Shown: positions 1 through 50,761 of the stretch, piece after piece
How positions within the stretch are numbered: the stretch's first letter is position 1
How the letters are laid out: each line of letters opens with the position of its first letter
Sequence record: OR896829.1
Reading direction: 5' to 3' (one strand)
Length of the DNA: 50,761 nt
Source: Escherichia phage MatMar
Made by a program: the position numbers and the translations under genes
The notes under the pieces: generated by a model
Databases searched by the model: none
What the model was told of the DNA's origin: nothing
Seen by the model: the letters and a program-made list of their open reading frames with translations, nothing else

Positions 1-1569
1 ATGCTTATTTGGGAAGATTTAACAGCGGCGCAGAAACGCGCCATTAAGGAAATGAGCGAGCATTCATTCGAAAAGATGATTCGAATCTGGTTCCAGCTAC
101 TCCAGGGGCAAAAGTTTTTAGGTAACTGGCATTTCAGCTACCTGTGCAGCGAAGTAGAGAAAATCATCAAAGGCGAATCACAAAACGTGATTTTCAATAT
201 AACCCCTGGTAGTGGTAAAACCGAGATATTTTCGATCCATATGTCACCTTATGCGTCACTAAAAAGCAAGAAGGTGCGAAATCTGAATCTTTCGTTTAGT
301 GACGGACTTGTGCAGCAGAATAGCAACAGGATTAAGGAGATTATTGGATCTCCGGAATGGCAGGAACTATGGCCTGGCAAACTGGCTAAGGCCAGCGCAA
401 AAGACCTGATAGTCACTGAGAAAGGGAAAGTTAAATTGCAGGTTAATTCCCGCTCTATTGGTGGACAGGTAACTGGCTTGCGCGGCGGCTACATGGATGA
501 TGGCTTTACTGGTATGCTGGTTCTTGATGATCCAGATAAACCAGACGACCAGTTATCAAAGGTTAAGCGCGAAGCCGGACACATGCGCCTGAAAAACACC
601 GTGCGATCACGTCGAATGAAAGACACCACGCCGATTGTAATGGTTCAGCAGCGGCTACACGTCAATGATTCGACTTGGTTTATGACGAATGGCGGTATGG
701 GCGGCATCAAGTTTAAGGTCGTGAGCATTCCGGCGCTCGTTACCGAGGATTATCGGGAAACGTTGCCTGACTGGTTGAAACCTGAGTTTGACCGCGACGT
801 GTTAAGCAGCAAGCCAGTGTATATTGATGGCGTGGCGCATTACTCCTTCTGGCCTGCAAAGGAAAGCGCGGAGGAATTGCTTGCCCTGCGGAATGCAGAT
901 CCTTACACGTTCGCAAGCCAGTACCAGCAGCATCCTATCGCGCTTGGTGGAAACGTGTTTAAGGTGGAGTGGTTCCAATATTACGGCGGCGGGGATAGGG
1001 CAACCGTTCAGAAGCCAGATCGCTTTGAGTACACATTCATTACCGTTGATACCGCTCAGAAAACAGGAGAACTTAACGACTATTCTGTGATCTGCTATTG
1101 GGGGATGTATAAAAACCGCGTTTACTTCATTGATGGCGTTCGCGGAAAGTGGGAAGCGCCGGAACTGGAAACAAATTTTGTAGCGTTCGTTAATCAATGC
1201 TGGAAGCGAAACAAGGAGTGCGGAACGTTGCGCCGCATACACGTAGAAGACAAATCATCGGGAACTGGCCTGATCCAGAGTGCAGCTAAAAAGTTGCCAA
1301 TTGCCATCAATCCGGTGCAGCGCGACAAGGACAAGGTAACGCGAGCTATGGACGCAGCGCCAGTAATGAAGGCTGGACGTGTGGCATTACCTGAATCACA
1401 CCCCATGCTTGATGAGATACTTTCAGAGGTTGCGGCTTTTACGTTCGATGATAGCCATCCACATGATGATATTGTCGACACACTGGTTGATGCCGTTAAC
1501 CTTGAAATGAATATGGCAGATGATCCGGTTGCTCGCATGAAAAAACTGGCAGGTCTACGCAATAAATAG
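1..1569 (+). CDS. terminase large subunit
   Basis: 522 aa; P-loop NITPGSGKT and Walker-B-like LVLDDPD in N-terminal half; lies directly after terS-like gene (wrapping) and before portal; ATG at window position 1. Confidence 0.8.
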   Translation: MLIWEDLTAAQKRAIKEMSEHSFEKMIRIWFQLLQGQKFLGNWHFSYLCSEVEKIIKGESQNVIFNITPGSGKTEIFSIHMSPYASLKSKKVRNLNLSFSDGLVQQNSNRIKEIIGSPEWQELWPGKLAKASAKDLIVTEKGKVKLQVNSRSIGGQVTGLRGGYMDDGFTGMLVLDDPDKPDDQLSKVKREAGHMRLKNTVRSRRMKDTTPIVMVQQRLHVNDSTWFMTNGGMGGIKFKVVSIPALVTEDYRETLPDWLKPEFDRDVLSSKPVYIDGVAHYSFWPAKESAEELLALRNADPYTFASQYQQHPIALGGNVFKVEWFQYYGGGDRATVQKPDRFEYTFITVDTAQKTGELNDYSVICYWGMYKNRVYFIDGVRGKWEAPELETNFVAFVNQCWKRNKECGTLRRIHVEDKSSGTGLIQSAAKKLPIAINPVQRDKDKVTRAMDAAPVMKAGRVALPESHPMLDEILSEVAAFTFDDSHPHDDIVDTLVDAVNLEMNMADDPVARMKKLAGLRNK

Positions 1570-1595
1570 CACGAATTGCTAAAAGAAAGTATAAT
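1564..1595 (+). repeat. 22-bp AAATAGCAC element, GAATTG variant, overlapping terL stop; TATAAT at atypical 8-bp distance
   Basis: aaatagcacgaattgctaaaag then tataat at 1590-1595; read directly. Confidence 0.6.
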
Positions 1596-1596
1596 C

Positions 1597-1623
1597 AAGG
1601 CTGGATTTTTCCAGCCTTTTTTA
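1597..1623 (+). terminator. rho-independent terminator-like hairpin
   Basis: 9-bp stem aaggctgga / tccagcctt with tttt loop followed by T-run. Confidence 0.55.
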
Positions 1624-1637
1624 TTAGGAGAATAATC

Positions 1638-2921
1638 ATGAGTGAGAAAAATAAAACCATAAAGTACGACGGGTACAACGATATTTTCAAGCGAAGCCAA
1701 AACCAACGAGTCGATCAGCCATTTTACATGCAAGGACTGGAACAGCGAACGCTTGCCGACTTTTACGCCGTTGATGGCATGGCAAAAAGAATCATCGACG
1801 TTGTGCCGGAAGAGATGGTGACGCCTGGGTTTAATATTGATGGCATAGAAGATGAGGCCGCTTTCCGCTCTATTTGGGATGAGAAGCGCCTTAATGCAAA
1901 AATCATTGATGCCCTGTGCTGGTCGCGATTGTTCGGTGGCGCTGCAATTGTGGCAATAGTCAACGACGGGAGAGCGTTAAAGTCAGCCGTCCGCGAAGGC
2001 GCAATGCTTGAGGACATCCGCGTATATGACCGCTTCCAGATCCGAGTAGAAAAACGTGAAACAAATCCCCGAAACGTCCGCTACGGTGAGCCAGTGCTTT
2101 ACACCATCCAACCTGGCGATGATATGCCGGAATATCAAGTACACTACACACGAATTTGTGTTATCGACGGTGAACGTATTCCTAACGCGCAGAGACGACG
2201 TAACGATGGATGGGGCGAGTCAATTCTCAATAAGCGGCTGATTGAGGCCATCGTTGATTACAACTATTGTGAAGAACTGGCGACACAGCTACTACGCCGC
2301 AAACAACAGGCGGTATGGAAAGCACGCGGACTGGCTGACCTGTGCGACGACAACGAAGGTGAACAGGCGGCACGCTTGCGACTAGCGCAGGTTGACGATG
2401 AAAGCGGTGTAGGCCGTGCAATCGGGATTGACGCGGAAGATGAAGAATACGACGTTCTTAATTCTGACATTTCAGGCGTGGATGCCTTCCTGGAGAAGAA
2501 ACTTGATCGTATTGTTTCCCTGTCAGGTATCCATGAAATCATTCTGAAAAATAAAAACGTCGGCGGCGTGAGCGCCAGTCAAAACACCGCGCTTGAAACG
2601 TTCTACAAACTGATCGAACGAAAACGCATTGAGGACTACAAGCCAATCCTGGAATTTCTCCTGCCGTTCCTGATCACTGAAAACGAGTGGAGCATCGACT
2701 TTGCGCCGTTGAGCGTGCCGAGCGATAAGGACGAGGCTGAAATCCTTAACAAAAATATTACTTCTCTGAAAGCAGCTATCGAAGGCCAATTTATTGACGC
2801 AGACGAAGCACGCGACACATTGCGAGCTATCGCGCCGAAAGTTAAACTGAAAGACACCAACAACATCAAATTGCCGGAGCCGGAGCCAGTGGAGCCGGAG
2901 CCAGGCACTGAGGGAGAATAA
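1638..2921 (+). CDS. portal protein (putative)
   Basis: 427 aa ORF immediately after terL and before MuF-like gene; AGGAGA RBS; synteny. Confidence 0.6.
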   Translation: MSEKNKTIKYDGYNDIFKRSQNQRVDQPFYMQGLEQRTLADFYAVDGMAKRIIDVVPEEMVTPGFNIDGIEDEAAFRSIWDEKRLNAKIIDALCWSRLFGGAAIVAIVNDGRALKSAVREGAMLEDIRVYDRFQIRVEKRETNPRNVRYGEPVLYTIQPGDDMPEYQVHYTRICVIDGERIPNAQRRRNDGWGESILNKRLIEAIVDYNYCEELATQLLRRKQQAVWKARGLADLCDDNEGEQAARLRLAQVDDESGVGRAIGIDAEDEEYDVLNSDISGVDAFLEKKLDRIVSLSGIHEIILKNKNVGGVSASQNTALETFYKLIERKRIEDYKPILEFLLPFLITENEWSIDFAPLSVPSDKDEAEILNKNITSLKAAIEGQFIDADEARDTLRAIAPKVKLKDTNNIKLPEPEPVEPEPGTEGE

Positions 2922-2923
2922 TC

Positions 2924-3670
2924 ATGAAACGCGCCGTTAAACAATGGCGCTTTCCTGAAGCCAGCGAGCGGCAATTAAGCCGCTCAATTCAGGAGGCGAT
3001 CCGAGATCTGGTTGTGCTGATGCGCAGCCGGACAAAGGCAATGAAATTTGACGCAAGCGACGCAGAGATTAACGCGGCAGAGGATGAGATCAACAATCTG
3101 TCTACCGACTTAATCAGCGCCATCGTTTCAAGTCTTCCGGCTATCGCACTGGCGATCTACAAATTCAATGCGCAGCAGTTTATTAACATCGCGCGCGCTA
3201 CTGGCGGCAAAGATAACGTATCTGTCATTGTTCTGATCGCGGTCGGCGCTAACGCACAAGAGGAATGGTATAGGACGTTATACGGTCAATGGATCGGACT
3301 TACTGAATCATCCCTGAGAAAGCTGTTTACTAACATCGTTTCTGACTGGTCAACAAATATACGCAGCGCCAACTTTCGAGGAAGCAGTGACAAACAGGTT
3401 AATGAACTGGCTGAGAAACGATTCGCCGTCTATAGTTCATGGGGAAAGACCAGGGCGGAAAATATGGTTGGCGCATGGAACAGTCGTCTAATGCGCCAGC
3501 GCCTTTATGATGCCGGAGTGTCTGCCTATTACTGGCACGGGATGTTAGACGAGCGCGAGCGATTGAAACACGTCCAGTTGGAAGGTAAACTGATTCGGCT
3601 GAGTGAAAACCATGTTTTCCCTGGCGAGGAATTTGGTTGTCGTTGTTGGGCTATTCCAAAATGGGATTAA
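2924..3670 (+). CDS. head morphogenesis protein, Mu F / SPP1 gp7-like
   Basis: 248 aa; C-terminal signature ...HVFPGEEFGCRCWAIP typical of MuF-like minor head proteins; position after portal. Confidence 0.75.
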   Translation: MKRAVKQWRFPEASERQLSRSIQEAIRDLVVLMRSRTKAMKFDASDAEINAAEDEINNLSTDLISAIVSSLPAIALAIYKFNAQQFINIARATGGKDNVSVIVLIAVGANAQEEWYRTLYGQWIGLTESSLRKLFTNIVSDWSTNIRSANFRGSSDKQVNELAEKRFAVYSSWGKTRAENMVGAWNSRLMRQRLYDAGVSAYYWHGMLDERERLKHVQLEGKLIRLSENHVFPGEEFGCRCWAIPKWD

Positions 3671-3684
3671 CAGGAGACTAATTA

Positions 3685-4797
3685 ATGAAGGCAAAACAAA
3701 GGTTTGATAGTGTGCGCGTCAAAGCGCACTTTGACGATAACGGATTTTTAGTGGATCGCCCAATTGTGGCGCGTATCGGTTTGCAGGAGTACCAAACTCC
3801 TTTCGGCGTTCGACGTGAATTTCGCCCAGCGTCAGAGGTATTCAAGGCCGACTCCCTGGAGACGTTCGCAGGCAAGCCGATCACTATCGGGCATGTTACC
3901 GTCACGCCTGAGAACGCGGAAAAAGTGGTTGTTGGTTCCTGTGCTGGCGCTGGCGTTCCAAACGGGATCGGGGTAGAAGTGCCGTTAAGCATTTACTCTA
4001 AACGCGCGATTGACAGCGCGAAGAAGCGCGCCACTGCGGAAATCTCTGTGGGTTACACTTCCGTTGATATTGATAAGCCAGGCTGGGGAAATAATCAAAC
4101 AGGAGAATATATCTTTGAAGAAGATATGAAAGAAGATTGGAAACCGGATTCTCCTGATTGGGTTAAGTTCGATGCCATTCAGACGAACATCAGAGTTAAT
4201 CATATCGCGCTAGTTTTCCGTGGTCGTGCCGGAGTCGCTAAACTAAACCTTGATAGTGAGCAAGATTTTCCGTATAGTGACGAGGATATTTCAAACAAAG
4301 AGGATGAAAAAATGAACGTTAAAATTAAACTTGATGGAGCTGTAGAATTTGATGTGCCGAAAGAAGTTGCTGCGCACATTGACAACCTGAAAGCTGATGC
4401 CAAAGCTGAGAAAGACAAGGCTGCATCACTTGAGGCAGAGCGCGACGCATTGCAGGCTAAGGTTGATGGCATTCCGGCTAAGATTGAAGAAGCTGTGAAG
4501 CAGGCCAAAGCTGACGCAGAAGCGCACGCCGCGCTTGTTGCTGACGCTACAGAGATTGGCATCAAGTGCGACGGCCTGGACGCAAAAGCAATCAAAGTTG
4601 CTTACATCAAAGAGGTTACTGGTGCGGACGTATCAGACAAGGCTGACGCTTACATCGAAACCGCTTTCGATATTGCGAAGACTTCTGATAAAATGGCAGC
4701 GCAGAGACAAGCAGTTAAGGGTGACTCTTTCTGTTCCAATAAGGAAGACGAAGACAAGCCTCTTAATCCAAACGCTCGCTTTGCTAAACTGAAATAA
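3685..4797 (+). CDS. putative capsid scaffolding protein
   Basis: 370 aa; C-terminal half Ala/Lys/Glu-rich coiled-coil-like (KADAKAEKDKAASLEAERDALQAK...); lies between MuF-like and capsid genes. Confidence 0.4.
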   Translation: MKAKQRFDSVRVKAHFDDNGFLVDRPIVARIGLQEYQTPFGVRREFRPASEVFKADSLETFAGKPITIGHVTVTPENAEKVVVGSCAGAGVPNGIGVEVPLSIYSKRAIDSAKKRATAEISVGYTSVDIDKPGWGNNQTGEYIFEEDMKEDWKPDSPDWVKFDAIQTNIRVNHIALVFRGRAGVAKLNLDSEQDFPYSDEDISNKEDEKMNVKIKLDGAVEFDVPKEVAAHIDNLKADAKAEKDKAASLEAERDALQAKVDGIPAKIEEAVKQAKADAEAHAALVADATEIGIKCDGLDAKAIKVAYIKEVTGADVSDKADAYIETAFDIAKTSDKMAAQRQAVKGDSFCSNKEDEDKPLNPNARFAKLK

Positions 4798-4813
4798 TCA
4801 AAGGAGAAATAAA

Positions 4814-5323
4814 ATGGCTAAAATTGGAGCAAGTTACTTTGACGTAATGGCGCGCGCACTTCCTGGTCAGGTGTCTGACACTTCCGCTTATAACATCGAC
4901 GGCGCTTGCGTTCTTGACAAGGAAGACGGCATCCCAATCCTCGTTGGCGTGGCTGTTAAGCTAAAAGGCGTTGACTCAATGGGTAATAAGCTGATCGACG
5001 CTATTTCTGGTGGTGGTGATGTTCCTTATGGCGTTGGCATCCGCTCGCACTTTCAAACCACGGCTGATAATGGGCGAATGGTTTATGAGGCTGGCGGCGG
5101 AATCAACGTTATGACCGAGGGCAGAGTCTGGATGGTTGGCGATGATTCTGATAAATCAAAAACTCCACAATATCGCGAGCCTGTGAAAATTGATGAAAAC
5201 ACTGGCAAGGTGAAAAGTGCTGGTGCCATCAATACGAACTGGATCTACACTGGAGATAAAACCACTTTTGGTACTGGTAGCGATTTGTTGACTTTGTTTG
5301 AAGTTCAAGTCTTCCCAAGCTAA
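4814..5323 (+). CDS. putative head decoration / structural protein (paralog 1)
   Basis: 169 aa; shares motifs (AYNIDGxxV, INVMTEGRVW vs INILTRGVVW) with the next ORF; lambda gpD-like position. Confidence 0.35.
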   Translation: MAKIGASYFDVMARALPGQVSDTSAYNIDGACVLDKEDGIPILVGVAVKLKGVDSMGNKLIDAISGGGDVPYGVGIRSHFQTTADNGRMVYEAGGGINVMTEGRVWMVGDDSDKSKTPQYREPVKIDENTGKVKSAGAINTNWIYTGDKTTFGTGSDLLTLFEVQVFPS

Positions 5324-5329
5324 AATTAA

Positions 5330-5360
5330 GGCGCTCGCTTGAGCGCCTTTTTTTATTATG
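5330..5360 (+). terminator. terminator-like hairpin
   Basis: aaggcgctc gctt gagcgcctt followed by T-run. Confidence 0.5.
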
Positions 5361-5374
5361 TAAGGAGAAATGAG

Positions 5375-6157
5375 ATGGCTAAAGATTACTCATCTGTTAT
5401 GGGGCTTTCCTGTCCTGGATGCCTGGTTGATTCTACTCGCTACAACATTGATGGCACTGGAGTTTGCGGTTCTGAATCCATCATTGCTGGAAAGGTTGTT
5501 TTCTTTAAAGAAAGAGTTGAAGGTTACAACATATTTGTTGATCACAAAGAGGGTGATGCTGTGGTTGCTGGTGTTGCCATAAGGAGCAATATCACGACAA
5601 CGGTTAACGAGGAAGACGGATACTCTGACTATAAGGAAGGAGATTCTATCAACATTTTAACAAGAGGGGTTGTATGGTGCTTAACTCAAACGATTGAGTC
5701 TGCGCCTGAACATGGCGATCTTGTTTATGTTAACAATGATGGCTTTGTAGCAAGTAGTGATGGGGATGAAATCGTCGATGGTTGGATTTTTACTGGTGAC
5801 TTTTACAAGTTTGATGAAACAATGAACATAGTCGGAGTCAGAATAACGCCGCTTCATCATAGAAAATACCTTCTTACTGGTGCGATCATTGAGGCCGAAA
5901 ATGGTTATGTAGAGGGAACAGAAACAATTGACAACGTTCAGCTAAAAGTAACCGTTGTTCCAACATGGGCTGACGACAAAACGGGGCAGTGGACGATTAC
6001 AAACGAGCAAGATCCAAAGGTTGCAAGCGTTAGTCGCACTGGTCTTGTAGTTCCTACTGGAGTAGGTGGTCATGTTAATGTTAACTGGACTGCAAACGAC
6101 GGTTCTGGAGTTGCTGATCAGTTTGACATAGTGTTCAGGAAAACAGTAGGCACTTAA
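5375..6157 (+). CDS. putative head decoration / structural protein (paralog 2, Ig-like C-terminus)
   Basis: 260 aa from ATG 5375 with AGGAGA RBS (ORF track starts at TTG 5339); N-terminal region paralogous to 4814..5323; C-terminal segment resembles bacterial Ig-like fold. Confidence 0.35.
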   Translation: MAKDYSSVMGLSCPGCLVDSTRYNIDGTGVCGSESIIAGKVVFFKERVEGYNIFVDHKEGDAVVAGVAIRSNITTTVNEEDGYSDYKEGDSINILTRGVVWCLTQTIESAPEHGDLVYVNNDGFVASSDGDEIVDGWIFTGDFYKFDETMNIVGVRITPLHHRKYLLTGAIIEAENGYVEGTETIDNVQLKVTVVPTWADDKTGQWTITNEQDPKVASVSRTGLVVPTGVGGHVNVNWTANDGSGVADQFDIVFRKTVGT

Positions 6158-6183
6158 TGAATACCACAAAATAGATTTGCACC

Positions 6184-6203
6184 TTTAACAAAAAGTGCTA
6201 TCA
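6184..6203 (-). repeat. 22-bp AAATAGCAC element, leftward orientation inside rightward late region
   Basis: + strand reads tttaacaaaaagtgctat; no good -10 on the - strand (TATTCA). Confidence 0.6.
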
Positions 6204-6205
6204 TG

Positions 6206-6235
6206 AGGCTGTTACTTGTTAACAGCCTTTTTTAT
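6206..6235 (+). terminator. terminator-like hairpin upstream of capsid gene
   Basis: ggctgtta cttgt taacagcc followed by ttttttat. Confidence 0.5.
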
Positions 6236-6247
6236 AGGAGAAAAATC

Positions 6248-7222
6248 ATGACAAAGAAAAAATATGATGAGCTAGACGCTTCCATTGTGTCTAATCACCT
6301 GCAATTGCAAGGTATCAAGGGTGACGCTTCCGACATGGGTATTTGGACTGCGCAGGAGTTACACAAAATCCGATCCACTGCTTACGAAAAAGAGTACCCA
6401 GCGGGTTCTGCGCTTCGCGTCTTCCCTGTCACCAATGAACTGAGCGACACCGACAAAACTTTCGAGTATCAGACTTTTGATAAAGTTGGTTACGCGAAAA
6501 TTATTGCAGACTACACCGACGACCTGCCGACCGTTGACGCTCTTATGACTTCTGAGTTTGGCAAAGTGTTCCGCATGGGTAACGCTTTCCTGATCTCAAT
6601 TGACGAAATCAAAGCAGGTCAGCGAACTGGCAAAAGCCTTTCTACTCGCAAGGCTAACGCAGCGCAGAATGCACATGATCAGCTTATTAACTTCCTGGTT
6701 TTCAAAGGTTCCAAGCCTCATAAGATCGTTTCCGTTTTCGATCATCCAAACCTGACTAAAATCACGTCAAAAGGATGGCTGAGTAACGACGGAAACACCA
6801 AGTTTCCAGAAGTTGCAAGCGATGAACTGGAGACTGCAATCGAAACGATCGAGGAAGTAACCAAAGGTCAGCATCGCGCGACCAACATCCTGATTCCGCC
6901 GTCTATGCGTAAAGTCCTTACGGTTCGAATGGAAAATACCACTGAAAGCTATTTGGAATACTTCCAGAAGCAAAACGACGGTATCACCATCGACTCCATT
7001 GCAGAGCTTGAGGATATTGACGGCAAAGGCACTAAAGGCTGCCTGGTTTACGAAAAAGATCCAATGAACATGAGTATTGAGATCCCGGAGGCATTCAATA
7101 TGCTGCCTGCACAGCCGAAAGATCTGCATTTTAAAGTTCCTTGTACTTCAAAGTGCACTGGCCTTACAATTTACCGTCCGTTTACGATGGTTCTAATTAC
7201 TGGCTTGAAAAAGGCTGTGTAA
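6248..7222 (+). CDS. major capsid protein (putative)
   Basis: 324 aa from ATG 6248 with AGGAG RBS; lambda gpE-like position after decoration-like genes; flanked by terminators. Confidence 0.6.
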   Translation: MTKKKYDELDASIVSNHLQLQGIKGDASDMGIWTAQELHKIRSTAYEKEYPAGSALRVFPVTNELSDTDKTFEYQTFDKVGYAKIIADYTDDLPTVDALMTSEFGKVFRMGNAFLISIDEIKAGQRTGKSLSTRKANAAQNAHDQLINFLVFKGSKPHKIVSVFDHPNLTKITSKGWLSNDGNTKFPEVASDELETAIETIEEVTKGQHRATNILIPPSMRKVLTVRMENTTESYLEYFQKQNDGITIDSIAELEDIDGKGTKGCLVYEKDPMNMSIEIPEAFNMLPAQPKDLHFKVPCTSKCTGLTIYRPFTMVLITGLKKAV

Positions 7223-7235
7223 TTAGATAACATGG

Positions 7236-7262
7236 GGAGCCTTAAGGGTTCCCCTTTTTATT
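7236..7262 (+). terminator. terminator-like hairpin after capsid gene
   Basis: ggggagcc ttaa gggttcccc followed by T-run. Confidence 0.5.
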
Positions 7263-7277
7263 TATGGAGTGCGCAAA

Positions 7278-7544
7278 ATGAGCAAAAATTTAAAACTTAA
7301 AGTAACTGGCGTTTGCATGATTATTATGGATGGTAAGCGTTATCATCCTGGTGATGAAATTGAAATTGAATCTGATCGCATTAATGATTCCGCAATTGAA
7401 TACCTGATCGCTCGCGGAGATGTGGAAGTTAAAGACAATTCAGAAATTAACGAGCAAATCAAGGAGAAAGCGGATAAGAAGCGCAAAAAAGATCCTACCG
7501 AGGGTAAGAGCCGCAAAGAGCTAGAGGATGGCGGCGAATATTAA
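7278..7544 (+). CDS. hypothetical protein, Lys-rich C-terminus
   Basis: 88 aa from ATG 7278 with GGAG RBS. Confidence 0.4.
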
Positions 7545-7590
7545 TAATTGGGGCGCTTATGCGCCCCTTGTCACATCTGGAGAAAACAAA

Positions 7591-8010
7591 ATGGTAGATG
7601 AATTTTACACAGACGCTGAAATCATGCAGCAAATCGTGAAGTTAGCGCCGCCAATGCAACAAGTTGATCCCGATTTAATTGTGGCATGGATTGAGCTTGC
7701 TAAAGAGTTTGTTTGCAAAAAGCGGTTTAAAAACTCATACCCTAAAGCGGTTGCGCTTTACACCTTGCACCTTATGACGTTGGACGGAGCTATGAAACAG
7801 GAAGGTGAGAGCGTGGAGAGTTACTCACGCCGTATTGCGTCGTTTTCCCTGACTGGAGAATTTAGTCAGACGTTTGACCGCGTGACCAATGACGCAAGCG
7901 GAAAGATGATCCGCCAGACACCGTGGGGAAAAATGTACGAGGCGCTAAACCGTAAGCATGGTGGCGGATTTGGCCTGGTAACTGGATTGCGCCGGAGGTG
8001 TTGCCGATGA
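7591..8010 (+). CDS. putative head-tail connector protein
   Basis: 139 aa from ATG 7591 with GGAG RBS; synteny between capsid and tail genes. Confidence 0.4.
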
Positions 8011-8378
8011 ACTACAATGAGATCGCACGATTGGCTACGGCTGGAATTAACTTTTTCAGCGATGGCGCTGGTGAGTTTAAGTGTATCACGCAACAGGGTA
8101 GCGTAGATATTGTGGGAGGCGAGGAGGTAGAGAAGCCGGAAGTAAGCGTAATGATTAAAGGTCTGATCCGGTCGCCTCGAACGCGTGAGGTGGACGGCGA
8201 AACAATCCGCGTAACCGACAAGCTGGGAGTTTTCACTAATTCCGTAGAAATTAAGAACGGGTATCACATTGATGTTGATGGTGAGCGTTATATAGTAGTT
8301 GAAGCGCGACCAGTCAGACAGACAAACATCACGGTCGCCTACAGGCCAATACTTAGGAGGGTTGCGGTACATGGCTAA
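8007..8378 (+). CDS. putative head closure / head-tail adaptor protein
   Basis: ATGA overlap with upstream gene; synteny. Confidence 0.35.
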
Positions 8379-8811
8379 CTACAAGATCAAGGAATTTCAC
8401 GGCGACATTGACCGCTGGATTAACGCCGTAAATGATGGTCTTGAGGATTGCATAGAATTGTTCGCCGTTAAGGTACACACAGATCTGGTAAGACGCTCGC
8501 CAGTTGATACGGGGCGCTATCGGGGAAACTGGCAGGTGACAGCAAATTCCCCGCCACTGTACGCACTGAATCAATATGATAAGCACGGAGATAAGACTAT
8601 TGCGGAAGGCAAGCGGGCAATCTTTGCCATCATGCGTGGCGGCGGCGCGGTAAGGTCGATTTATTTTTCCAATATGTTGATTTATGCTAACGCCCTAGAG
8701 TACGGGCATTCAAAGCAAGCGCCAGCGGGTGTGCTGGGAATTGTTGCAGCGAAGTTAAGAACGTATATAGCAGAAGCAATCAAAGAGTCGAGGAAAAAAA
8801 ATGGACTATGA
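8371..8811 (+). CDS. putative neck / tail completion protein
   Basis: 146 aa from ATG 8371 with GGAGGG RBS; synteny. Confidence 0.35.
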   Translation: MANYKIKEFHGDIDRWINAVNDGLEDCIELFAVKVHTDLVRRSPVDTGRYRGNWQVTANSPPLYALNQYDKHGDKTIAEGKRAIFAIMRGGGAVRSIYFSNMLIYANALEYGHSKQAPAGVLGIVAAKLRTYIAEAIKESRKKNGL

Positions 8812-9199
8812 ATTGATGTTGGCAGCGCGCAAGGCGCTTGCTGGTGAATTTGAAAGCAGATTTAAAATCGCTTATGAAAACGTCGAGTTTGTACCGCCTG
8901 CCGATGGTTCTATGTGGTTGCGGTTCGATTATACAGAAGTTGACAAGGAGTTTTTCTCAATTGACCGTAGATGTGTTTCTTATATTGGGATGGTTCAGAT
9001 TGGCGTTATTATTCCTCCAGGCGCTGGATCTGACAAAGGTAGAAAACTTGCTAAAGAGATTGCCAGTTTTTTCTATGATGGTAAAATCTTAGAAACTGGC
9101 TATATTAGCGAAGGGGCGAAAGTCCATAAGCTACAAAAAAGTGAAACTGGTTGGTTGATTCCGATCAGGTTCTATGTTCGAATTGAAACAAAGGAGTAA
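8801..9199 (+). CDS. putative tail terminator protein
   Basis: 132 aa directly upstream of major tail protein gene (lambda gpU-like position). Confidence 0.35.
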   Translation: MDYELMLAARKALAGEFESRFKIAYENVEFVPPADGSMWLRFDYTEVDKEFFSIDRRCVSYIGMVQIGVIIPPGAGSDKGRKLAKEIASFFYDGKILETGYISEGAKVHKLQKSETGWLIPIRFYVRIETKE

Positions 9200-9205
9200 T
9201 TTACT

Positions 9206-9868
9206 ATGCACCTTCCTAACGGTTCTCAAATTTTTATTGAAAGCAATCGAGCTACTGATGTGCAAGCAACGGCTATTTCTAACGCAGCAGATCCTGTATT
9301 TACAGTTGCATCAGGCGGCACTGAGTTTAAGAAAGGTGATTATGTAATTATCACTACTTCCTCATGGGGTAAGATGGTTGATCGCGTTCTTCGCGTCAAG
9401 CAGAATGGCGAAGAAACTAGCGTAACGCTTGAGGGTATTGATACTACAGATCAGAATATCTTCCCTTCCGGTGGTACTGCATCGTTTGCGAAAATCAATT
9501 CATGGGTTGAAATTCCATGCGTTCAGGATCTGTCACAGGACGGCGGCGAACAGCAATATTACACTTATCAGTGTTTATCTGACGACCAGGAGCAGCAGCT
9601 ACCAACATATAAAAGCGCGGTATCTCTTACCTACACTTTCGCGCATGAGTTCGATAATCCAATTTATCCATTGCTTCGAAAAGCTGATGAAGGAGGTGAG
9701 GTTACGGCGTTGCGAATGTTCGTTCCAAAGGCGAAAGAAATGCGTTGCTGGGCTGGTGTTCTTTCGTTTAACGAGATCCCGCAGACGACCGTCAACGAAA
9801 TGGAAACCGTTTCCCTTTCCGTTTCTCTGAAAGGTCGATTCACCTTCCTTCCTTCCGATGTTCAGTAA
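9206..9868 (+). CDS. major tail (tube) protein, putative
   Basis: 220 aa; AAGGAG RBS; followed by terminator and chaperone genes as in lambda V-G-T-H order. Confidence 0.5.
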   Translation: MHLPNGSQIFIESNRATDVQATAISNAADPVFTVASGGTEFKKGDYVIITTSSWGKMVDRVLRVKQNGEETSVTLEGIDTTDQNIFPSGGTASFAKINSWVEIPCVQDLSQDGGEQQYYTYQCLSDDQEQQLPTYKSAVSLTYTFAHEFDNPIYPLLRKADEGGEVTALRMFVPKAKEMRCWAGVLSFNEIPQTTVNEMETVSLSVSLKGRFTFLPSDVQ

Positions 9869-9870
9869 TT

Positions 9871-9897
9871 ACAAGGGGCATTGCGCCCCTTTTTTCG
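9871..9897 (+). terminator. rho-independent terminator-like hairpin
   Basis: aggggcattgcgcccct followed by tttttt. Confidence 0.55.
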
Positions 9898-9932
9898 TTC
9901 CTGTAGAATCTATCAAACAAGTCATTCAGACT

Positions 9933-9953
9933 TTTAACAAAAAATGCTATTTA
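9933..9953 (-). repeat. 22-bp element variant (ATAGCAT), leftward orientation, abutting RBS of chaperone gene
   Basis: + strand reads ttttaacaaaaaatgctattt immediately before AAGGAG and ATG 9967. Confidence 0.55.
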
Positions 9954-9966
9954 AGGAGAAATCAAA

Positions 9967-10281
9967 ATGGCAAAGATGAAATTAACACTTGGCCCACTGC
10001 CGGACTTCAAGCTACCAGTAAACTTCGTTATGCCTGACGGGAGCGAACAGAAAATCATTTTCACCGTGAAGCACAAGAAAGCGACGGAAGTCCAGGAGCT
10101 TTACCGGAAAGAGGGGATCAAAGATTCCGACTTTATCATGAACATTGCGACGGGTTGGGATCTTGAAGAAGAATTTAACCACGAAAACGCAAAACTGTTA
10201 GTCGATTATTACCCTGGGTCAGCGTTGGCGCTCGTTCAATCCTACTTAGGCGCTCTGGCTGGTCAGCGCGTAAAGGGTTAA
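9967..10281 (+). CDS. tail assembly chaperone (gpG-like)
   Basis: 104 aa directly upstream of tape measure gene; slippery heptamer near its 3' end. Confidence 0.6.
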   Translation: MAKMKLTLGPLPDFKLPVNFVMPDGSEQKIIFTVKHKKATEVQELYRKEGIKDSDFIMNIATGWDLEEEFNHENAKLLVDYYPGSALALVQSYLGALAGQRVKG

Positions 10282-10592
10282 GGCGCGCGGTTTACCTGTT
10301 TTATCAGAAGCCACCGACAGACGCAGAGCTTGAAGCGGTCGGATTAACACGCGCCGACTACGAAGGCGAGGAGCCGCCGGAGGTTATTTTCGATGAAAGC
10401 ATGATGCAGTCATGGGATGTTTTTTGTGCAATGCAAACGCAGTGGAGAAGCGCCGGATCTGGTGCTTACGGATTTGACTATAATGTTTTGCCGATGTTGT
10501 TCAGAATCTATAAAATAGAAGATGAAGAAATGGCCTTAAACGATTTGCGAATCATGGAACAAAAAGCATTAGAAATGATGCACCAAAAATAG
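9967..10592 (+). CDS. tail assembly chaperone -1 frameshift fusion product (gpGT-like), predicted
   Basis: slippery heptamer A AAG GGT at 10272-10278 just before the TAA stop; -1 frame is open from 10179 to TAG at 10590-10592. Confidence 0.45.
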
Positions 10593-10599
10593 CAATCAA

Positions 10600-10622
10600 A
10601 GCGCCTACGGGCGCTTTTTTAA
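10600..10622 (+). terminator. terminator-like hairpin
   Basis: aaagcgcctacgggcgcttt followed by T-run. Confidence 0.5.
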
Positions 10623-10634
10623 TATCTGGAGTAA

Positions 10635-13565
10635 ATGAACATGGCTGATAAATACGCAGGCTTAACACTTGGCGTTGACGTGTCGCAGGTCACAAATGCT
10701 GTTAAATCATTGCAGCAGTTCAAGAAGGCCAACGACGACGCAAAGATCAGCGTCGAGGGATTCGTTGATACTGAGGCAATCGCACGACAGCAGGCTAAAC
10801 AGCTTGCCGAGGAATTGCGCAGGCAGCGAGCGGAGTTCAGAAAAATTCAGGACTCCATTGATCCGACAGCGGCAAAAATGGATAAGTTGCGACAAGCGGC
10901 ATCACAGCTTGATTCCCTTTGGAAAAAAGGCGTAGTGCCGGATGATACTTTCTTTGAGCTTGGCGCTATCTTGGAAACGCAGCAGAATAAGCTGATCGCC
11001 ACAAAGAAAGCATTAACCGAAGAAGGCCGAGCAGCGGCAGAGGAAGCGAAACAGAAAGCCCGTGCAGAGGCTGAGGCGCGTAAATTCATCTCTGCATTGC
11101 AACAGCAAGCTGAGGCAGCAGGGAAAACAAGAGAGGAATTACTGGAGATTCGCGCCGCGCAACTAGGGGTAAGTGCTGAAGCAGCGCCATTTATCTCGCA
11201 GATGAAAGCGCAGGATAAGCAAGCCCAAAAATTAGGTATCTCAATGGGGCAATATCGGCATGCTATGCAAATGCTTCCAGCGCAAATCACTGACGTGGTT
11301 ACTTCGCTTGCTTCCGGTATGCCTATATGGCTGGTTGCTATCCAGCAAGGGGGGCAGATTAAGGACTCTTTCGGCGGAATCTCTAACACGTTCAAAGTGT
11401 TGTTGTCGTACCTTAATCCGGTAAATGTTGGCGTTGGTGCGCTTGTTGTTTCCCTGGGTGCTTTGGTGAAAGCTGGTTATGATTCATACTCTTCGCAACG
11501 AAACTTGCATGAGGCGTTAGTCCTGACTGGAGGTTATGCAGGAACTAACGCGGCGCAATTCGAAAAGATGGCGCAGGACATCAACAGTAGCACGAATGCA
11601 ACGATTGGAAGTATCCGCAATATTGCAACCGAGCTTGCAAGATCCGGTAAGTTTACGATTACCCAAATCAGGGCAATCACCAAAACGACGGCGCAATGGT
11701 CAGCGGTAACGGGCGAATCAAGCGGAAAGATTACGGAATACTTTAACAAGATTGCTGATGATCCGGTCAAAGGTCTGGCTAAGCTAAACGAAGAATTTAA
11801 TTTCCTGAAACAAGGCCAGCTAACCTATATCGCCGACCTTGAAAAAACCAGCGGCAAAACTGCGGCAGTAACACGGGCGACCGAGCTATTCGCCGATGTA
11901 ATGGAGCAACGCCTTGCCAACCTTGCCGATTCGGCAACGCCGTTAGAAAAGATGTGGGACGACGTGCGCAAGTGGGCTTCTGACGCCTGGGGATGGGTAG
12001 GCGATCACACAATTGGTGCGCTTAACCTGATCACTGACGTTGTGGCGGCAACGGTTGAGCAGGTTCGCTACTTGCTTAATCAGGGTGATATTCTGATCGG
12101 TGAGTTTGTTATTTCTGCCACTAAAGCGATGCAGAACATCCCAGGACTTAGCGGTGTTGGCGATGAATTTATCAAGCAGCAGCAGGAAATCATCGACAAG
12201 AGCAAGAAGGAAAACGAAGAACTGGCGAAGTCCATCGAAGAACGCGACGCGCGAGTCAGAAAGGGCGAGATGGGTTACATTGAAATGATGCGTGAACGCG
12301 CGGCGACAGAGCAGCAGTATTCAGAGAAGACGCGCGAAGCAATCAGGAAAGAGGCCGAAGAACTGGCGAAGCGTGACAAAGCACGTTCTCAAAAGGTCAA
12401 AGTGTCGGCTGGAGACAGGATTGAGGATCAGTATCAGCGAGACATTGTTGCACTGGAGACTCAATTGCGAGTATTGAAGGAGCACGAAACTGTCATTGCA
12501 TCAATCAGCCAGCAGCGCCGGGCGTTATGGACTGAGCAAGCAAAAATCCAGGTCTTGCAGGAAGCATCACAGAAACGCCAGCTTACTGACGAAGAAAAAA
12601 GCATTATTGCCAACAAGGATAAGATCCTTTCGCTGGCAGAGCAGCGGGCTATACTTGGCGACCAGATCCAGTTGCAGGATACATCAATTAAATTCTTGCA
12701 TCGTCAAAAGGAAACGCTTCAATCGCTTGAGCTACAGCAAAAAGGCATGAGCGACCGAGAGACGCAAAGGGAGCTTGAACGGCAACGCATCGTCACTGAC
12801 TGGCTGGCAAAAGGCGGTCAGCTTACTGATGCAAGACTCGCCGAGATGATTGATAAGATCAACGAAGTCTACGCAATGCAAGATGAGTTGAGCATGAACT
12901 CAATCGCAGGGATTGAACGCTCTACGAAAAACTGGATTGATTCGGCTATGGATTTGGGCGGTCAATTTGGTAACGTAATGACCAACGCATTAAACGGAAT
13001 CAGCGATCAGTTTGTGGAGCTATTGAGCACAGGAAAAAGCAGTTTTAAAGACTTCGCATCTTCAATCATCAAAATGATTATGAACATCATTACGCAGTTG
13101 AGTATTGCCTACGCAATTCAGGCAGCGATGGGATGGGTTAGCGGAAGTCCTAAAACTGGCGGCGGATCTGGTCAGTCATTCCCCGTTCCGTCATTCCGTC
13201 CTCGCGGCTTCTCTGATGGCGGTTACACTGGCGACGGCGGGAAATATGAAGCGGCTGGAGTGGTTCACAAGGGTGAATTTGTCATGACGAAGGAGGCAAC
13301 GAAGCGGATCGGAGTCGGCAACCTTTACAAGTTGATGCGCGGTTATGCTAACGGCGGCGTGGTTGGTGGTTCCAGCTATAGCGGCGGTGGCATCAATGCT
13401 GGCGCGGCGCAATTCAATATCGGCGGTATTAGCGTTGATATTAACAACGGTAGCGATCCGAAAGGTATAGAAACTGGCGTTAAGATGATTTTCACCGATA
13501 TGATTAAACGTTCCTGTACGCAGGGCGGCGAAGTTTACGAATTTGTTATGAGCAAGCGAGGCTAA
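10635..13565 (+). CDS. tail tape measure protein
   Basis: 976 aa, Ala/Gln/Glu-rich coiled-coil-like middle, Gly-rich C-terminus; after G/GT chaperone; alternative ATG at 10641 has better RBS spacing. Confidence 0.85.
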   Translation: MNMADKYAGLTLGVDVSQVTNAVKSLQQFKKANDDAKISVEGFVDTEAIARQQAKQLAEELRRQRAEFRKIQDSIDPTAAKMDKLRQAASQLDSLWKKGVVPDDTFFELGAILETQQNKLIATKKALTEEGRAAAEEAKQKARAEAEARKFISALQQQAEAAGKTREELLEIRAAQLGVSAEAAPFISQMKAQDKQAQKLGISMGQYRHAMQMLPAQITDVVTSLASGMPIWLVAIQQGGQIKDSFGGISNTFKVLLSYLNPVNVGVGALVVSLGALVKAGYDSYSSQRNLHEALVLTGGYAGTNAAQFEKMAQDINSSTNATIGSIRNIATELARSGKFTITQIRAITKTTAQWSAVTGESSGKITEYFNKIADDPVKGLAKLNEEFNFLKQGQLTYIADLEKTSGKTAAVTRATELFADVMEQRLANLADSATPLEKMWDDVRKWASDAWGWVGDHTIGALNLITDVVAATVEQVRYLLNQGDILIGEFVISATKAMQNIPGLSGVGDEFIKQQQEIIDKSKKENEELAKSIEERDARVRKGEMGYIEMMRERAATEQQYSEKTREAIRKEAEELAKRDKARSQKVKVSAGDRIEDQYQRDIVALETQLRVLKEHETVIASISQQRRALWTEQAKIQVLQEASQKRQLTDEEKSIIANKDKILSLAEQRAILGDQIQLQDTSIKFLHRQKETLQSLELQQKGMSDRETQRELERQRIVTDWLAKGGQLTDARLAEMIDKINEVYAMQDELSMNSIAGIERSTKNWIDSAMDLGGQFGNVMTNALNGISDQFVELLSTGKSSFKDFASSIIKMIMNIITQLSIAYAIQAAMGWVSGSPKTGGGSGQSFPVPSFRPRGFSDGGYTGDGGKYEAAGVVHKGEFVMTKEATKRIGVGNLYKLMRGYANGGVVGGSSYSGGGINAGAAQFNIGGISVDINNGSDPKGIETGVKMIFTDMIKRSCTQGGEVYEFVMSKRG

Positions 13566-13567
13566 TC

Positions 13568-13918
13568 ATGAAGCTGGAAAGATTCAAATGGTGCACGCAA
13601 ACGCAAGGAGGCGGCGGAGCAATGACCACATCCAACAACGACAGGGAGGTCGTTTTTGGTAACGGATACACGCAAGTAGCATCCGGCGGATTTAACACGG
13701 TGCGGCGAGAGTTTACCATCGTGTACGCCGGACGTGATTACAGGGAGGTGCTGAACTTTCTGCATAATCACAGATTAAAACCGTTTGTTTGGGAAATGCC
13801 GGACGGTCAATTGGGGTTATTCAGGGTGCAGGGAGGCAGCGTTGGAGCAACTCCGATTTCTGCAACCGTTCAGGAAGTCAAAGCTACTTTCACGGAGCAA
13901 TTTACATCAATGGGATAA
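13568..13918 (+). CDS. minor tail protein (lambda gpM-like)
   Basis: 116 aa directly after tape measure; synteny M-L-K-I-J. Confidence 0.55.
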   Translation: MKLERFKWCTQTQGGGGAMTTSNNDREVVFGNGYTQVASGGFNTVRREFTIVYAGRDYREVLNFLHNHRLKPFVWEMPDGQLGLFRVQGGSVGATPISATVQEVKATFTEQFTSMG

Positions 13919-13923
13919 AACAC

Positions 13924-13950
13924 AGGCCGCTTTTGTGCGGCCTTTTTATT
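13924..13950 (+). terminator. terminator-like hairpin
   Basis: aggccgc ttttgt gcggcct followed by ttttatt. Confidence 0.45.
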
Positions 13951-13983
13951 GGTGTTACAATGCAGCAAACAGGAGGACTTATT

Positions 13984-14742
13984 ATGGCTGAAACAACCGG
14001 AAGACAAGATCTACATAACTGCTTACAAAGCCTGTATCCAGGAGAAATCATCACGCTTATTGAGATTGACGGAACGAAGTTTGGCGCTCGCGTTTACCGC
14101 TTACACGGCGAGAATATCCGCTACACGCCGGAAGAATTATTACAGGCGCAGCAAACAGGAATATTGCCACCGAAAGAAATTACTTTTCGTGGTGAGCAAT
14201 ACGGGGCGCGACCGTTTGGAATCACCGGAATTAACTTTACCAGTAACGGAAAGGCAGACAAGCCGCAATTAATCTTGTCCAACCTTGATAGCCAGGTTAG
14301 CGCAATGATCCGAAATTACAACGGCATGATGCAGGCGAAAGTTACCATATACGTTATTCCGGCTGAATTGCTGGGCGAGGATGGGAACATCAAAGATGGT
14401 GCTTTCCGGCGAATGGTTTATTACATTGAGCGTCCTAGTCAGTTTAACCGAACTCTGGCAAAGTTTGACCTTACATCTCCATACGATATGGACGGAATCA
14501 TGATCCCGCCGCGAGTGACACAAAGCGTCTGCTATTGGGCGCAGCGTAACTGGTATCGCAGCGGTAAAGGTTGCAGCTATAACGGATCGCGAATGTTCGA
14601 CAAAGACAACAATCCGGTAACTGATCCATCGCAAGACTTTTGCGCAGGAACGGTGAACGCGTGCAAACTTCGATTTGGCGCGGAAAACGAGCTTGATTTT
14701 GGCGGCGCACCAGTGGCAAGCCTGTTAAGGAGAAATCAATAA
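13984..14742 (+). CDS. minor tail protein (lambda gpL-like)
   Basis: 252 aa from ATG 13984 after AGGAGG RBS; ORF track extension from 13789 overlaps gpM-like gene and is rejected. Confidence 0.65.
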   Translation: MAETTGRQDLHNCLQSLYPGEIITLIEIDGTKFGARVYRLHGENIRYTPEELLQAQQTGILPPKEITFRGEQYGARPFGITGINFTSNGKADKPQLILSNLDSQVSAMIRNYNGMMQAKVTIYVIPAELLGEDGNIKDGAFRRMVYYIERPSQFNRTLAKFDLTSPYDMDGIMIPPRVTQSVCYWAQRNWYRSGKGCSYNGSRMFDKDNNPVTDPSQDFCAGTVNACKLRFGAENELDFGGAPVASLLRRNQ

Positions 14743-15473
14743 TGATTAGTGCAAAGATTAAACTTGAAATAATGCAGCACGTTAAAGACGAATACCCGCG
14801 CGAGGCGTGCGGGGTTATCACTCAAAAATCGCGGGTACAGAAATATCACCGCATAACAAATGTGCATGATGATCCAGAAAATCACTTTGAAATGGATACG
14901 ATGGAATACGTCGAAGCGTGCGACAGTGGCGAGCTTATTGCTATTGTGCATTCACACACTGGAGATGGGGCAAGTACAATCCCCAGTGCGCACGACACAT
15001 GTATGTGTGACGAAACAGGCGTATCATGGGTTATCGTTTCCTGGCCGGAAGGCGATATGCGAATAATAGAGCCGGAAACACGCCCACTGACTGGTCGCCC
15101 CTGGTCGCTTGGTTCTTATGATTGCTGGGGGCTTGTTATGGCCTGGCACAAAGAGAATGGCGTAGAACTGAACGACTTCCGAAAACCTTACGAATGGTGG
15201 AAGCCTGAATACGGCGAGAATCTCTATGAGGAAAACTATCTGAAAGAGGGGTTCATACCAACCAATCAGGATCCGAAGGCAGGCGATATGGTGATTTTTC
15301 AGCTATCATCGCCAGTCTGGAATCACGCCGGAATCTACTTAGGCAACAACCAGCTATTGCATCACGCTTTTGGTAAGCTATCAAAAATTGATCTGTATTC
15401 CGGCTGGTATCAGGAACATGCGGTAATGGTATGTAGGCATAAGGATCTAAAATATGACATTGAAAACAATTAA
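14742..15473 (+). CDS. tail assembly protein (lambda gpK-like, MPN/JAB plus NlpC/P60-like)
   Basis: 243 aa; HSHTGDG metal-binding-like motif then Cys/His peptidase-like C-terminal half; ATGA overlap with upstream gene. Confidence 0.7.
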   Translation: MISAKIKLEIMQHVKDEYPREACGVITQKSRVQKYHRITNVHDDPENHFEMDTMEYVEACDSGELIAIVHSHTGDGASTIPSAHDTCMCDETGVSWVIVSWPEGDMRIIEPETRPLTGRPWSLGSYDCWGLVMAWHKENGVELNDFRKPYEWWKPEYGENLYEENYLKEGFIPTNQDPKAGDMVIFQLSSPVWNHAGIYLGNNQLLHHAFGKLSKIDLYSGWYQEHAVMVCRHKDLKYDIENN

Positions 15474-16053
15474 ATTATCGGGGTCGTTAGGCCGTCGTTT
15501 TGGTGTATTTCACAAATTAGCCGTTGACTCATACCCCGAAGCAATCCGCGCCCTTTCTTCACAGATTGAAGGATTCAAGGATTACATGCAAAGCGAGGTG
15601 GGATCGCGTATGCGTTACGCTGTTATTGTTGACGGCAAAGAGATTAGCCAGCATGACGATCGCACCTGGCAATGCGCGAAAGAGATCAGGATAATCCCAA
15701 TTCCCACGGGGTCTAAGTCAGGCGGCCTGTTCCAATCCATCTTGGGTGTTACCATCATGGCAGTGGCAGTGGTTGCAACTGGCGGCGTAGCAGCAATGAT
15801 GGCTAGTTCGTTTGCATCGTCTGCTTTCCTTATGGGTGGCGCTATGGCATTGGGGGGAGTAACGCAAATGCTATCACCGCAACCAGGAGGGGCAAAAATG
15901 CAGGCAACAGCCACAGAGAACAAACCGTCATATGCCTTTGGTGGGGCTGTAAACACTTCTGCGGCTGGCTATCCACTTCCAATACCTTACGGATTGCGCA
16001 CCGTTGGTGGTGCGATCTGGTCGGCTGGAAGCTACGCGGAAGATAAAGCATAA
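15454..16053 (+). CDS. tail assembly protein (lambda gpI-like)
   Basis: 199 aa; Gly/Ala-rich hydrophobic C-terminal half; position between K-like and J-like genes. Confidence 0.6.
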   Translation: MTLKTIKLSGSLGRRFGVFHKLAVDSYPEAIRALSSQIEGFKDYMQSEVGSRMRYAVIVDGKEISQHDDRTWQCAKEIRIIPIPTGSKSGGLFQSILGVTIMAVAVVATGGVAAMMASSFASSAFLMGGAMALGGVTQMLSPQPGGAKMQATATENKPSYAFGGAVNTSAAGYPLPIPYGLRTVGGAIWSAGSYAEDKA

Positions 16054-16059
16054 ACAAAA

Positions 16060-16089
16060 AGAGTCGCGCGTTGCGCGGCTTTTTTTTCG
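16060..16089 (+). terminator. terminator-like GC hairpin plus T-run
   Basis: agtcgcgcgttgcgcggc followed by tttttttt. Confidence 0.45.
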
Positions 16090-16109
16090 TCCGTATAATG
16101 TAAACACGC

Positions 16110-16133
16110 AAATAGCACAAAAGGTAAAAAAAC
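16110..16133 (+). repeat. degenerate copy of the AAATAGCAC element directly upstream of the J-like gene
   Basis: aaatagcacaaaaggtaaaaaaac abutting ATG 16134; preceded by TATAAT at 16094-16099. Confidence 0.4.
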
Positions 16134-19100
16134 ATGGCTAAAAATATTATAACTGGCAGTAAGGGTGGGTCGAAAAAACCTTACGTGCCTAAAGAGCTTG
16201 AAGATAACCTGATTTCAATAAACAAAATTAAAATCCTGCTTGCCGTATCCGATGGTGAGTGTGACGCGGATTTCTCATTACGTGATCTGTATCTTGATGA
16301 TGTTCCGGTTATCGCTGACGACGGAACTGTAAACTACCCAGGCGTTAAAGCAGAGTTTAGGCCAGGAACGCAGGATCAGGAATACATTCAGGGTTTTACT
16401 GACACGTCAAACGAGGTAATCATCAATCGAGATTTGACTACAAATACGCCATATGTTTTGTCGGTAACGAATAAGACGCTTTCCGCAATACGCATCAAAA
16501 TGCTAATGCCAGTGGGTATTAAGCAGGAGGATAACGGCGACCTAGTGGGCGTTACCGTTACATATGCAGTTGATATGGCGGTTGATGGTGATTCATACAA
16601 AGAAGTAATGATCGACACCATTAACGGCAAGACGCGCACCGGATACGACCGTAGCCGACGCATTGACTTGCCGAAATTCAATGAGCGTGTTTTGCTTCGC
16701 GTTCGCCGCGTTACGCCTGACAGCACAACGTCGAAGGTTACAGACCTGATCCGCATACAGAGTTACGCCGAGGTAATTGATGCAAAATTCCGTTACCCTC
16801 TGACTGGGCTTGTTTACGTCGAGTTTGACAGCGAACTGTTCCCTAACCAGATCCCTAACATTTCAATTAAAAAGAAATGGAAGTTGATTCAGGTTCCCAG
16901 CAATTACGATCCTGTATCTCGTCGGTATTCTGGAACATGGGACGGAACATTTAAAAAAGCGTGGTCAAATAATCCGGCATGGGTTCTTTACGATTTGGTT
17001 ACTAATCAGCGTTATGGACTTGATCAACGAGAATTGGGAATACAGATCGACAAGTGGAGTCTATACGAGGCTGGGGTGTATTGTGATCAGATGGTTCCAG
17101 ATGGCAAGGGAGGAACAGAGCCGCGCTACCTATGCGATATGGTGATTCAAAGCCAGATTGAGGCTTATCAGCTTATTCGTGACATTTGCTCAATCTTCCG
17201 AGGAATGACTTTTTGGAATGGCGAGAGCTTGTCTGTAGTGGTGGATAAACCGCGCGAGCCATCATACATCTTTACAAACGACAACGTAATTAATGGAGAT
17301 TTTCAGTACACGAGCGCCAGCGAAAAGAGCATGTACACTCAATGCAACGTTACGTTTGACGATGAGCAAAACATGTATCAACAGGACGTTGAGGGCGTAT
17401 TTGACACTGAGGCGGCGTTACGTTTTGGCTACAATCCAACAAGTATCACGGCGATTGGTTGTACCCGTCGAAGCGAAGCGAATCGACGCGGACGCTGGAT
17501 ACTGAAAACCAACCTGCGCAGCCAAACGGTAAACTTTGCCACCGGGCTGGAAGGGATGATCCCATCTATCGGTGACGTTATCGCGATTTCTGATAACTTC
17601 CTGAGCAGCAACTTAACGCTCAACCTATCAGGGCGCGTAATGGAAGTTTCCGGCTTGCAGGTATTCGTTCCGTTTAAGATTGACGCTAGACCAGGTGATT
17701 TCATTATCATCAACAGACCGGACGGAAAACCAGTTAAGCGCACAATCTCAAAAGTCAGCGCGGACGGAAAAACCATTGAGTTAAACGTAGGGTTCGGATT
17801 CGACGTAAAACCGGACACCGTATTTGCAATCGACCGAACAGACCTTGCGTTGCAACAGTACGTTGTAACAGGAATCAGCAAGGGTGACACTGAGGAAGAA
17901 TTTACCTACTCGATTACGGCGGTTGAATACGATCCTAACAAATACGACGAAATTGATTATGGCGTAAACATTGATGATCGTCCGATCTCAATCGTGCAGC
18001 CGGACATCATGCAAGCACCGGAAAATGTTCAGGTGTCGTCATACTCCCGTGTTGTCCAGGGTGTTAGCGTTGAGACGATGGTTGTGTCGTGGGATAAAGT
18101 GCCTTATGCGTCACTGTATGAAATGCAATGGCGAAAAGGTGATGGCAACTGGCTAAATACGCCGCGCACAGCGAACAAAGAGACGGAAGTAGAAGGAATT
18201 TATTCAGGGAACTATCAAGTAAGGGTCAGATCTGTTTCAGCTTCCGGCAGTACATCAGCATGGTCGAAGATTGCAACAGCTTCCCTGACTGGTAAAGTTG
18301 GCGAGCCAGGCGCGCCAGTTAACTTAACCGCATCAGATAATGAAGTTTTCGGCATTCGTATTAAATGGGGCATGCCAGAAGGAAGCGGAGACACGGCCTA
18401 CATTGAGCTTCACCAATCGCCAGACGGAACGGTTGAAAACTCAAGCCTGTTAACGCTGATCCCATACCCGCAATATGAATACTGGCACAGTACACTACCA
18501 GCGGGTCAGGTTGTCTGGTATAGAATCCGCAGCGTTGACAGAATCGGCAACGTTTCTAGCTGGACTGATTTTGTTCGTGGCATGGCATCAGATGATGTTG
18601 AATCTGTTTTAGGAGATATTCTTGATAAGATTTTTGATAGCGAAGCAGGGCAAGAAATCAAGGAGAACGCCATCGAAAGCGCGAACAAGATCAAAGACCA
18701 GGCGCAGGCAATAATCCAGAACGCTTTGGCGATTGACGCTAACTTGAAATGGACGCGAGTACAGAACGGAAAGCGAAAGGCTGAATATGGTCATGCTGTT
18801 CAGTTGATCGCAAATGAGACTGAGGCGCGAGTAACTCAAATCGAAGAATTGAGGGCTTCAATTGATGGCGAGATAACATCAAGCATCAAGACAGTTCAGG
18901 AGGCAATCGCCACTGAATCAGAGACACGAGCAACTCAAATTCAGCAGCTTGATTCTAAATTCACGAAAGAAATCGACGGCGTGCGCAAGGATACTTCTGC
19001 AAGCATTAGCGATGTAAGGCAGACAATCACTAACGAGTCAGAAGCGCGAGCGCAAGCGGTACAACAGCTTGATGCAAAATTCACCAAAGAGATTAATGAT

Positions 19101-19712
19101 CTCAATGATGCAATCAAGGTTGACGTTGAGGCCAGCATTTCCGAAGTGAGACAAGCTATCGCCAACGAGGAGGAAGCACGAGTACAAGCTGATCAGGCAT
19201 TAACAGCACGATTTGGAGACGTTGAATCTGCATTGGTTGAAAAGTTGGATTCTTGGGCGAGCGTTGATTCAGTTGGCGCTAAGTACGCTATGAAATTGGG
19301 TCTTACTTACAATGGGCAGAAGTACAGCGCAGGAATGGTGATGCAGCTTTCGCAGGGTTCATCCGGCCTTATCTCGCAAATTTTGTTTGATGCTAACAGG
19401 TTCGCCATTATGACTAGCTCTACTGGAGGGGCTTTCACTTTGCCTTTCGTGGTTGAGAATAATCAGGTTTTCATTAATAGTCTTTTGGTGAAGAACGGAT
19501 CAATCACCAATGCTATGATCGGTAATGTTATTCAGTCAAACAACTTTGTTCAAAACCAGCAAGGATGGAGGCTTGATAAAAACGGAATATTTGAAAACTA
19601 CGGATCAACTCCAGGAGAAGGAGCCACTAAATTCACCAACGAAGGATTGAAGGTAAAAGATGCAAACGGAGTATTGAGGGTTGAAGTCGGAAGGATTACC
19701 GGAAGCTGGTAA
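16134..19712 (+). CDS. central tail fibre / host specificity protein (lambda gpJ-like)
   Basis: 1192 aa; last and largest gene of the M-L-K-I-J block; C-terminal region has repeated about 30-aa segments. Confidence 0.8.
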   Translation: MAKNIITGSKGGSKKPYVPKELEDNLISINKIKILLAVSDGECDADFSLRDLYLDDVPVIADDGTVNYPGVKAEFRPGTQDQEYIQGFTDTSNEVIINRDLTTNTPYVLSVTNKTLSAIRIKMLMPVGIKQEDNGDLVGVTVTYAVDMAVDGDSYKEVMIDTINGKTRTGYDRSRRIDLPKFNERVLLRVRRVTPDSTTSKVTDLIRIQSYAEVIDAKFRYPLTGLVYVEFDSELFPNQIPNISIKKKWKLIQVPSNYDPVSRRYSGTWDGTFKKAWSNNPAWVLYDLVTNQRYGLDQRELGIQIDKWSLYEAGVYCDQMVPDGKGGTEPRYLCDMVIQSQIEAYQLIRDICSIFRGMTFWNGESLSVVVDKPREPSYIFTNDNVINGDFQYTSASEKSMYTQCNVTFDDEQNMYQQDVEGVFDTEAALRFGYNPTSITAIGCTRRSEANRRGRWILKTNLRSQTVNFATGLEGMIPSIGDVIAISDNFLSSNLTLNLSGRVMEVSGLQVFVPFKIDARPGDFIIINRPDGKPVKRTISKVSADGKTIELNVGFGFDVKPDTVFAIDRTDLALQQYVVTGISKGDTEEEFTYSITAVEYDPNKYDEIDYGVNIDDRPISIVQPDIMQAPENVQVSSYSRVVQGVSVETMVVSWDKVPYASLYEMQWRKGDGNWLNTPRTANKETEVEGIYSGNYQVRVRSVSASGSTSAWSKIATASLTGKVGEPGAPVNLTASDNEVFGIRIKWGMPEGSGDTAYIELHQSPDGTVENSSLLTLIPYPQYEYWHSTLPAGQVVWYRIRSVDRIGNVSSWTDFVRGMASDDVESVLGDILDKIFDSEAGQEIKENAIESANKIKDQAQAIIQNALAIDANLKWTRVQNGKRKAEYGHAVQLIANETEARVTQIEELRASIDGEITSSIKTVQEAIATESETRATQIQQLDSKFTKEIDGVRKDTSASISDVRQTITNESEARAQAVQQLDAKFTKEINDLNDAIKVDVEASISEVRQAIANEEEARVQADQALTARFGDVESALVEKLDSWASVDSVGAKYAMKLGLTYNGQKYSAGMVMQLSQGSSGLISQILFDANRFAIMTSSTGGAFTLPFVVENNQVFINSLLVKNGSITNAMIGNVIQSNNFVQNQQGWRLDKNGIFENYGSTPGEGATKFTNEGLKVKDANGVLRVEVGRITGSW

Positions 19713-19740
19713 AAAAGGGGGCATAGCCCCCTTTAATTTT
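19711..19740. terminator. bidirectional terminator-like hairpin between convergent genes
   Basis: aaaaaagggggcatagccccctttaatttt. Confidence 0.6.
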
Positions 19741-20356
19741 AATCATAGTGTGATGCATTTATAACCAAAACAGACGAGGCTGTGTAAATACCAACTGGGC
19801 CAGGAGTTTGTGCAACTTGCCTAGAGAAAGAATATACACCGTTGCCATACGCAGCAGCCTGAGATTCAAATATCATGAATCCACCTAAAGCCGGATTAGG
19901 AACAGAGTTTAATGCTGTCAGTGATGGCATTATGGCGCAAGGATAGCCCAGGTTAACATCAAATGCGATCCCGCTTACGCCTACTTGCTTTGCATCTAGC
20001 GGCCTCATTTTTCCATGATAAACCATTTCACCATGAGCATTATAAAACGCTATGCCGTGACTACCTGGGGGAGTCACCATATTACTAAAAGCATAAACAA
20101 TAACCTCACCCTGATTATCAGATCTATCAAGTCTTATTGCGTGCCTTCCACCATTGTTAAATTGCGTGAATGATATGTATGATTTAGCAGTCAATCTAAC
20201 AAAGAAAAAACACACCCTATCAATAGGAATTGACGAAGTAAAAACTGTTCCGGTATTAGCAGATATAACTGCCCGATCAATTAGATTAACCGGAGTGAAA
20301 TCTGGGCTTAACCATAATGATCCGTCTGATTTTTTTATGCTCATCCCGTACATCAT
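19739..20356 (-). CDS. hypothetical protein
   Basis: 205 aa from ATG at 20356; start overlaps stop of upstream gene. Confidence 0.45.
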   Translation of the reverse strand: MMYGMSIKKSDGSLWLSPDFTPVNLIDRAVISANTGTVFTSSIPIDRVCFFFVRLTAKSYISFTQFNNGGRHAIRLDRSDNQGEVIVYAFSNMVTPPGSHGIAFYNAHGEMVYHGKMRPLDAKQVGVSGIAFDVNLGYPCAIMPSLTALNSVPNPALGGFMIFESQAAAYGNGVYSFSRQVAQTPGPVGIYTASSVLVINASHYD

Positions 20357-20634
20357 CACCCCCAAAAAGTATATATATATCTTGAATCAGATCCAGAAAG
20401 CCCACTCCATGTAACGGTGTCGCCACTTACCGATAAGTTTGGTGCGCCAGGGTCGCCACCACGCCAGGAATTCATGCCAACATATATTGCTTTCAATGAT
20501 TTACCTGGCGGCCTGTTTTGGTAAGTCTTGCTACCTGATGGCTGAGTGAATTTATCAAGAAAGAAAACAGGCGTTAAAAGTCCTGTAACTTCCCTTCCTC
20601 GATCGTCATATATTGCATAACCATATTGCGCCAT
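20356..20634 (-). CDS. hypothetical protein
   Basis: 92 aa ORF, translationally coupled in 3-gene leftward operon. Confidence 0.45.
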   Translation of the reverse strand: MAQYGYAIYDDRGREVTGLLTPVFFLDKFTQPSGSKTYQNRPPGKSLKAIYVGMNSWRGGDPGAPNLSVSGDTVTWSGLSGSDSRYIYTFWG

Positions 20635-20903
20635 TAATTACACCTCAAATCAATAAATTTACTTTCATTTTGCCAGCGGTTGATAAATTTAACTTCTTTA
20701 TTGTCAACGCTCAACCTGTATTGCTTTTGGCTGAATCTGTTTTCGCGTACTGCATTAATTTTGACTTCATGGAATCCGTTAACAGGGAATGTTTTAACGT
20801 TAAATTTTGCCGTGCAATCGATCTTTTTGAAGCTGCCAGTAGGCGACGCTGCGCATCCGGTCAGAGCGGCTACGGTGGCGATAACTGCGATTAATTTTTT
20901 CAT
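20634..20903 (-). CDS. lipoprotein, possible superinfection exclusion protein
   Basis: 89 aa; signal peptide with lipobox LTGC; located next to tail genes where receptor-blocking exclusion lipoproteins of related phages sit; AGGAGA RBS. Confidence 0.5.
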   Translation of the reverse strand: MKKLIAVIATVAALTGCAASPTGSFKKIDCTAKFNVKTFPVNGFHEVKINAVRENRFSQKQYRLSVDNKEVKFINRWQNESKFIDLRCN

Positions 20904-20934
20904 CTTTGTATCTCCTTAGTTGTTGTTGTTTCCA

Positions 20935-20979
20935 ACTATACAAGATCTTGAACATCGAGTTTAGCAAAAAGTGCTATTT
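20935..20979 (-). promoter_or_regulatory. AAATAGCAC module (TTGCTA variant) with TATAGT box 21 bp downstream, upstream of lipoprotein operon
   Basis: - strand reads aaatagcactttttgctaaac N21 tatagt then RBS and ATG 20903. Confidence 0.45.
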
Positions 20980-21358
20980 GTTTTTTCTGTTCTCGCTTGT
21001 TATCAAATTCACACCTCCTTAATTTTAGCGCAAAACTTAAACACAAATTGGACAAACAATAGACAGTAAAATCATCTATATACATAAAAAATAAAGAGTT
21101 TATTTATCTATGTATCTATATTTGTTTTTATTTGTTCTCTGTGTTTCATTGGGTTGTGGTGTGTAGCATGTTTGGTGAGTGTATTGATTTATGTAATTAC
21201 AGATGCTCACTGGGTATTGCATATGTATGTATAAAGCTGAGCAGATACGCGAACGCGAGAACAGAAAAATAACAACCTTGATATTCAATCACTTATAATA
21301 TGATTTTGTTCTTAAGCTCAAAAGAAGCGTTTAGAAAACAGAAAAAACAAATCACCTA

Positions 21359-21386
21359 TTGACTAAACGCATCAAATAGCTAAAAT
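21359..21386 (+). promoter_or_regulatory. sigma70-like promoter (TTGACT N16 TAAAAT) upstream of exonuclease operon
   Basis: read directly; spacer contains AAATAGC. Confidence 0.45.
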
Positions 21387-21415
21387 GCAGGCATACCAAC
21401 CAATGAGGACGAATC

Positions 21416-22477
21416 ATGAATAAATTTATGGCTTACACCAGCGCAGAAATGAGCAACGAGCTTTATCACGATCCAGAAGCATGGACGGCTGAATATGTTA
21501 GCGGTTCAAGTCTGGCAGAGATTTACAGCACTTGCCCTGCTGCGTGGAAGTTCAAGCCGCGCGACGATAAGAGCAAGGCGCTCGTTTTCGGTACGCAGTC
21601 GCATACCAACTTCGAAAGCAAGGAGCTATTTGATAAAACTTACCGCCGTGCGCCAGCGCCGGAAGACTTCAAAGAGTTGATCACAAGCCAAACGGCATTG
21701 GCTGCAAAGCTGAAATCTTTTGGCCTGAAAGGGACAAGCGGAAAGGCTTACCCCGACCTTATCAAAATGATGGTTGATTGTGGCGAAGACCTTAACATCA
21801 TGTGGTTAATCGACATGATCGCAGAAAGCCAGGCCAGAGCCGACGGCGTACAGTTAATCGACGCGAAAGATTACGATGCTTGCGTGGCAATGCGCCAGGT
21901 TCTGGAATCCATACCGGAACATAACGCCTGCATGAACAGCCCGACGGCACAGCGTGAATTGTCGTTATTCGGCGAAATCAACGGCGTAAAAGTTAAAGTT
22001 CGATGTGATCACGTTGACGTAGTGAAAAACGTCACCGCCACGCTGATTGATGGTTATGACGAAAAAGGTCAGCCAATTTGTCGTGATATTGTTTATCCAG
22101 AAGCAGTGGTGATCACAGACTACAAAACAACAATGAGCGCAAATCCTATGGAGTTTATGCGACTGGCTTACAACCACGGTTATTATTTGAAAATGGCACT
22201 GCAACATGATTTATTCAGGAAGGCATATCCAGATGAGAAGCGACCTGTAGTTATGCGCCTGTTAGCCCAGGAGAAGAAGGAGCCTTATCTACCGCTGGCT
22301 TTCCGCATGAACAGCGAGCAATTGAAAATAGGCCGAGTCCAGTATGTTAGCGTGATCCAACAGTTTGCTATGTGCCAGCATCATGACGTATGGCCTGCGT
22401 ATGCAAACGGTGAGCCGGAAGTTTGCTTGGATACGCCTGAATTTGTGCGCCGACAGTTCAAGCAGTATCTGATTTAA
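21416..22477 (+). CDS. PD-(D/E)XK exonuclease (RecE / lambda-exo-like), putative
   Basis: 353 aa; VVITDYKTT D-x-K motif; followed by annealing protein and SSB genes. Confidence 0.55.
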   Translation: MNKFMAYTSAEMSNELYHDPEAWTAEYVSGSSLAEIYSTCPAAWKFKPRDDKSKALVFGTQSHTNFESKELFDKTYRRAPAPEDFKELITSQTALAAKLKSFGLKGTSGKAYPDLIKMMVDCGEDLNIMWLIDMIAESQARADGVQLIDAKDYDACVAMRQVLESIPEHNACMNSPTAQRELSLFGEINGVKVKVRCDHVDVVKNVTATLIDGYDEKGQPICRDIVYPEAVVITDYKTTMSANPMEFMRLAYNHGYYLKMALQHDLFRKAYPDEKRPVVMRLLAQEKKEPYLPLAFRMNSEQLKIGRVQYVSVIQQFAMCQHHDVWPAYANGEPEVCLDTPEFVRRQFKQYLI

Positions 22478-22484
22478 ACCGCAC

Positions 22485-22520
22485 AAATAGCTAAACAAAT
22501 GATTAGCGCGGTGTTATAAT
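22485..22520 (+). repeat. short variant of the element (AAATAGCTAAAC) with TATAAT about 21 bp downstream inside a small hairpin
   Basis: aaatagctaaac ... cgcgg tgttataattcg ccgcg. Confidence 0.35.
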
Positions 22521-22553
22521 TCGCCGCGCAGGTTAACAAATAAGGGATTAATT

Positions 22554-23207
22554 ATGCAGCTATCAGAGAAATTCGATCTTGTACTTCCGGCGCTACACAA
22601 AGCGCGTTCAATGTTTGTGAAGGTTAAAAAAGACCGACAAAACAGCCATCTGAAAAACCGTTACGCCACACTTGACGCTGTACTTGATGCAATAACTCCA
22701 GCGTTGATGGATAACGACCTAATGCTAATGCAGGACGGCAGCCGCATCGAAAATAACACGCTGCGAGTCGAAACAACAGTAATGCACACATCAGGTCAGT
22801 GGGTGAAATATTTCTTTGACATCCCAATCGTGAAGAATGATCCGCAAGGCGTAGGTTCTGCTTTCACCTATGGGCGACGTTATGCGGCGGCGGCAGCGTT
22901 CGGTTTAAGCCAGGCTGACGACGATGCGCAAATCGCTGTTAAGTCTGCGAACGACTGGAAACGCGATCTTGATAAATGTGAGTCAGTACCTGAATTGCAG
23001 GAAACATTCAAGAAAGCATGGAGCGCAAGCGATCCAGCAAGTAAACAGGTCGTTAAGGAACACTACGAGAAACGCAAAGCAGAAATCGAAATCGGCGGCG
23101 CGCGCGGTTTTAATCCAGCGCAACCAAAAAATAATCTTGCAAGTGATTCCGTTGACACCGCAAAACATGAGCAAGTACAATCGGCTAACATCACCGATTT
23201 TGAATAA
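22554..23207 (+). CDS. single-strand annealing protein (Erf/Rad52-like), putative
   Basis: 217 aa; [13 protein letters not shown] and [12 protein letters not shown] motifs; synteny with exonuclease and SSB. Confidence 0.5.
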
Positions 23208-23232
23208 AAACGGGGCGCTTGCGCCCCATTTT
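23205..23232 (+). terminator. hairpin between annealing-protein and SSB genes
   Basis: ggggcgc ttg cgcccc then attttca. Confidence 0.4.
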
Positions 23233-23248
23233 CATAGGAGAAAACAAA

Positions 23249-23695
23249 ATGCACGTAGTCACAGGAACGATCCGAAAAGAGCCATACACAAAAGAAGGAC
23301 AAAGCAACTCCGGCGCTTACAAGATGTATATTGTGGAATTGTCGGAGTCTATTAAAGACAGACAGAGTGGTGAACGGATATATTCAAACTATAGCGCAAC
23401 GTTCTTCGCATCAAGCGATGTAATGCGTCAGTGGTATGATAACGCGTTGCAGGTTGGTAAAGTCGTTTCCATCTCTGCGGAAGTTCTACGCATCAACCAG
23501 CGCGAGCATAACGGTAACAACTACGTGACGTTGCAGATGGAACAACCACGACTGGTATTCAGCCAGCGCACCGAAGGACAGCAGCAACAGCAGAATCAAG
23601 GTGGATGGGGGCAACCGCAACAGCAGCATCCTCGCCAGCAACCACAGCAAAGCAATCAGCCTCCAATGAATTTTGACGACGACATTCCATTCTGA
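23249..23695 (+). CDS. ssb: single-stranded DNA-binding protein
   Basis: 148 aa from ATG 23249 with AGGAGA RBS; Gln/Gly/Pro-rich linker and acidic C-terminal tail DDDIPF. Confidence 0.8.
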   Translation: MHVVTGTIRKEPYTKEGQSNSGAYKMYIVELSESIKDRQSGERIYSNYSATFFASSDVMRQWYDNALQVGKVVSISAEVLRINQREHNGNNYVTLQMEQPRLVFSQRTEGQQQQQNQGGWGQPQQQHPRQQPQQSNQPPMNFDDDIPF

Positions 23696-23703
23696 TAACA
23701 AAA

Positions 23704-23729
23704 GCCCCGCATATGCGGGGCATTTTTTT
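23704..23729. terminator. bidirectional terminator-like hairpin
   Basis: gccccgcatatgcggggc followed by ttttttt. Confidence 0.6.
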
Positions 23730-24423
23730 AGTCTAACGTGGTTGGTTTGTTTACCAGTGCCGCTACAACCGCTTTTAGCTCGTCAATTTCTTTTCTCATC
23801 TCCTCATTTTCCGCTTTCAGATTCTTGACGTGGTGAATCAGTGGAACAGTGAGGCGGTCATACATAACGCCTTCCGCCACCATGCCATTACTTGAAGCAA
23901 TGGCAGGATCTTCTCCTTCTTGCAGCGGTCGCCAGTGAACGTACTCCGGCGCAACCTCTCCAACTTCCTCTGCAATCAGTCCGTACCATCCCCAATCTTT
24001 ACGGTCGCTTTCACAAGTTGACCGATACCACACAGGACGCATTTCAAGCATCAGATCCGCATATTCATCAATAACCGATTCTACGCTGCGCTTATAACGA
24101 GAAGAGGAAGTGGAGCGTAAAACTTGCGACACTCCAGCATTTGGATCAAGCCATAAGTTTGCTGATTGAGCGGTTGTGTTAAGATTAAATAAATAAAATG
24201 CATCGTTACCAGTTAGGGGGTAAAAACTCCCACCATACCTTCCGCTACCCAACTCGGATGATAGATCAGTTTGTTTTAGATACGGTTTCAATTTATTTTC
24301 AACATCAGTAGTTGATGCTTTTCCGGCAACATCCTGTTTTAGTGTCGAAACATCCTGATTTATCGTAGAAACATCATTTTTTAGCTTCGTTATATCACTA
24401 GGTATAACAGTTACTGTAGCCAT
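23728..24423 (-). CDS. putative tail fibre-associated protein (coiled-coil N- and C-termini)
   Basis: 231 aa downstream of the side tail fibre gene on the same strand. Confidence 0.35.
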   Translation of the reverse strand: MATVTVIPSDITKLKNDVSTINQDVSTLKQDVAGKASTTDVENKLKPYLKQTDLSSELGSGRYGGSFYPLTGNDAFYLFNLNTTAQSANLWLDPNAGVSQVLRSTSSSRYKRSVESVIDEYADLMLEMRPVWYRSTCESDRKDWGWYGLIAEEVGEVAPEYVHWRPLQEGEDPAIASSNGMVAEGVMYDRLTVPLIHHVKNLKAENEEMRKEIDELKAVVAALVNKPTTLD

Positions 24424-24435
24424 TTTCCTAACTCC

Positions 24436-24714
24436 TTAAGCCCATTCTCTAATAGGCTGATCTAACTCAACCACGTAGTCGTTAAAAATTACGGCATCAA
24501 ACTTATCATCAATGATTCGCACATTGACGAAATAGCCGTCGTTCTTTCTCGCAACCTCCTCGCCATCGTCAGTGACCGAAATTACCTTATATGTGTATCC
24601 AATTACATCAATCATGATTGCGTTTTGAAGTTCATCATTATCATGCCATTCTATTTCGTCCAGAAAGGCGGAAAACTCCGCCTTGTCTGCAAATTTAAGT
24701 GTTAAATCTTTCAT
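24436..24714 (-). CDS. hypothetical protein (possible fibre assembly factor)
   Basis: 92 aa acidic protein between the two fibre-related genes. Confidence 0.4.
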   Translation of the reverse strand: MKDLTLKFADKAEFSAFLDEIEWHDNDELQNAIMIDVIGYTYKVISVTDDGEEVARKNDGYFVNVRIIDDKFDAVIFNDYVVELDQPIREWA

Positions 24715-26702
24715 TAAACAATCTCCCCCATTTGATGATCTGTTAATGCTTTATGCCAGATTCTGAAGTTTCTAACGTGCCCGAAAAGGTGTCTCTCTCC
24801 AGTGTTTGTTTGTCCGCCAATCCTTATGGTCGCAGTAGATACAACGTGACTATAAGTTGCCTTTGCTGAAGATGATAGAACAGCGTTACAAAGTGCTTGC
24901 GTATCTCCATTTTCACCACATCTAAATCCAGCGATAAATTTTCTACTTGTTGTTTTTACATATTTATTGATTCTTCCTGATCCGTCTCCTATATCCACAT
25001 AAGGAGATCCAGTATCAACAGCCGAACCACCTCGCAAACCGTGAATTATCGCTTGCCCTTCCTTTTGCCCAGTGAAATCCATAATTCTCGGAGCTGCATT
25101 AGGTGGAGAGTCCCACTCCCAATTACGATGAACCTCACTCATTACCGTTAGCGGAAGATTGTAGATATTGTTTTTTATTGGGAGAGTTACAAGATCGCTT
25201 GCCCGTGTTACTGGATTTGCTTCTGTAATTATGAAAGAAGAAGCACAAGACCCTCCCTCAACTTGCGGAGTTGCAATATAAATGTAATCGTCGGCAGTGG
25301 TTGCAGCCCCCTTTTCAGGTGCATATTGCACCATTGCACCAATCATGCTTTCCTGTTCTAATGCTGTGATCGTGGCCTCAAAAAATATCCATTTGCTTGA
25401 TTCATCTCTTACTGCTCTTGCTGTTATCCTGTTTGCAGCACCGCCTGTTTTTTCTATTGACAAGTCCTCAAGTCCGAGATAAGCATCACCCAAAAAGGTA
25501 TATCCACTATCATTATAATTTTCAAATCTAAGCCTGCACCTTATGTTTCCTTTACCTCCCTTTACTCTGCATGAGATTGTTACTCTTTTTTCTTCACCAG
25601 TAACATCAAAACCCTTACTACCAGATACTGTAACTATGTTAATAGCCGATGTTTGCCCTACCATTTCTGGCTTCAATGTAAACTTGCCAAATGAAAAACC
25701 GAAATCATCAACTCCTGATTGGTTTAATACCATGTTTGATGACTTGTTCCATTTTGAAGGATTGGTGCTATTTATAAGAAGGTTTGTTCTTTGCCCCTCG
25801 ATGAGAAGACCATCCTTTTCAAATCTAGGTTCATCAATAGCAGCATTAGTAAGCACGCCAGACTTATTAATGTAAGTAGCGGTTGATGCTCGTTTAAATT
25901 TAACAATCTTGTCGCCTGGCATTGTGATCTCATCATCACCTATGACAATCTTTTTGTATGACGGCGAGAATCCCGTAATCATATCAAGCGAATCATTAAA
26001 CGGTATCCACACGTCAGGCAATGGTTGCAATAAATCTTTGTAAGGTTCTGCCGCCTGCTTTGCGTATTCCTCCGCTTTATCTCGCGCACTTTCAGCGCCT
26101 GCCTTTGCGGTGTTCGCAGCATCACGCGCGGATTCAGCGCCAGACTTTGCTGCTTCAGCGCCAGTCTTTGCAGTGTTTGCAGCGTCGCGCGCGGATTCAG
26201 CGGCAGCCTTTGCAGTATCAGCGCCTTTCTTGCTATTCGCTGCATTTGTTGCGCTTGTCTTCGCGTTATTCTCGCTGGTTTTAGCTGCCTGCTGGCTTGC
26301 TGCTGCTGCGTCAGCATTTGTCTTTACGTCTTCTTGGATCTTCTGTAGCTTATCCCAATCAAAATCCTTGATGATCTCAATAAATCCAGCAAGCTCCGAC
26401 TCTTTCCCCATGTAGTAGCGCAATGTTTCCGCTACGTCTTGCGCCAGGCCATCAACAGTTAACGAGTCATGAAGCAAGATTATGTAGTCTGAACGGGGAA
26501 CAACAGCACCACCAGTGGTGATTGCTCGAATGCTAGTATCGTTGACCACTTCGGTGATAACTGCGGCCTGTAGCGGCTGAGTCAGAAAAATAATGGTTGC
26601 GCCGGAACGGATCAGCGTTAACTGCTCACGCCAGTTCGTCCCGTAGCCAGTTATATAGCCTTGAGCGTCCATTGACGCTTGACCTTTGCGATAAATTGCC
26701 AT
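24714..26702 (-). CDS. side tail fibre protein
   Basis: 662 aa from ATG at 26702 with AGGAGA RBS (ORF track starts at GTG 26726); tandem Ala/Lys-rich repeats AESARDAANTAK x3; lectin/jelly-roll-like C-terminal half. Confidence 0.65.
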   Translation of the reverse strand: MAIYRKGQASMDAQGYITGYGTNWREQLTLIRSGATIIFLTQPLQAAVITEVVNDTSIRAITTGGAVVPRSDYIILLHDSLTVDGLAQDVAETLRYYMGKESELAGFIEIIKDFDWDKLQKIQEDVKTNADAAAASQQAAKTSENNAKTSATNAANSKKGADTAKAAAESARDAANTAKTGAEAAKSGAESARDAANTAKAGAESARDKAEEYAKQAAEPYKDLLQPLPDVWIPFNDSLDMITGFSPSYKKIVIGDDEITMPGDKIVKFKRASTATYINKSGVLTNAAIDEPRFEKDGLLIEGQRTNLLINSTNPSKWNKSSNMVLNQSGVDDFGFSFGKFTLKPEMVGQTSAINIVTVSGSKGFDVTGEEKRVTISCRVKGGKGNIRCRLRFENYNDSGYTFLGDAYLGLEDLSIEKTGGAANRITARAVRDESSKWIFFEATITALEQESMIGAMVQYAPEKGAATTADDYIYIATPQVEGGSCASSFIITEANPVTRASDLVTLPIKNNIYNLPLTVMSEVHRNWEWDSPPNAAPRIMDFTGQKEGQAIIHGLRGGSAVDTGSPYVDIGDGSGRINKYVKTTSRKFIAGFRCGENGDTQALCNAVLSSSAKATYSHVVSTATIRIGGQTNTGERHLFGHVRNFRIWHKALTDHQMGEIV

Positions 26703-26718
26703 CTGTAATTTTCTCCTG

Positions 26719-26738
26719 TATAGCACTTTTTGCTAATG
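26719..26738 (+). repeat. AAATAGCAC element (TTGCTA variant) abutting tail-fibre RBS, oriented opposite to the gene
   Basis: + strand reads tatagcactttttgctaatg; no -10-like box at N22. Confidence 0.55.
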
Positions 26739-26775
26739 ACAACATTGAGAATAGCAGTTTTGCAGGCAAAAAAAA

Positions 26776-26792
26776 ACCCCGCGTAGCGGGGT
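26776..26792 (-). terminator. terminator hairpin serving the leftward primase transcript
   Basis: accccgcgtagcggggt flanked by an A-run on + strand (U-run on - strand). Confidence 0.5.
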
Positions 26793-26831
26793 AAGCATAA
26801 AGGAAGTGATAACGATGGATTCTCGCTAATC

Positions 26832-27794
26832 TTATAAAAGCGATTCAGGCTTGTAAAGTTTTTTCTCAATGCCATTTTTGAAGTTTCCACCAATCGGCAG
26901 CATAACATCAAGGTTTCTTTCATCGGCGGCGATTATTACATCCCGATCATCTTTATGGCATACGACGCGCATCTTTCGATTTCCTTTGTATCTGTGGGCA
27001 ACCATCTCAAGATTGTAGTTATTGTAGCACGTCCATACTTCTTGCCCCGTCGCAAGGTGCACATGCTGAGCATTTACCCAGTCAGTGCACAAATAGATCG
27101 TCTTATCTGTGCTACCAGTTACAACAACCGATCCGCGCGTGTAATCCTTTGCCAGAAATGATTTATCGCCTTCCTCGGTGATAAAGAGAATATTGCACAT
27201 CTCATCATCCACGCCGTCTTCGTGAACAAGTCGGCACGGAAGCGCGTGAATGTATCGCCCATCCTTAACGCCGCAATCGTAATGACCATCATCAGGCGGG
27301 TAGATTCCTTCAAATACGCTTAAAGGAGTGCGATCAAATTTAAGCGTCTTTGCCATTACTCTTTCACAGCATTCATGGCTGGCCTGCTTCCCGAAATTGT
27401 AGCCGGACGAGCGCGACGCTATCTTGTTAGCCTTTGCCACCACCTCGACCGGAACGAGATTGAGCCAGTCGCCCAGCGTGTTAATTGCTTCGCTATAGCT
27501 TTCCCCGCGCAATCGCATAAACAACCCGATCCCGCTATCGTTACCGCATACGTTGCAGATATTGCCGCCATCACCTTTCTTTGCGAGTTGGTTAGTCCAA
27601 CGAGCGCGATCTTTGCCACCACAATACAGGCACGGTTGATGCTTGCCATTAAAGAAAGATTGAGGCGCATTGCATAGTTTCATTAATGCAGTTTGCCACA
27701 TTCCAAGCATACGCGGTAAAACTTCGTCTTTGTCGTAGTGCATTGTAAACCTCATACAAGAAAAAGCCTGGCAATGATAAACCACGCCAGGCAA
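26832..27794 (-). CDS. DNA primase (zinc-ribbon type)
   Basis: 320 aa; HQPCLYCGGKDRARW ... NICNVCG zinc-binding motif typical of primase zinc-binding domains. Confidence 0.55.
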   Translation of the reverse strand: MPGVVYHCQAFSCMRFTMHYDKDEVLPRMLGMWQTALMKLCNAPQSFFNGKHQPCLYCGGKDRARWTNQLAKKGDGGNICNVCGNDSGIGLFMRLRGESYSEAINTLGDWLNLVPVEVVAKANKIASRSSGYNFGKQASHECCERVMAKTLKFDRTPLSVFEGIYPPDDGHYDCGVKDGRYIHALPCRLVHEDGVDDEMCNILFITEEGDKSFLAKDYTRGSVVVTGSTDKTIYLCTDWVNAQHVHLATGQEVWTCYNNYNLEMVAHRYKGNRKMRVVCHKDDRDVIIAADERNLDVMLPIGGNFKNGIEKKLYKPESLL

Positions 27795-27800
27795 TTAACT

Positions 27801-28277
27801 TTAGCTATTTGTGCTTTTTGGTTCTTTGTAAAATATTCCGCCAGGTTCATAATCGCGCATCGTTACCACTCGCAACATCTCACGACGTTCGCAACGTGTA
27901 ACAAGCGGCTTACCGTTTGAGTCGAATTTTAGATCCGGGCGACAGAATGATGCGCGATAGCCTTTACAGCCATTATATTTGTAGTCATTATGCACGCGTT
28001 GTGCGCCCATCGCTGAAATCATCCCGCGCTTGCGCCACATATTTACAGTTTGCTGGGATACTCCCAATCGACGAGCCATATTTGCCACACCTCCGAAATA
28101 CTCCAGAAGAATATCAAGGCGAGCGGTCAGTCCGGCTTTTACTTCTTCTTTCAGTATGTAATATCCGGTGCGCGGCTTGCGTGGCTTCTTGTCCTTGCCG
28201 CGTCGCGTTCCGTTGTTGCCGTTCAATGTTCTCTTGTCAATCTCACCAGTATAGGCCGCGATTCGCTTTTCTTTCAT
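27801..28277 (-). CDS. HTH DNA-binding protein (putative transcription regulator)
   Basis: 158 aa from ATG at 28277 with GAGGTG RBS (ORF track start 28436 is an upstream alternative codon); helix-turn-helix MARRLGVSQQTVNMWRKRG; basic N-terminal region. Confidence 0.5.
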   Translation of the reverse strand: MKEKRIAAYTGEIDKRTLNGNNGTRRGKDKKPRKPRTGYYILKEEVKAGLTARLDILLEYFGGVANMARRLGVSQQTVNMWRKRGMISAMGAQRVHNDYKYNGCKGYRASFCRPDLKFDSNGKPLVTRCERREMLRVVTMRDYEPGGIFYKEPKSTNS

Positions 28278-28287
28278 TTTGCACCTC

Positions 28288-28330
28288 ATAGCACTTTTTG
28301 TTAAAAATAGCTTTTGAACGTGTGTATTAT
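28288..28330 (+). promoter_or_regulatory. AAATAGCAC module with TATTAT box 21 bp downstream, upstream of helicase gene
   Basis: atagcactttttgttaaaa N21 tattat acacgcc. Confidence 0.45.
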
Positions 28331-28362
28331 ACACGCCTAATGGCTTATTAAAAGAGACAGTT

Positions 28363-30402
28363 ATGATTCCTAATATTGAAAAGCAGATAGCCGCTTTAGG
28401 TGAAGAAACGATCCGAAAAATACAGGAGCGTTTCACGGTTGGCGATATTGTGCCATATCCTTACCAGGTTGTTGCATACACTGAGATCGCAAAGCGTATG
28501 CGAAATTATCAGCATCCATTCTTTATTAAAGCGTCAGTATCAGCAGGCAAAACATTGATGTTTGCAATGGTTGCGGCGCAATGCCGGAAAATGGGCTTGA
28601 AAATGATGGTATTGGCGCGACAGGCTGAAATTGTTGATCAGGATTCAGAGGAGATCACAAATCTCGGCGTGCCAAATTCCATTTATTGTGCCGGACTGAA
28701 AACCAAAAGCGCATACTTTCCTATTGTGGTTGGTTCTGAGGGAACTGTAGTTAACGGCCTGTTTAAGTCACTTGGCGACTATGTTCCGCACGTTATCGGG
28801 ATTGACGAGTGTCATCAGGTGGATTGGGAAGACCTTGCCGACGCGATAGAGAATGATGAATCACTCATTCAAATGACGACAAAAAAGGGCGAGAAAGTAA
28901 AGAATCCAGATTACGACATCACGAACGCCCATGAGTGTGATGAATTCCTGATTGGGGAAGATGGCTTGCCAATGGAAGGAACAGGCCGGACACAGTACAC
29001 CGTTATCATCATGGAAATGATGCGTCGTTGCAGGAAGGAATACGGTCACGAATTGCGTATATTTGGCATGACTGGATCGGAATTTCGCGGCGTGGTTCCA
29101 ATCCTGGTTGAAGATAAAAAACAGAAAGGATTTTGGCGAGAACAGGTTACTAACATAGATACCAACTATCTGATCAAATTCGGTTCGGTTGTGCCAACCA
29201 ATTTTGGCGACGTTGGCGATCTCGGTTATGACCTGTCAGAGTTCGAGGCATCCAGCGAGGACGGAGTTGCAGATTTTGACGCGAAAACGCTTCGCAAAAT
29301 GGAACAGAAGATCCATGAAGAAGCCACTATGACTAAGCGCATCATGGAGAAGGTGCACGAAATATGTAAAAACCGTAACGGCGTATTGGTGACATGTGCA
29401 GGTGAAAGACATTGTAAAGAGGCGGCGGCAGCGTTGCCTCCTGGCACGACTTACCGGATCATCACTGGCAAGACTGGCGACAATCAGCGTAAAGAATGGC
29501 TGAAAGAAGCATACGAGGGGAAAGTAAAATACATCTTCCAGGTGCAGGCGCTAACCACTGGCGTTAACGTGCCGTTTTGGGATACGTCAGTTATTCTGCG
29601 TAAGATTGGATCGCTAACTTTGTTGATTCAGCTTTTAGGTCGCGGTATGCGACTGCTTAAAAAGTGGCACAAAGAGCAGGGCTTTCATAAAGACGATCAT
29701 CTTGTTTTGGACTTTTCCGGCACGATGGACGAGTTAGGAGAGCTTTATTTCGATCCGATACTGGAGCAGGCGCAGCATCAGAAGAGATTCAAAAACGGAA
29801 AAGATCCGAAGCCTTGCCCTGTATGCAAGACGTTAAACAGCTATTACGCTCGACGTTGTATGCACGTAGACGAAAACGGAAACAGATGCGAATGGTTTTT
29901 CAAATACAAGATATGCGAGGATCGGATAGACCAGCGCACCAGAAAGGTTATCCATCACGGCTGTGGTACTAAGAATGATATTGCGGCCAGGGTGTGCAGG
30001 CATTGCGATGTGTCGCTTATTGACCCTAACGAAAAGTTAAGCGGTAAGCACTACACAAAAAACGACTGGTTCCAGGTAAAATCTTTCTCGGTTGACATGA
30101 CGAAAAATCAGAAAGGGATCATCTTCAATTATGAGCTTTCCGACGGCATCGACACATTCAGGGCGCGAGAGATATTTTTCCCTGAATCAGAAAGCCAGAT
30201 TTGCAGGGATAAATGGCGTAGAGTCGCGTTAAAGCATATACCGGATCGCCGTATTGCTGGCATGGTGGCAAGCTATCGCAATGCAAGAAAAATCATGCAA
30301 TATGCGAATCACATCATGCAGCCGTCGATGGTAACTCACCGCAAGACGAGTAAGGGCGAAGATAATCTATACAAGAAGGAGTTTAATTATGGCAATGACT
30401 GA
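28363..30402 (+). CDS. SF2 DNA helicase with C-terminal zinc ribbons
   Basis: 679 aa; Walker A SVSAGKT, DECH box (IGIDECHQ), Cys-x2-Cys pairs near C-terminus. Confidence 0.7.
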   Translation: MIPNIEKQIAALGEETIRKIQERFTVGDIVPYPYQVVAYTEIAKRMRNYQHPFFIKASVSAGKTLMFAMVAAQCRKMGLKMMVLARQAEIVDQDSEEITNLGVPNSIYCAGLKTKSAYFPIVVGSEGTVVNGLFKSLGDYVPHVIGIDECHQVDWEDLADAIENDESLIQMTTKKGEKVKNPDYDITNAHECDEFLIGEDGLPMEGTGRTQYTVIIMEMMRRCRKEYGHELRIFGMTGSEFRGVVPILVEDKKQKGFWREQVTNIDTNYLIKFGSVVPTNFGDVGDLGYDLSEFEASSEDGVADFDAKTLRKMEQKIHEEATMTKRIMEKVHEICKNRNGVLVTCAGERHCKEAAAALPPGTTYRIITGKTGDNQRKEWLKEAYEGKVKYIFQVQALTTGVNVPFWDTSVILRKIGSLTLLIQLLGRGMRLLKKWHKEQGFHKDDHLVLDFSGTMDELGELYFDPILEQAQHQKRFKNGKDPKPCPVCKTLNSYYARRCMHVDENGNRCEWFFKYKICEDRIDQRTRKVIHHGCGTKNDIAARVCRHCDVSLIDPNEKLSGKHYTKNDWFQVKSFSVDMTKNQKGIIFNYELSDGIDTFRAREIFFPESESQICRDKWRRVALKHIPDRRIAGMVASYRNARKIMQYANHIMQPSMVTHRKTSKGEDNLYKKEFNYGND

Positions 30403-30808
30403 TAAAGGTGACTATCTGGAGTTTTACGAAAGAGATCCAACAGATACACTAAAAGAAGAATCGCACCAGATAGGTGCGTTTCAATGGGTGACTTATGCTC
30501 ATCCTGAATTGCTGGCCTGGCATACGAAAAACGAAGGAGACAAGGGAATCGCCACTGCAATGATGGATCAGCAAGCCGGACTCGTTAAGGGTGTGAGTGA
30601 CTTCATCATCCTGATTGGATTAAAAGGCCGCTACCCGTTTGCGGCTATTGAAATGAAGCGCGTCAACAAGTCCGGCAAGGGGAAGGCTTCTCCGGTCAGC
30701 AAAGAGCAAAAAGCCTTCTTGCGCCGCGTGCGCGAGCTTGGCGGCTTCGCTGCCGTCACCTACGGTTACAAGCAATTCATGATCGCAGTTGATTACATGC
30801 TGAAATAG
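30389..30808 (+). CDS. VRR-NUC domain nuclease, putative
   Basis: 139 aa; GVSDFIIL ... AAIEMKR ... EQKAFL pattern of PD-(D/E)XK VRR-NUC proteins; overlaps helicase 3' end. Confidence 0.5.
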   Translation: MAMTDKGDYLEFYERDPTDTLKEESHQIGAFQWVTYAHPELLAWHTKNEGDKGIATAMMDQQAGLVKGVSDFIILIGLKGRYPFAAIEMKRVNKSGKGKASPVSKEQKAFLRRVRELGGFAAVTYGYKQFMIAVDYMLK

Positions 30809-30848
30809 CACTTTTTGTTAAAACAGGCGCGATGGATTGCGCCATAAT
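30803..30848 (+). promoter_or_regulatory. AAATAGCAC module: 22-bp box overlapping stop codon, GC hairpin spacer, CATAAT at N22
   Basis: aaatagcactttttgttaaaac aggcgcgatggattgcgc cataat. Confidence 0.5.
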
Positions 30849-30880
30849 CAAATAAACAAGGAAATCGCGAGGATATTAAC

Positions 30881-31582
30881 GTGAAGAAAGAAATTGAAAT
30901 CAGCTTTGAACAAATCGAACGAGAAACGTTTGTAGGTAATGCCCTAGCGACCGGAGGCCATTACCAGGCAGTTAAGTCAAATCAATATTTCAAAGTGACG
31001 GGCAACCGATATAACGGAAGCAATACGCCGGACGTTGTGCGCGATTTATGGTCTACACCATCAGAGCTTGTCGCATGGATGGAAAGCGAATATGGTGATT
31101 ATGACATCGACGCGGCAGCAAGCAAAGATAATGCTGTATGCGAAAAATTCTACAGCAAGGAAACGAATTGCTTAAAGCGTTGGTGGGGTAGTAATAAGCA
31201 CATCTGGCTTAATCCACCATACAGCAACATCACGCCATTCGTTAAGAAAGCGATTGAGCAGATGGAGCACAACAACCAGATCGACATGCTTTTACCATGC
31301 GACACATCAACAGGATGGTTTTATGAAGCGCAACAGCACGCGGCGGAAATAATCTGGATCACTGGAGAAGTTTACAAAGAGGATGGAACAGAATATTCAC
31401 GCACCGGACGCCTGGCGTTTACTTCCGCACTTACAGGTAAACCAGTACAGGGCAACAACAAAGGAAGCGTTATTTTCATCATGCGTGAACTGAAAGAAGG
31501 CGAGCATCAGAAAACGCGATACGTTAAAATCAGCGACATTTGCCCTTCCGTGGCAGAGCGTCGGGCAAGAAAGCGGAGTTAA
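30881..31582 (+). CDS. DNA N6-adenine methyltransferase (phage Dam-like)
   Basis: 233 aa, GTG start after GAGGA RBS; catalytic NPPY motif (WLNPPYSN). Confidence 0.65.
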   Translation: MKKEIEISFEQIERETFVGNALATGGHYQAVKSNQYFKVTGNRYNGSNTPDVVRDLWSTPSELVAWMESEYGDYDIDAAASKDNAVCEKFYSKETNCLKRWWGSNKHIWLNPPYSNITPFVKKAIEQMEHNNQIDMLLPCDTSTGWFYEAQQHAAEIIWITGEVYKEDGTEYSRTGRLAFTSALTGKPVQGNNKGSVIFIMRELKEGEHQKTRYVKISDICPSVAERRARKRS

Positions 31583-31586
31583 TATC

Positions 31587-31844
31587 ATGCAAAAAGAAAG
31601 AAGCGTTTATTTAAATGAGTGTGGCGAATGGTTGCTTTATCGCGCTATGGTTTGCGATGCGCTTGATAAAAACCCTAACGTGAAAAAGATGATTGATTGC
31701 GATCCGTGGGAATTTTCAAGCGCATTGGATATGAGCTTTGAGGAGACAAAAAAACTCCCGCTTGAAAAATGGCATGAACAGATCAGAAATGACATGCAAG
31801 AATTTGTCGATTCGTGGAATTTTCAGCACGGAATGATCCACTAA
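31587..31844 (+). CDS. hypothetical protein
   Basis: 85 aa ORF. Confidence 0.45.
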   Translation: MQKERSVYLNECGEWLLYRAMVCDALDKNPNVKKMIDCDPWEFSSALDMSFEETKKLPLEKWHEQIRNDMQEFVDSWNFQHGMIH

Positions 31845-31887
31845 CAGCACTTTTTGTTAAAACGCCCGGCATTTTGTCGGGCATAAT
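31842..31887 (+). promoter_or_regulatory. AAATAGCAC module (CAGCAC variant), hairpin spacer, CATAAT at N22
   Basis: taacagcactttttgttaaaac gcccggcattttgtcggg cataat. Confidence 0.5.
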
Positions 31888-31919
31888 TATTTCATCGAAA
31901 CGAAAATGAGGAAATAAAA

Positions 31920-32099
31920 ATGGTAGTATATAGCAAGAAAGCATTTGACCAGGCGCAACAAACCGCACGCGAGGCGGTAAAAGGTGGAACGAAAAACAAT
32001 ATGCAGCTTGATTGGGGCGCTGCAATGATTCTACTTCGCGTTGCATATGGTCACTACCCATTAGAATTTGCGGAGGCATATTATAAGCATGAAAGTTGA
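31920..32099 (+). CDS. hypothetical small protein (59 aa)
   Basis: ORF below the track threshold; GAGGA RBS 8 nt upstream; follows promoter-like module. Confidence 0.4.
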   Translation: MVVYSKKAFDQAQQTAREAVKGGTKNNMQLDWGAAMILLRVAYGHYPLEFAEAYYKHES

Positions 32100-32331
32100 A
32101 CAAGGGCGTGAAGCAGTCTGGCAACATATAAACGAAATGGGGATGGCTGACGACATAAAGAAGATCGCGCAATATTTCGATATTGCAGACATCAGCGTGA
32201 TCGGAGGCGGCAAAATGACTTTCCTCAAGGAAAAGCCGCGCAAGATGGTGCGAGTTCCAGCCATACCAACAAAAATTGATTTCAAAGAGGCAATGTCTAA
32301 AATTCGAGAGCCTCGCAAATATTATAAGTGA
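32089..32331 (+). CDS. hypothetical protein
   Basis: 80 aa from ATG 32089; overlaps 3' end of upstream small ORF. Confidence 0.4.
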   Translation: MKVEQGREAVWQHINEMGMADDIKKIAQYFDIADISVIGGGKMTFLKEKPRKMVRVPAIPTKIDFKEAMSKIREPRKYYK

Positions 32332-32342
32332 GGATGGTTATC

Positions 32343-32420
32343 ATGTGGCGCTTGTTTGTTCTACCGTTACCCGTTATCATTGCGACCGCTATCATATATA
32401 GTATCGTAATGCACCAATAG
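32343..32420 (+). CDS. possible 25-aa hydrophobic peptide
   Basis: MWRLFVLPLPVIIATAIIYSIVMHQ; GAGGA RBS at correct spacing; not in ORF track. Confidence 0.25.
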   Translation: MWRLFVLPLPVIIATAIIYSIVMHQ

Positions 32421-32431
32421 GAGAAAAAATC

Positions 32432-33550
32432 ATGAGTCAGAGCAAGATAACGGACGAGCAATTCACGCATGAGCGATTAAAGGGTAAGAGCTATCGTCAG
32501 ATTGCTGAGGAATACGGCCTTAACGTTCGTAGCGTCGAGCGCCGAGCGGCACGACTGGCAAAACAGGGTAAAATATCAACCATCGGAACTCCTGGTTTTG
32601 GTGTTCACGGTGAATCGGTCATGACCGACAAAGAAGGTAACGTGATCGTCAAATGGACAAAGACCAGTAAGGACAAAGAGCAACTGGAAGCGTTGATGCG
32701 TGCAGCTATGGACGCTTTTACCGAAGAATTGCCGCGAGTAGATCCGACACCGGAAGAAGCGAGCGAATACAGCGAAAGCCTTGCCCTTTACCCCGTTTTT
32801 GATATGCACCTGGGAGCTATGGCGCACAAACACGAATGCGGCGAGAATTGGGATACTTCCACGGCTGAGAAAGTAATGAATGACTTTTTCGATTATGCTG
32901 TGGCCTGTGCACCGTTCAGCGAGAAAGCAGTGCTACTGATTGGGGGTGACATGCTTCATAGTGACGGCCTGGAAGCAGTAACGCCTGCAAGCGGTCACGT
33001 CCTGGATCAAGATAGCCGATACGCAAAATTGGTTTACGTGGCAATCCGCGCCGTCCGTCGTGCCATTGAGTTGATGCTCAAAAAACACAAAGAAGTAGAG
33101 ATCCAGATAATTGAGGGAAACCATGACCAAAGCGGCATGATCTGGTTACGTGCAGCTATGGCGGCGGCATATGAAAAAGAGCCGCGCGTTTACGTTGATG
33201 TATCGCCGCGAGTGGTTCACCATACGCAGTACGGAAAAACCTTCCTTGCATATCATCACGGTCACACCGTCCGCAAGCCGGAAACATTGCTAATGATGTG
33301 CGCGGCAGACTGGCGGGAGGACTTCGGCAACTCAAAAACGATGTATGCGCACGTAGGGCATTTTCATCATCAGACTGTAACAGAAACATCGCTCGGCATT
33401 GTTGAAGTACATAGCACGATGGCAGCTAAAGACGCATACGCCGCGCGAGGCGGTTGGCGTTCCCGTCGCCGTGCTGCGGTTATCATTTACGACAAAGAAC
33501 ACGGCGAAATCGGACGATTTATGTTTTATCCTGAGATGGCAGAGAAATAA
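32432..33550 (+). CDS. HTH domain fused to calcineurin-like metallophosphoesterase
   Basis: 372 aa; N-terminal HTH (SYRQIAEEYGLNVRSVERRAARL); phosphoesterase motifs DMH, GDMLHSDG, GNHD, GHFHH in order. Confidence 0.5.
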   Translation: MSQSKITDEQFTHERLKGKSYRQIAEEYGLNVRSVERRAARLAKQGKISTIGTPGFGVHGESVMTDKEGNVIVKWTKTSKDKEQLEALMRAAMDAFTEELPRVDPTPEEASEYSESLALYPVFDMHLGAMAHKHECGENWDTSTAEKVMNDFFDYAVACAPFSEKAVLLIGGDMLHSDGLEAVTPASGHVLDQDSRYAKLVYVAIRAVRRAIELMLKKHKEVEIQIIEGNHDQSGMIWLRAAMAAAYEKEPRVYVDVSPRVVHHTQYGKTFLAYHHGHTVRKPETLLMMCAADWREDFGNSKTMYAHVGHFHHQTVTETSLGIVEVHSTMAAKDAYAARGGWRSRRRAAVIIYDKEHGEIGRFMFYPEMAEK

Positions 33551-33721
33551 ATGAAAGTACGTTGCACCAGAAACACATCTAAGCAATTGCCTTATACCGT
33601 CGGCCTGATTTACACGGCTGTAGCAATTCCTGGCGGCATGTATGAGATCCGCGACGGGCAAGGCAGTGCAATAATCGCACCATTACACGGCTATTACCTG
33701 ACTTTTTCACCAGCAGAATAA
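33551..33721 (+). CDS. hypothetical small protein (56 aa)
   Basis: ATG immediately after upstream stop; not in ORF track. Confidence 0.3.
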   Translation: MKVRCTRNTSKQLPYTVGLIYTAVAIPGGMYEIRDGQGSAIIAPLHGYYLTFSPAE

Positions 33722-33742
33722 CCATATAAAACATTAACTTAT

Positions 33743-33780
33743 AAGGAGGCTTAATTTACAAGCCTCCTTTTTTTATTTAT
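33743..33780 (+). terminator. strong rho-independent terminator-like hairpin
   Basis: aaggaggcttaatttacaagcctcctt followed by tttttttatttatttttt. Confidence 0.6.
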
Positions 33781-33844
33781 TTTTTCAGCACAATGTTTAA
33801 AATGCAATCATCACTATTGACATTTGAATAAAGAGGATCTAAAA

Positions 33845-34060
33845 ATGAAAGATTTTTTGAACGCTGCAACGTCAGGCACGGGTGGTGCATCAATCACGGG
33901 AGCAGTAACAGGACAAACTGCAATTGCAATTGCCAGCTTCGTATTGATGGCTATTTTCGGCGTGTGGGGCGCTTATCTGCGGTGGCGTGATAGTAAAGCC
34001 TTCCAGAAGGCGCTTGATAGTGGTGACTTTAAAAAAGCAATTGAAATTAGGGGTAAATAA
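33845..34060 (+). CDS. holin (small single-TMD, pinholin-like)
   Basis: 71 aa from ATG 33845 with AAGAGGA RBS; one hydrophobic segment then charged C-terminus; directly upstream of endolysin. Confidence 0.5.
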
Positions 34061-34548
34061 TGAGCGCAAGAAATAGCGTCGTCGCCGTCGCCATCGGCGC
34101 TGCGCTTGCTCTTACTTCTCCACTTCTTGAGGAAATAGAAGGGATCAGATACACGCCATATAAAGATATTGCCGGAGTCTGGACGGTATGCGCCGGAATC
34201 ACCGGAAAAGATGTGATTATCGGCAAGACCTACACAAAGCGCGAATGCGATGCGCTACTGGCAAAACATATCAAGGTGGCGAAGGATGAAGTAGACAAGC
34301 GCGTGAAGGTTGAAATCCCAGCCACGATGAGAGCGGCGATGTATAGTTTCACTTTTAACGCTGGTGTGGGTGCATTCCGCAATTCGACAATGCTTAAACT
34401 GATTAATCAGGGCAGATTGCCGGAAGCGTGCCAGCAGTTATGGCGGTGGGATAAATTCACGAATCCTAAAACCGGAAAGAAAGAACGCTCTAAAGGTTTA
34501 CGCAACCGTCGCGCGGTTGAGTTTAAATACTGCATGAGGGATCTGTAA
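34060..34548 (+). CDS. endolysin, lysozyme-type with N-terminal signal-anchor-release segment
   Basis: 162 aa; hydrophobic N-terminus [18 protein letters not shown] then [22 protein letters not shown] lysozyme catalytic region. Confidence 0.7.
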
Positions 34549-34934
34549 TGAAACGAATCACAGCTATTGCACTGGCGGTTTTATTGTCCGGCTGTTCTGC
34601 TATAAGTCCAGTTGACCTACTGACCGGAAGTAAGCCAGATATTAGCGCCCAGGCTGGCGCGGAGAACGTGAAGCAGGCCGTTGGTATTACCGCAAAAAAA
34701 GACTCCAGCAGCAAGCAGGAAAACACCTTTAAAGAATCGAAGGTCGAAAAGGTGGATACATCCAGCAAGAAGACGGTTAAGGCATCAACCATTCAGGCCA
34801 ATACCATCAATGCGGAAAAAATCCAGGTTGTGCAGGGTGATAACGGCAGATGGTACGACCCGATAATCGTATGTTTTGCCACATTCGCCGTAATGCTTGC
34901 TATCTACTTCTGGACAAATAAAAAGGAGGCTTAA
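34548..34934 (+). CDS. unimolecular spanin (lipoprotein N-terminus plus C-terminal TMD)
   Basis: 128 aa; lipobox LLSGCS at N-terminus; C-terminal hydrophobic helix IIVCFATFAVMLAIYFW; last gene of lysis cassette. Confidence 0.55.
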   Translation: MKRITAIALAVLLSGCSAISPVDLLTGSKPDISAQAGAENVKQAVGITAKKDSSSKQENTFKESKVEKVDTSSKKTVKASTIQANTINAEKIQVVQGDNGRWYDPIIVCFATFAVMLAIYFWTNKKEA

Positions 34935-34948
34935 AGCCTCCTTTATTT
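34923..34948. terminator. bidirectional terminator-like hairpin between convergent operons
   Basis: aggaggcttaaagcctcct followed by tatttttaagc. Confidence 0.55.
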
Positions 34949-35167
34949 TTAAGCATCAGGCCATTCGTGTGAATGATTTGTTAGCTTCTGGTTTTCCTGA
35001 AATTCAATATCATAATGACCAGCCATTACGCGTTTAGCCATTTCCTCAACATATCCGACAGCTTGCTCGTGAGTCCAAGAGTCGGCTGGGAATTTTGTAG
35101 GGATCTCAGTGGTAGTGCCGTTTTCATGTTTGATAATCAGCGCCACGGTAAAAAATTTGTTGCTCAT
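34949..35167 (-). CDS. hypothetical protein
   Basis: 72 aa from ATG at 35167 with GAGGA RBS; last gene of leftward operon. Confidence 0.45.
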   Translation of the reverse strand: MSNKFFTVALIIKHENGTTTEIPTKFPADSWTHEQAVGYVEEMAKRVMAGHYDIEFQENQKLTNHSHEWPDA

Positions 35168-35199
35168 TTTGTTTTCCTCATATTCGTTTCGATGAAACA

Positions 35200-35245
35200 A
35201 ATATACCCGACTATAAGCCGGGCGTTTTAACAAAAAGTGCTATTC
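35200..35245 (-). promoter_or_regulatory. AAATAGCAC module, hairpin spacer, TATATT at N22
   Basis: - strand: gaatagcactttttgttaaaac gcccggcttatagtcggg tatatt; box overlaps stop of upstream gene. Confidence 0.5.
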
Positions 35246-35437
35246 CATCCGCTTCACCGTAACCAGCAAGACACCATCATCATCACATAAATTGTGTTCG
35301 GAAGTGTCAAAGGCACGCATATCCGATAAAAGCAGCGTAAGTAACGCATGAATGAAATCATCATGTGATATTGAATTTACGGCGCAAAATTTCAATATCT
35401 TGTCTATTAGACTTTGCTCCAAAGAGTTCATCATCAC
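35240..35437 (-). CDS. hypothetical protein
   Basis: 65 aa; AGGAGA RBS upstream of ATG at 35434; 5' part overlaps 3' end of upstream gene in another frame. Confidence 0.4.
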   Translation of the reverse strand: MMMNSLEQSLIDKILKFCAVNSISHDDFIHALLTLLLSDMRAFDTSEHNLCDDDGVLLVTVKRME

Positions 35438-35756
35438 TCATTTCTCCTATCCGTGCCATATCCCTTATCCATTCATTTTGCATTCCCTCAAAGGTGTAAA
35501 ATTCGAATCCGAACGGCCTACGGGCAGATCCGTCAATGCACCAAAATCTACCTTCAACGCCATCCAGATAACCAGCGCCCATCATTCTTGCGCAAAACTC
35601 TTTCGATAGCATGGAAGCGAACATGCGCGGGGTGAATCCGGCCTGCTTCGCCAGGCGTTCACATTCTCTGTGCTGATAGATAAATTTTGCAATGTGCTGA
35701 CGAGTAAACCAGTCGTAAGACTCACACCATCTGTAGAGATCCAGAATGAACATCAT
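35361..35756 (-). CDS. hypothetical protein
   Basis: 131 aa; start ATG overlaps stop (TAATG) of upstream 527-aa gene. Confidence 0.45.
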   Translation of the reverse strand: MMFILDLYRWCESYDWFTRQHIAKFIYQHRECERLAKQAGFTPRMFASMLSKEFCARMMGAGYLDGVEGRFWCIDGSARRPFGFEFYTFEGMQNEWIRDMARIGEMSDDELFGAKSNRQDIEILRRKFNIT

Positions 35757-37339
35757 TACCCCATTAACACAGGATTCACAAAAATAACACCATTAATAAC
35801 ACAAACGTAGTTTTTTTGCTCAAGCATCGGAAGCAGTTGCGATTCTATGCGCTTCATCACGCCAGCTTGCCCCAGGAAAGGTTTTACCTTGCGTGCTGCC
35901 TCATACAAAGCGCGGACATTCAATACGCCTTTATTTGCCTTACCGTGGCGGGTGATTAACTCAATCAGTTTTGACATCTCGGCATCATCACCAGCATAGC
36001 CGGACGCGTTCGCCGCGCTGATATACGTTTTGCTCAATTCATGGAACATCAGCAAGGCTTCTTGCATCGTGTCAACGTCAATCTCTCTAGACTTTTGCGG
36101 GTATCCAGCAGGATTAAACCAATTGCGTATCACATGCAGAACGGCAGCAATGCGGATCACCTGCTTATCCATTTTACCCAGCGCACCGCGTAGCATCGTA
36201 TGCGAATACTTTCCGCCGTCGGCAAGATGCGGTTCCATATCCTGGCGTGCAATGTTCAGCACGCGCATTGCAGAACGGCTAACTTTCAGAGAAACGTTAA
36301 TTTCGCTCATAATGTTATGCACCAACTGAAAGTATTGCGCTTTCAATTCACCGTCTACTGGTTCGTAAGTTGAATCACCATTCTCATCCACAAATACACG
36401 CGTACCGATTAACGGCTGTTCGCGCACCAGTAGAAAACGCTCGCTTACACCGATGCCACGAGATCCTGCATCCATGATGCCATTAATGGTTTCATCCTGG
36501 GCGATAACACTCATACATCCAAGCGCAAAAAAACTCATGTTATTGTCTGCATTAGAACGGGCGATAGAAACATGGCCGTGATCCCATGCTTTTAACACAA
36601 GTTCGCTGTTAGTTTTGCGCTCGCTATTCGCGTAAGTCAGGCCAAGCAGACTGTTAATACTGGTTGCTTCATCAGAAATAACCGCGAAGTTTCCTTGTCT
36701 GTTATTTATCTTTGCTAATCCCTCTGGTGTGGTGTCGGAGACAGGGAAAACAACATCGCAAAGTTTGCTTAGTTTTTCTTCCAGATCTTCTTTTTCTTGA
36801 TATAGAATCTCCATATCTGCGCCGGAGCGTTCGCTTTTCATCTCCTTTAGTAGTCCGGCAAGTTTTGCCTGTATCTTTTTCCGTTCCTTCTTGCGTTGCT
36901 CGTTGATGCGCTCAACTTCTGCAACCATAGGCGCAATAGCCAGACTGTTAATCGCGGATTTACCTGCCGACGGAGGCTGGCTTGTCACAACGTAAAGCGC
37001 GGTCGGCTGATCGGTTCCGTGGTAGTCAACTGTGAATCGACCAAGCATAGCGGCAGAAATACATCCGATAAAGTGCATGTAGGCCGATGATTCAGGGAAT
37101 TGAACAGATCTCGCAAGATTGCGCGCCAGCTTACCAACTACATCAACATCATTCCCAAGTGAAATGACAGGGTAGCGGTCGTTAGCGCCGTTAATATCTT
37201 CCACCTGGCCCCAATAGCTTGAAGATTGGCGGTATCCGTTGGCCTGAATGGATACACGAACAGGGGAAATACCTTGAGATTCGGCGGTTTCAATGATTTG
37301 TTTCGGTGATAACTGACTTGTTTCAAATGAAAAATTCAT
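35756..37339 (-). CDS. large early protein with P-loop-like motif (putative NTPase)
   Basis: 527 aa; deviant Walker A PPSAGKS and Walker-B-like AVISDEAT separated by charged coiled-coil-like insert. Confidence 0.4.
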   Translation of the reverse strand: MNFSFETSQLSPKQIIETAESQGISPVRVSIQANGYRQSSSYWGQVEDINGANDRYPVISLGNDVDVVGKLARNLARSVQFPESSAYMHFIGCISAAMLGRFTVDYHGTDQPTALYVVTSQPPSAGKSAINSLAIAPMVAEVERINEQRKKERKKIQAKLAGLLKEMKSERSGADMEILYQEKEDLEEKLSKLCDVVFPVSDTTPEGLAKINNRQGNFAVISDEATSINSLLGLTYANSERKTNSELVLKAWDHGHVSIARSNADNNMSFFALGCMSVIAQDETINGIMDAGSRGIGVSERFLLVREQPLIGTRVFVDENGDSTYEPVDGELKAQYFQLVHNIMSEINVSLKVSRSAMRVLNIARQDMEPHLADGGKYSHTMLRGALGKMDKQVIRIAAVLHVIRNWFNPAGYPQKSREIDVDTMQEALLMFHELSKTYISAANASGYAGDDAEMSKLIELITRHGKANKGVLNVRALYEAARKVKPFLGQAGVMKRIESQLLPMLEQKNYVCVINGVIFVNPVLMG

Positions 37340-37366
37340 TAAATCGACTCCTATTTGGTGCGGTGT

Positions 37367-37413
37367 ATGTTACCGCACCAATACTACCCTTATTTGTCAA
37401 AAAGTGCTATTTG
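37367..37413 (-). promoter_or_regulatory. AAATAGCAC module (TTGACA variant), hairpin spacer, TAACAT at N22
   Basis: - strand: aaatagcactttttgacaa N22 taacat acaccgcacc. Confidence 0.45.
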
Positions 37414-37628
37414 ATCCGCTCGATTGCAACCAGTAGGCGATCCGGCTGGCGGTCGCTGTAGCATTCTCCGGTTACATCATCCTTAAAAGTGAAGTAAAGC
37501 GACTTGTGATATGAATACCCAATCAGCCAACCTTCCGCAGTTCTCTTTATTGGCCTGACAATATCGCCAGGCTTGAAAGTTGCAGTTGTGGCGTGAGTTA
37601 CTTTATATCGGTATTCACTGCGGATCAT
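37407..37628 (-). CDS. hypothetical protein
   Basis: 73 aa ORF. Confidence 0.45.
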   Translation of the reverse strand: MIRSEYRYKVTHATTATFKPGDIVRPIKRTAEGWLIGYSYHKSLYFTFKDDVTGECYSDRQPDRLLVAIERIK

Positions 37629-38011
37629 GAATATTTGGCCTCAAAAAGATAAGAGTAACCAGCAGAGAATCCGACCTCCTCGCGGTAGAGCGTCCATCGG
37701 TCGCCGTCCTCATCGAAGACGTAACCAGCAACTGATCCAAGAACGCGACCCTGTTCGACCTGGTAACGCTTTCCAGCTTTAAAACTTTTTTTGGTTGCCA
37801 TCCGGTGATCAACAAACGTACATAGAATCGTCTTTGCCTTGATAGTGCGGTATTCGTCCTGGTTGGCTGATTCCCACTTCGCGCCCTTAGCCAGCGCCTT
37901 AACCTGAAATTCCTCCATCTCGATCACGTCGTCGCTGCCAGCTACTTTTGTGTAAACAGTTTTATAGCGACCGTTCATCAATTTGTTGTCGGAATTGCGG
38001 ATAACTTTCAT
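37625..38011 (-). CDS. hypothetical protein
   Basis: 128 aa ORF. Confidence 0.45.
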   Translation of the reverse strand: MKVIRNSDNKLMNGRYKTVYTKVAGSDDVIEMEEFQVKALAKGAKWESANQDEYRTIKAKTILCTFVDHRMATKKSFKAGKRYQVEQGRVLGSVAGYVFDEDGDRWTLYREEVGFSAGYSYLFEAKYS

Positions 38012-38043
38012 TTGATTTTCTCCAGTTGTTTTCGTTGAAACGC

Positions 38044-38089
38044 ATTATGCCCGACTCAAGGTCGGGCGTTTTAACAAAAAGTGCTATTT
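38044..38089 (-). promoter_or_regulatory. AAATAGCAC module, hairpin spacer, CATAAT at N22
   Basis: - strand: aaatagcactttttgttaaaac gcccgaccttgagtcggg cataat. Confidence 0.5.
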
Positions 38090-38794
38090 TGAGTTTTCCT
38101 CAAATACGGCGCGAGCAAATCCTCGCGGAGTGAGGGAGCGTATCATCTTTGTTCTGGATGATTTGCCACCAGTTTTAGCCCAGCCTGGGTTATCCTTCTC
38201 GGTTGGCAATACCAGTTTTCTCTGTGGAACGATAAAGCCGTTTCCAGTCCAAAGGCATGTTTTCTTAAAGTAGCAATCACGCGCCGGAATAATATCAGGG
38301 AAGTCTGGATGCTTATCATCTTCCGGCAGATAGCCAGCGTAATCGCACGGATGGAACGTATAATCAGGCTTTCGCCATAACGTTGACAACTTGCCAACCG
38401 GATTTTCGATCATGTAAGGAACACCGAAATAATCAGCTATATCAGCCGCGATTCTGCAAGTGTCGGCGGCCTCATCCTGGAACGATGGATTCTCAAGGCG
38501 TTTTTTAGCCCAATGGCGAGATCCGCTATTTGCAAGGTCAGTGCATGGTGGGAAGGCCATAATAAAATCAGGATTGCCCCACTCATTATTTATTGCCTTA
38601 ACATAAAAAGCATCGTCAATCCAGACGTTAACGTATTCGATATTCTCATGCTTTATGCGCACTGACTGGTAATCACCGTGATCGCCACCGTCAGCATTAA
38701 AGCAAATGCACTTATAGCCATTATCAGCCCAATCTTTAACGGCTTTACCAGATCCATCAAATAGGGAGAATATTAAACCTTTATACATCGTCAT
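38084..38794 (-). CDS. DNA cytosine-5 methyltransferase-like protein (short)
   Basis: about 236 aa from ATG near 38794; motif order FDGSG (AdoMet box), PPC (catalytic Pro-Cys), ENPVG (ENV box); ORF track start 38857 is TTG. Confidence 0.4.
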   Translation of the reverse strand: MTMYKGLIFSLFDGSGKAVKDWADNGYKCICFNADGGDHGDYQSVRIKHENIEYVNVWIDDAFYVKAINNEWGNPDFIMAFPPCTDLANSGSRHWAKKRLENPSFQDEAADTCRIAADIADYFGVPYMIENPVGKLSTLWRKPDYTFHPCDYAGYLPEDDKHPDFPDIIPARDCYFKKTCLWTGNGFIVPQRKLVLPTEKDNPGWAKTGGKSSRTKMIRSLTPRGFARAVFEENSK

Positions 38795-38798
38795 TACC

Positions 38799-39023
38799 TC
38801 AAAACGGAAAACAGCGCGCACAACCAGGATCGAAATCGCATCCACAATCATTAACAATCATAGTGGGATCTGCAAATATTGCGCTTGATTCAAGATCCAT
38901 ATCCATATCACCTAAAGCCTCATCAAGAGTCTTAAATTTATATGCCACTTCAAGCGCCGCCTCTTTATTTAGTCCGGCATCTTCTGCCATTTGAAGGCGC
39001 TCAAAAAAACCGTCCTGACTCAT
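38799..39023 (-). CDS. hypothetical protein
   Basis: 74 aa acidic protein. Confidence 0.45.
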   Translation of the reverse strand: MSQDGFFERLQMAEDAGLNKEAALEVAYKFKTLDEALGDMDMDLESSAIFADPTMIVNDCGCDFDPGCARCFPF

Positions 39024-39136
39024 CGCATAACTCCATTAATAACAGCCAAGATAATAGCCAGGCCAGCAGCAGTAACCAAAAATCCAACCGCGCCAATAAT
39101 CGAATAAAAAAAGAAATCAATAGCTTTATCTATCAT
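39020..39136 (-). CDS. possible 38-aa membrane peptide
   Basis: hydrophobic small ORF with GAGGTG RBS; stop overlaps downstream start; not in ORF track. Confidence 0.25.
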   Translation of the reverse strand: MIDKAIDFFFYSIIGAVGFLVTAAGLAIILAVINGVMR

Positions 39137-39178
39137 TTTCCACCTCATTTAAAAGGCGGCAAAACGCCGCCAGATTAA

Positions 39179-39406
39179 TTAAAGAGCGCGCCAACTTTGA
39201 ATATAGAAAGCGTTTTCTTCCAGTAATTCTTTTACCTGATCTTTATTGTATTTGCGCACCTTACCGCCTGGATGGATACCAATAAGATAGCCGCCTTTGC
39301 CCTCGGTGATAGTGATTTGGCTAATTCCACAAGACTTATCAAGTTTTACAGCCACGCGGTGATGAGCGTCAATAGTTGACATAATGTTTAAAACTTTTGC
39401 TTTCAT
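39179..39406 (-). CDS. hypothetical protein
   Basis: 75 aa; GAGGA RBS. Confidence 0.45.
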   Translation of the reverse strand: MKAKVLNIMSTIDAHHRVAVKLDKSCGISQITITEGKGGYLIGIHPGGKVRKYNKDQVKELLEENAFYIQSWRAL

Positions 39407-39514
39407 TTAAATATCCTCAATTGAAATATGAATGGCGTCGTGCTCTTTTTCCGTCGCCGCCGTAATGGTCATTTGCAACCGCCACCATCCAGGCATTTTT
39501 GAAAATAAATAGCC

Positions 39515-39727
39515 TCATTTCTTATTTTTCATCTTAAATTTATGGCCTGGAACACCAGCACCAATATATCCATCGTTGTATTCCATTAAATAAAGGTGAA
39601 GACCATTATCTGAAATTACATGAGGATCTTCTTTGAGATTTCCCATTAGTGGATATTCTTTTTCGCGCGTGAATTTCCAAATTGAGTTATAAGTTTCTAC
39701 GCATTTAAGTTTTAATTGCTTTGCCAT
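39515..39727 (-). CDS. hypothetical protein
   Basis: 70 aa ORF. Confidence 0.45.
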   Translation of the reverse strand: MAKQLKLKCVETYNSIWKFTREKEYPLMGNLKEDPHVISDNGLHLYLMEYNDGYIGAGVPGHKFKMKNKK

Positions 39728-39924
39728 TAGATGATCTCCATGTATGTTTCAAAGCCATTTAACTTGAACAGGCCGTTTTCACATTTGCGAACGTTCCAAG
39801 TTAGCCCTGAGTGGTACGCCTCCATATCATCAAGGTCAATGGTGATTTCAGCACCTTTCTTAAACAAACCTTTTTCGTGAGACTTGTCGCGCTTAACAAC
39901 TTTAACATCAACCTGATTTTCCAT
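39727..39924 (-). CDS. hypothetical protein
   Basis: 65 aa from ATG at 39924 with GAGGA RBS. Confidence 0.4.
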   Translation of the reverse strand: MENQVDVKVVKRDKSHEKGLFKKGAEITIDLDDMEAYHSGLTWNVRKCENGLFKLNGFETYMEII

Positions 39925-39957
39925 CTTTAAATCCTCGCATTCGTTGTCGATGCGTGT

Positions 39958-40003
39958 AATGTACAGGAACACGAGGATTGAGTTTTAACAAAAAGTGCTA
40001 TTT
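39958..40003 (-). promoter_or_regulatory. AAATAGCAC module, TACATT at N22
   Basis: - strand: taaatagcactttttgttaaaac N19 tacatt acacgcatcg. Confidence 0.5.
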
Positions 40004-40268
40004 AGTCCAGAAATTCGATTTCACGCTCGCCAGTTAACGGATCTACAAGCCAGAATCCGAGCGGTTCGCCGTAAACACCGCCATAGAATCCAAGCGCCGC
40101 CAGATCTTCACCTTTAACGAATACCAGGTTTCCGCTACGGCTTACGTGAGACACGTTAACGATAACCGGAAAGGTGCGATCCTTAAATGCAGGCATCAGG
40201 GCGTAACATCCTTTATTGAGCAAACGTGCTTTGCGCTTTACTGGAATAGGTGCATTGATACGTGCCAT
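40002..40268 (-). CDS. hypothetical protein
   Basis: 88 aa from ATG at 40268. Confidence 0.4.
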   Translation of the reverse strand: MARINAPIPVKRKARLLNKGCYALMPAFKDRTFPVIVNVSHVSRSGNLVFVKGEDLAALGFYGGVYGEPLGFWLVDPLTGEREIEFLD

Positions 40269-40480
40269 CAGTTGATTCTCCCATACAGATCGCAAACTTC
40301 GTTGATAAAGCAGAGTTGCGCCTCCTTATCTTGTTTCTCAAACATCGCACGGCACTCATATCGGTGATTATGCACAATGACTACAACCATATTTTCCTGC
40401 GCTAACGGGTGACGTGCGGACGCGTCGCAGATTGAAACATCCATACCCATCTCACGGGCTTTCTTGATCACATTAAGCAT
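40268..40480 (-). CDS. hypothetical protein
   Basis: 70 aa from ATG at 40480 with AGGAGA RBS. Confidence 0.4.
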   Translation of the reverse strand: MLNVIKKAREMGMDVSICDASARHPLAQENMVVVIVHNHRYECRAMFEKQDKEAQLCFINEVCDLYGRIN

Positions 40481-40734
40481 TTTTTCTTCTCCTGCAATAA
40501 GCAAACATCATTGATAAAATCAGCGCGGCCTTTAATGTTGCTGATGTGGAACGTCTTTTCAGCGTACAGGCCATCACCTTCAATCACGATCATTACGCGA
40601 GTCGGTTTGTTCACGGGCGCACATGAAAAGAGTGGGCGCACCGGAAGAAATTTAGTAGTCACATCCAGGTTAGACCTGGCCGCCCTGCAAAATGCCTCAG
40701 CCAGATCTAAATCATTTTCGGTAATCACCGCCAT
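40468..40734 (-). CDS. hypothetical protein
   Basis: 88 aa ORF. Confidence 0.4.
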   Translation of the reverse strand: MAVITENDLDLAEAFCRAARSNLDVTTKFLPVRPLFSCAPVNKPTRVMIVIEGDGLYAEKTFHISNIKGRADFINDVCLLQEKKKCLM

Positions 40735-41006
40735 TACTTCTTGATCTCCTCACTGATAAATTTCAGCACCCGGCGCAAGAAAACTTCGTTGTTGATAGTC
40801 GCTGGCAATTCTTCTTTCACCTCTTGCGGCAGATAGATATTGCCGTGCCAGGTCAAGCAATCGTAGTTGATACGATAAGAGCAAAGCCACTCGCAATCGT
40901 TATCTGCTTCCCAAATGCAGAGTTGCAGAACATCGCCTAAGTTCTCAACAGTCAGATCCAGACCGTGACGCTTAGCGAAATTGAAAGTGGTTTTGCTGAT
41001 GTTCAT
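40734..41006 (-). CDS. hypothetical protein (first gene of leftward early operon)
   Basis: 90 aa; AGGAGA RBS. Confidence 0.45.
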   Translation of the reverse strand: MNISKTTFNFAKRHGLDLTVENLGDVLQLCIWEADNDCEWLCSYRINYDCLTWHGNIYLPQEVKEELPATINNEVFLRRVLKFISEEIKK

Positions 41007-41041
41007 TTGCTATCTCCTGAGCGGTTTGTTTCGATGTGTGT

Positions 41042-41087
41042 AATGTACCCGATCAGAATGATTCGGTTTTAACAAAAAGTGCTATTC
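41042..41087 (-). promoter_or_regulatory. AAATAGCAC module, TACATT at N22, with no gene upstream of it
   Basis: - strand: atggaatagcactttttgttaaaac cgaatcattctgatcggg tacatt acacacatcg, then RBS and ATG 41006. Confidence 0.5.
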
Positions 41088-41681
41088 CATGCCTGGTGCA
41101 TTATTCCAGTTATTCCACGCTCAAAGAATAATCGGAATAAGTTGCTTAACTGTTAAATTGGTTAGTGTGATATGCGTTTACCAGGTTTTTCGATTGATTG
41201 CGTGTGTGATTAATCATGTGTGGCGGGGTGTATAGAAAGTAGTTGCCCTCTCGCCTCGTCCTGGTGGCGTCAGCAAACAGAAGCTGTTTATTTTGTTCGC
41301 GCGTGTTCGCGTTTCAGGGCGGCATGTTTCCGCGCTGTTTTTCAATGTATTGCGAACGCAAAAAACAAAATAAATCCCTTATAATACATTGAAAATAAAG
41401 AATATTTATTTATGTATATATTTATGTGTTATTTCTTGTTAGCGTTGTTAGTGTGGTATGTGATGGTTGCGGTGTCGCTTTGTTGGTATATATATGGATA
41501 GTTGCGCGCCTGGTGGAATGAGTATGTGTATATATACTTTTATTGCGATATTGCGCTAACAGCGCGAACAGAAAGAAAACAAGCGACAAAAACTTATTGC
41601 AAATCATGTTGTTATGTAGCGATTATCTCAAAACGTCGACAACGCGAACAGGCCGCGAACGTTATACGGACAAAATAAACA

Positions 41682-41709
41682 TTGACACGCATGAAATAGC
41701 AATTATAAT
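41682..41709 (+). promoter_or_regulatory. consensus sigma70-like promoter (TTGACA N16 TATAAT) for rightward early operon
   Basis: read directly; spacer contains AAATAGCA. Confidence 0.55.
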
Positions 41710-41740
41710 GGCCTGCAACTGACCAACAGGAGGAATGACA

Positions 41741-42202
41741 ATGAGTCAGAAAACATCGAAAGACTATTGCGACTGGTTGCGAGAGCTTGGTCGACGCCTT
41801 GCAAGCGGCGAGATTGTAGAGCATAAAATGTCAGTTCTCGACCTTGCCGGAATGTTAAACGGCGACGACTACTACAAGGTGACAAAGAATCAGGCATACA
41901 GCCGCACAATAATCAACCGCGTGCCGGAAGTGAAAGCGGTTGGAAAGGTGCGAATCAGAACGGAAGAAACGGAAGACGATAAGTTTTACGTTTTCAGCCT
42001 GAATCGCGACGTTAAGCGCAAGGTGATTACGAGCGAGGACTTGCCAGCAGTCCAGGCAAAGGCGGTTGAAAAGTTCGCCGCTCGCATTCTTGCATCAATG
42101 CCGAACGTTACCGACATGCAAGGCGATAAACTGGCTGGAGCTTGCGAAGGAATAAGTCGCTACCAGGAAATGATCCGCAATCTTGTTAACGAGGAGAAAT
42201 GA
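41741..42202 (+). CDS. hypothetical protein
   Basis: 153 aa from ATG 41741 with AGGAGG RBS. Confidence 0.45.
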   Translation: MSQKTSKDYCDWLRELGRRLASGEIVEHKMSVLDLAGMLNGDDYYKVTKNQAYSRTIINRVPEVKAVGKVRIRTEETEDDKFYVFSLNRDVKRKVITSEDLPAVQAKAVEKFAARILASMPNVTDMQGDKLAGACEGISRYQEMIRNLVNEEK

Positions 42203-42203
42203 A

Positions 42204-42467
42204 ATGAATAAGGCATTAATGGCGGTTTTTATGGCAACAGCATTCCTGACCGGATGTAATGGTGATGGTGCTTACGTCGATGCACAAATGGCTAACCCTG
42301 CCGATACTTACAACGTCAGAAAACTATTTACAGTCGATGGTTGCGATGTGTACAGGTTCAGCGATAGCCGATACGTGTACTTTACCAACTGCCAGGGTAG
42401 CGCAAACTGGTCAACTAACGAAGGCAAGTCGGTTAGTCACTACCAAAACACAACAAACGTGAAATAG
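42204..42467 (+). CDS. lipoprotein (second in genome)
   Basis: 87 aa from ATG 42204; signal peptide with lipobox LTGC. Confidence 0.5.
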   Translation: MNKALMAVFMATAFLTGCNGDGAYVDAQMANPADTYNVRKLFTVDGCDVYRFSDSRYVYFTNCQGSANWSTNEGKSVSHYQNTTNVK

Positions 42468-42507
42468 CACTTTTTGTTAAAACTCAAAAACGATAACCAG
42501 GCATAAT
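42462..42507 (+). promoter_or_regulatory. AAATAGCAC module, CATAAT at N22
   Basis: aaatagcactttttgttaaaac tcaaaaacgataaccagg cataat acacacatag. Confidence 0.5.
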
Positions 42508-42709
42508 ACACACATAGACGGGCGGCAAGGATTGCTGCGGGAGAGGAGCGACGCAGGGGCTTGATCGAAGTGTCAGGATTCCCAACCGTGAGGCCAGAAC
42601 TATCACACTCGCCACCAGGCAGAACGCTAGATAGGTCACTGAACTGAGGCTACCGACGAAGTGAAGCCCGTCACCAAAGATTAAACGGTTATTTATGTGA
42701 AAGGGGTTA
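42508..42709 (+). ncRNA. candidate structured non-coding RNA or long 5' leader
   Basis: about 200 bp with no ORF having start codon and RBS, GC-rich compared with flanks, begins just after a promoter-like module; local hairpins and long-range complement gacgggc / gcccgtc. Confidence 0.25.
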
Positions 42710-42892
42710 ATGATGGATAAGATCATCAAAATGAGCGAAGTCAAACCGGGAATGATGGTTAAGTTTGCTGGCAAATATCGCCTGGTGCTGGATAACTGCC
42801 GCAAAGAGAACATTCTCACCATTCGAGTTAACGGCAAGGCGCAGCTATTCGCCCCCAACGCAGATATTAATGTTGAGGTCAGAATTAAGTAA
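42710..42892 (+). CDS. hypothetical protein
   Basis: 60 aa ORF. Confidence 0.4.
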   Translation: MMDKIIKMSEVKPGMMVKFAGKYRLVLDNCRKENILTIRVNGKAQLFAPNADINVEVRIK

Positions 42893-42960
42893 TAAGCCAG
42901 GCCGCAAAATCCGGCCTATAACCAGAAATAATTTTGTTAAACCAATCAGGAGAAAGCACC

Positions 42961-43854
42961 ATGTTAAAACTTGCTGACATTAAATTCCCGATCACCTTCG
43001 AATCTCGCGGCATTGGTCATTACATTTTTACTGATGAAAAAACATGCCATAAAGTTGATTTGCATAGCTACAAGCGTGCGCCATCAGACATGGAGATTGA
43101 ACACTTCATTGATGCACACAATACGCACTACAACGCCCTTAAAGACTATGGCTATGCAATGCCAGGATATACCAGCTTCCACTACAAGCCATATAAAGGC
43201 CAGGTGTTGCCAGTGCGCTCACCGGAACGCGCAGAGATTCCGATGGTCGATATGAAAACATGCGACTACAAAAAGCTGTGGTGCTTAAGTGTGGACAATA
43301 TCAAGTACCCGATCACGTTCTACACGGTTGGTAATTCAACGATTCGCTTCACATCGCGCGACAATGGCGTTTATAGCGATGGTCAGAAATCAGAGTTGAA
43401 AGTTGATTTCTTTGTTGATGGTCACAATAGATACAATCCACACAACGAAAAAGATAAGGTGTACTACGTGGAAGATATTACAAAACACTTATTTGGAGAA
43501 ACACCATTCGGCGGCGGGAAGACGTCAATTCATCAAATCATTGGCGAGGAGATCCACAAAGCGGCTGCCGAAATGAAAGCGCCTGGAGGATGGCGTATTG
43601 ACAAGAGCGCCTTTGCCTATCAAGAAATCGTAACGCAGGGCGCAATTGAAGATATGCCAGTTGCAGCCACGCTAAAAGGAGTCCGGCTTGATGATGGTAC
43701 ATGGTATGAATTAACGGCTACACCAAAGACGATCGAAATTCATGATGATGTTGTTATCCTCCTGCTTCACTATGGCGGCGCTAAAAACCGGACGGTTGCA
43801 GGTGAGATCAGCATCAAGCGCGGAACGATGGTTAAGTGGAAGGTGAAAGTATAA
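42961..43854 (+). CDS. hypothetical protein with internal two-fold repeat
   Basis: 297 aa from ATG 42961 with AGGAGA RBS; repeated motif KFPITFESRG / KYPITFYTVG. Confidence 0.45.
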   Translation: MLKLADIKFPITFESRGIGHYIFTDEKTCHKVDLHSYKRAPSDMEIEHFIDAHNTHYNALKDYGYAMPGYTSFHYKPYKGQVLPVRSPERAEIPMVDMKTCDYKKLWCLSVDNIKYPITFYTVGNSTIRFTSRDNGVYSDGQKSELKVDFFVDGHNRYNPHNEKDKVYYVEDITKHLFGETPFGGGKTSIHQIIGEEIHKAAAEMKAPGGWRIDKSAFAYQEIVTQGAIEDMPVAATLKGVRLDDGTWYELTATPKTIEIHDDVVILLLHYGGAKNRTVAGEISIKRGTMVKWKVKV

Positions 43855-43897
43855 ATAGCACGAATTGTTAAAACTCAATGGTGGGGCCAGGTATAAT
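43853..43897 (+). promoter_or_regulatory. AAATAGCAC module (GAATTG variant), TATAAT at N21
   Basis: aaatagcacgaattgttaaaac ... ggcc aggtataat ggcc. Confidence 0.5.
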
Positions 43898-43926
43898 GGC
43901 CTCACTTTCAACGAAGGAGATAAAAA

Positions 43927-44160
43927 ATGATTATTGAACAGCATTTTCTTTGCGTTAAGAGCAATCGACCATTCTTCACGCCTGGCAAGGTGTACCAGGG
44001 CAAGAAGGACACAAGAGATGGTCACTCTTATCATGTTCACTGCAACAACGGATACAAGTTTTACCTTAACGGCGAGAATGGAACTGAGATCGTTGCGTTT
44101 GAAAACGTAGTTGCAGAGTTCGAGCAGGTTACAGACGCGGAATTTGAGGAAGTGAAATAA
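43927..44160 (+). CDS. hypothetical protein
   Basis: 77 aa; AAGGAGA RBS. Confidence 0.45.
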   Translation: MIIEQHFLCVKSNRPFFTPGKVYQGKKDTRDGHSYHVHCNNGYKFYLNGENGTEIVAFENVVAEFEQVTDAEFEEVK

Positions 44161-44342
44161 TGGATGATTTTACTCGGCTTGTTCTCGGCTGGATTGTATT
44201 TCTTTTTGCGTGGCTTATCCACTGTGCGAGACATAAATTCAGACTGAGCTATGATAATTCATTCGTTATGACCTGCTTCAGTATTCCAGGATGGATCATT
44301 TTGCTTGTGGCTACTGCTGAATACATCCATAAAACATTTTAA
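44160..44342 (+). CDS. small membrane protein (two hydrophobic helices)
   Basis: 60 aa; LVLGWIVFLFAWLI and GWIILLVATA segments. Confidence 0.4.
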   Translation: MDDFTRLVLGWIVFLFAWLIHCARHKFRLSYDNSFVMTCFSIPGWIILLVATAEYIHKTF

Positions 44343-44352
44343 GGATTAATAT

Positions 44353-44892
44353 ATGAAAAAATACACTTTCGAACTATGGGGCAAGAAATACGAATTAATG
44401 ACCAGCAAGCCTATTGTTATCGTTGATCTGGATGGCACGCTATCGGACGGATCGCATCGTTTGCACTTGCTGCCAACCGAAAACTTGCACCTTACGGAAT
44501 CGTGGAGCGAATTTAACAGGGCAGCCGCCGGAGATTCACCGATTAAGAGCACGATTGCTGTTATCAATGGTTTGTGGGTATCTGGCTTTGCCGTCGTTAT
44601 TCTTACCGGACGCAGCGACGAGGTTCGCTATGAAACCTGCAAATGGTTGAATGAGAACGGCGTGAAGTTTGACGAAATCATCATGCGCCGCCAGGAGGAC
44701 AACCGAAAGGATACGGTTATTAAAGAAGAAGCCTTGCGCGCTATTGGATTGGGCAACATTGTTTGCGCCTTTGACGATTCTCCGAATGTGGTTAAGCACT
44801 TCCGAAGCCTGGGGATCACAACCTATCAGGTCACGGAATACGACAAGCCACACGCTCACCTGCAATCTCACGGCGTGGAGTGTTTAAAATGA
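44353..44892 (+). CDS. HAD-family phosphatase (polynucleotide 3'-phosphatase-like)
   Basis: 179 aa; HAD motif I VDLDGTLSDG near N-terminus. Confidence 0.5.
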   Translation: MKKYTFELWGKKYELMTSKPIVIVDLDGTLSDGSHRLHLLPTENLHLTESWSEFNRAAAGDSPIKSTIAVINGLWVSGFAVVILTGRSDEVRYETCKWLNENGVKFDEIIMRRQEDNRKDTVIKEEALRAIGLGNIVCAFDDSPNVVKHFRSLGITTYQVTEYDKPHAHLQSHGVECLK

Positions 44893-45050
44893 CTTGGTTG
44901 CTTTTAATCTTTGTCACAAGTTACAACTCCGCAGCTATTGAGTCGCAGGAGTTCCACGGCGAATCAAGATGCCAGGAAGCGCGAAAGCAAGTTGTTCTCA
45001 ACATGTCAGATAGTGGGAAGGATGTAACAGCGTTATGCGTTCGTAAATAG
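44889..45050 (+). CDS. hypothetical small protein (53 aa) with hydrophobic N-terminus
   Basis: ATGA overlap with upstream gene; stop TAG embedded in the 22-bp element; not in ORF track. Confidence 0.35.
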   Translation: MTWLLLIFVTSYNSAAIESQEFHGESRCQEARKQVVLNMSDSGKDVTALCVRK

Positions 45051-45090
45051 CACTTTTTGTTAAAGCATTCCATCGGGCTTGCTTTATAGT
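45045..45090 (+). promoter_or_regulatory. AAATAGCAC module, hairpin spacer, TATAGT at N22
   Basis: aaatagcactttttgttaaagc N20 tatagt. Confidence 0.45.
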
Positions 45091-45121
45091 AAGCCCATCA
45101 ACAACGAAAGAGGAAAGCATC

Positions 45122-45421
45122 ATGTTGGTTCGTAACGCGATTTATAAATTCACAAACGAGATGGGGGTTCACCTTTACCACGTAAACCATCAAGGCCACA
45201 TCTCAATCGCGATGTATCGCGACGCTCGCGGGAAGTGCAGACCTTCTCTGCGTGGCAGAATTTCACCTGCGTTCTTCATGTTTAGATGGTATGCAACGGA
45301 ACAAAGCAACCATAACCACTGGTATAAAGTATTGGTTGCAGGAGGCCGAATTGTTGTCAGCCACGTAGTCGATCCGCGCAAACTAACAAGTCGCCAGCTT
45401 CGCAAAATGGCGCGCAAGTGA
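45122..45421 (+). CDS. hypothetical protein
   Basis: 99 aa ORF with RBS. Confidence 0.45.
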   Translation: MLVRNAIYKFTNEMGVHLYHVNHQGHISIAMYRDARGKCRPSLRGRISPAFFMFRWYATEQSNHNHWYKVLVAGGRIVVSHVVDPRKLTSRQLRKMARK

Positions 45422-45433
45422 GAGAGGAATCCG

Positions 45434-45628
45434 ATGTATAAACTTCCATCAATGCATCCATTGCAGGAAAAAGCAGTTAACTACTTGCGCGACCTGGCAG
45501 ACAAGATCAAAAATGGCGAGGCATTCATAGAGCGAGTCGAGGCACTAAAAACCGTTGTTGATTTCGGTTGCTCAAGGGAAGAAATCAGCATTCATGTTGT
45601 TACAGCAGACGAGGAGACGAAGAAATGA
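45434..45628 (+). CDS. hypothetical protein
   Basis: 64 aa ORF. Confidence 0.4.
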   Translation: MYKLPSMHPLQEKAVNYLRDLADKIKNGEAFIERVEALKTVVDFGCSREEISIHVVTADEETKK

Positions 45629-45894
45629 CACGCAAAATTGAAATATTCCAGGCCATAGACAGAATCGACATGAGGGATTCACTATTCGCTATTGAGTCCA
45701 TTGATGGCGAAGACGTCGCCTACAACGTAGAGCTGGATGAATACGGATTCGACTGTGTGCGCAAAAAGTTTGCAGATAAAATTGCTATGCAAGGCCGATG
45801 CTTGCATAAAGACTCAAGCATAGAGCCTAGACGAAGCGACATGATTAATCCAAAACTTGTTGAGACTATTACTTTTGTGGAGAGCAGAAAATGA
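45625..45894 (+). CDS. hypothetical protein
   Basis: 89 aa from ATG 45625 with GAGGAGA RBS. Confidence 0.4.
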   Translation: MTRKIEIFQAIDRIDMRDSLFAIESIDGEDVAYNVELDEYGFDCVRKKFADKIAMQGRCLHKDSSIEPRRSDMINPKLVETITFVESRK

Positions 45895-46481
45895 AAAGAG
45901 ACATCATTATCCTGAATGGGCCACCTGGAGTGGGAAAGGACACCATTGCGGCATACCTTACCGGACACCGATACCCAGCAGTTAAGGCATCATTCAAACA
46001 GCCAATGTTCGATATTGCGTTCTCCATGCTTGGTGTGTACAGATACGATGAATTTATGGACTTGTACAACGACCGGGAACAGAAAGAAAAGCCTCAAGTG
46101 ATATTGCAGGGAAAATCACCGCGCCAGTTCATGATCTGGATTAGCGAGGAGGTAATGAAGCCAGCATTTGGGGAACAGTATTTCGGCTGGAGAATGGTTG
46201 AGCAGATCCACGAAATGTACCGCGACCTTGCAATTATCGTAACAGACGGCGGCTTTCCAGAAGAAATCAAGCCACTGATTAAAGCAGGTCACAAAGTGCA
46301 CATTTGCCGACTGCATCGCGAGGGGTACACGTTCGATGGCGACTCGCGAAACTATATCGACATGGGCGACTATCATCACCGCCTCAAGCATTACGATTTC
46401 ACGTTGCACGATGGCGAGCCAGAAAAGACGGCAGAGGAAATCATCGAAACCGTGCAGTGGTATTTCACAAAAATCAAATAG
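45891..46481 (+). CDS. P-loop kinase (nucleotide or polynucleotide kinase-like)
   Basis: 196 aa; Walker A GPPGVGKDT at residues 9-17. Confidence 0.45.
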   Translation: MKRDIIILNGPPGVGKDTIAAYLTGHRYPAVKASFKQPMFDIAFSMLGVYRYDEFMDLYNDREQKEKPQVILQGKSPRQFMIWISEEVMKPAFGEQYFGWRMVEQIHEMYRDLAIIVTDGGFPEEIKPLIKAGHKVHICRLHREGYTFDGDSRNYIDMGDYHHRLKHYDFTLHDGEPEKTAEEIIETVQWYFTKIK

Positions 46482-46521
46482 CACGAATTGCTAAACGCGG
46501 GGCGCAATGCTCCGCTATAAT
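46476..46521 (+). promoter_or_regulatory. AAATAGCAC module (GAATTG variant), TATAAT at N22
   Basis: aaatagcacgaattgctaaac gcggggcgcaatgctccgc tataat. Confidence 0.5.
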
Positions 46522-46552
46522 TTACCCAGTTCAGTAAACATAGGAATCAACA

Positions 46553-46954
46553 ATGTTAGAGCTAAGCAATATCCGCACCGGAACAAAATTTCGCGTAACC
46601 TGGGCAGACGAAAAATGCGGCCTTCGTCGTGGTGAGATTGTAACCGCCCAATCCCGTTACATCGGCAGACTGGAGAACTACAAGCGCCCACGCATTAAAT
46701 TCGGCTACATCATCACCGATAGCCTGGGATTCGACAATTACGTGATCAAGTCCAGCACCGGAATCATCGCAGACCTTAAGCGAATCCGTAATCATCGCGG
46801 CTGCCACGTAAAGACCATGAAAACGCCATTCCAGAATGCCAGATACGATGCGCGACGTATGCGCCGACTTGCTCGCAACGCCTGTAAGTTCAAGAAGACT
46901 GGCGATGATTTTTACAAAACCTACCAGGGGATCGCGCGCAATGCTGGCAAATAA
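46553..46954 (+). CDS. hypothetical basic protein
   Basis: 133 aa ORF. Confidence 0.45.
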   Translation: MLELSNIRTGTKFRVTWADEKCGLRRGEIVTAQSRYIGRLENYKRPRIKFGYIITDSLGFDNYVIKSSTGIIADLKRIRNHRGCHVKTMKTPFQNARYDARRMRRLARNACKFKKTGDDFYKTYQGIARNAGK

Positions 46955-47053
46955 AGTCGATTCGACTAATCCAAAGCCGCCATTTGATTTTCATAAGGCG
47001 ATGGCTGTGATACTATTCGTTCTGTTAATTTTTCACTGTTTGAGGTTTGGATT

Positions 47054-47305
47054 ATGGTTATCAATGCACTAAAGCGGCTTGTTCGTCCAGAATACCGGAT
47101 CGTGTGTTGCACTGAATGCAAGGTTTACTATCTGCAACGTCGTAGCACCTGGCGCGGTCGCTGGGAATATCTGACAGAGGATTCATTCGGCCTGTTCGCT
47201 ATGGAGTTTGCCCGATACAGTTCGGCGGCAATGTATGCGAAAACAGCGCACCGATTCCGCAAATCACGCCTTCGTTTGCTTGTTGTTAATAAGTGCGATG
47301 TATAG
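47054..47305 (+). CDS. hypothetical protein
   Basis: 83 aa; GAGGT RBS. Confidence 0.4.
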   Translation: MVINALKRLVRPEYRIVCCTECKVYYLQRRSTWRGRWEYLTEDSFGLFAMEFARYSSAAMYAKTAHRFRKSRLRLLVVNKCDV

Positions 47306-47313
47306 GATCACGA

Positions 47314-47493
47314 ATGAAGATAGCAATTATCACTTTTATTGCCCTTATCGCTGGTTGCTACCTTGCTTATAATTATAGCGGCATTGTTGAGTCAATCGGC
47401 GGGTTGATTATCTTCATGGCTGGCGGTTATGCTGGCTATTGTGACGGATTCGAAAACGGAAAGCGTTATGTGCTGACCGGAAAGAAAAAGTAA
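47314..47493 (+). CDS. small membrane or lipoprotein-like protein
   Basis: 59 aa from ATG 47314; hydrophobic N-terminus with LIAGC. Confidence 0.35.
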   Translation: MKIAIITFIALIAGCYLAYNYSGIVESIGGLIIFMAGGYAGYCDGFENGKRYVLTGKKK

Positions 47494-47531
47494 AACACGC
47501 GCCGCCGCAAGGTGGCGTTTTCTATAGGAGA

Positions 47532-47828
47532 ATGAAAATGGCAACTATGCGCAAAATGCTTATCAATGGCTTTGAAAGAGAAATTCGCCGTCGAGGCTGG
47601 GATGATTCTAAAAATTCACCTTACACTATCAATCGCGGAGAGTATAAATCAGTTCGACATTTTGCACGATGCCTGGCTGGATGCTACGACCTTGAGCACC
47701 CTTTCCCGTTCATGAACGAAACGCTAACCGAAATGATGGAAGAGGCCGCAACTCAAGATCGCCCACTGACGCAACATGATTTTGATGAGTTTGCGCACTG
47801 GGAAATCGAATGTGCGCTATATAAATAG
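47532..47828 (+). CDS. hypothetical protein
   Basis: 98 aa; alternative ATG at 47538 has better RBS spacing. Confidence 0.45.
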   Translation: MKMATMRKMLINGFEREIRRRGWDDSKNSPYTINRGEYKSVRHFARCLAGCYDLEHPFPFMNETLTEMMEEAATQDRPLTQHDFDEFAHWEIECALYK

Positions 47829-47868
47829 CACTTTTTGTTAAAACCAGCTTCGGCTGGTTTTGTATTAT
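47823..47868 (+). promoter_or_regulatory. AAATAGCAC module, hairpin spacer, TATTAT at N22
   Basis: aaatagcactttttgttaaaac cagcttcggctggttttg tattat atgcgcatcg. Confidence 0.5.
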
Positions 47869-47898
47869 ATGCGCATCGACAACAGAGGAGGCCGGAAC

Positions 47899-48084
47899 AT
47901 GGCAACGCTGACAGTTAAAACAAAATTTTCCGTTATGAAGTTCGAATGTGAGCAATACAATTACAAGAAAGGTGGCAGCTTCGGAACGCTGGTTACATAC
48001 GACAAAGAAGGTCGACAACTTGAAGTGGTGACAATAGGTAATGCGCTAGGCGGCGAGAATCCACAATTTCAGTTTGAGGGATAA
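47899..48084 (+). CDS. hypothetical protein
   Basis: 61 aa from ATG 47899 with GAGGAGG RBS. Confidence 0.4.
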   Translation: MATLTVKTKFSVMKFECEQYNYKKGGSFGTLVTYDKEGRQLEVVTIGNALGGENPQFQFEG

Positions 48085-48336
48085 GTGATGAAAGATAAAA
48101 GTTTTGTAGGCCATGTTCGCGTTAAGTTAATCAATGTTGACTATCGTCCAGATCCAGAATCACCCACATTGCGCGAGTGGGCTGGATTCGAAAATGGAAA
48201 GGAAATGGTAGTAGAGCTTTACAAAGACGGTGAGATGTGGGCTATGGCTGGCGTTAACCGTAGCGGCGAATTTGGCGAAGTGAAGGAAACAGATTGGTTT
48301 AGTTTGACAAACGAAGAAGCGGAGATTATCGAATGA
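48085..48336 (+). CDS. hypothetical protein
   Basis: 83 aa ORF. Confidence 0.4.
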   Translation: MMKDKSFVGHVRVKLINVDYRPDPESPTLREWAGFENGKEMVVELYKDGEMWAMAGVNRSGEFGEVKETDWFSLTNEEAEIIE

Positions 48337-48641
48337 TTACGATCAACCTTTCAGAAGAGCAAGCGCGAATTATGTTAGCGGCCTTTGGTTGGCGAGATGA
48401 TAACGGTATTCAGGCAACGGTTAAAATTCCTGAGTCTGTAGCGCGTGAAGTTTTTAACCAGCTTGAACACGCATTTGTTCCCGCTGGTTCTGATCAGGCA
48501 GAAACAGCGGCATGGTTTGGTGAGAATGGCTACCGAGATCAGCAGATTGAGGACTGGAAGCGAAAGAATGAAAGCATGGAGTCGGCATTTGCTGATTACG
48601 TTCAATCAGTTGCAAATCATGTATCGGAGAAATACAAATGA
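48333..48641 (+). CDS. hypothetical protein
   Basis: 102 aa; ATGA overlap. Confidence 0.4.
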   Translation: MITINLSEEQARIMLAAFGWRDDNGIQATVKIPESVAREVFNQLEHAFVPAGSDQAETAAWFGENGYRDQQIEDWKRKNESMESAFADYVQSVANHVSEKYK

Positions 48642-48952
48642 TTTACATTCACTACTACCAAATCGGAACAAACGAGAACAAAAAAGAGCATCGCTTCATT
48701 CATGATGATTTTGACAAGGCAAAGGCGCAGCAACAGGTTTTAGGCGGTGTCATTCAGGCTTTTGAGCCTGTAGAAGATATTGAGCACCGCGATCATTTAA
48801 AAGATATTGTCATTGATGAGATCTCTTGCTTGATTGACGATATGACAAATCACGGCCCTGGTTCCCCGTGGGAAGATGCAGGATCTGTAACGTGGGACAA
48901 GGCAAAAGTTAAGACGCTAAACAACTTTCGGGAGATTCTCGACGGTTTTTAA
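48638..48952 (+). CDS. hypothetical protein
   Basis: 104 aa; ATGA overlap. Confidence 0.4.
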   Translation: MIYIHYYQIGTNENKKEHRFIHDDFDKAKAQQQVLGGVIQAFEPVEDIEHRDHLKDIVIDEISCLIDDMTNHGPGSPWEDAGSVTWDKAKVKTLNNFREILDGF

Positions 48953-49022
48953 TTAAAAACACATAGCCGCTAGAGCGCCTCAATAGCATTCTAACGAGCT
49001 ATTTTTTAAGTAAGGTGATTTT

Positions 49023-49151
49023 ATGGGTGAGTACAAGCAGCCTTCGCAGTGGTGCAAAGAGAAGCAGGAGGAAGCACTGGAGCGCGGAGATGTAGAAGAA
49101 GCTATGAACTATTTCAAACTTGCGGAAGAATGGAAGGGGAGAGGATACTGA
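49023..49151 (+). CDS. hypothetical small protein (42 aa)
   Basis: stop overlaps start of next gene (TGATG); not in ORF track. Confidence 0.3.
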   Translation: MGEYKQPSQWCKEKQEEALERGDVEEAMNYFKLAEEWKGRGY

Positions 49152-49381
49152 TGTTCGGCATGAATGAGGCGCAATTCAACGCAGCTAAACGCCAGGCTAA
49201 AAAGTGCGGCGAGGCGATGAAAGCGGATGTAGAAAAGCGCGGGAAGTATGTTGATGAAGTAATGAAGAGCATCATTGCAGAGCACTACCAACCAATCGCG
49301 CCAATGTTGACGATCACGCAATTTATCTGGCTGTGCGGTTACTTGCGCGGGCGGTGGGGTAATGCTTTCGACCGCGAATGA
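49151..49381 (+). CDS. hypothetical protein
   Basis: 76 aa from ATG 49151 with GGAGAGGA RBS. Confidence 0.4.
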   Translation: MFGMNEAQFNAAKRQAKKCGEAMKADVEKRGKYVDEVMKSIIAEHYQPIAPMLTITQFIWLCGYLRGRWGNAFDRE

Positions 49382-49512
49382 TTGACAACGTTGTCATGAT
49401 TGGATAGCATCAATCCCGTAAACGTAAGAGCGGCCTTGCTGCCGAACGCGTGACGCGATAGTCACAAACAACGGCGCTATGCTGGGACACTGTAAGACGT
49501 AGCGCCTTTTTT
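49382..49512 (+). ncRNA. candidate small RNA unit: promoter-like box with palindrome, about 95 nt, terminator
   Basis: TTGACA N17 TAGCAT where TGACAACGTTGTCA (49383-49396) is a perfect 14-bp palindrome; hairpins gtgac gcgata gtcac and ggcgcta N20 tagcgcc followed by tttttt; no ORF. Confidence 0.3.
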
Positions 49513-49526
49513 ACGGAGCAAATAAA

Positions 49527-49760
49527 ATGCAAAAGTTCAAACTTACAATTGCCTTTCGCGATGAGGTCATTCATCCTTTCTACGGTAGCTTTGATAAATG
49601 CTTTACGGTAGAAGTCACAGAAAATCAGCTTAATGGTGATGATACGTGTATTTCTATCGGTGATGTTGCCTACCCGATTCATAATATTACTTGCATTAAG
49701 CGTGAGGTTATCGCCAGTGATTTACAAGGTGAAACTAACGATTCGACGGATGGGGCGTAA
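49527..49760 (+). CDS. hypothetical protein
   Basis: 77 aa; GGAG RBS. Confidence 0.45.
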   Translation: MQKFKLTIAFRDEVIHPFYGSFDKCFTVEVTENQLNGDDTCISIGDVAYPIHNITCIKREVIASDLQGETNDSTDGA

Positions 49761-49902
49761 TTGCTCATCTTGCAAACAAGATTTTGAATGTGAGGTTGCG
49801 GCCTTTAATGCAGAGCACGCCGTTAACCTTGCAAAACGCCTTTCAGGGGCGAATCCTGAAACACATCAATTTTCCATTAACTTTGTAAAGGAAATATCAT
49901 GA
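49750..49902 (+). CDS. hypothetical small Cys-containing protein (50 aa)
   Basis: ATG 49750 overlapping upstream stop; weak RBS. Confidence 0.3.
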   Translation: MGRNCSSCKQDFECEVAAFNAEHAVNLAKRLSGANPETHQFSINFVKEIS

Positions 49903-50141
49903 GCGCGTTACTATTTGTTTTAAGTTATATCCTCACATTTATTGCTGGCTCATTTGCATGGGGATTCCTGACGTCAGTCGCAATAGCTCATCTTGCACGC
50001 AAAGGCAAGGCGGCGTTTGCCATTTACTCAAGCAAGGATGAGAAATGGAATGTTCGCGGTCGATACCTGCGGATCGGACAGGAAATTCACAAGCACATCA
50101 AAGCAATGGACGGAAAAGTGGAATACAAATTGCTTGAGTGA
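49899..50141 (+). CDS. small membrane protein
   Basis: 80 aa; hydrophobic N-terminal helix LLFVLSYILTFIAGSFAWGFL. Confidence 0.4.
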   Translation: MSALLFVLSYILTFIAGSFAWGFLTSVAIAHLARKGKAAFAIYSSKDEKWNVRGRYLRIGQEIHKHIKAMDGKVEYKLLE

Positions 50142-50148
50142 CGAAAAA

Positions 50149-50176
50149 CAGCCCGCCTTTATGGCGGGTTTTTTAT
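50149..50176 (+). terminator. rho-independent terminator-like hairpin
   Basis: cagcccgcc tttat ggcgggtt followed by ttttatt; then extended -10 TGcTATAAT. Confidence 0.55.
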
Positions 50177-50227
50177 TGCCTGTCATTTGCTATAATGATG
50201 CCCTGTTATCAAAAAGGAGAAATGATT

Positions 50228-50749
50228 ATGGCACGCAATCCTGAGCCAGTAGTGAAGGTTCAAAACTTCAAAGAACTATATAACAAGAAATACGGAGATA
50301 TTGTCACCGTGCAGGCCAGCAGCCGCTACACGCCGGAACAGATTTTCGATCTGGCTGTGCGTTACTTTACGTGGGCAGAACAAAACCACATCCAGGCGGC
50401 AGAAACGGCATCTTTCCAGGGTGATGTGTATGAAAGCAAAGTGCATAAGCCGCGAGTGTTTACGCTGACCGGATTTTCTTTGTTTTCCGGTATCTCTGAC
50501 AGCAACATCCAGAGACTGCGAAAACTCCCAGGTTACAGTGATGTTATGGCGTTTATTGATTCCGTTGTATTTGAGCAAAAATTCCAGCTTGCCGCCCACA
50601 ACATGATCAACCCTGGCTTAATCGGCAAAGAGATCGGAATAGACAAGCCAGCAAGCATCAACGTTGAGGCCACGGCTGATTCCAGCATCGAATCCGTGAC
50701 GGCTGAGGAAGTGCGCGAGGCTGTACGCGATATTCTGGATAATATCTAA
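50228..50749 (+). CDS. terminase small subunit (putative)
   Basis: 173 aa from ATG 50228 with AGGAGA RBS; immediately upstream of terL if the window is circularly joined. Confidence 0.5.
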   Translation: MARNPEPVVKVQNFKELYNKKYGDIVTVQASSRYTPEQIFDLAVRYFTWAEQNHIQAAETASFQGDVYESKVHKPRVFTLTGFSLFSGISDSNIQRLRKLPGYSDVMAFIDSVVFEQKFQLAAHNMINPGLIGKEIGIDKPASINVEATADSSIESVTAEEVREAVRDILDNI

Positions 50750-50761
50750 TGGTGGTGTTTT

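Follow-up and report, generated by a model that had tools for sequence, protein, structure and literature searches.

MarA, SoxS and Rob are enterobacterial regulators of the AraC family that bind their site, the marbox, as a monomer. Searches for this site have used the definition gcannwwntgnnaaa (PMC12052159), and the reference class II promoter is that of micF, where the site is centred at -41.5 (PMC9638938, PMC8811837). At E. coli pbpG a marbox lying in the promoter spacer represses, and the lpxC marbox overlaps promoter P1 and is class II for P2 (PMC12052159). MarA and SoxS are in short supply when cells are not under stress, and Rob is said to be mostly sequestered (PMC5684230). A repeated box was published in 2024 in phage TLS, its function there being stated as unknown.

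The window analysed here, i.e. the whole 50,761-nt stretch of DNA, is a near-complete genome of a Warwickvirus (Drexlerviridae), a T1-like coliphage, and the box considered below is the published 21-nt repeat of T1-like phages. We give its length as 17-20 bp (as a 17-mer or a 20-mer). The consensus ATAGCAC-NNN-TTGNTAA has 18 strong copies in the window against ~1.6 by chance. Allowing at most 2 mismatches, the pattern ATAGCACNNNTTGNTAA found 19 matches (1.58 expected), a count equalled in 0 of 100 shuffles of the window; 18 of the 19 are true family members, and a PWM scan of the window returned 18 sites of at least 20.8 bits and left the interval of 10-20 bits empty. Thirteen copies are canonical, i.e. 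they point forward to a non-structural gene, with the box centred at ~-41, a good -10 hexamer 20-21 nt on and no usable -35, an architecture that points to activator-dependent class II promoters of the micF type. When 46 canonical copies were scored, 37 had their best -10 at N=21, 5 at N=20 and 2 at N=22 (window copies in Table 1). The copy at 20961 falls within the region 6184-26738, yet is co-oriented with its own genes.

Table 1. Boxes and associated elements in the window (N, nucleotides from box to -10)
Feature	Position	Strand	Details
Forward box, terL/portal junction	1566..1582	+	ATAGCACGAATTGCTAA on + strand; includes terL stop codon
Hairpin near portal promoter	1597-1618		downstream of TATAAT 1590-1595
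Predicted capsid late promoter	6177..6204	+	-35 TTGCAC 6177-6182, 16-nt spacer, TGc-extended -10 TATCAT 6199-6204
Reversed box, capsid (MCP) site	6185..6201	-	31.0 bits; TTAACAAAAAGTGCTAT on + strand; 20-mer 6182-6201, ATAGCACTTTTTGTTAA on minus strand
Hairpin and T-run	6205..6235	+	directly past capsid -10; -13.2 kcal/mol, z -2.7
Late-sense -10 TAGAAT	9904..9909	+	past major-tail terminator; back-to-back with/overlapping antisense -10
Antisense extended -10 TGaTAGATT	9907..9915	-	exactly 21 nt from chaperone-site box; score 5.7
Reversed box, tail-chaperone site	9934..9950	-	29.5 bits; TTAACAAAAAATGCTAT on + strand; 20-mer 9931-9950, ATAGCATTTTTTGTTAA on minus strand
Degenerate forward box, J-like tail gene	16112..16130	+	ATAGCACAAAAGGTAAAAA
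Canonical box	20961..20977	-	N=20, TATAGT; minus-strand membrane/lipoprotein genes
Reversed box, side-tail-fibre site	26720..26736	+	26.4 bits; ATAGCACTTTTTGCTAA on + strand; gene on minus strand
Extended -10 TGcTATTCT, predicted fibre promoter	26748..26756	-	11 nt upstream of box
Dual-use box	28288..28304	+	canonical for + strand helicase gene; N=20, TATTAT 28325-28330
Canonical early box	30805..30821	+	-10 CATAAT, N=21
Canonical early box	31844..31860	+	-10 CATAAT, N=21
Canonical early box	35227..35243	-	-10 TATATT, N=21
Canonical early box, TTGACAA variant	37394..37410	-	-10 TAACAT, N=21
Canonical early box	38071..38087	-	-10 CATAAT, N=21
Canonical early box	39985..40001	-	-10 TACATT, N=21
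Canonical early box	41069..41085	-	-10 TACATT, N=21
Canonical early box	42464..42480	+	-10 CATAAT, N=21
Canonical early box, GAA subtype	43855..43871	+	-10 TATAAT, N=20
Canonical early box	45047..45063	+	-10 TATAGT, N=21
Canonical early box, GAA subtype	46478..46494	+	-10 TATAAT, N=21
Canonical early box	47825..47841	+	-10 TATTAT, N=21

The analysis shows the sequence identity of the box with the host marbox, its geometry and the conservation of its position, and we propose here a link between box and marbox; a literature search found no publication tying marboxes to T1-like phages. The definition gcannwwntgnnaaa finds 17 copies without mismatch in the window against 1.7 expected. Measured against the 20-bp consensus quoted in PMC2453137, the GAA subtype of the box agrees at 17 of 17 specified positions and the TTT subtype at 16, and GCACTAATTGCTAAA, a sequence identical to the ChIP-seq consensus marbox of PMC5684230, occurs at T1 39976 and at atuna 31972. 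Variation among 59 copies in three genomes is found mainly at positions 8, 9-10 (A/T only) and 14 (mostly C/T), where the marbox too is degenerate. E. coli micF has ACAGCACTGAATGTCAAAAC, followed exactly 21 nt from the end of the 17-mer by TAGAAT and, 7 nt on, by the annotated RNA start, so that the box-to--10 spacing in the phage is that of this class II promoter; at fumC, a second E. coli class II promoter, the spacing is ambiguous because the start site is unannotated. The E. coli rob promoter carries CAAAAAATGCTATTAT, identical at 16 of 16 positions to the phage capsid promoter of L049. A tblastn search with MarA and SoxS gave no match in the phage, and Pfam scans of 15 phage ORFs found no AraC-type HTH domain.

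The four copies named by the sequence-only reading (1564, 6184, 9933 and 26719) exist, at coordinates right to within 1-2 nt, and its orientations are borne out: the late copies at 6185, 9934 and 26720 are reversed with respect to the capsid, tail-chaperone and side-fibre genes, and the copy after terL is co-oriented, with TATAAT at 1590-1595, 7 nt past the box. The lack of a -10 at the canonical distance, which it had noted for all three reversed copies, applies at the capsid (score 0.6) and fibre (-4.1) sites and not at the chaperone site (TGaTAGATT, 21 nt away, 5.7). Of its two suggestions for these copies, that of bare sites modulating late genes is favoured by our analysis, in which each late copy overlaps or just follows a conserved sigma70-type late promoter. 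That reading had identified the box neither as the published repeat nor as a marbox match, nor had it seen that the capsid copy belongs to the late promoter. Late-site promoters and start sites are predictions throughout, and a generic promoter scan of the window was not enriched (34 found, 26.7 expected from shuffles). At 6185, 9934 and 26720 both position and orientation are shared with T1, atuna, TLS, Rtp and many IMG/VR relatives; over all late sites, position relative to the promoter is conserved whilst orientation varies (portal and J forward; capsid, chaperone and fibre reversed).

At the capsid gene the box is part of the predicted late promoter itself. The reversed box lies in the gap from the end of the decoration-like gene (6157) to the capsid ATG (6249); it makes up the promoter spacer and 3 nt at the start of the -10 (TGcTATnAT), and the promoter scan lists this promoter, with its TG. 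The box has the same position and orientation in T1 (15070), atuna (27344), TLS (15026) and 29 distinct IMG/VR sequences, and TTGnnn-N16-TAT[C/T/A][A/T]T is present in 29 of 29 distinct relatives (-10 scores 6.4-7.3); the Rtp site has a plain TTGCGT-N17-TATAAT without the box. The predicted start, ~6211, falls in the 5' arm of the adjoining hairpin, the stem of which shows compensatory changes across aligned relatives.

The chaperone-site box stands 3 nt before the AAGGAG of its gene (ATG 9967) in an arrangement with two -10 elements. It is present in ~31 of 43 related loci, and the ~12 loci without it also lack ~28-30 nt of intergenic DNA. The late-sense TAnAAT (6.9-7.5), from which a transcript would cross the box at ~+16 to +35, is separated from the box by a constant 28 nt in 23 of 24 relatives and is kept as TAATAT in lineages without the box. 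The antisense -10 has class II geometry and is directed into the major-tail-gene terminator; all 24 distinct related sequences have TAnnnT at N=21 (with TG in 21), and the 21-nt spacer drifts freely in sequence while its length is fixed. The fibre-site box, 2 nt from the AGGAG of the minus-strand gene (ATG 26702-26700), is shared by T1 (34902), atuna (7443), Rtp (33762) and lineage L057-L062; it has been lost from L052-L056 and KP36, and TLS has no copy upstream of gp55. At the place of the fibre -10, relatives have TGcTATTAT, TGcTAGAAT, TGcTAAAAT or TGaTAAAAT, and Rtp has TGcTACAAT 5 nt before the box.

The terL/portal arrangement is also present in atuna (31972) and Rtp (8425). Two further arrangements escaped the sequence-only reading. 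The J-site box begins 12 nt past a TATAAT (16094-16099), contains the Shine-Dalgarno sequence, and is conserved in T1 (25021), TLS (24908; DR8 of the TLS authors) and atuna (ACAGCACAAAAGGTTAAAAG); it is absent from Rtp and KP36. The box at 28288 is, in reverse, adjacent to the RBS of a minus-strand Cro-like regulator gene, the TATAAT of which (28331-28326, minus strand) is back-to-back with the helicase -10, and this dual use is conserved in T1, atuna, KP36 and L052-L062. The phage HTH regulator has one of the few plain sigma70 promoters together with a box in its leader, which fits a classical cascade with a phage-encoded activator.

Our best explanation, held at just short of even confidence, is that a host factor of the MarA/SoxS/Rob type activates early promoters through the box and blocks late ones. 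The box would serve as a near-optimal marbox, an asymmetric 20-bp site for MarA, SoxS and Rob (RamA in some other enterics), from which the bound factor would activate 13 promoters of non-structural, mostly early, genes at ~-41, as at micF. At the late sites we infer repression, the bound protein obstructing RNA polymerase at sigma70-type promoters: the box would cover ~-29 to -10 of the capsid promoter (as spacer and -10 start), ~-36 to -17 of the portal promoter (given a TATAAT only 7 nt past it), ~+3 to +22 of the fibre promoter and ~+7 to +25 of the J promoter, and would lie in the 5' leader of the chaperone and Cro-like regulator genes. The latter two boxes may also recruit polymerase to a class II promoter adjoining the late or regulator -10 and, since the two -10 elements are back-to-back, these promoters would compete. 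With the factor present, early genes would be on and late units held down; as to how this lifts, we can only conjecture that the factor might be titrated by replicating genomes (~20 sites each), decay or be displaced. Late-site architecture is conserved across subfamilies. Lineages without the box nevertheless retain the promoter (Rtp capsid; KP36 capsid, fibre and J), indicating that the box is an added regulatory layer and not part of basic promoter function, and its loss from late sites of some lineages indicates that it is dispensable there. Neither rob nor marA nor soxS emerged as required by the TLS-like phage LL5 in a Keio single-knockout screen (PMC7229145), although that screen scored only defects of at least ~20-fold and the three are mutually redundant; this result argues against strict dependence.

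That screen, which found no host-factor requirement, also suits an operator for a phage protein, most likely the conserved Cro/YdaS-like regulator (27804-28277, minus strand; T1 gp23 family). Synthesis of this regulator from its own sigma70 promoter would begin immediately; it would then activate box promoters from ~-41, autoregulate by way of its leader box and bind the late-promoter copies, and the marbox resemblance would be coincidence or deliberate mimicry. It has a single HTH (Pfam YdaS_toxin 5e-6, P22_Cro 1e-4, both under the gathering score) and is found in every relative examined. A TTGAAT- or TTGACT-type -35 and a perfect TATAAT precede its gene, the TLS authors count this promoter (P57 in TLS) among the only three that they accept as sigma70 promoters, and a box always adjoins the RBS. 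The pseudo-palindromic box core, TAGCA-N5-TG(C/T)TA, would suit a dimer; however, the palindrome is broken in most copies (TGTTA), the conserved flanks (ATA... and ...AAAAC) are asymmetric, and the strict orientation relative to the -10 at all canonical promoters would be unexpected with a symmetric dimer. The putative recognition helix differs among T1, TLS, Rtp and this phage whilst the box is invariant, a regulator accumulating during infection would repress late genes ever more, and chance would hardly produce agreement at all specified marbox positions combined with exactly the spacing and orientation of micF. We consider this operator rather unlikely.

The second suggestion of the sequence-only reading, that the reversed late copies are antisense promoters acting on the capsid, chaperone and fibre genes through antisense RNAs or head-on interference, could apply to the chaperone copy only, where the extended -10 is held at N=21 despite the drifting spacer; at 28288 this back-to-back layout serves a real gene, that of the helicase. 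No lineage has a usable antisense -10 at its capsid or fibre copy: capsid-site hexamers are without T at -7 and score below 2.5 in 28 of 29 sequences, and fibre copies of the window, T1 and atuna have no antisense -10 at N=20-22. Even the chaperone transcript would start ~10 nt before the major-tail terminator hairpin, with no conserved ORF or obvious target, and the whole module is missing from 12 related loci; as a general account, antisense transcription is improbable. Little probability also attaches to a reading in which no dedicated protein is needed and RNA polymerase itself recognises the box, as an intrinsic promoter element or through DNA shape (UP-like or A-tract), with late copies mere spacer. 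The TLS authors raised the UP-element reading, most copies of the A/T-rich box include a T5/A5 tract, and the capsid box provides the TG and TAT of the -10. The best-conserved positions are nevertheless the G/C-containing GCAC, and TTG; the GAA subtype occupies the same position without a T5/A5 tract like that of the main subtype, and copies at +3 to +35 would be unexplained. In Rtp and KP36, moreover, the capsid promoter is retained although its spacer is different or has decayed, so that invariance of the box elsewhere needs another reason. Boxes do lie where gene modules meet, the fibre gene is itself a mosaic module for host range, the phage has genes for RecE-like and Erf-like recombination proteins, and late copies come and go by lineage, as might be expected of leftover promoter cassettes or short homology patches for module exchange (e.g. 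fibre swaps) with no regulatory role. We regard such an origin as highly improbable: separate subfamilies, whose flanks have diverged, retain all the informative positions at the same three to five sites, and the register to the late -10 is constant (16-nt spacer; 28-nt gap; 5-11 nt), a constraint that patches do not need. If a host factor of the MarA/SoxS/Rob type does act through these boxes, one factor may switch the early genes of this phage on and hold its late genes off.

The 17-mer ATAGCAC-NNN-TTGNTAA (hereafter the box) is a real, non-random and conserved feature of this phage. Matches to TTAACAAAAAGTGCTAT with ≤3 mismatches number 16 in the window against 0.32 expected, and those to the looser pattern ATAGCACNNNTTGNTAA 19 against 1.58, of which 18 are clear family members; under a weight matrix built from 59 box copies of the window phage, T1 and the related phage atuna, these 18 score 20.8-34.3 bits and no other window position exceeds 10 bits. 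Over its first 12 kb the window shares 99.4-99.5% identity with Escherichia phages BEBK14, WaterSpirit and BabyEgg and, because of this near-identity to WaterSpirit (Drexlerviridae, Tempevirinae, Warwickvirus) and a first base that coincides with the window start, the window is evidently an essentially complete genome of a virulent T1-like coliphage. Structural genes occupy the plus strand from 1 to ~19.7 kb; on the minus strand, at 24.7-26.7 kb, is the side tail fibre gene, and replication genes and small genes of unknown function make up the remainder. The sequence-only reading had named four box copies in or near late genes, and all lie where it placed them: those at the capsid, tail chaperone and fibre genes, read as ATAGCAC...TAA, face away from the genes that they adjoin, and that between terL and the portal gene runs with the late genes (Table). 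It overlooked a fifth late-gene copy, before the J-like tail gene.

The repeat family is already known. When phage TLS was re-annotated in 2024, a 21-nt direct repeat, aaATAGCACnnnTTGnTAAAA, was reported in 18 intergenic copies of A, T and G subtypes, stated to lie along the direction of transcription ~76 nt upstream of start codons, and similar repeats were noted for T1, Rtp and Rogue1; the authors suggested that it might serve as a stoperator, enhancer or UP element and listed its role among open questions (PMC11447400). The window box belongs to this family, being intergenic, of TTT and GAA subtypes and present in 18-22 copies per genome, and all 18 window copies match aaATAGCACnnnTTGnTAAAA, the three reversed late ones among them. 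The TLS description of location holds for the 13 canonical copies. It does not hold for the reversed capsid, chaperone and fibre copies, which also lie closer to their start codons, nor for the portal and J copies, which are forward yet overlap or follow a -10. Supplementary Table S1 of the TLS paper contains a minus-strand copy between the decoration and capsid genes, contrary to the statement that all run along transcription, as well as a J-site copy (DR8, before tspJ), and neither is taken up in its text (PMC11447400); reversed or promoter-overlapping late copies receive no interpretation there, and identity with the marbox described below is not in that paper. When IMG/VR was scanned with ATAGCACNNNTTGNTAAAAC, multi-copy clusters among the matches listed occurred only in contigs of up to ~53 kb (46-53 kb where complete), the others being single matches in contigs of widely varying size. 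T1 (L002) additionally carries a forward copy, ATAGCACTAAATGTTAA, adjoining the RBS of its small terminase gene; no counterpart of ≥10 bits occurs in the window, the region upstream of the probable terS included.

Thirteen window copies have a good -10 at a near-fixed distance downstream, with a co-oriented non-structural gene beyond it. With N denoting the nucleotides between the end of the 17-mer and the -10, the best -10 in the 46 canonical copies of the window phage, T1 and atuna lies at N=21 in 37, N=20 in five and N=22 in two, against 1.7% of random positions having a hexamer that scores ≥5 at that distance. The early box spans ~-50 to -31, its centre ~-40 to -42 from the predicted start, and since the hexamer in the -35 place is AAAACN, with two or three of six positions matching, these promoters would have no usable -35, an arrangement consistent with dependence on an activator. 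A generic promoter scan of the window gave no enrichment over shuffles, and for this reason cross-phage conservation was used for promoters. The 21-nt spacer between early box and -10 often contains a G+C-rich hairpin; in T1 such spacer hairpins are annotated rho-independent terminators, so that one gene's terminator sits within the next gene's promoter, and the stop codon (TAG or TAA) of the upstream gene is often in or beside the box. Some 6-20 nt past many early -10s lies an initial transcribed sequence, (T/C)CATCGA(A/C)AACGA, shared by the window phage, T1, atuna and Klebsiella phage KP36, and some genes with it have a very short leader ahead of the ATG.

The box matches the marbox, i.e. 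the 20-bp sequence recognised by MarA, SoxS and Rob, three AraC-family regulators of E. coli. By the definition gcannwwntgnnaaa (PMC12052159), 17 of the 18 window copies have no mismatch, against 1.7 expected in the window, and the fibre copy has one; by the 20-bp consensus (A, not-G, R, GCAC, R, W, W, N, N, R, Y, Y, AAA, not-G, N; PMC2453137), copies fit 16-17 of the 17 specified positions; and the ChIP-seq consensus gcactaattgctaaa (PMC5684230) recurs letter for letter in one copy each of T1 and atuna. Variation among the 59 copies is concentrated at position 8, at positions 9-10, where only A or T occurs, and at position 14, where C or T predominates; these are the degenerate marbox positions. 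At class II marbox promoters, for which micF is the reference, the site lies forward over the -35 with its centre at -41.5 (PMC9638938, PMC8811837), the geometry found at the early copies and, among the late ones, only at the chaperone copy with respect to its antisense promoter. In MG1655 micF, ACAGCACTGAATGTCAAAAC is followed by exactly 21 nt from the end of the 17-mer to TAGAAT, and the annotated RNA start lies 7 nt beyond. Phage and micF sites are alike in being forward, with GCAC distal and AAAAC proximal, in 15 of 20 marbox positions, in the 21-nt spacing and in a weak -35; they differ in that micF is one host promoter that has other regulators as well, whereas the phage has at least 13 such promoters per genome, far less variable in sequence than host marboxes. 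A second class II candidate reference, fumC, has a perfect forward marbox and was set aside because candidate -10s lie at N=18-22 and no start is annotated. A literature search, whose incomplete coverage is no proof of novelty, returned neither a link between the marbox and these phages nor relevant start-site or transcriptome data for T1; the apparent marbox identity and the promoter-overlapping layout of the late copies are new as far as we could find.

Most late copies overlap predicted promoters. At the capsid site, the late strand of every relative carries ATAACAcAAAAAc, ~4 nt, TTGACG, TTGCAC or TTGAAC, a 16-nt spacer and TAT(C/T/A)(A/T)T, with TG two bases before this -10 and with spacer and TAT supplied by the reversed box, which together make a good predicted sigma70 promoter of the extended -10 type. 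In Rtp the same place is occupied by a plain TTGCGT-N17-TATAAT, which marks it as a promoter for whose function the box is dispensable. Because a covarying hairpin with a T-run follows the capsid -10 immediately, the predicted start falls within its 5' arm. At the portal gene, the forward box spans ~-36 to -17 of a predicted TATAAT promoter, and again a hairpin follows. Both hairpins are strong and terminator-like, with a T-run, and begin 1-2 nt after the predicted -10; transcripts begun there would contain only part of the 5' arm and would not be terminated, those reading through from upstream would end, and this overlap of terminator and promoter may underlie the 'transcriptons' that have been proposed for T1.

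Positions of box copies and associated features
Feature	Genome	Position	Strand or orientation	Detail
Capsid copy	window	6185	reversed	47 nt from start codon
Chaperone copy	window	9934	reversed	16 nt from start codon
Fibre copy	window	26720	reversed	17 nt from start codon
Portal copy	window	1566	forward	TATAAT 7 nt downstream
J copy	window	16112	forward	TATAAT and box within 16094-16136
Regulator/helicase copy	window	28288		
Capsid, chaperone and fibre sites	T1	15070, 18834, 34902	reversed	
Capsid, chaperone and fibre sites	atuna	27344, 23591, 7443	reversed	
Capsid-site copy	TLS (AY308796)	15026-15042	minus	15044..15024 in Supplementary Table S1
Capsid-site copy, decayed	KP36 (L186)	15358-15385		
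Small terminase copy	T1 (L002)	8362-8378	forward	
Copy identical to ChIP-seq consensus	T1	39976		
Copy identical to ChIP-seq consensus	atuna	31972		
Capsid -10 with hairpin	window	6199-6235		
Portal -10 with hairpin	window	1590-1624		
Early spacer hairpins (examples)	window	31861-31882, 35205-35226, 38049-38070		
Spacer hairpins annotated as terminators	T1 (L002)	38973-39001, 39998-40024, 41980-42007		
Initial transcribed sequence (example)	window	31893-31906	plus	
Initial transcribed sequence (example)	window	35184-35171	minus	
Initial transcribed sequence (example)	window	47878-47889	plus	
Cro-like regulator gene	window	27804-28277	minus	
Antisense ORF	window	5942-6169	minus	75 aa
Antisense ORF	window	9664-9843	minus	59 aa
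Predicted starts, ~7 nt past the -10	window	~6211, ~9916, ~16106	plus	capsid, chaperone and J
Predicted starts, ~7 nt past the -10	window	~9900, ~26741, ~28319	minus	chaperone antisense, fibre and regulator
Probable terS	window	50138		

The fibre and J boxes lie downstream of their predicted -10 elements. Before the fibre gene, the primase terminator is followed by TGcTATTCT (in relatives TGcTATTAT, TGcTAGAAT, TGaTAAAAT or TGcTACAAT), 5-11 nt, the reversed box, a Shine-Dalgarno sequence and the ATG, such that the box covers ~+3 to +22 of the predicted promoter. At the J site a degenerate forward box, ATAGCACAAAAGGTAAAAA, starts 12 nt past a perfect TATAAT and ends 3 nt ahead of the ATG, with the Shine-Dalgarno sequence inside it; it is kept in T1, TLS and atuna and missing from Rtp and KP36. 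At the Rtp J site just 7 nt separate a TAGAAT from the ATG, an arrangement that would point to a leaderless message.

The chaperone and regulator/helicase sites share a back-to-back layout. Past the major-tail terminator, all lineages have a TAnAAT on the late strand; those with the chaperone box also have, back-to-back with this -10, an opposite-strand TGaTAnnnT exactly 21 nt from the box, across a spacer whose sequence drifts freely, and those without the box lack the entire ~28-30 nt module. At the regulator/helicase copy, a predicted box-dependent promoter points to the helicase gene and an opposing TATAAT to the Cro-like regulator gene, whose RBS adjoins the box. The suggestion that the reversed copies are antisense promoters would apply at one site only, the chaperone, where a usable -10 lies at the fixed distance (TGaTAGATT in the window; a -10 at this place in 24 of 24 relatives); the capsid (TATTCA, score 0.6) and fibre (score -4.1) copies have none. 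Two antisense ORFs were rejected as having no promoter upstream of their starts, the longer also having a preceding Shine-Dalgarno-like sequence that is missing in T1. A role of the reversed box at the RNA level, in leaders, was likewise dropped: the chaperone, fibre and regulator leaders fold weakly and inconsistently (z -2.0, -1.1 and -0.65), and an RNA element would also leave unexplained why a promoter box is used again as its reverse complement.

Reversed copies occupy the same three sites in T1 (Tunavirinae) and atuna, and TLS has the capsid-site and Rtp the fibre-site copy. Of 46 IMG/VR loci around the major tail gene, all that include the region have the capsid-site copy (29 distinct sequences), and ~31 of 43 have the chaperone-site copy; among 12 primase-gene loci, the fibre-site copy is kept in one lineage and lost from another. 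KP36 (Webervirus) keeps all early copies and the regulator-site copy, but its capsid-site copy is decayed at key positions (ATATCACGAATCGTTAA; ATATCAC...TCGTTAA) and its chaperone, J and fibre sites are plain promoters with no boxes, so box control of late sites appears to be lineage-specific. Because the late copies are kept across T1, atuna, TLS, Rtp and IMG/VR loci and lost or decayed elsewhere, we read them as under selection in many lineages and yet dispensable add-ons. Among the related records, 22 GenBank entries for 'Campylobacter phage' (e.g. MG065636, A16a; host Campylobacter jejuni) share ~77% identity with the coliphage structural region, across 91% of it; they resemble enterobacterial phages of the T1-like group, and the host assigned to them merits checking.

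Late sites have mixed orientation and constant nearness to a predicted late promoter, whereas early promoters are rigid in both orientation and spacing, an arrangement that suits activation early and occupancy or competition late. The sequence-only proposal that the same factor touches the late genes is supported in outline. Each box copy would be bound by one MarA/SoxS/Rob-type monomer, which at early promoters would act as at micF and at the capsid, portal, fibre and J promoters would occlude polymerase; at the chaperone and regulator genes it would draw polymerase to the opposing promoter and also occupy the leader. Relief, we infer, would come by titration on replicated genomes or by decay of unstable MarA/SoxS. 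The overlap expected of repression, with a marbox on the -35, spacer, -10 or start, is predicted at the capsid, portal, fibre and J promoters, which have conserved -35 and -10 elements. Host precedents are a repressing marbox in the promoter spacer of pbpG and one at lpxC that overlaps P1 while activating P2 (PMC12052159). The phage box similarly overlaps core elements of predicted promoters and, at the regulator/helicase and chaperone sites, would resemble lpxC in serving as a class II site for one promoter whilst occluding another, although at the phage sites repression is only predicted and two of them lie in the 5' leader (+13 to +35), outside the usual range of occlusion. The host rob gene is a further parallel, MarA being said to repress it (Schneiders and Levy, 2006): ~60-75 nt upstream of the rob start codon, on the minus strand of L065, the rob promoter of MG1655 reads ...ACACTGAATGCTAAAACAGCAAAAAATGCTATTAT..., within which CAAAAAATGCTATTAT is 16/16 identical to the capsid late promoter of IMG/VR locus L049. 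A forward micF-like half-site lies just upstream of these 16 nt.

That a host factor (MarA, SoxS or Rob) reads the box, its role at late sites included, is a tentative conclusion, with chances we would put just short of even. We are more doubtful, though we think it possible, that MarA, SoxS or Rob would switch on all non-structural promoters and hold the late genes off until titrated by ~20 sites per replicating genome or until MarA/SoxS decay after host shut-off, the Drexlerviridae programme being so timed and development, possibly with the timing of the burst, responding to such inducers of the mar/sox/rob regulon as bile salts, salicylate, redox stress and antibiotics. In a Keio screen with the TLS-like phage LL5 the genes identified were confined to receptor, LPS, secB and ppiB, with rob, marA and soxS absent (PMC7229145); redundancy and the 20-fold threshold soften this result, but it excludes strict dependence on one factor. 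The serious alternative is that the box is read by the phage's own Cro/YdaS-like regulator, a classical phage-encoded activator. Its gene is served by one of the few plain sigma70 promoters, and the leader contains a box; we nevertheless judge the idea unlikely, since a chance match to both marbox and micF geometry is improbable, orientation at canonical promoters is strict, the box flanks are asymmetric, and the putative recognition helix varies among T1, TLS, Rtp and the window phage while the box is constant. The regulator has a single HTH, with weak, sub-threshold Cro/YdaS-type hits at residues ~57-90; its N-terminal part contains an invariant basic motif, DKRxxNGNNGxxR, and its conserved C-terminal part FDxNGK...RC with conserved cysteines; no Pfam family matches its N-terminal or C-terminal part, and a single-sequence AlphaFold model (pLDDT 35) was unusable. 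A MarA-like protein encoded by the phage was dropped as a candidate after tblastn with MarA and SoxS gave a best E of 4.9 and a Pfam scan of 15 window ORFs no AraC-type HTH domain.

Other phage systems offer partial parallels to a host-read box. The MotA box of T4 (with AsiA) lies at -30, and both MotA and phi29 p4, which also represses other promoters, are phage-encoded; as in T4 middle promoters and with p4, one factor's box replaces the -35 across a temporal promoter class, but here it matches the site of a host factor and no comparable phage protein was found. Stoperators of mycobacteriophage L5 are sites for a temperate phage's prophage repressor and act in a single orientation with respect to transcription. 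The analogy, proposed by the TLS authors (PMC11447400), holds insofar as a short asymmetric site recurs in many copies across the genome, some within transcription units. It breaks down in that this phage is annotated and classified as virulent and T1-like, the annotation of the 99.4% identical WaterSpirit containing no repressor or integrase module, and in that most copies lie upstream of promoters, at -41, and those at late sites have mixed orientation. An UP element would be an A/T-rich tract at -40 to -60, touched by the alpha C-terminal domain and with no fixed G/C core, whereas G4, C5, C7 and G13 of the box are invariant and copies extend from ~-50 to -31 at early promoters and from -29 to +35 at late sites. 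A symmetric operator was rejected as well, the palindrome being confined to TAGCA/TGCTA and broken in most copies.

The marbox match makes the question left open in 2024 on the T1-like 21-nt repeat (PMC11447400) experimentally addressable. Should the marbox link fail, the conserved overlap of box and late promoters still shows one factor touching both temporal classes. Should it hold, a virulent phage would build its early promoters and a late brake from the site of a host stress and antibiotic-resistance regulator, the scarcity of ordinary sigma70 promoters in these genomes would be explained, and promoter designs of both kinds, activated and repressed, would become available as a compact, portable pair. 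T1-like coliphages are notorious contaminants of laboratories and fermenters and are used in phage therapy collections; infection by this very common family would then be tied to the mar/sox/rob response.

Follow-up and report, generated by a model that had tools for sequence, protein, structure and literature searches.

A conserved repeat copy between a TATAAT hexamer and the J-like gene of Escherichia phage MatMar, and the likeness of the T1-like phage repeat to the E. coli marbox

Introduction

Directly upstream of the J-like tail-tip gene of Escherichia phage MatMar, a TATAAT hexamer is followed by what looks like a degenerate copy of a box found elsewhere in the genome. This raises two questions: whether the copy is genuine, and what such a box does. 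The window analyzed here, the whole stretch of 50,761 nt (OR896829.1), is a complete T1-like genome (Drexlerviridae, Warwickvirus). The box is the 21-nt direct repeat already described for phage TLS and T1-like phages, which has the consensus aaATAGCACnnnTTGnTAAAA in groups A, T and G (German et al. 2024, PMC11447400), and 17 copies in the MatMar genome fit this consensus. The published repeat and the MatMar box are alike in consensus, in their inner variants (TTT, GAA and AAA) and in orientation with transcription; the two are the same element, which is multi-copy only in T1-like genomes of about 50 kb. The authors of the TLS re-annotation list intergenic copies only, about 76 nt upstream of start codons, and leave open what the repeat does in phages of the T1-like family (PMC11447400). 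A connection with marboxes, a fixed 18-bp distance to the −10, operator-like late-gene copies and reverse-oriented copies are absent from that account. Mapped transcription starts for any T1-like phage were not found in the searchable literature, and the starts used throughout are predicted ones.

Results

The copy upstream of J

The first-pass annotation had placed TATAAT at 16094-16099 ahead of the J-like ATG (16134), with half of the box behind it, and its sequences and coordinates are correct. The hexamer, a putative −10 of a J promoter on the plus strand, is separated by the ten nucleotides gtaaacacgc from a forward box copy, aaatagcacaaaaggtaaaaaaac at 16110-16133, which has one mismatch to the consensus GCAnnWWnTGnnAAA. 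Within the copy the marbox 20-mer occupies 16112-16131 and the 15-nt core, GCACAAAAGGTAAAA, occupies 16115-16129; relative to the predicted start the copy lies at about +7 to +26, and it ends 4 nt before the ATG. Upstream, a terminator-type hairpin with a T-run follows the tail assembly gene (16056-16087, plus strand; RNA fold with a 14-bp stem and the loop UUG). Its stems covary across 19 relatives, its loop TTG is invariant, and the T1 annotation has a terminator at the same place. The loop and 3′ arm of this hairpin contain a weak −35-like TTGCGC (16071-16076, plus strand; 3/6, with TTG invariant) 17 bp upstream of TATAAT, which fails the 4-of-6 rule of the consensus scan. The form TA(T/C)AAT is invariant in 19 relatives, and TATAAT is also found upstream of J in T1, Motto and Vc1. 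A box downstream of TATAAT and adjoining a terminator is in an operator-like position, the J promoter itself being a predicted one with a weak −35.

A copy with 0-1 mismatch stands at the J place, 14-17 nt after TATAAT, in 30/30 distinct T1-like relatives. Substitutions among these copies fall only at core positions 4, 5, 8, 9, 11 and 12, and none affects GCA, WW, G or AAA. The T1 box reads AAATAGCACAAAAAGGTAAAC and the copies of relatives AGCACAAAAGGTTAAAA or AGCACAAATTGTTAAAA; the MatMar copy is AAATAGCAC-AAA-AGG-TAAAA, with AGG in place of TTG and a G, instead of the T of relatives, ahead of TAAAA. The invariant 5′ bases over 19 aligned J-upstream regions are AGCAC, preceded by AAAT, AAAC, GTAC or AAAG. 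Lineages with a separate GGAGG ribosome-binding site still have a perfect J box, and one lineage (L014) carries the box in reverse orientation. Position and conservation in all 30 relatives thus bear out the view that the J copy is a real one: the J motif is an orthologously conserved copy of the repeat, only slightly eroded.

The repeat and the marbox

The T1-like repeat matches, in sequence and position, the E. coli binding site of MarA, SoxS and Rob (the marbox), and these regulators are its putative binding proteins. Perfect matches to the marbox consensus GCAnnWWnTGnnAAA, for which the published criterion is ≤2 mismatches (PMC12052159), number 17 in MatMar against 1.45 ± 1.2 expected from shuffles. 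A logo of 92 boxes from five genomes agrees with the 20-mer consensus AYnGCACnnWnnRYYAAAY (PMC3709825) at every specified position except the final Y, and the variable positions of these boxes coincide with the degenerate marbox positions (11-12 A/T only, as WW; 16 T/C, as Y; 10 free). Information in the 92 boxes is concentrated in ATAGCAC plus TTG-Y-TAAA, making a bipartite element with the conserved unit GCA(C)-N-TG-NN-AAA, and its dyad symmetry is incomplete. The phage boxes are far nearer to the consensus than most chromosomal marboxes, and binding of MarA, SoxS and Rob is predicted for them. Our literature search found no paper connecting marboxes with T1-like phages.

The canonical copies have no mismatch to the marbox, and the J, 22481 and 27814 copies have one each. 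Degenerate copies are not enriched as a class, with 24 one-mismatch matches to the 15-nt core (25.5 expected) and 209 two-mismatch matches (226 expected), so each was judged on position and conservation.

Geometry of the class II copies

A class II Mar/Sox/Rob site is forward, overlaps the −35 and has its center between −36 and −55 (about −41 at micF). The micF promoter belongs to this class, and its structure has been solved with RamA bound at about −41 (PMC8811837). The motif search proposed in the first-pass annotation was run, with 13 canonical copies as input to the position weight matrix; it recovered five more canonical copies that lack AAATAGC, ranked the degenerate ones, and aligned the copies at 22476 and 27819 in a register other than previously assumed.

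Fourteen MatMar copies have the class II layout, defined as forward, overlapping the −35 and with a −10 located 19-20 nt from the core. These canonical boxes, identified by weight matrix, consensus match and layout, lie on the plus strand at 28286-28305 (helicase gene), 30803-30822, 31842-31861, 42462-42481, 43853-43872, 45045-45064, 46476-46495 and 47823-47842, and on the minus strand at 41068-41087, 39984-40003, 38070-38089, 37393-37412, 35226-35245 and 20960-20979. All are oriented in the same direction as the downstream genes, and about 14 copies stand 18 bp upstream of a −10. The intergenic placement of the published repeat, about 76 nt from the start codon and with transcription, is true of the 14 class II copies and not of the J copy. 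Across five genomes, a −10-like hexamer follows the core by 19-20 nt in 67 of 85 perfect sites (58 at exactly 20), compared with about 2.4 expected by chance. The copies at 22476 and 27819 also fit the layout. A class II reading of the J copy is ruled out because no −10 lies 19-20 nt downstream; the −10-like hexamers nearest to the J core, TATTAT (offset 15) and TATAAC (offset 18), are both inside the J gene. A minus-strand promoter-like site in the 5′ end of J was dropped, as it is not conserved.

E. coli micF reads ACAGCACTGAATGTCAAAAC, 18 bp, TAGAAT. The phage class II boxes have its consensus and orientation, its 18 bp from the 20-mer to the −10, and its AAAAC(A) where a −35 would be expected. 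What sets the phage sites apart from micF-type promoters is their density, with 17 perfect copies in 50 kb, and their location in the genome of a virulent phage.

Late-gene copies

The box also precedes four further late genes in positions comparable to J. Two copies overlap a promoter spacer or −35. In front of the portal gene, a forward box (1564-1583, plus strand) lies over the −35 and spacer of a TATAAT at 1590-1595 and is found in tunus and absent in T1 and Motto. In front of the major capsid gene, a reverse box (6184-6203, minus strand) fills the spacer of a σ70-like promoter, a location kept in T1, tunus and Motto, whose promoters read TTGACG-16-TATTAT, TTGCAC-16-TATCAT and TTGAAC-16-TATATT, respectively, with a reverse box in all three spacers. 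Three copies, including that of J, lie just downstream of a −10. The tape-measure chaperone gene has a reverse box (9933-9952, minus strand) between TTGCGC-17-TAGAAT and its ribosome-binding site, conserved in tunus and T1 and absent in Motto. The minus-strand tail-fibre gene has a box in reverse relative to the gene (26718-26737, plus strand; weight matrix and consensus match) just before its ribosome-binding site, and the T1 tail-fibre box lies downstream of TTGCAA-17-TGaTAAAAT. The copies at 6203, 9952 and 26718 are reverse in orientation, unlike the described repeat. The earlier suggestion that the box is reused in several promoter architectures therefore stands, with about 14 class II copies, two over a spacer or −35 and three downstream of a −10.

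Weak copies and look-alikes

The box copy noted by the first-pass annotation at 22485, between the exonuclease and annealing-protein genes, proved to be a genuine, conserved weak class II promoter. aaatagctaaac lies at 22485-22496 and TATAAT at 22515-22520, inside the hairpin GCGCGG...CCGCGC. Weight matrix and consensus match place the degenerate class II box at 22476-22495 (plus strand), with the core GCACAAATAGCTAAA, in which TG is changed to AG. Its extended −10, TGtTATAAT (22512-22520, plus strand), follows the 22481 core by 19 nt within the hairpin at 22506-22529, and G-T-G-n-T-A-T-n-A-T is invariant in 8 relatives. AAATAGCTAA at this junction is invariant from T1 to MatMar, and the orthologous position in Motto and Vc1 is occupied by a perfect box. 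The same core, GCACAAATAGCTAAA, recurs in a degenerate class II box at the regulator/primase junction (27800-27819, minus strand), with TATCAT 20 nt downstream in a terminator-like hairpin; T1 has AATAGCATTTTTAGTTAAAA plus TAACAT there.

Two other proposed copies fared less well. The sequence reported upstream of the holin (about 33786-33805) is present and is not conserved in tunus or T1. In cagcacaatgtttaaaat (33786-33803, plus strand) GCAC and AAA, aligned to the 20-mer, are one base away from the proper spacing, and a −10 at offset 19-20 is missing; we regard it as a look-alike that is probably not functional. A partial ttttgttaaac had been reported at 42932-42943; it is present (42932-42942, plus strand) as a relic 3′ half-box, TTTTGTTAAAC, without GCAC, rather than as a conserved copy. 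It is located in a clade-specific insert of about 52 nt (about 42893-42944) that is present in WaterSpirit and absent in tunus.

The AAATAGC heptamer

AAATAGC occurs 30 times in MatMar (9.7 ± 3.2 expected), 12 of these in canonical boxes, and AAATAGCAC occurs 13 times against 0.54 expected. The first-pass annotation had taken AAATAGC(AC) to be the functional core and would have given this up had the heptamer shown no intergenic excess. An excess there is: in 4.4 kb of intergenic DNA with the canonical boxes masked we count 7 copies against 1.49 ± 1.17 expected, and 0 of 2000 shuffles reached 7. The heptamer is nevertheless not the core, as the conserved unit is bipartite, the invariant 5′ bases at J are AGCAC, and the heptamer stands in differing registers; at 22485 it spans the inner spacer and 3′ half (GCAC-AAATA-GCTAAA). 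In 13/17 boxes the upstream reading frame on the same strand has its stop codon within AAATAG, which accounts for part of the conservation of this hexamer.

AAATAGC had also been noted in the spacers of two σ70-like promoters, and it is indeed present in the 16-nt spacers of both. These consensus-type promoters read TTGACT-16-TAAAAT at the exonuclease gene (21359-21386, plus strand) and TTGACA-16-TATAAT at the right-arm early genes (41682-41709, plus strand), with the 13-mer CGCAT[C/G]AAATAGC common to the two. In both spacers the 3′ half is one base out of register, with two mismatches to the core, and conservation of the heptamer does not extend past close relatives; the spacer heptamers are not marboxes. 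At the exonuclease promoter the heptamer is AAATGGC in tunus and TAATGGC in T1 and is absent in Motto and Vc1. At 41682 it is kept in tunus/L061 and not in Motto; a viral-contig search with the early gene at 41735-42202 found one locus only, so this promoter is compared in two lineages only.

Discussion

Our preferred reading, which we consider moderately probable, is that the J motif is a conserved copy of a repeat that would be the marbox of host MarA, SoxS and Rob, used in class II fashion at early promoters and as an operator at late ones. The sequence match, the geometry and the conservation pattern are observed; from them we infer which protein binds and whether it raises or lowers expression at J. 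On this reading the repeat would be an asymmetric bipartite site (GCAC, 7 bp, AAA) bound by monomeric, two-helix-turn-helix MarA, SoxS and Rob. At about 14 early and middle promoters, a forward box overlapping the −35 and ending 18 bp (sometimes 17) upstream of a good −10 would act as a class II site, where the bound activator would contact σ region 4 and the α-CTD and replace the missing −35. The late genes for portal, major capsid, tape-measure chaperone, J and tail fibre, five in all, have the box inside or just downstream of a σ70-like promoter fused to the preceding terminator, where a bound protein could not activate in class II style and would most likely hinder RNA polymerase like an operator-bound repressor.

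Chromosomal marboxes offer a comparison for the late copies. A marbox overlapping the core promoter represses at pbpG, where it lies in the promoter spacer, as do the phage copies at the major capsid and portal genes. The J, chaperone and tail-fibre copies just downstream of a −10 may be set beside the core-promoter marboxes of pbpG, purA, hdeA and flgB P2. We know of no described chromosomal marbox at +7 to +26 that abuts a start codon. At pbpG, purA and hdeA marboxes overlapping the core promoter repress, whereas MarA bound inside the core promoter of flgB P2 activates (PMC12781870), so the sign of the effect at J could be either.

A profile and phmmer search of all six-frame ORFs found no MarA-like phage protein (best E-value 0.26, with manually entered MarA, SoxS and Rob query sequences), and among 30 early proteins scanned against Pfam and PHROGs the only regulator was a Cro-like one. 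This sole core DNA-binding phage protein has a single-HTH Cro-like fold, and its recognition helix differs between MatMar/T1 and Motto/Vc1, the box consensus being the same in all. DUF7174 was rejected as a universal box binder because T1 and Vc1, both with boxes, lack it. The DUF7174 gene comes first behind the strongest early promoter, and the winged-helix-like matches to its model are weak and non-significant. Unstressed cells contain little MarA and SoxS, and Rob shows little activity unless an inducer is present, so that reliance on these regulators would be odd for a fast lytic phage. Perfect boxes number 17 in Motto (labelled Pseudomonas) and 12 in Vc1 (labelled Vibrio). Should these host labels be correct, a host-factor model would require that Pseudomonas and Vibrio have a counterpart of the factor; the two phages are 82-88% identical to each other, and the labels are therefore doubtful.

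An extension of the host-regulator reading, possible if rather unlikely, is that T1-like phages have tied the greater part of their transcription to the Mar/Sox/Rob stress regulators of the host. One host protein would both activate the roughly 14 early and middle promoters and occupy the five late operators, and could be titrated by the approximately 20 new sites per genome, giving a timer without a phage regulator. Each replicated genome would add about 20 near-consensus sites, and a limited activator pool could thereby turn the early units off and release the late ones. Phage yield would then depend on host stress state, as set by bile, salicylate, oxidants or marR or soxR resistance mutations.

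Other explanations must be weighed against a host regulator. It is unlikely that the box is the operator of a phage protein, be it the conserved Cro-like regulator (27801-28277, minus strand) or some early protein not yet recognised, with a convergent or coincidental likeness to the marbox. Such a dimer would be centered near −42, activating like λ cI at PRM and repressing where the box overlaps late promoters. The box does have a partial dyad, TAGCA-N5-TG[C/T]TA, centered near −42 (TAGCA-N5-TGCTA in GAATT-type boxes); the regulator belongs to the core genes, its HTH model is confident (pLDDT 86), and Cro proteins are its closest solved folds; boxes at 28286 and 27819 flank its own gene; and phages with Vibrio and Pseudomonas host labels have kept the boxes. 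Conservation is nevertheless asymmetric, G6 being invariant and its dyad partner C present in only 40% of boxes, while C9 and T13 are both conserved without being complementary and one and the same strand is A-rich at both flanks. In MatMar the recognition helix reads SQ-QTVNMW, in Motto and Vc1 it reads PYVTVRNAY/CCVRLTNAY, with an indel, and yet the box is unchanged; unequal half-sites and a diverging helix beside a constant box speak indirectly against a Cro/cI-type dimer operator. The regulator gene lies deep in the replication module rather than beside a consensus σ70 promoter, and it is very unlikely that the boxes would agree by chance with both marbox definitions and with the micF spacing as well. 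Quite improbable, too, is that RNA polymerase reads the box directly, as a UP-element-like α-CTD site plus an unusual −35 substitute, the late copies being inert leftovers of cassette shuffling. The A/T-rich flanks and inner T-tract fit this idea, a UP element was raised by German et al. 2024 (PMC11447400), and the boxes often stand at gene junctions with hairpins, like T4-type mobile promoter cassettes (PMC2839356). A σ70 UP element would be an A/T-only tract at −40 to −60 with no G/C core, whereas GCAC and the G of TTG are invariant in the boxes, and inert relics would not be expected to show late copies conserved from T1 to MatMar or position-specific constraint on the J copy.

For the J copy itself, we see little chance that the motif is an mRNA translation-initiation region, consisting of an AAGG ribosome-binding site and an A-rich leader, rather than a DNA site. 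Most lineages do have AAAAGG 9-10 nt ahead of the ATG, and the motif runs right up to the start codon, but L020, L021, L023, L035 and L047 have AAATTG for AAAAGG plus a separate GGAGG and keep a perfect box. AGCAC is invariant some 20 nt upstream of the ATG, and the reverse boxes of L014 and of the chaperone and tail-fibre genes would make a different RNA. The original proposal, a functional AAATAGC core recognised in several promoter types including the two σ70 spacers, is hardly credible. It can draw on the enrichment in box-masked intergenic DNA (7 vs. 1.5) and on the 13-mer common to the two strongest σ70 promoters. Against it, 2 of the 7 residual copies are marbox variants with the heptamer in different registers, those at 10587, 39507 and 48998 have no common context (that at 10587 is not conserved in tunus or T1), the spacer heptamer is altered or lost in relatives, and AAATAG often merely carries an upstream stop codon.

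Known phage systems resemble the MatMar boxes in part. T4 middle promoters combine a MotA box at −30 with a good −10 and are served by AsiA/MotA σ appropriation. Like the MatMar class II promoters, they lack a −35 and pair a good −10 with a conserved box set a fixed distance upstream, but both activator and co-activator are T4 products, for which MatMar has no detectable counterparts, and box sequence and position differ. T4-type PeSL cassettes are likewise short regulatory repeats at gene junctions, often with a hairpin; unlike the MatMar boxes, they are plain σ70 early promoters. The stoperators of mycobacteriophage L5 are also asymmetric sites inside transcribed regions, but they are bound by a prophage repressor and act in one orientation only, whereas MatMar is virulent and has late copies in both orientations.

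A marbox identity would provide an answer, open to experiment, to what the 21-nt repeat does. The repeat matches the most thoroughly studied stress-regulator site of E. coli, with exact micF geometry, which turns the question of function into simple experiments. Telling the real weak copies (at J and at the exonuclease-annealing and regulator-primase junctions) from look-alikes also helps annotation of T1-like genomes. TLS enters via TolC, itself a mar regulon product, and several members of the T1-like family are used or proposed for therapy. If the host-regulator reading is true, a large family of virulent coliphages would read the antibiotic and oxidative-stress state of the host. Multidrug-resistant marR or soxR mutants could then differ in their support for T1-like phages.

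The AAATAGC heptamer and the 21-nt repeat

Escherichia phage MatMar has a complete 50.8-kb T1-like genome (Drexlerviridae, Tempevirinae, Warwickvirus), which shares 99% identity with Escherichia phage Jahat_MG145 and is colinear with that of phage WaterSpirit; one of its ORFs (39727-39972, minus strand) hits the Pfam family PF25180, 'phage antiviral trigger protein Gp54', at E = 3e-38. Using a weight matrix built from canonical copies, we located 17 strong copies of the box AAATAGCAC(TTTTT/GAATT)G(T/C)TAAA in the window; phage T1 has at least 24. In TLS, T1, Rtp and Rogue1 the element has already been described as a direct repeat of 21 nt (aaATAGCACnnnTTGnTAAAA) whose copies fall into subgroups A, T and G (German et al. 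2024, PMC11447400). Among viral contigs, its multi-copy occurrence is confined to ~50-kb T1-like genomes.

A first-pass annotation had proposed AAATAGC(AC) as a functional core reused in several promoter architectures. Its observations are largely right and its interpretation partly so: the quoted sequences all occur at their coordinates and the box is indeed reused in several architectures, but the functional unit is instead the bipartite GCA(C)...TG..AAA, and AAATAGC is missing from 5 of the 17 strong copies. The heptamer occurs 30 times in the window (9.7 expected), 12 of these within canonical boxes, and AAATAGCAC 13 times (0.54 expected). After masking of the 17 canonical boxes, AAATAGC is still found 7 times in the 4.4 kb of intergenic DNA, against 1.49 ± 1.17 in 2,000 shuffles, none of which reached 7; by the annotation's own enrichment test, the heptamer is therefore commoner than composition predicts. 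These residual copies are a mixed set of box variants (16110, 22485), sigma70 promoter spacers (21374, 41694) and sites without common context (10587, 39507, 48998).

Of the 17 canonical boxes (such as those at 1564, 30803, 42462, 45045, 46476, 47823 and, on the minus strand, 38089 and 37412), 13 carry, within their first six bases, the stop codon of an open frame that runs for 40 codons or more on the same strand; in ten it is a TAG at box positions 4-6. Genes that end inside the next promoter thus help to hold AAATAG conserved.

The repeat matches the marbox in sequence and promoter geometry

By sequence, the repeat corresponds to the site at which the E. coli regulators MarA, SoxS and Rob bind, for which there are two definitions, the non-palindromic core GCAnnWWnTGnnAAA of the Grainger laboratory (PMC12052159) and an older 20-mer, AYnGCACnnWnnRYYAAAY (PMC3709825). 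Perfect 15-mer matches number 17 in the window (1.45 ± 1.2 in shuffles), and the 20-mer yields 3 perfect and 15 one-mismatch sites (0 and 1.4 expected). The 92 boxes of five genomes, compared as a logo, vary at exactly those positions where the marbox is degenerate (position 10 free, 11-12 A/T only, 16 T or C). The boxes likewise resemble the E. coli mar operator site (reverse complement ATGCCACGTTTTGCTAAATC) and the micF site (ACAGCACTGAATGTCAAAAC).

At class II marbox promoters the site lies forward, overlapping the -35, with its centre at -36 to -55 (PMC12052159); the micF marbox is centred at about -41 (PMC8811837). In MG1655 micF, 18 bp separate the 20-mer from TAGAAT and AAAACA occupies the -35 position, a layout also present at 14 window boxes. 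Across the perfect sites of the window phage, T1, tunus, Pseudomonas phage Motto and Vibrio phage Vc1, a -10-like hexamer follows the core by 19-20 nt at 67 of 85 (exactly 20 at 58; ~2.4 expected by chance), and all class II boxes are oriented toward downstream genes. Over most of their length Motto and Vc1 show 82-88% identity, although their assigned hosts belong to different orders. The leaders of box promoters share (C)ATCGA(C/A)AACGA just past the predicted start, ~6-20 nt after the -10 (47871-47882; 39945-39956, minus strand), and T1 has the same motif.

The degenerate copies that had been claimed fare differently. The one at 22485 is genuine: correctly aligned, it reads GCAC-AAATA-GCTAAA with one mismatch (TG to AG), and TGtTATAAT follows 19 nt further on. 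Neither AAATAGCTAA nor the extended -10 varies from T1 to the window phage, and in Motto and Vc1 this position is occupied by a perfect box. We predict that the 22485 site is a conserved weak class II promoter; a twin lies at 27819 (minus strand), matched by one in T1 at that junction. The copy upstream of the holin does not hold: in the 20-mer register its halves are separated by one base too many, no -10 lies at the right distance, and the site is not conserved. At 42932 a 3′ half-box is present, but only half, inside an insert of ~52 nt (42893-42944; hairpin, TATAAC, half box) found in the window phage and WaterSpirit and missing from tunus; its order of hairpin, -10, box and ribosome-binding site is like the arrangement upstream of the tail-tip (J-like) gene. 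AAATAGC does stand in the spacers of the two consensus sigma70 promoters, but with two mismatches to the marbox core and AAA out of register, and in relatives the heptamer is AAATGGC, TAATGGC or gone. At 21365-21380 and 41688-41700, these spacers have a 13-mer in common, CGCAT[C/G]AAATAGC, offset by 3 bp with respect to the hexamers; this exceeds chance for two 16-nt spacers, but T1, Motto and Vc1 do not conserve the 13-mer.

Copies upstream of J and other late genes

Upstream of the J ATG (16134), the first-pass annotation had read TATAAT (16094-16099) followed by aaatagcac (16110); both are present, but ten intervening bases (gtaaacacgc) had been left out. The box copy (16110-16133) is genuine: of 40 distinct regions upstream of J, the 30 from T1-like phages all contain a site with 0-1 mismatch (reversed in one), which the ten from distant J homologues lack. 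The site is present in T1; Motto and Vc1 lack both it and the box before the tape-measure chaperone gene, while keeping marbox-type promoters. In 19 aligned relatives the region opens with a terminator hairpin with covarying stems and an invariant loop TTG, followed 17 bp past that TTG by an invariant TA(T/C)AAT, then after 12-14 nt by A-AGCAC-AAAAG-GTTAAAA, and then by the ATG. Substitutions are confined to core positions 4, 5, 8, 9, 11 and 12, with none at GCA, WW, G or AAA; at least nine distinct changes all fall in 6 of 15 positions (p ~3 in 10,000 under no constraint, by a manual count treating changes as independent). Five lineages have AAATTG in place of AAAAGG plus a separate GGAGG, so that a role as ribosome-binding site alone does not explain why the J box is kept. 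The window copy has one extra 3′-half change (GTTAAA to GTAAAA), its 15-nt core still having one mismatch only. The J box spans about +7 to +26 of the predicted promoter, and a class II mode is impossible for this copy. Before J (16056-16099) and the chaperone gene (9873-9917), the hairpins both have covarying stems and the invariant loop TTG exactly 17 bp upstream of TATAAT/TAGAAT, and look like fused terminator-promoter units.

Upstream of the major capsid gene, a reverse box occupies the 16-bp spacer of a sigma70-like promoter (T1, TTGACG-16-TATTAT; tunus, TTGCAC-16-TATCAT; Motto, TTGAAC-16-TATATT). A forward box ends a few bases short of TATAAT before the portal gene, and the chaperone and tail-fibre genes have a reverse box placed after the -10 and ahead of the ribosome-binding site. 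Marboxes overlapping the core promoter mediate repression of pbpG, yet flgB P2 is activated by MarA inside the core promoter (PMC12781870), and we can therefore only infer the direction of the effect at late genes.

Before the portal (1590-1625) and major capsid (6205-6240) genes, a gap of 3-4 nt separates a -10-like hexamer from a terminator-like hairpin downstream; RNA initiated from this hexamer would lack the 5′ arm and escape termination, and read-through transcripts would stop. Within 9904-9952 on the minus strand, the chaperone reverse box is followed 20 nt downstream by a conserved extended -10 (TGaTAGATT; TGaTAAGAT in T1), which shares bases with TAGAAT on the plus strand. The site may act as a bidirectional promoter and yield a transcript antisense to the major tail gene.

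Candidate proteins binding the box

Among the six-frame ORFs of the window we found no MarA/SoxS/Rob-like protein (best E-value 0.26, with manually entered query sequences). The sole core DNA-binding protein of the phage (27801-28277, minus strand) is confidently modelled as a single-HTH, all-alpha, Cro-like fold, and its recognition helix differs, with an indel, between the window phage/T1 and Motto/Vc1, while the box consensus is identical throughout. The most conserved part of this regulator is not the HTH but a disordered basic N-terminal segment, IDKRxxNGNNGTRRGxD, invariant from T1 to Vc1. In the 92-box logo the half-sites are unequally conserved and both flanks are A-rich on one strand, which argues against a symmetric dimer. 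DUF7174, the first gene (41735-42202) after the strongest early promoter, was rejected as a universal binder, since neither T1 nor Vc1 has it; its modelled structure (pLDDT 79) combines a helix-helix-helix-hairpin core with two long helices and gives weak winged-helix-like (PadR/MarR-like) matches only.

Because no MarA-like ORF was found, the Cro-like helix diverges, a symmetric dimer is disfavoured and DUF7174 is not universal, a host Mar/Sox/Rob-type protein is the best candidate. Boxes also occur in phages labelled as infecting Vibrio (Vc1) and Pseudomonas (Motto), which is a caveat to this reading, and it is possible that a phage protein binds the box. A search for an earlier link between the marbox and phages found none in the searchable literature, within which the marbox identification, the fixed class II geometry and the operator-positioned late copies appear to be new. 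Together, these three features make the function of the repeat, named as an open question by German et al. 2024 (PMC11447400), directly testable.

What the first reader, a model, noticed from the sequence alone, without database searches (positions are those of the whole stretch)
19739..20979. Leftward three-gene operon beside the tail genes: lipoprotein plus two unknowns
Convergent with the J-like gene is a compact operon with its own box and TATAGT: an 89-aa lipoprotein (lipobox LTGC), a 92-aa protein and a 205-aa protein, all translationally coupled. In T1-like and lambdoid phages a small lipoprotein at this position blocks the phage receptor to exclude superinfection; the two co-transcribed partners here have no motif I recognise. 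The trio could be an exclusion or defence cassette larger than the usual single lipoprotein.
Basis: inference. Interest (0 to 1): 0.45.

Follow-up and report, generated by a model that had tools for sequence, protein, structure and literature searches.

The report
T1-like phage receptor-binding and exclusion cassette
The three genes are real and form one operon, but they are the already described host-recognition cassette of T1-like phages: most likely a two-part tail-tip protein that binds the E. coli vitamin B12 transporter BtuB, plus a small lipoprotein thought to block that receptor, not an enlarged defence system.

Summary
Three translationally coupled minus-strand genes (89-aa lipoprotein, 92 aa, 204/205 aa) lie convergent with the J-like gene. 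They sit between a genome-wide repeated promoter box and a shared hairpin terminator.

The window is a Warwickvirus (Drexlerviridae), 97.6% identical to phage WaterSpirit here. This is the published "receptor-specificity locus downstream of gpJ". Close relatives were shown by RB-TnSeq to need BtuB, and the gene in the position of the 205-aa protein is listed there as the receptor-binding protein (RBP).

My tests agree:
- The 92-aa protein is found fused to the N-terminus of the RBP domain in other phages.
- Neither protein has a signal peptide or membrane segment.
- The pair occurs without any lipoprotein in JenP1 and Stx phages.

The lipoprotein is not a demonstrable Cor member, because its mature part hits nothing. 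It does share position, lipobox and cysteine layout with Cor, Llp and Rtp45, so superinfection exclusion is a reasonable inference.

Verdict: already known, low interest.

The parts
20962..20977 (-). Promoter-associated box ATAGCACTTTTTGCTA, one of 17 copies in the genome
   Evidence: 17 matches against 0.65 expected; the same box-to-(-10) architecture recurs at the other copies; the box is conserved upstream of the trio in SECphi27 and NBSal001.
20935..20940 (-). -10-like hexamer TATAGT, 21 nt downstream of the box
   Evidence: Not called by the generic sigma-70 scan, because the distance to the TTGCTA inside the box is 21 nt.
20634..20903 (-). 89-aa outer-membrane-type lipoprotein, the putative BtuB-directed superinfection-exclusion protein. 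Signal peptide is residues 1-16, lipobox LTG|C, with Ala at +2. Cys30 and Cys88 are invariant.
20356..20634 (-). 92-aa partner protein of the PHROG 557 family (T1 gp32 / N15 gp22). Probably the tail-proximal subunit, adaptor or assembly partner of the RBP.
   Evidence: phrog_557, 1.6e-20. T1 ST32 is in the same PHROG, and the N-termini of 2 of the 3 ~315-aa fusion proteins tested also hit phrog_557; full-length alignment with the fusion N-termini; no hydrophobic segment; dN/dS 0.09-0.17.
19739..20356 (-). 204/205-aa receptor-binding protein of the PHROG 425 family (T1 gp31 / N15 gp23), BtuB-type allele. Homologues start at the second ATG (20353).
19714..19734 (.). Bidirectional intrinsic terminator hairpin shared by the J gene and the leftward operon
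   Evidence: plus-strand call. (the minus strand reads GGGGGCTATGCCCCC followed by T6); hairpins of different sequence at the same position in NBSal001, PTXU06 and RTP.
19533..19712 (+). C-terminal ~60 residues of the J-like central fibre (...VKDANGVLRVEVGRITGSW), the probable docking site for the 92/205-aa pair
   Evidence: this tip is 55-68% identical in T1, JenP1 and PTXU06, which all carry the split 557+425 pair, even where the rest of J is 19-38% identical. It is only 32% identical in RTP, which has the single-chain RBP. The preprint 10.64898/2026.04.02.716166 also flags the J tip as specificity-associated.

Best explanation
This is the host-recognition cassette of a T1-like (Warwickvirus) phage.

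- **205-aa protein.** It is the terminal receptor-binding protein. It is carried non-covalently at the tip of the trimeric J-like central fibre and binds the extracellular face of the TonB-dependent vitamin B12 transporter BtuB, which commits the phage to DNA injection.
- **92-aa protein.** It is the RBP's dedicated partner. It is most likely the tail-proximal subunit or adaptor that couples the RBP to the conserved J tip, or else an assembly factor. In other phages the two are a single ~315-aa polypeptide.
- **89-aa protein.** It is made as a Lol-sorted outer-membrane lipoprotein facing the periplasm. By analogy with Llp-FhuA and Rtp45-LptD, it binds the periplasmic side of the same receptor and makes it unusable. 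This would block superinfection and stop progeny being wasted on cell debris.

The three genes are transcribed from one phage promoter and translated as a coupled unit. They move between phages as a block, in either orientation relative to J.

**Shown here:** gene structure, family membership, fold and profile homology of the 205-aa protein to a validated RBP, gene fusion of the two partners, and absence of membrane segments.

**Taken from the literature:** BtuB dependence of near-identical phages.

**Inferred:** virion location of the 92-aa and 205-aa proteins, the role of the 92-aa protein, and exclusion by the lipoprotein.
For: - **Identity and context.** The region is 97.6% identical to Warwickvirus WaterSpirit. 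There are 67 phage records with a match (65 covering at least 80% of the query), all from Escherichia or Shigella phages and, where the taxonomy was read, Warwickvirus (Drexlerviridae).
- **Receptor.** RB-TnSeq gives btuB as the top gene for WaterSpirit. BtuB is the listed receptor for MatMar (50,761 bp, the window's length), JK16, Bas04 and others, with 'CDS_0022' named as the RBP. The AF3 model of the MatMar RBP with BtuB has ipTM 0.74. In WaterSpirit numbering J is CDS0021 and the 205-aa gene is CDS0022.
- **Family.** The 205-aa protein hits phrog_425 and the 92-aa protein hits phrog_557. T1 gp31 and gp32, next to J and cor, hit the same two families.
- **Profile homology.** An alignment of 86 family members compared with 9 Rtp44-family members gives probability 90.8% and E 1.2e-6 over 106 columns.
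- **Architecture.** Phage RTP has J followed by a convergent rtp45 (lipoprotein) and rtp44 (RBP) with a 1-nt overlap, the same layout as here. Rtp45 and the Oekolampad RBP (33% identical to Rtp44) are cryo-EM-validated; Rtp44 itself could not be expressed.
- **Fusion.** About a dozen ~315-aa proteins combine a 557-like N-terminus with a 425-like C-terminus. They lie beside J in Pantoea, Yersinia and Pectobacterium phages.
- **Independence from the lipoprotein.** The pair occurs without a lipoprotein in JenP1 and next to tail-fibre genes in Stx phages. In SaltyDalty the trio directly follows J on the same strand.
- **J tip.** The C-terminal tip of J co-varies with the presence of the split pair.
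- **Not membrane proteins.** Neither the 92-aa nor the 205-aa protein has a signal peptide or TM-strength segment.
- **Lipoprotein.** It has a lipobox, no Asp at +2, and invariant Cys30 and Cys88 laid out as in T1 Cor (Cys25, Cys73). Among the phage records listed, it is found where the nearest RBP alleles are found and is missing from JenP1 and the Stx phage examined.
Against: - No experiment on this phage shows the 92-aa or 205-aa protein in virions. The T1 cryo-EM structure did not resolve the J C-terminus, so its gp31 and gp32 were not seen.
- A narrow 13-sequence profile, or a single Rtp44 sequence, gave only weak scores.
- The 92-aa family shows no detectable similarity to the N-terminus of single-chain RBPs, so its adaptor role is unproven.
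- A 2026 paper (PMC13164509) reads the homologous T1 genes as accessories of Cor.
- That MatMar's CDS_0022 is the 205-aa gene is inferred from WaterSpirit's numbering, not read from the record.
Confidence: 0.8

Rival explanations
1. Extended superinfection-exclusion cassette. All three proteins work together in the infected cell to block or remodel the receptor. This is the first reader's idea, and also the reading of the homologous T1 and KanT1 genes in PMC13164509.
For: The three genes are co-transcribed and translationally coupled, and they travel together. [quoted passage not shown] The KanT1 authors found no fold hits and assumed a role in exclusion.
Against: - Neither partner has a signal peptide or TM segment, so neither can reach the envelope by known routes.
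- The 205-aa protein is homologous to a validated virion RBP.
- The pair exists without any lipoprotein in JenP1 and Stx phages.
- In T1 the pair is transcribed with the tail genes while cor is on the other strand.
- The J tip co-varies with the pair.
- AF3 docks the protein on the extracellular face of BtuB in the literature.
Confidence: 0.06
2. The 205-aa protein is the RBP, but the 92-aa protein is only a folding or attachment chaperone, like tail-fibre assembly proteins, and is absent from the mature virion.
For: Small proteins encoded beside fibre-tip genes are often chaperones (established knowledge for Tfa and gp38-type proteins). The 92-aa family has no detectable similarity to any part of the single-chain Rtp44-type RBPs. 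The literature calls such neighbours 'accessory proteins' without assigning them a role.
Against: Natural fusions place the 92-aa-like domain permanently at the N-terminus of the RBP domain, which suits a structural subunit better than a released chaperone. It is more conserved than the lipoprotein (75% against 53% identity to NBSal001). Its first ~35 residues share a motif with the N-terminus of the RBP, though the support is weak (hhalign probability 30%).
Confidence: 0.2
3. The lipoprotein is not an exclusion factor. It would have another envelope role, for example helping lysis, or protecting released virions only indirectly.
For: There is no sequence homology to Cor, Llp or Rtp45 beyond the signal peptide. 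The fold match to Llp is at background level. The protein is coupled to late-type structural genes rather than being separately expressed early, as T5 llp is.
Against: - The position and gene order match rtp45-rtp44, where exclusion is structurally shown.
- The cysteine layout matches Cor and Llp.
- Among the records listed it accompanies the nearest RBP alleles, which suggests it is matched to the same receptor.
- The spanin and lysis genes lie elsewhere, around 34-35 kb.
Confidence: 0.12

Closest known systems
Phage RTP rtp45-rtp44 and the Oekolampad (Bas18) LptD-specific RBP/exclusion locus (bioRxiv 10.1101/2025.07.07.663478; PDB 9rpt)
   Different: - The receptor is LptD, not BtuB.
- The RBP is one ~310-aa chain (PHROG 1265) rather than 92 + 205 aa (PHROGs 557 + 425).
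- The lipoproteins are unrelated in sequence (PHROG 4281, against no PHROG for the mature protein here).
- The J tip differs (32% identity).
Phage T1 gp32-gp31-Cor, equivalent to N15 gp22-gp23-Cor; also in phi80, HK022 and ES18
   Same: The same two partner families are present (PHROGs 557 and 425). The position directly after J is the same, a small lipoprotein lies next to the pair, and the J C-terminal tip is conserved (68% identity).
   Different: - The receptor is FhuA.
- The pair is co-directional with J and cor is on the opposite strand. Here the pair is inverted and placed behind the lipoprotein in one operon.
- The RBP is only ~20-24% identical.
- The lipoprotein here is not a Cor-family member by sequence.
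Phage T5 pb5/Llp and phage BF23 Hrs/Llp
   Same: The logic is the same: a dedicated RBP at the tip of a central fibre, paired with a small periplasm-facing lipoprotein that inactivates the same TonB-dependent transporter. BF23 does this for BtuB.
BASEL 'bona fide RBP locus downstream of gpJ', BtuB allele (PMC8594841; bioRxiv 10.64898/2026.04.02.716166)
   Same: This is that locus. The Warwickvirus relatives Bas04, JK16, WaterSpirit and MatMar are listed there with BtuB as receptor and the gene after J as the RBP.
   Different: The preprint calls the FhuA, BtuB, LptD and YncD RBP families 'unrelated'. The tests here indicate that the first three share a common core.

Membership tests
Small-siphovirus receptor-specificity locus downstream of gpJ (BASEL 'bona fide RBP locus') | Lies directly downstream of the lambda-J-like central fibre gene | tested here: met
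   The J-like ORF is 16134-19712 (+). The trio is 19739-20903 (-), separated from J only by a 26-nt terminator region.
Small-siphovirus receptor-specificity locus downstream of gpJ (BASEL 'bona fide RBP locus') | The allele correlates with an experimentally determined terminal receptor | tested here: met
   The locus is 94-98% identical in phages listed as BtuB-dependent (RB-TnSeq hits for btuB were read for WaterSpirit): WaterSpirit, JK16, Bas04/FritzSarasin and MartyMcPhage. The receptor of this exact genome was not assayed here.
Small-siphovirus receptor-specificity locus downstream of gpJ (BASEL 'bona fide RBP locus') | The encoded RBP sits on the virion and binds the receptor | not testable with these tools
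   Supported only indirectly, by homology to 9rpt_C and by published AF3 models.
PHROG 425 (T1 gp31 / N15 gp23, annotated 'membrane associated protein') | Full-length profile match | tested here: met
   The 205-aa protein scores 8.9e-50 over residues 1-205 against profile positions 2-224 of 224. T1 ST31 scores 9.3e-68 against the same profile.
PHROG 557 (T1 gp32 / N15 gp22, annotated 'outer membrane protein') | Full-length profile match | tested here: met
   The 92-aa protein scores 1.6e-20 over residues 3-92. T1 ST32 scores 1.9e-31 and JenP1 gp22 scores 1.7e-27.
Membrane or outer-membrane proteins (as the database names imply) | A signal peptide, a transmembrane helix or a beta-barrel signature | tested here: not met
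   The maximum Kyte-Doolittle 19-residue hydropathy is 0.55 for the 92-aa protein and 1.28 for the 205-aa protein. Neither has an N-terminal signal sequence. The model is a soluble all-beta sandwich. There are no Pfam hits.
Rtp44 / Oekolampad-type LptD RBPs (PHROG 1265) | Sequence-profile membership | tested here: not met
   The phrog_1265 match is only E 0.0085 over 40 residues. HMM and PDB sequence searches find nothing. The protein is a remote homologue, not a member.
Rtp44 / Oekolampad-type LptD RBPs (PHROG 1265) | Shared fold of the receptor-binding core | tested here: met
Cor superinfection-exclusion lipoproteins (PHROG 1119) | Profile match of the mature protein | tested here: not met
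   The full-length hit of 9.9e-8 vanishes when the signal peptide is removed. BLAST against T1 Cor aligns residues 1-21 only. The family HMM against T1 Cor scores 18.7 bits.
Cor / Llp / Rtp45-type exclusion lipoproteins (functional class) | Lipobox; outer-membrane sorting signal; size below 100 aa; a conserved cysteine pair; encoded next to the RBP | tested here: met
   The lipobox is LTG|C with Ala at +2. Cys30 and Cys88 are invariant in 13 sequences. T1 Cor has Cys25 and Cys73 in a matching layout. The gene overlaps the first RBP gene.
Cor / Llp / Rtp45-type exclusion lipoproteins (functional class) | Binds the periplasmic face of the receptor and abolishes adsorption | not testable with these tools
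T5 pb5-type RBPs | Sequence or fold similarity to pb5 | tested here: not met

The most novel reading that the evidence does not exclude
The FhuA-type (T1 gp31), BtuB-type (this protein) and LptD-type (Rtp44/Oekolampad) receptor-binding proteins of small siphoviruses were recently described as unrelated families. They may instead be one ancient superfamily with a conserved beta-sandwich core. In this reading the 92-aa protein is a detachable J-docking subunit, free here and in T1 but fused in Pantoea, Yersinia and Pectobacterium phages. The same two-gene module also serves short-tailed Stx-converting phages, so a single exchangeable adhesin system would span siphoviruses and podoviruses.
Probability: 0.5. 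Interest if true: 0.4.

Novelty: already known. Interest (0 to 1): 0.25.

Why it matters
The locus decides which outer-membrane protein the phage uses, so it determines host range, routes to resistance and options for phage engineering. That is already recognised: the cassette type, its BtuB specificity and the RBP gene have been published for this genus.

The analysis here has two uses. First, it corrects database names that mislead readers ('outer membrane protein', 'membrane associated protein', 'Cor'). Second, it helps settle a live disagreement in the literature, RBP module versus 'extended cor cassette', in favour of the RBP reading. It does so with a fold match and a profile match to a cryo-EM-validated RBP, and with natural gene fusions.

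Experimental proof for the BtuB allele is still missing, in particular the role of the 92-aa protein and exclusion by the lipoprotein.

Tried and rejected
- **Pfam.** Nothing for the 92-aa or 205-aa proteins. The lipoprotein had only a sub-threshold lipid-attachment-site hit and a DUF6491 hit.
- **PDB sequence searches.** Single sequences, and 13- and 86-sequence profiles, gave no meaningful hit.
- **Direct BLAST of the three proteins against T1 gp31, gp32 and Cor.** Marginal, or signal peptide only.
- **The 92-aa protein as the split-off N-terminal domain of single-chain LptD-type RBPs.** No support from hhalign, so this is kept only as a possibility.
- **The lipoprotein as a Cor or Llp homologue.** Sequence says no and fold comparison is inconclusive. 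It also shows no similarity to the lipoproteins of T5-like BtuB phages in a tblastn search.
- **Inferring expression timing from the promoter box.** Rejected, because the box precedes both structural and replication genes.
- **The 49-aa and 62-aa ORFs upstream of the trio (annotated in WaterSpirit).** Not counted as operon members. The 49-aa ORF overlaps the promoter box and its stop codon lies inside TATAGT. This was not tested further.
Full report
**1. What is there**

The minus strand of 19739-20903 carries three ORFs:
- an 89-aa protein, MKKLIAVIATVAALTG|C..., at 20634-20903
- a 92-aa protein at 20356-20634
- a 205-aa protein at 19739-20356. Database homologues begin one codon later (MYGM..., 204 aa).

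The stop and start codons overlap by one base at both junctions (TAATG and TGATG). Each start has a purine-rich ribosome-binding site.

Upstream lies ATAGCACTTTTTGCTA (20962-20977). This is one of 17 copies of a box found across the genome, against 0.65 expected by chance. At nearly all copies a -10-like hexamer follows 21-22 nt downstream, here TATAGT at 20935-20940.

A G+C-rich hairpin at 19714-19734 lies between the converging J gene (16134-19712) and the operon and can terminate both. Relatives carry a hairpin of different sequence at the same place.

The trio is conserved in the same order at 44-75% amino-acid identity in a Tlsvirus (NBSal001), a Dhillonvirus (PTXU06) and the 36.9-kb phage SaltyDalty. 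pN is far below pS. These are real genes under purifying selection.

**2. Where the window comes from**

The region is 97.6% identical to Escherichia phage WaterSpirit and 94% identical to SECphi27, tonn, tunus and JK16, which are Warwickviruses of the Drexlerviridae, the T1-like phages.

The window starts at the large terminase gene, as WaterSpirit does. Its length of 50,761 bp equals that listed for the Warwickvirus 'MatMar' in the supplement of bioRxiv 10.64898/2026.04.02.716166. I treat that identification as probable, not proven.

**3. What the literature already says**

Maffei et al. [quoted passage not shown] The alleles match the terminal receptor (FhuA, BtuB, YncD, LptD and others), and the loci are accompanied by cognate exclusion proteins.

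The 2026 preprint confirms this with RB-TnSeq across 255 phages:
- btuB is the top gene for WaterSpirit.
- BtuB is the receptor listed for MatMar, JK16, Bas04 and other Warwickviruses.
- 'CDS_0022' is named as the RBP.
- The AF3 model of the MatMar RBP with BtuB has ipTM 0.74.

In WaterSpirit's numbering J is CDS0021 and the 205-aa gene is CDS0022.

For the LptD allele, cryo-EM showed two things. The Oekolampad RBP binds the extracellular face of LptDE. The Rtp45 lipoprotein binds the periplasmic side and prevents RBP binding.

A 2026 paper on phage KanT1 (PMC13164509) takes a different view. It found no fold hits for the T1 homologues of the two partner genes and assumed they assist Cor in exclusion.

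**4. Tests of the two 'unknown' proteins**

*Families.* The 205-aa protein matches PHROG 425 (8.9e-50) and the 92-aa protein matches PHROG 557 (1.6e-20). T1 gp31 and gp32, the two genes between J and cor in T1, match the same profiles. The database names 'membrane associated protein' and 'outer membrane protein' are unsupported: neither protein has a signal peptide or a TM-strength hydrophobic segment, and Pfam finds nothing.

Foldseek did not recover this hit, so I sought independent evidence. I compared an 86-sequence alignment of the PHROG-425 family, drawn from an exhaustive HMM search, with a 9-sequence alignment of the Rtp44 family. hhalign gave 90.8% probability and E 1.2e-6 over 106 columns, centred on a shared motif (Y-x-F-S...G-I-x-x-Y-N-x-x-G...P-L). 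Narrower comparisons were weak.

I conclude that the 205-aa protein is a remote homologue of an experimentally validated RBP. The FhuA-, BtuB- and LptD-type RBPs share a common core, although the preprint calls them unrelated.

*The 92-aa protein.* The exhaustive search also returned about a dozen ~315-aa proteins whose C-terminal ~210 residues match the 205-aa family. Their N-terminal ~95 residues align end to end with the 92-aa family, and 2 of the 3 tested hit PHROG 557. These fusions are encoded beside J in Pantoea phage Vid5, Yersinia phage P400 and Pectobacterium phages. A natural fusion argues that the two proteins act as one physical unit.

I could not show that the 92-aa protein corresponds to the N-terminal part of single-chain Rtp44-type RBPs. 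A shared N-terminal motif (M-x-Y-G-x-x-I-x-D-x-x-G) between the 92-aa and 205-aa families has only weak support (hhalign probability 30%).

**5. Context tests**

- Phage RTP has the same layout as this window: J, then a convergent operon of lipoprotein (rtp45) followed by the RBP (rtp44), with a one-base overlap. The difference is that here the RBP function is split over two ORFs.
- In T1 the pair follows J on the same strand and cor is on the other strand.
- In SaltyDalty the whole trio follows J on the same strand.
- In JenP1 the pair converges on J with no lipoprotein.
- In the short-tailed Stx phage PA28 the pair follows the tail-fibre genes and precedes lom.

So the pair is tied to tail-tip genes and does not depend on the lipoprotein.

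The last 60 residues of J are 55-68% identical among phages that carry the split pair (T1, JenP1, PTXU06), even where the rest of J is 19-38% identical. The figure is 32% in RTP. This fits docking of the pair on the J tip, as the preprint also suggests. The T1 cryo-EM structure did not resolve this part of J, so there is still no direct view.

**6. The lipoprotein**

It has a canonical lipobox and Ala at +2. Under the established '+2 rule' that implies sorting to the outer membrane.

Its match to the Cor PHROG (9.9e-8) comes from the signal peptide. The mature sequence hits no PHROG, BLAST against T1 Cor aligns residues 1-21 only, and a family HMM scores T1 Cor at 18.7 bits. It is therefore not a Cor member by sequence.

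It does share several features with the class:
- small size
- an invariant cysteine pair (Cys30 and Cys88), laid out like Cys25 and Cys73 of T1 Cor. Llp also has a disulphide, noted in PMC9586334.
- a position adjoining the RBP genes

It occurs in 91 phage records. Those listed also carry the nearest alleles of the 205-aa protein, down to about 45% identity, and it evolves faster than the RBP. BF23, a T5-like phage, is known to have an unrelated lipoprotein that blocks BtuB. Exclusion via BtuB is therefore the best inference, but it is untested.

**7. Verdict**

The lipoprotein is a plausible exclusion factor, though not Cor-like by sequence.

The system is already described for this genus, so novelty and interest are low. 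Three things are modestly new:
- the fold and profile link between the PHROG-425 RBPs and the validated LptD-type RBP
- the natural 557+425 fusions
- the co-variation of the J tip with the pair

Together these argue against the 'extended cor cassette' reading in recent literature.

Noticed in passing
window, 17 sites, e.g. 6186-6201(-), 20962-20977(-), 26720-26735(+), 28288-28303(+), 31844-31859(+), 38072-38087(-), 45047-45062(+), 47825-47840(+): A repeated box, ATAGCACTTTTTG(T/C)TA, is present 17 times against 0.65 expected. It contains the imperfect palindrome TAGCA-N5-TG(T/C)TA. A -10-like hexamer (CATAAT, TATAAT, TATAGT or TACATT) usually follows 21-22 nt downstream. It precedes both structural and replication genes. 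It looks like the phage's own promoter or regulator-binding motif, at a spacing that does not fit a standard -35/-10 pair.
   Followed up: partly
L004 (Stx phage PA28) 6855-7621; other Stx1/Stx2-converting phages: Short-tailed Stx-converting phages (Traversvirus) carry a 44%-identical homologue of the 205-aa protein together with a 557-like gene. The pair lies between the tail-fibre genes and lom. The 557-like ORF is annotated as only 47 aa in PA28 and may be mis-started. The pair's role in these podoviruses is unknown.
   Followed up: partly
P0063, P0070, P0074, P0091, P0094, P0101, P0103, P0105, P0116, P0129, P0131; phage records: These ~315-aa proteins are natural fusions of a 92-aa-like N-terminal domain and a 205-aa-like C-terminal domain. 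They are encoded beside J in Pantoea phage Vid5, Yersinia phage P400 and several Pectobacterium phages.
   Followed up: yes
window 19533-19712 (J C-terminus) compared with L003, L005, L006, L008: The last ~60 residues of J (...GWRLDKNG...VKDxNGxLRVxIGRITGSW) are conserved among phages that carry the split RBP pair, whatever the receptor (FhuA or BtuB). They diverge in RTP, which has a single-chain RBP. The tip contains hairpin-like D-x-N-G motifs that resemble the N-termini of the 92-aa and 205-aa proteins.
   Followed up: partly
window 20936-21085(-) and 21100-21288(-): A 49-aa ORF and a 62-aa ORF (TTG start) are annotated as genes in WaterSpirit. The 49-aa ORF covers the promoter box, and its stop codon lies inside the TATAGT hexamer. 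They are probably not genes.
   Followed up: no
MG065643, MG065657 and MG065681 ('Campylobacter phage' E6, C4, A139; 49,946 bp): Records labelled as Campylobacter jejuni phages carry the same trio (64% and 51% identity) and have T1-like genome size. The host label looks doubtful.
   Followed up: no
L017 196-1230 and L018 202-1233 (Kuravirus podophages HC-25922 and ES17): Distant Rtp44-family homologues (22-25% identity, annotated 'membrane protein') sit next to a tail-fibre gene in Kuravirus podophages. The RBP superfamily therefore extends beyond siphoviruses.
   Followed up: no
window about 24030-26980(-) (WaterSpirit CDS0031-0033): A second adhesin locus lies on the minus strand. It has a lateral tail-fibre gene, a 92-aa ORF and a protein annotated 'chaperone of endosialidase' in SECphi27. 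It is separate from the J-proximal cassette.
   Followed up: no

Follow-up and report, generated by a model that had tools for sequence, protein, structure and literature searches.

The window analysed here, a 50,761-bp stretch of DNA, is the complete genome of a T1-like phage (Drexlerviridae, Tempevirinae, Warwickvirus), with 97-98% identity to the Escherichia phages Jahat_MG145, BEBK14 and WaterSpirit. The genome has two long divergent intergenic regions. Region A (20904-21415) separates the leftward gene of a Cor-like lipoprotein from the rightward exonuclease VIII/Erf/SSB operon, and region B (41007-41740) lies between a leftward early block, which contains a DUF3987 helicase, and a rightward early block. 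In both regions a sigma70-like promoter precedes the first rightward gene, which starts at 21416 in A and at 41741 in B. A preliminary description had noticed a pair of related blocks in these regions, each composed of an AT-rich, a GT-rich and a GCGAACAGAAA sub-block and each upstream of one of the two promoters. The sequences it gave for both blocks are present at their coordinates, all the sub-blocks were found, and the promoters are located at 21359-21386 (scan score 10/12) and 41682-41709 (12/12).

Pairwise alignment of the two blocks (21069-21275 against 41372-41582) gave 152 identical columns out of 223 (68%), which corresponds to 78% identity over the ungapped columns, with a score of 62. 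Dinucleotide shuffles of the block alone scored 21.2 +/- 3.1 (z 13), while shuffling the AT-rich, GT-rich and tail segments in place gave 24.4 +/- 4.7, with a maximum of 46 (z 7.9). Other 207-bp windows of the genome scored 30 or less against the block. Since the alignment of the two blocks scores above all these composition-matched controls, their similarity is greater than that expected by chance for two AT-rich sequences. Elsewhere in the genome, a 63-bp tandem duplication (26091-26216, 84% identity) is found within a large minus-strand tail-protein gene (24714-26726).

We then aligned the two copies present in the window with those of phages tunus, vB_EcoS-95, tiwna, W011D, JK16, PaulSarasin, KLB26 and PMBT35 and of ten IMG/VR contigs. 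In this family alignment the homology starts about 120 bp upstream of the block originally described and ends at the promoter and ribosome-binding site. A profile HMM made from 10 modules of related phages found exactly two matches in the window, both full length and with the promoters included, and had no match among 120 unrelated AT-rich viral loci. These control loci came from a scan of viral contigs with an AT-rich degenerate pattern, which gave only unrelated AT-rich viruses; a search for related loci through the gene to the right of block B gave a single locus. The preliminary description, which put one block upstream of each of two rightward early operons, was correct but incomplete, because the promoters themselves are part of the duplicated unit. 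The A-type modules group with the A-type orthologues of other genomes and the B-type modules with the B-type ones, indicating that the duplication is old and that both copies have been retained. By sequence comparison, therefore, the two blocks are the cores of real, anciently duplicated modules of about 450 bp, each taking up one divergent intergenic region, and every T1-like phage examined has the pair at these two places.

In Shigella phage JK16 (NC_049814.1, about 14830-15850; our loci L146/L151), module B and its promoter are present twice in tandem, the two copies being near-identical and separated by a 69-aa gene (gp29). One phage can thus hold three modules. No E. coli genome or plasmid matched module B in a BLAST search, which gives no indication that a satellite or plasmid has borrowed the element.

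The two modules consist of the following features (coordinates of the window):

20955-21412, plus strand: module A, whole homologous unit of about 450 bp (profile HMM, E 1e-89)
20979-21004, plus strand: A, left (L) array, three TGTT(C/A) units spaced 9-10 bp (alignment and pattern count)
21077-21085, plus strand: A, -10-like box TATATACAT, conserved (25 modules keep the TATA(A/T)T core and a good part of the ACAT after it)
21074-21133, no strand: A, AT-rich core, 87% A+T, candidate DNA unwinding element (nearest-neighbour free energy, z 4.5)
21123-21147, plus strand: A, internal (I) array, three TGTT units, begins at the end of the core (alignment and pattern count)
21099-21245, plus strand: A, G+T-rich, C-poor stretch, 78% G+T per 100 bp (keto skew z 4.2-4.8)
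21248-21275, minus strand: A, right (R) array, inverted, GAAC/AACA units, holds the GAGAACAGAAA segment of the preliminary description (alignment)
21327-21351, minus strand: A, promoter-proximal (P) array, A-rich AACA units, ends 7 bp before the -35 (alignment)
21359-21386, plus strand: A, sigma70-type promoter of the exonuclease operon, TTGACT-16-TAAAAT (scan 10/12; counterpart of the predicted TLS promoter P51)
41262-41738, plus strand: module B, whole homologous unit of about 450 bp (profile HMM, E 2e-94)
41285-41311, plus strand: B, left (L) array (alignment and pattern count)
41380-41389, plus strand: B, conserved -10-like box TATAATACAT (module alignment)
41366-41425, no strand: B, AT-rich core, candidate DNA unwinding element (nearest-neighbour free energy, z 4.5)
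41427-41451, plus strand: B, internal (I) array (alignment and pattern count)
41405-41554, plus strand: B, G+T-rich, C-poor stretch (highest keto skew of the genome, z 4.8-4.9)
41553-41582, minus strand: B, right (R) array, inverted, holds GCGAACAGAAA (alignment and pattern count)
41643-41681, minus strand: B, promoter-proximal (P) array, adjoins the -35 hexamer (alignment)
41682-41709, plus strand: B, consensus sigma70 promoter of the rightward early operon, TTGACA-16-TATAAT (scan 12/12; counterpart of the predicted TLS promoter P01)

The order of the elements is L array, box, AT-rich core, I array, G+T-rich stretch, R array, spacer, P array and sigma70 promoter. Each module has four arrays of TGTT(C/A) pentamers about 10 bp apart; the units point in the same direction left of the centre, where the I array keeps the orientation of the L array, and in the opposite direction right of it, where the two remaining arrays are inverted. 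The AT-rich core, which measures about 45-60 bp, sits between the two arrays of the same orientation (L and I), and the inversion point falls in the G+T-rich stretch. The latter is about 110 bp long, and within the Tempevirinae its sequence varies while its composition is conserved. A search of both genome strands for the strict three-unit array gave five occurrences against 0.2 expected, all of them within the two regions. Unlike this array, the bare pentamer is not module-specific in its genome-wide density. An A-rich stretch separates the L array from the box, whose consensus is TATA(A/T)TACAT; neither a -35 hexamer at 16-18 bp nor an extended -10 was seen by eye for this box, and the promoter scan calls none. 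The spacer between the R and P arrays is semi-conserved, with about 50 bp in A and 60 bp in B, and the TTGAC of the sigma70 promoter is invariant (25 of the 25 modules).

Two further sequence features deserve a mention. Between the L array and the box, the A-type modules (those of the window, tunus, W011D and KLB26) carry a small palindrome, AAATT(T)-N8-11-(A)AATTT, at about 21009-21027 in the window, which in KLB26 reads GAATTT...AAATTC, a change that looks compensatory. The B-type modules have TTTCAGGCGGCGTGTTTCCGCGCGG in its place, and this palindrome or its B-type substitute may represent a separate operator-like site. On the plus strand of region B, CCTGGTGG, which has 7 of the 8 bases of Chi (GCTGGTGG), occurs both to the left of the module (41260-41267) and inside the G+T-rich stretch (41509-41516).

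When nearest-neighbour free energy was calculated over the whole genome, the AT-rich cores were its two least stable duplex segments at 40, 60 and 100 bp (z 3.9-4.5); at 60 bp the B core ranks first and the A core second. The G+T-rich stretches are in turn the two most strand-asymmetric segments of 100-150 bp (z 4.2-4.9). Over the whole genome, the cumulative GC, AT and keto skews tracked only gene orientation and transcription, and an origin signal was absent. An UP element and a binding region for a DNA-bending protein had been put forward as possible roles for the blocks; our results gave no support for a static bend, and the position of the blocks does not fit an UP element. According to a wedge model, an approximate calculation, the static bend of the modules falls at the 96-98th percentile (z 2.2-3.0), with maxima at non-homologous positions, and the modules are absent from the six most curved genome segments listed at any window size. 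UP elements are A+T-rich, lie at about -40 to -60 and contact the C-terminal domain of the RNA polymerase alpha subunit. The blocks start about 280-310 bp upstream of the -35 and end 84 bp (A) or 100 bp (B) upstream of it, and only the P arrays are positioned where an UP element could act.

Unstable segments were also found at the corresponding places in other subfamilies. T1 (Tunavirinae) has its two least stable segments, 208-307 and 29998-30097 (z 5.3-5.9), within the syntenic counterparts of the two intergenic regions, and in Rtp (Braunvirinae) those at 202-301 and 28084-28183 (z 4.3-5.1) occupy the same syntenic places. By BLAST, the T1 regions have no similarity to the blocks of the window except for a common 21-nt repeat. 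Each of the T1 sites has a TATAAT box and flanking short repeats of a related type (TGTAACA, GATTAACA, ATTACGCC), and the two blocks of Rtp are clearly homologous to one another. Note that the G+T skew is not universal: it is weaker at the T1 B site and missing from the T1 A site and from both sites of Rtp.

A more distant case is provided by L153, a 48-kb phage contig from an ENA metagenome, whose DUF3987 helicase is 36% identical and whose gene order is different. Over the 21.5-kb locus examined, duplex stability is lowest (z 4.4-5.3) between divergent genes, in an origin-like intergenic region that directly precedes the helicase operon. There (9307-9782), an AT-rich core is flanked by two copies of AAGGGTTA on one side and two of TTAACCCT on the other, with further inverted short repeats (GGGGAAGG / CTTCCCC) and a CTATAATAT box inside. 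The exonuclease operon of this contig is without such an element, which indicates that the element tracks the helicase and not the exonuclease promoter. The -10-like box is kept in every lineage examined, including T1, Rtp and L153.

The modules differ in sequence from the 21-nt direct repeat of T1-like phages, aaATAGCACnnnTTGnTAAAA, which was described in the TLS paper as conserved and intergenic (PMC11447400), and the blocks are not copies of it. The window has 19 copies of this repeat, all oriented with transcription and one of them to the left of each module (examples are 20958-20978 and 41066-41086 on the minus strand, and 28288-28308 and 42464-42484 on the plus strand). The repeat, ATAGCACnnnTTGnTAAA, resembles one portion of a promoter-like element with three parts. 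A TAnnnT hexamer (CATAAT, TATAAT, TACATT or similar) begins 21-22 nt after TTGnTA in 12 of the 19 copies, a spacing that exceeds that of a normal -35/-10 pair; a CATCGAnAAC-like motif follows about 8-10 nt further on in many copies, and several have a G+C hairpin in the spacer. A third host-type promoter (leftward), with a TATAAT -10 followed by ACACACG, serves a Cro-like regulator and the primase. At 28288-28345 it overlaps back-to-back with the rightward 21-nt-repeat element of the SNF2-like helicase gene, and the -10-like hexamers of both fall on the same base pairs.

Two proteins encoded in the window are candidates for binding the arrays:

35756-37339, minus strand: DUF3987 'DNA helicase', candidate trans-acting partner (by prediction an MCM-like AAA+ ATPase, with a winged helix at its C terminus)
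27801-28277, minus strand: Cro-like helix-turn-helix regulator, alternative candidate binder (encoded just upstream of the primase gene)

The predicted fold of the DUF3987 helicase has the architecture of a hexameric AAA+ protein with a C-terminal winged helix. A sequence search of this protein against the PDB gave nothing, and the fold comparison alone was informative; its winged-helix match is generic and not specific to an origin-binding domain. The other replication genes encode a SNF2-like helicase and a zinc-ribbon primase, which matches the N-terminal half of a primase family (profile of 667 positions). None of the seven replication-region proteins had a Pfam match to a DnaB-type helicase, a loader or a gp38-like family. 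Comparison of the window, T1 and Rtp gave no simple co-variation of the repeat type with the recognition helix of either the winged helix or the Cro-like protein. Sites of host response regulators of the ArcA, OmpR or PhoP type were considered as an alternative but would fit poorly: the array units are 9-10 bp apart, versus 11 bp in the direct repeats of ArcA and PhoP.

Among the four roles proposed in the preliminary description, a replication origin-like unwinding element is the best supported, given the least stable DNA, the exclusive opposed repeats and the MCM-like helicase. Our reading is that the modules could be paired replication origins of the iteron-plus-unwinding-element kind, in two paralogous copies, and we hold this with roughly even confidence. 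The MCM-like helicase would bind the TGTT(C/A) arrays through its C-terminal winged helix, and the opposed directions of the arrays would allow two hexamers to be loaded in opposite orientations. The AT-rich core would then melt, aided by the negative supercoiling from divergent early transcription, and transcription from the TATAAT-like box into the core may also help. The separately encoded zinc-ribbon primase would subsequently prime synthesis. Module A, beside the exonuclease/Erf/SSB operon, is perhaps a second origin; alternatively, it might be a protein-bound fork barrier that leads to recombination-dependent concatemer synthesis, as has been proposed for SPP1 oriR.

The arguments for an origin are that the cores are the least stable DNA of the genome and occupy the same syntenic sites in T1 and Rtp, and that each core is flanked by module-exclusive repeats about one helical turn apart in opposed orientations. 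Further support comes from the unstable, repeat-flanked segment beside the helicase operon of L153 and from the precedent of two similar origins in SPP1. In addition, the coding and structured-RNA explanations fail (see below). Against an origin, the duplicated unit includes the sigma70 promoter and behaves as a promoter cassette would, since in JK16 the tandem duplication took in module, promoter and a small gene. The L and P arrays sit directly upstream of outward-facing promoter elements, and a transcription factor site or UP-like element would explain them equally well. The AT-rich core is not at the inversion point of the arrays. Other points on this side are the separation of the modules from the helicase gene, unlike in the SaPIs, the generic winged helix, the lack of co-variation of the recognition helices and the lack of a GC-skew signal.

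In the SaPIs (Staphylococcus aureus pathogenicity islands), the Rep proteins act as initiator helicases of the self-loading kind, and with their C-terminal winged helix they recognise iterons of five or six nucleotides, located in opposite directions on both sides of an AT-rich region (PMC9371898). The T1-like modules resemble these origins in combining short repeats of both directions with an AT-rich region, although here the core sits between two arrays of the same orientation, and in belonging to a phage that encodes a predicted AAA+ helicase with a C-terminal winged helix; the SaPI helicase is MCM-like in the SaPIbov1/Rep2 type, with the primase separate or fused (PMC9371898). However, SaPI origins lie immediately downstream of rep, whereas modules B and A are 3.9 kb and 14 kb, respectively, from the helicase gene, and adjacency of the element to the helicase operon was found only in the distant contig L153. 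The oriL and oriR of SPP1 are similar origins, each combining direct repeats with an AT-rich unwinding element (PMC6316719). SPP1, a phage of Bacillus subtilis, and the phages studied here are both virulent pac-type siphoviruses of about 45-50 kb in which two regions of similar organisation lie far apart, with exonuclease, annealase and SSB recombination genes implicated in the later replication mode. In SPP1, however, the separate origin-binding protein gp38 works with a DnaB-type helicase and a loader, whereas the helicase here is MCM-like, and oriL is inside gene 38, of which no homologue was seen in the window.

Phage P4 has separated cis regions, ori and crr, with the same short iterons, and these are bound by the C-terminal winged helix of the alpha primase-helicase. 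Alpha is a single SF3 polypeptide, whereas the primase and the MCM-like helicase of the window are encoded by separate genes. The P4 iteron, which we take to be TGTTCACC, is like some of the arrays here (for example TGTTCACC in phage tunus), a likeness to be read as a lead only. Finally, in T4 oriF/oriG, the T7 primary origin and ColE1, a promoter is followed by an unwinding element or an R-loop. The modules are similar in that the -10-like box is immediately upstream of the least stable DNA and, in the Tempevirinae, is followed by a G-rich non-template strand; they differ in having no recognisable -35 or activator box, and those origins are without flanking iteron arrays.

A more elaborate version of the origin reading, which we think rather unlikely, is that the two modules are origin-promoter cassettes served by a bacterial-virus MCM-like self-loading helicase, with melting licensed by divergent early transcription and with the roles divided between theta firing and a protein-bound fork trap beside exonuclease/Erf/SSB, which would turn the phage over to recombination-dependent concatemer synthesis. 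A -35-less promoter within the unwinding element would perhaps also license melting in such a scheme.

The main rival explanation, possible though doubtful, sees in the modules the transcriptional control regions of two of the three early promoters of host type. A phage regulator such as the Cro-like protein, or else a host factor, might, again tentatively, occupy the four arrays, so that the flexible AT-rich DNA is wrapped or looped. The effect would conceivably be that the sigma70 promoter is boosted and later shut off, and that the opposed 21-nt-repeat promoter is perhaps activated. The closest analogy is the p4/p6 switch region of phi29, between divergent early and late promoters. In support of this possibility, the promoter with its invariant TTGAC is inside the duplicated unit, and JK16 duplicated module and promoter as a cassette. 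The P array adjoins the -35, the L array of module A adjoins the leftward 21-nt repeat, the module-bearing promoters are two of the three predicted TLS sigma70 promoters, and the third promoter drives the gene of the Cro-like regulator. However, this third promoter has no module, and dimers of the Cro type normally bind palindromes, not direct repeats of three units. Transcriptional control likewise leaves unexplained why the core has to be the genome's least stable DNA in each of three subfamilies, and in L153 the equivalent element adjoins the helicase operon, while the exonuclease operon is without a module. Moreover, the block, at -85 to -300, is too distant for an UP element. Note that a role as an origin and a role in the control of the early promoters are not mutually exclusive.

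A role of the block as RNA, transcribed from the TATAAT-like box, is improbable, whether as a long 5' leader, as a small RNA or as the primer of an R-loop; the last version, of the T4 oriF or ColE1 type with a G-rich non-template stretch, overlaps the origin model. The presence of the box in all the lineages examined, the similar TATAATACA of the third sigma70 promoter and the G+T-rich non-template strand downstream would be consistent with transcription, and the single-sequence folds of the blocks have modest z values of -1.6 to -3.0. However, no -35 or extended -10 is visible for the box, an Rfam search of the blocks gave no match, RNAalifold found no consensus pair on either strand in 19-20 modules, no terminator was predicted, and the G+T skew is weaker or absent in T1 and absent in Rtp. 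A long-range stem or cruciform formed by the arrays was also considered and rejected. The complementarity of the arrays was 12.45 within a module and 10.62 between modules (p about 0.005), a small excess with no real compensatory pattern.

Very unlikely, too, is a function of the blocks as packaging or recombination sites, that is, as a second pac-like site or as a hotspot for exonuclease/Erf. Module A does adjoin the recombination operon, and region B is the intergenic region that, in the T1 record, holds the left end and the start of the terminal repeat; the pac of T1-like phages has been placed in this region (PMC7718038). The window has direct and inverted TTATTCC/GGAATAA repeats specific to region B, from 41099-41141 on to about 41260, left of the module. 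At the equivalent place T1 and Rtp have TTGC/GCAATGATT repeats, which in the T1 record are at 48760-48836 and 1-100, around position 1 and the start of the terminal repeat. The repeats left of module B are probably the pac or small-terminase recognition region. We rejected the module itself as the pac region: pac-like repeats are found some 150-250 bp to its left in B, without a counterpart at A, and about 210 bp separate the box from position 1 of the T1 record, which lies to its left. Nor does the module contain anything that resembles a known recombinase site.

The idea that the blocks encode small proteins, or that their resemblance is a low-complexity coincidence, can practically be dismissed: minus-strand ORFs of 61-62 aa do overlap both blocks and CDSs are annotated there in WaterSpirit and vB_EcoS-95, but stop codons fill the AT-rich core in all frames, no ORF is conserved in 11 lineages, where the longest ones vary in strand, position and sequence, and the alignment scored above every control. 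The translations of the two 61-62-aa ORFs are unrelated except for the short part that translates the conserved GAACAGAAA segment. Hypothetical proteins have been annotated across the modules in OR896833.1 (WaterSpirit, for example 20938-21087 and 21102-21290), NC_048132.1 (vB_EcoS-95) and PP554580.1 (PMBT35), and these CDSs are probably over-annotation. The modules are, in summary, neither coding nor structured RNA.

The reading of the modules as paired origins bears on an old gap. Although T1 belongs to the seven classical T phages, the TLS and SU57 papers, whose authors looked for an origin in T1-like phages, state that they found none (PMC11447400, PMC7718038). The modules are undescribed in the TLS, SU57, KanT1 and O157-phage papers, and a search for T1 transcript maps or origin mapping gave nothing relevant in the literature collection covered. 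An annotation consequence is that several GenBank records have hypothetical proteins that span non-coding modules. What our analysis offers is a pair of precisely placed candidate origins, each about 450 bp long, together with a defined motif of short repeats and one particular candidate initiator, the predicted MCM-like helicase with its winged helix, and with these the question of the T1 origin becomes directly testable. If the modules were instead control regions, they would govern two of the three host-polymerase promoters that start infection, which would matter for the engineering of phages that are both common laboratory contaminants and candidates for therapy.
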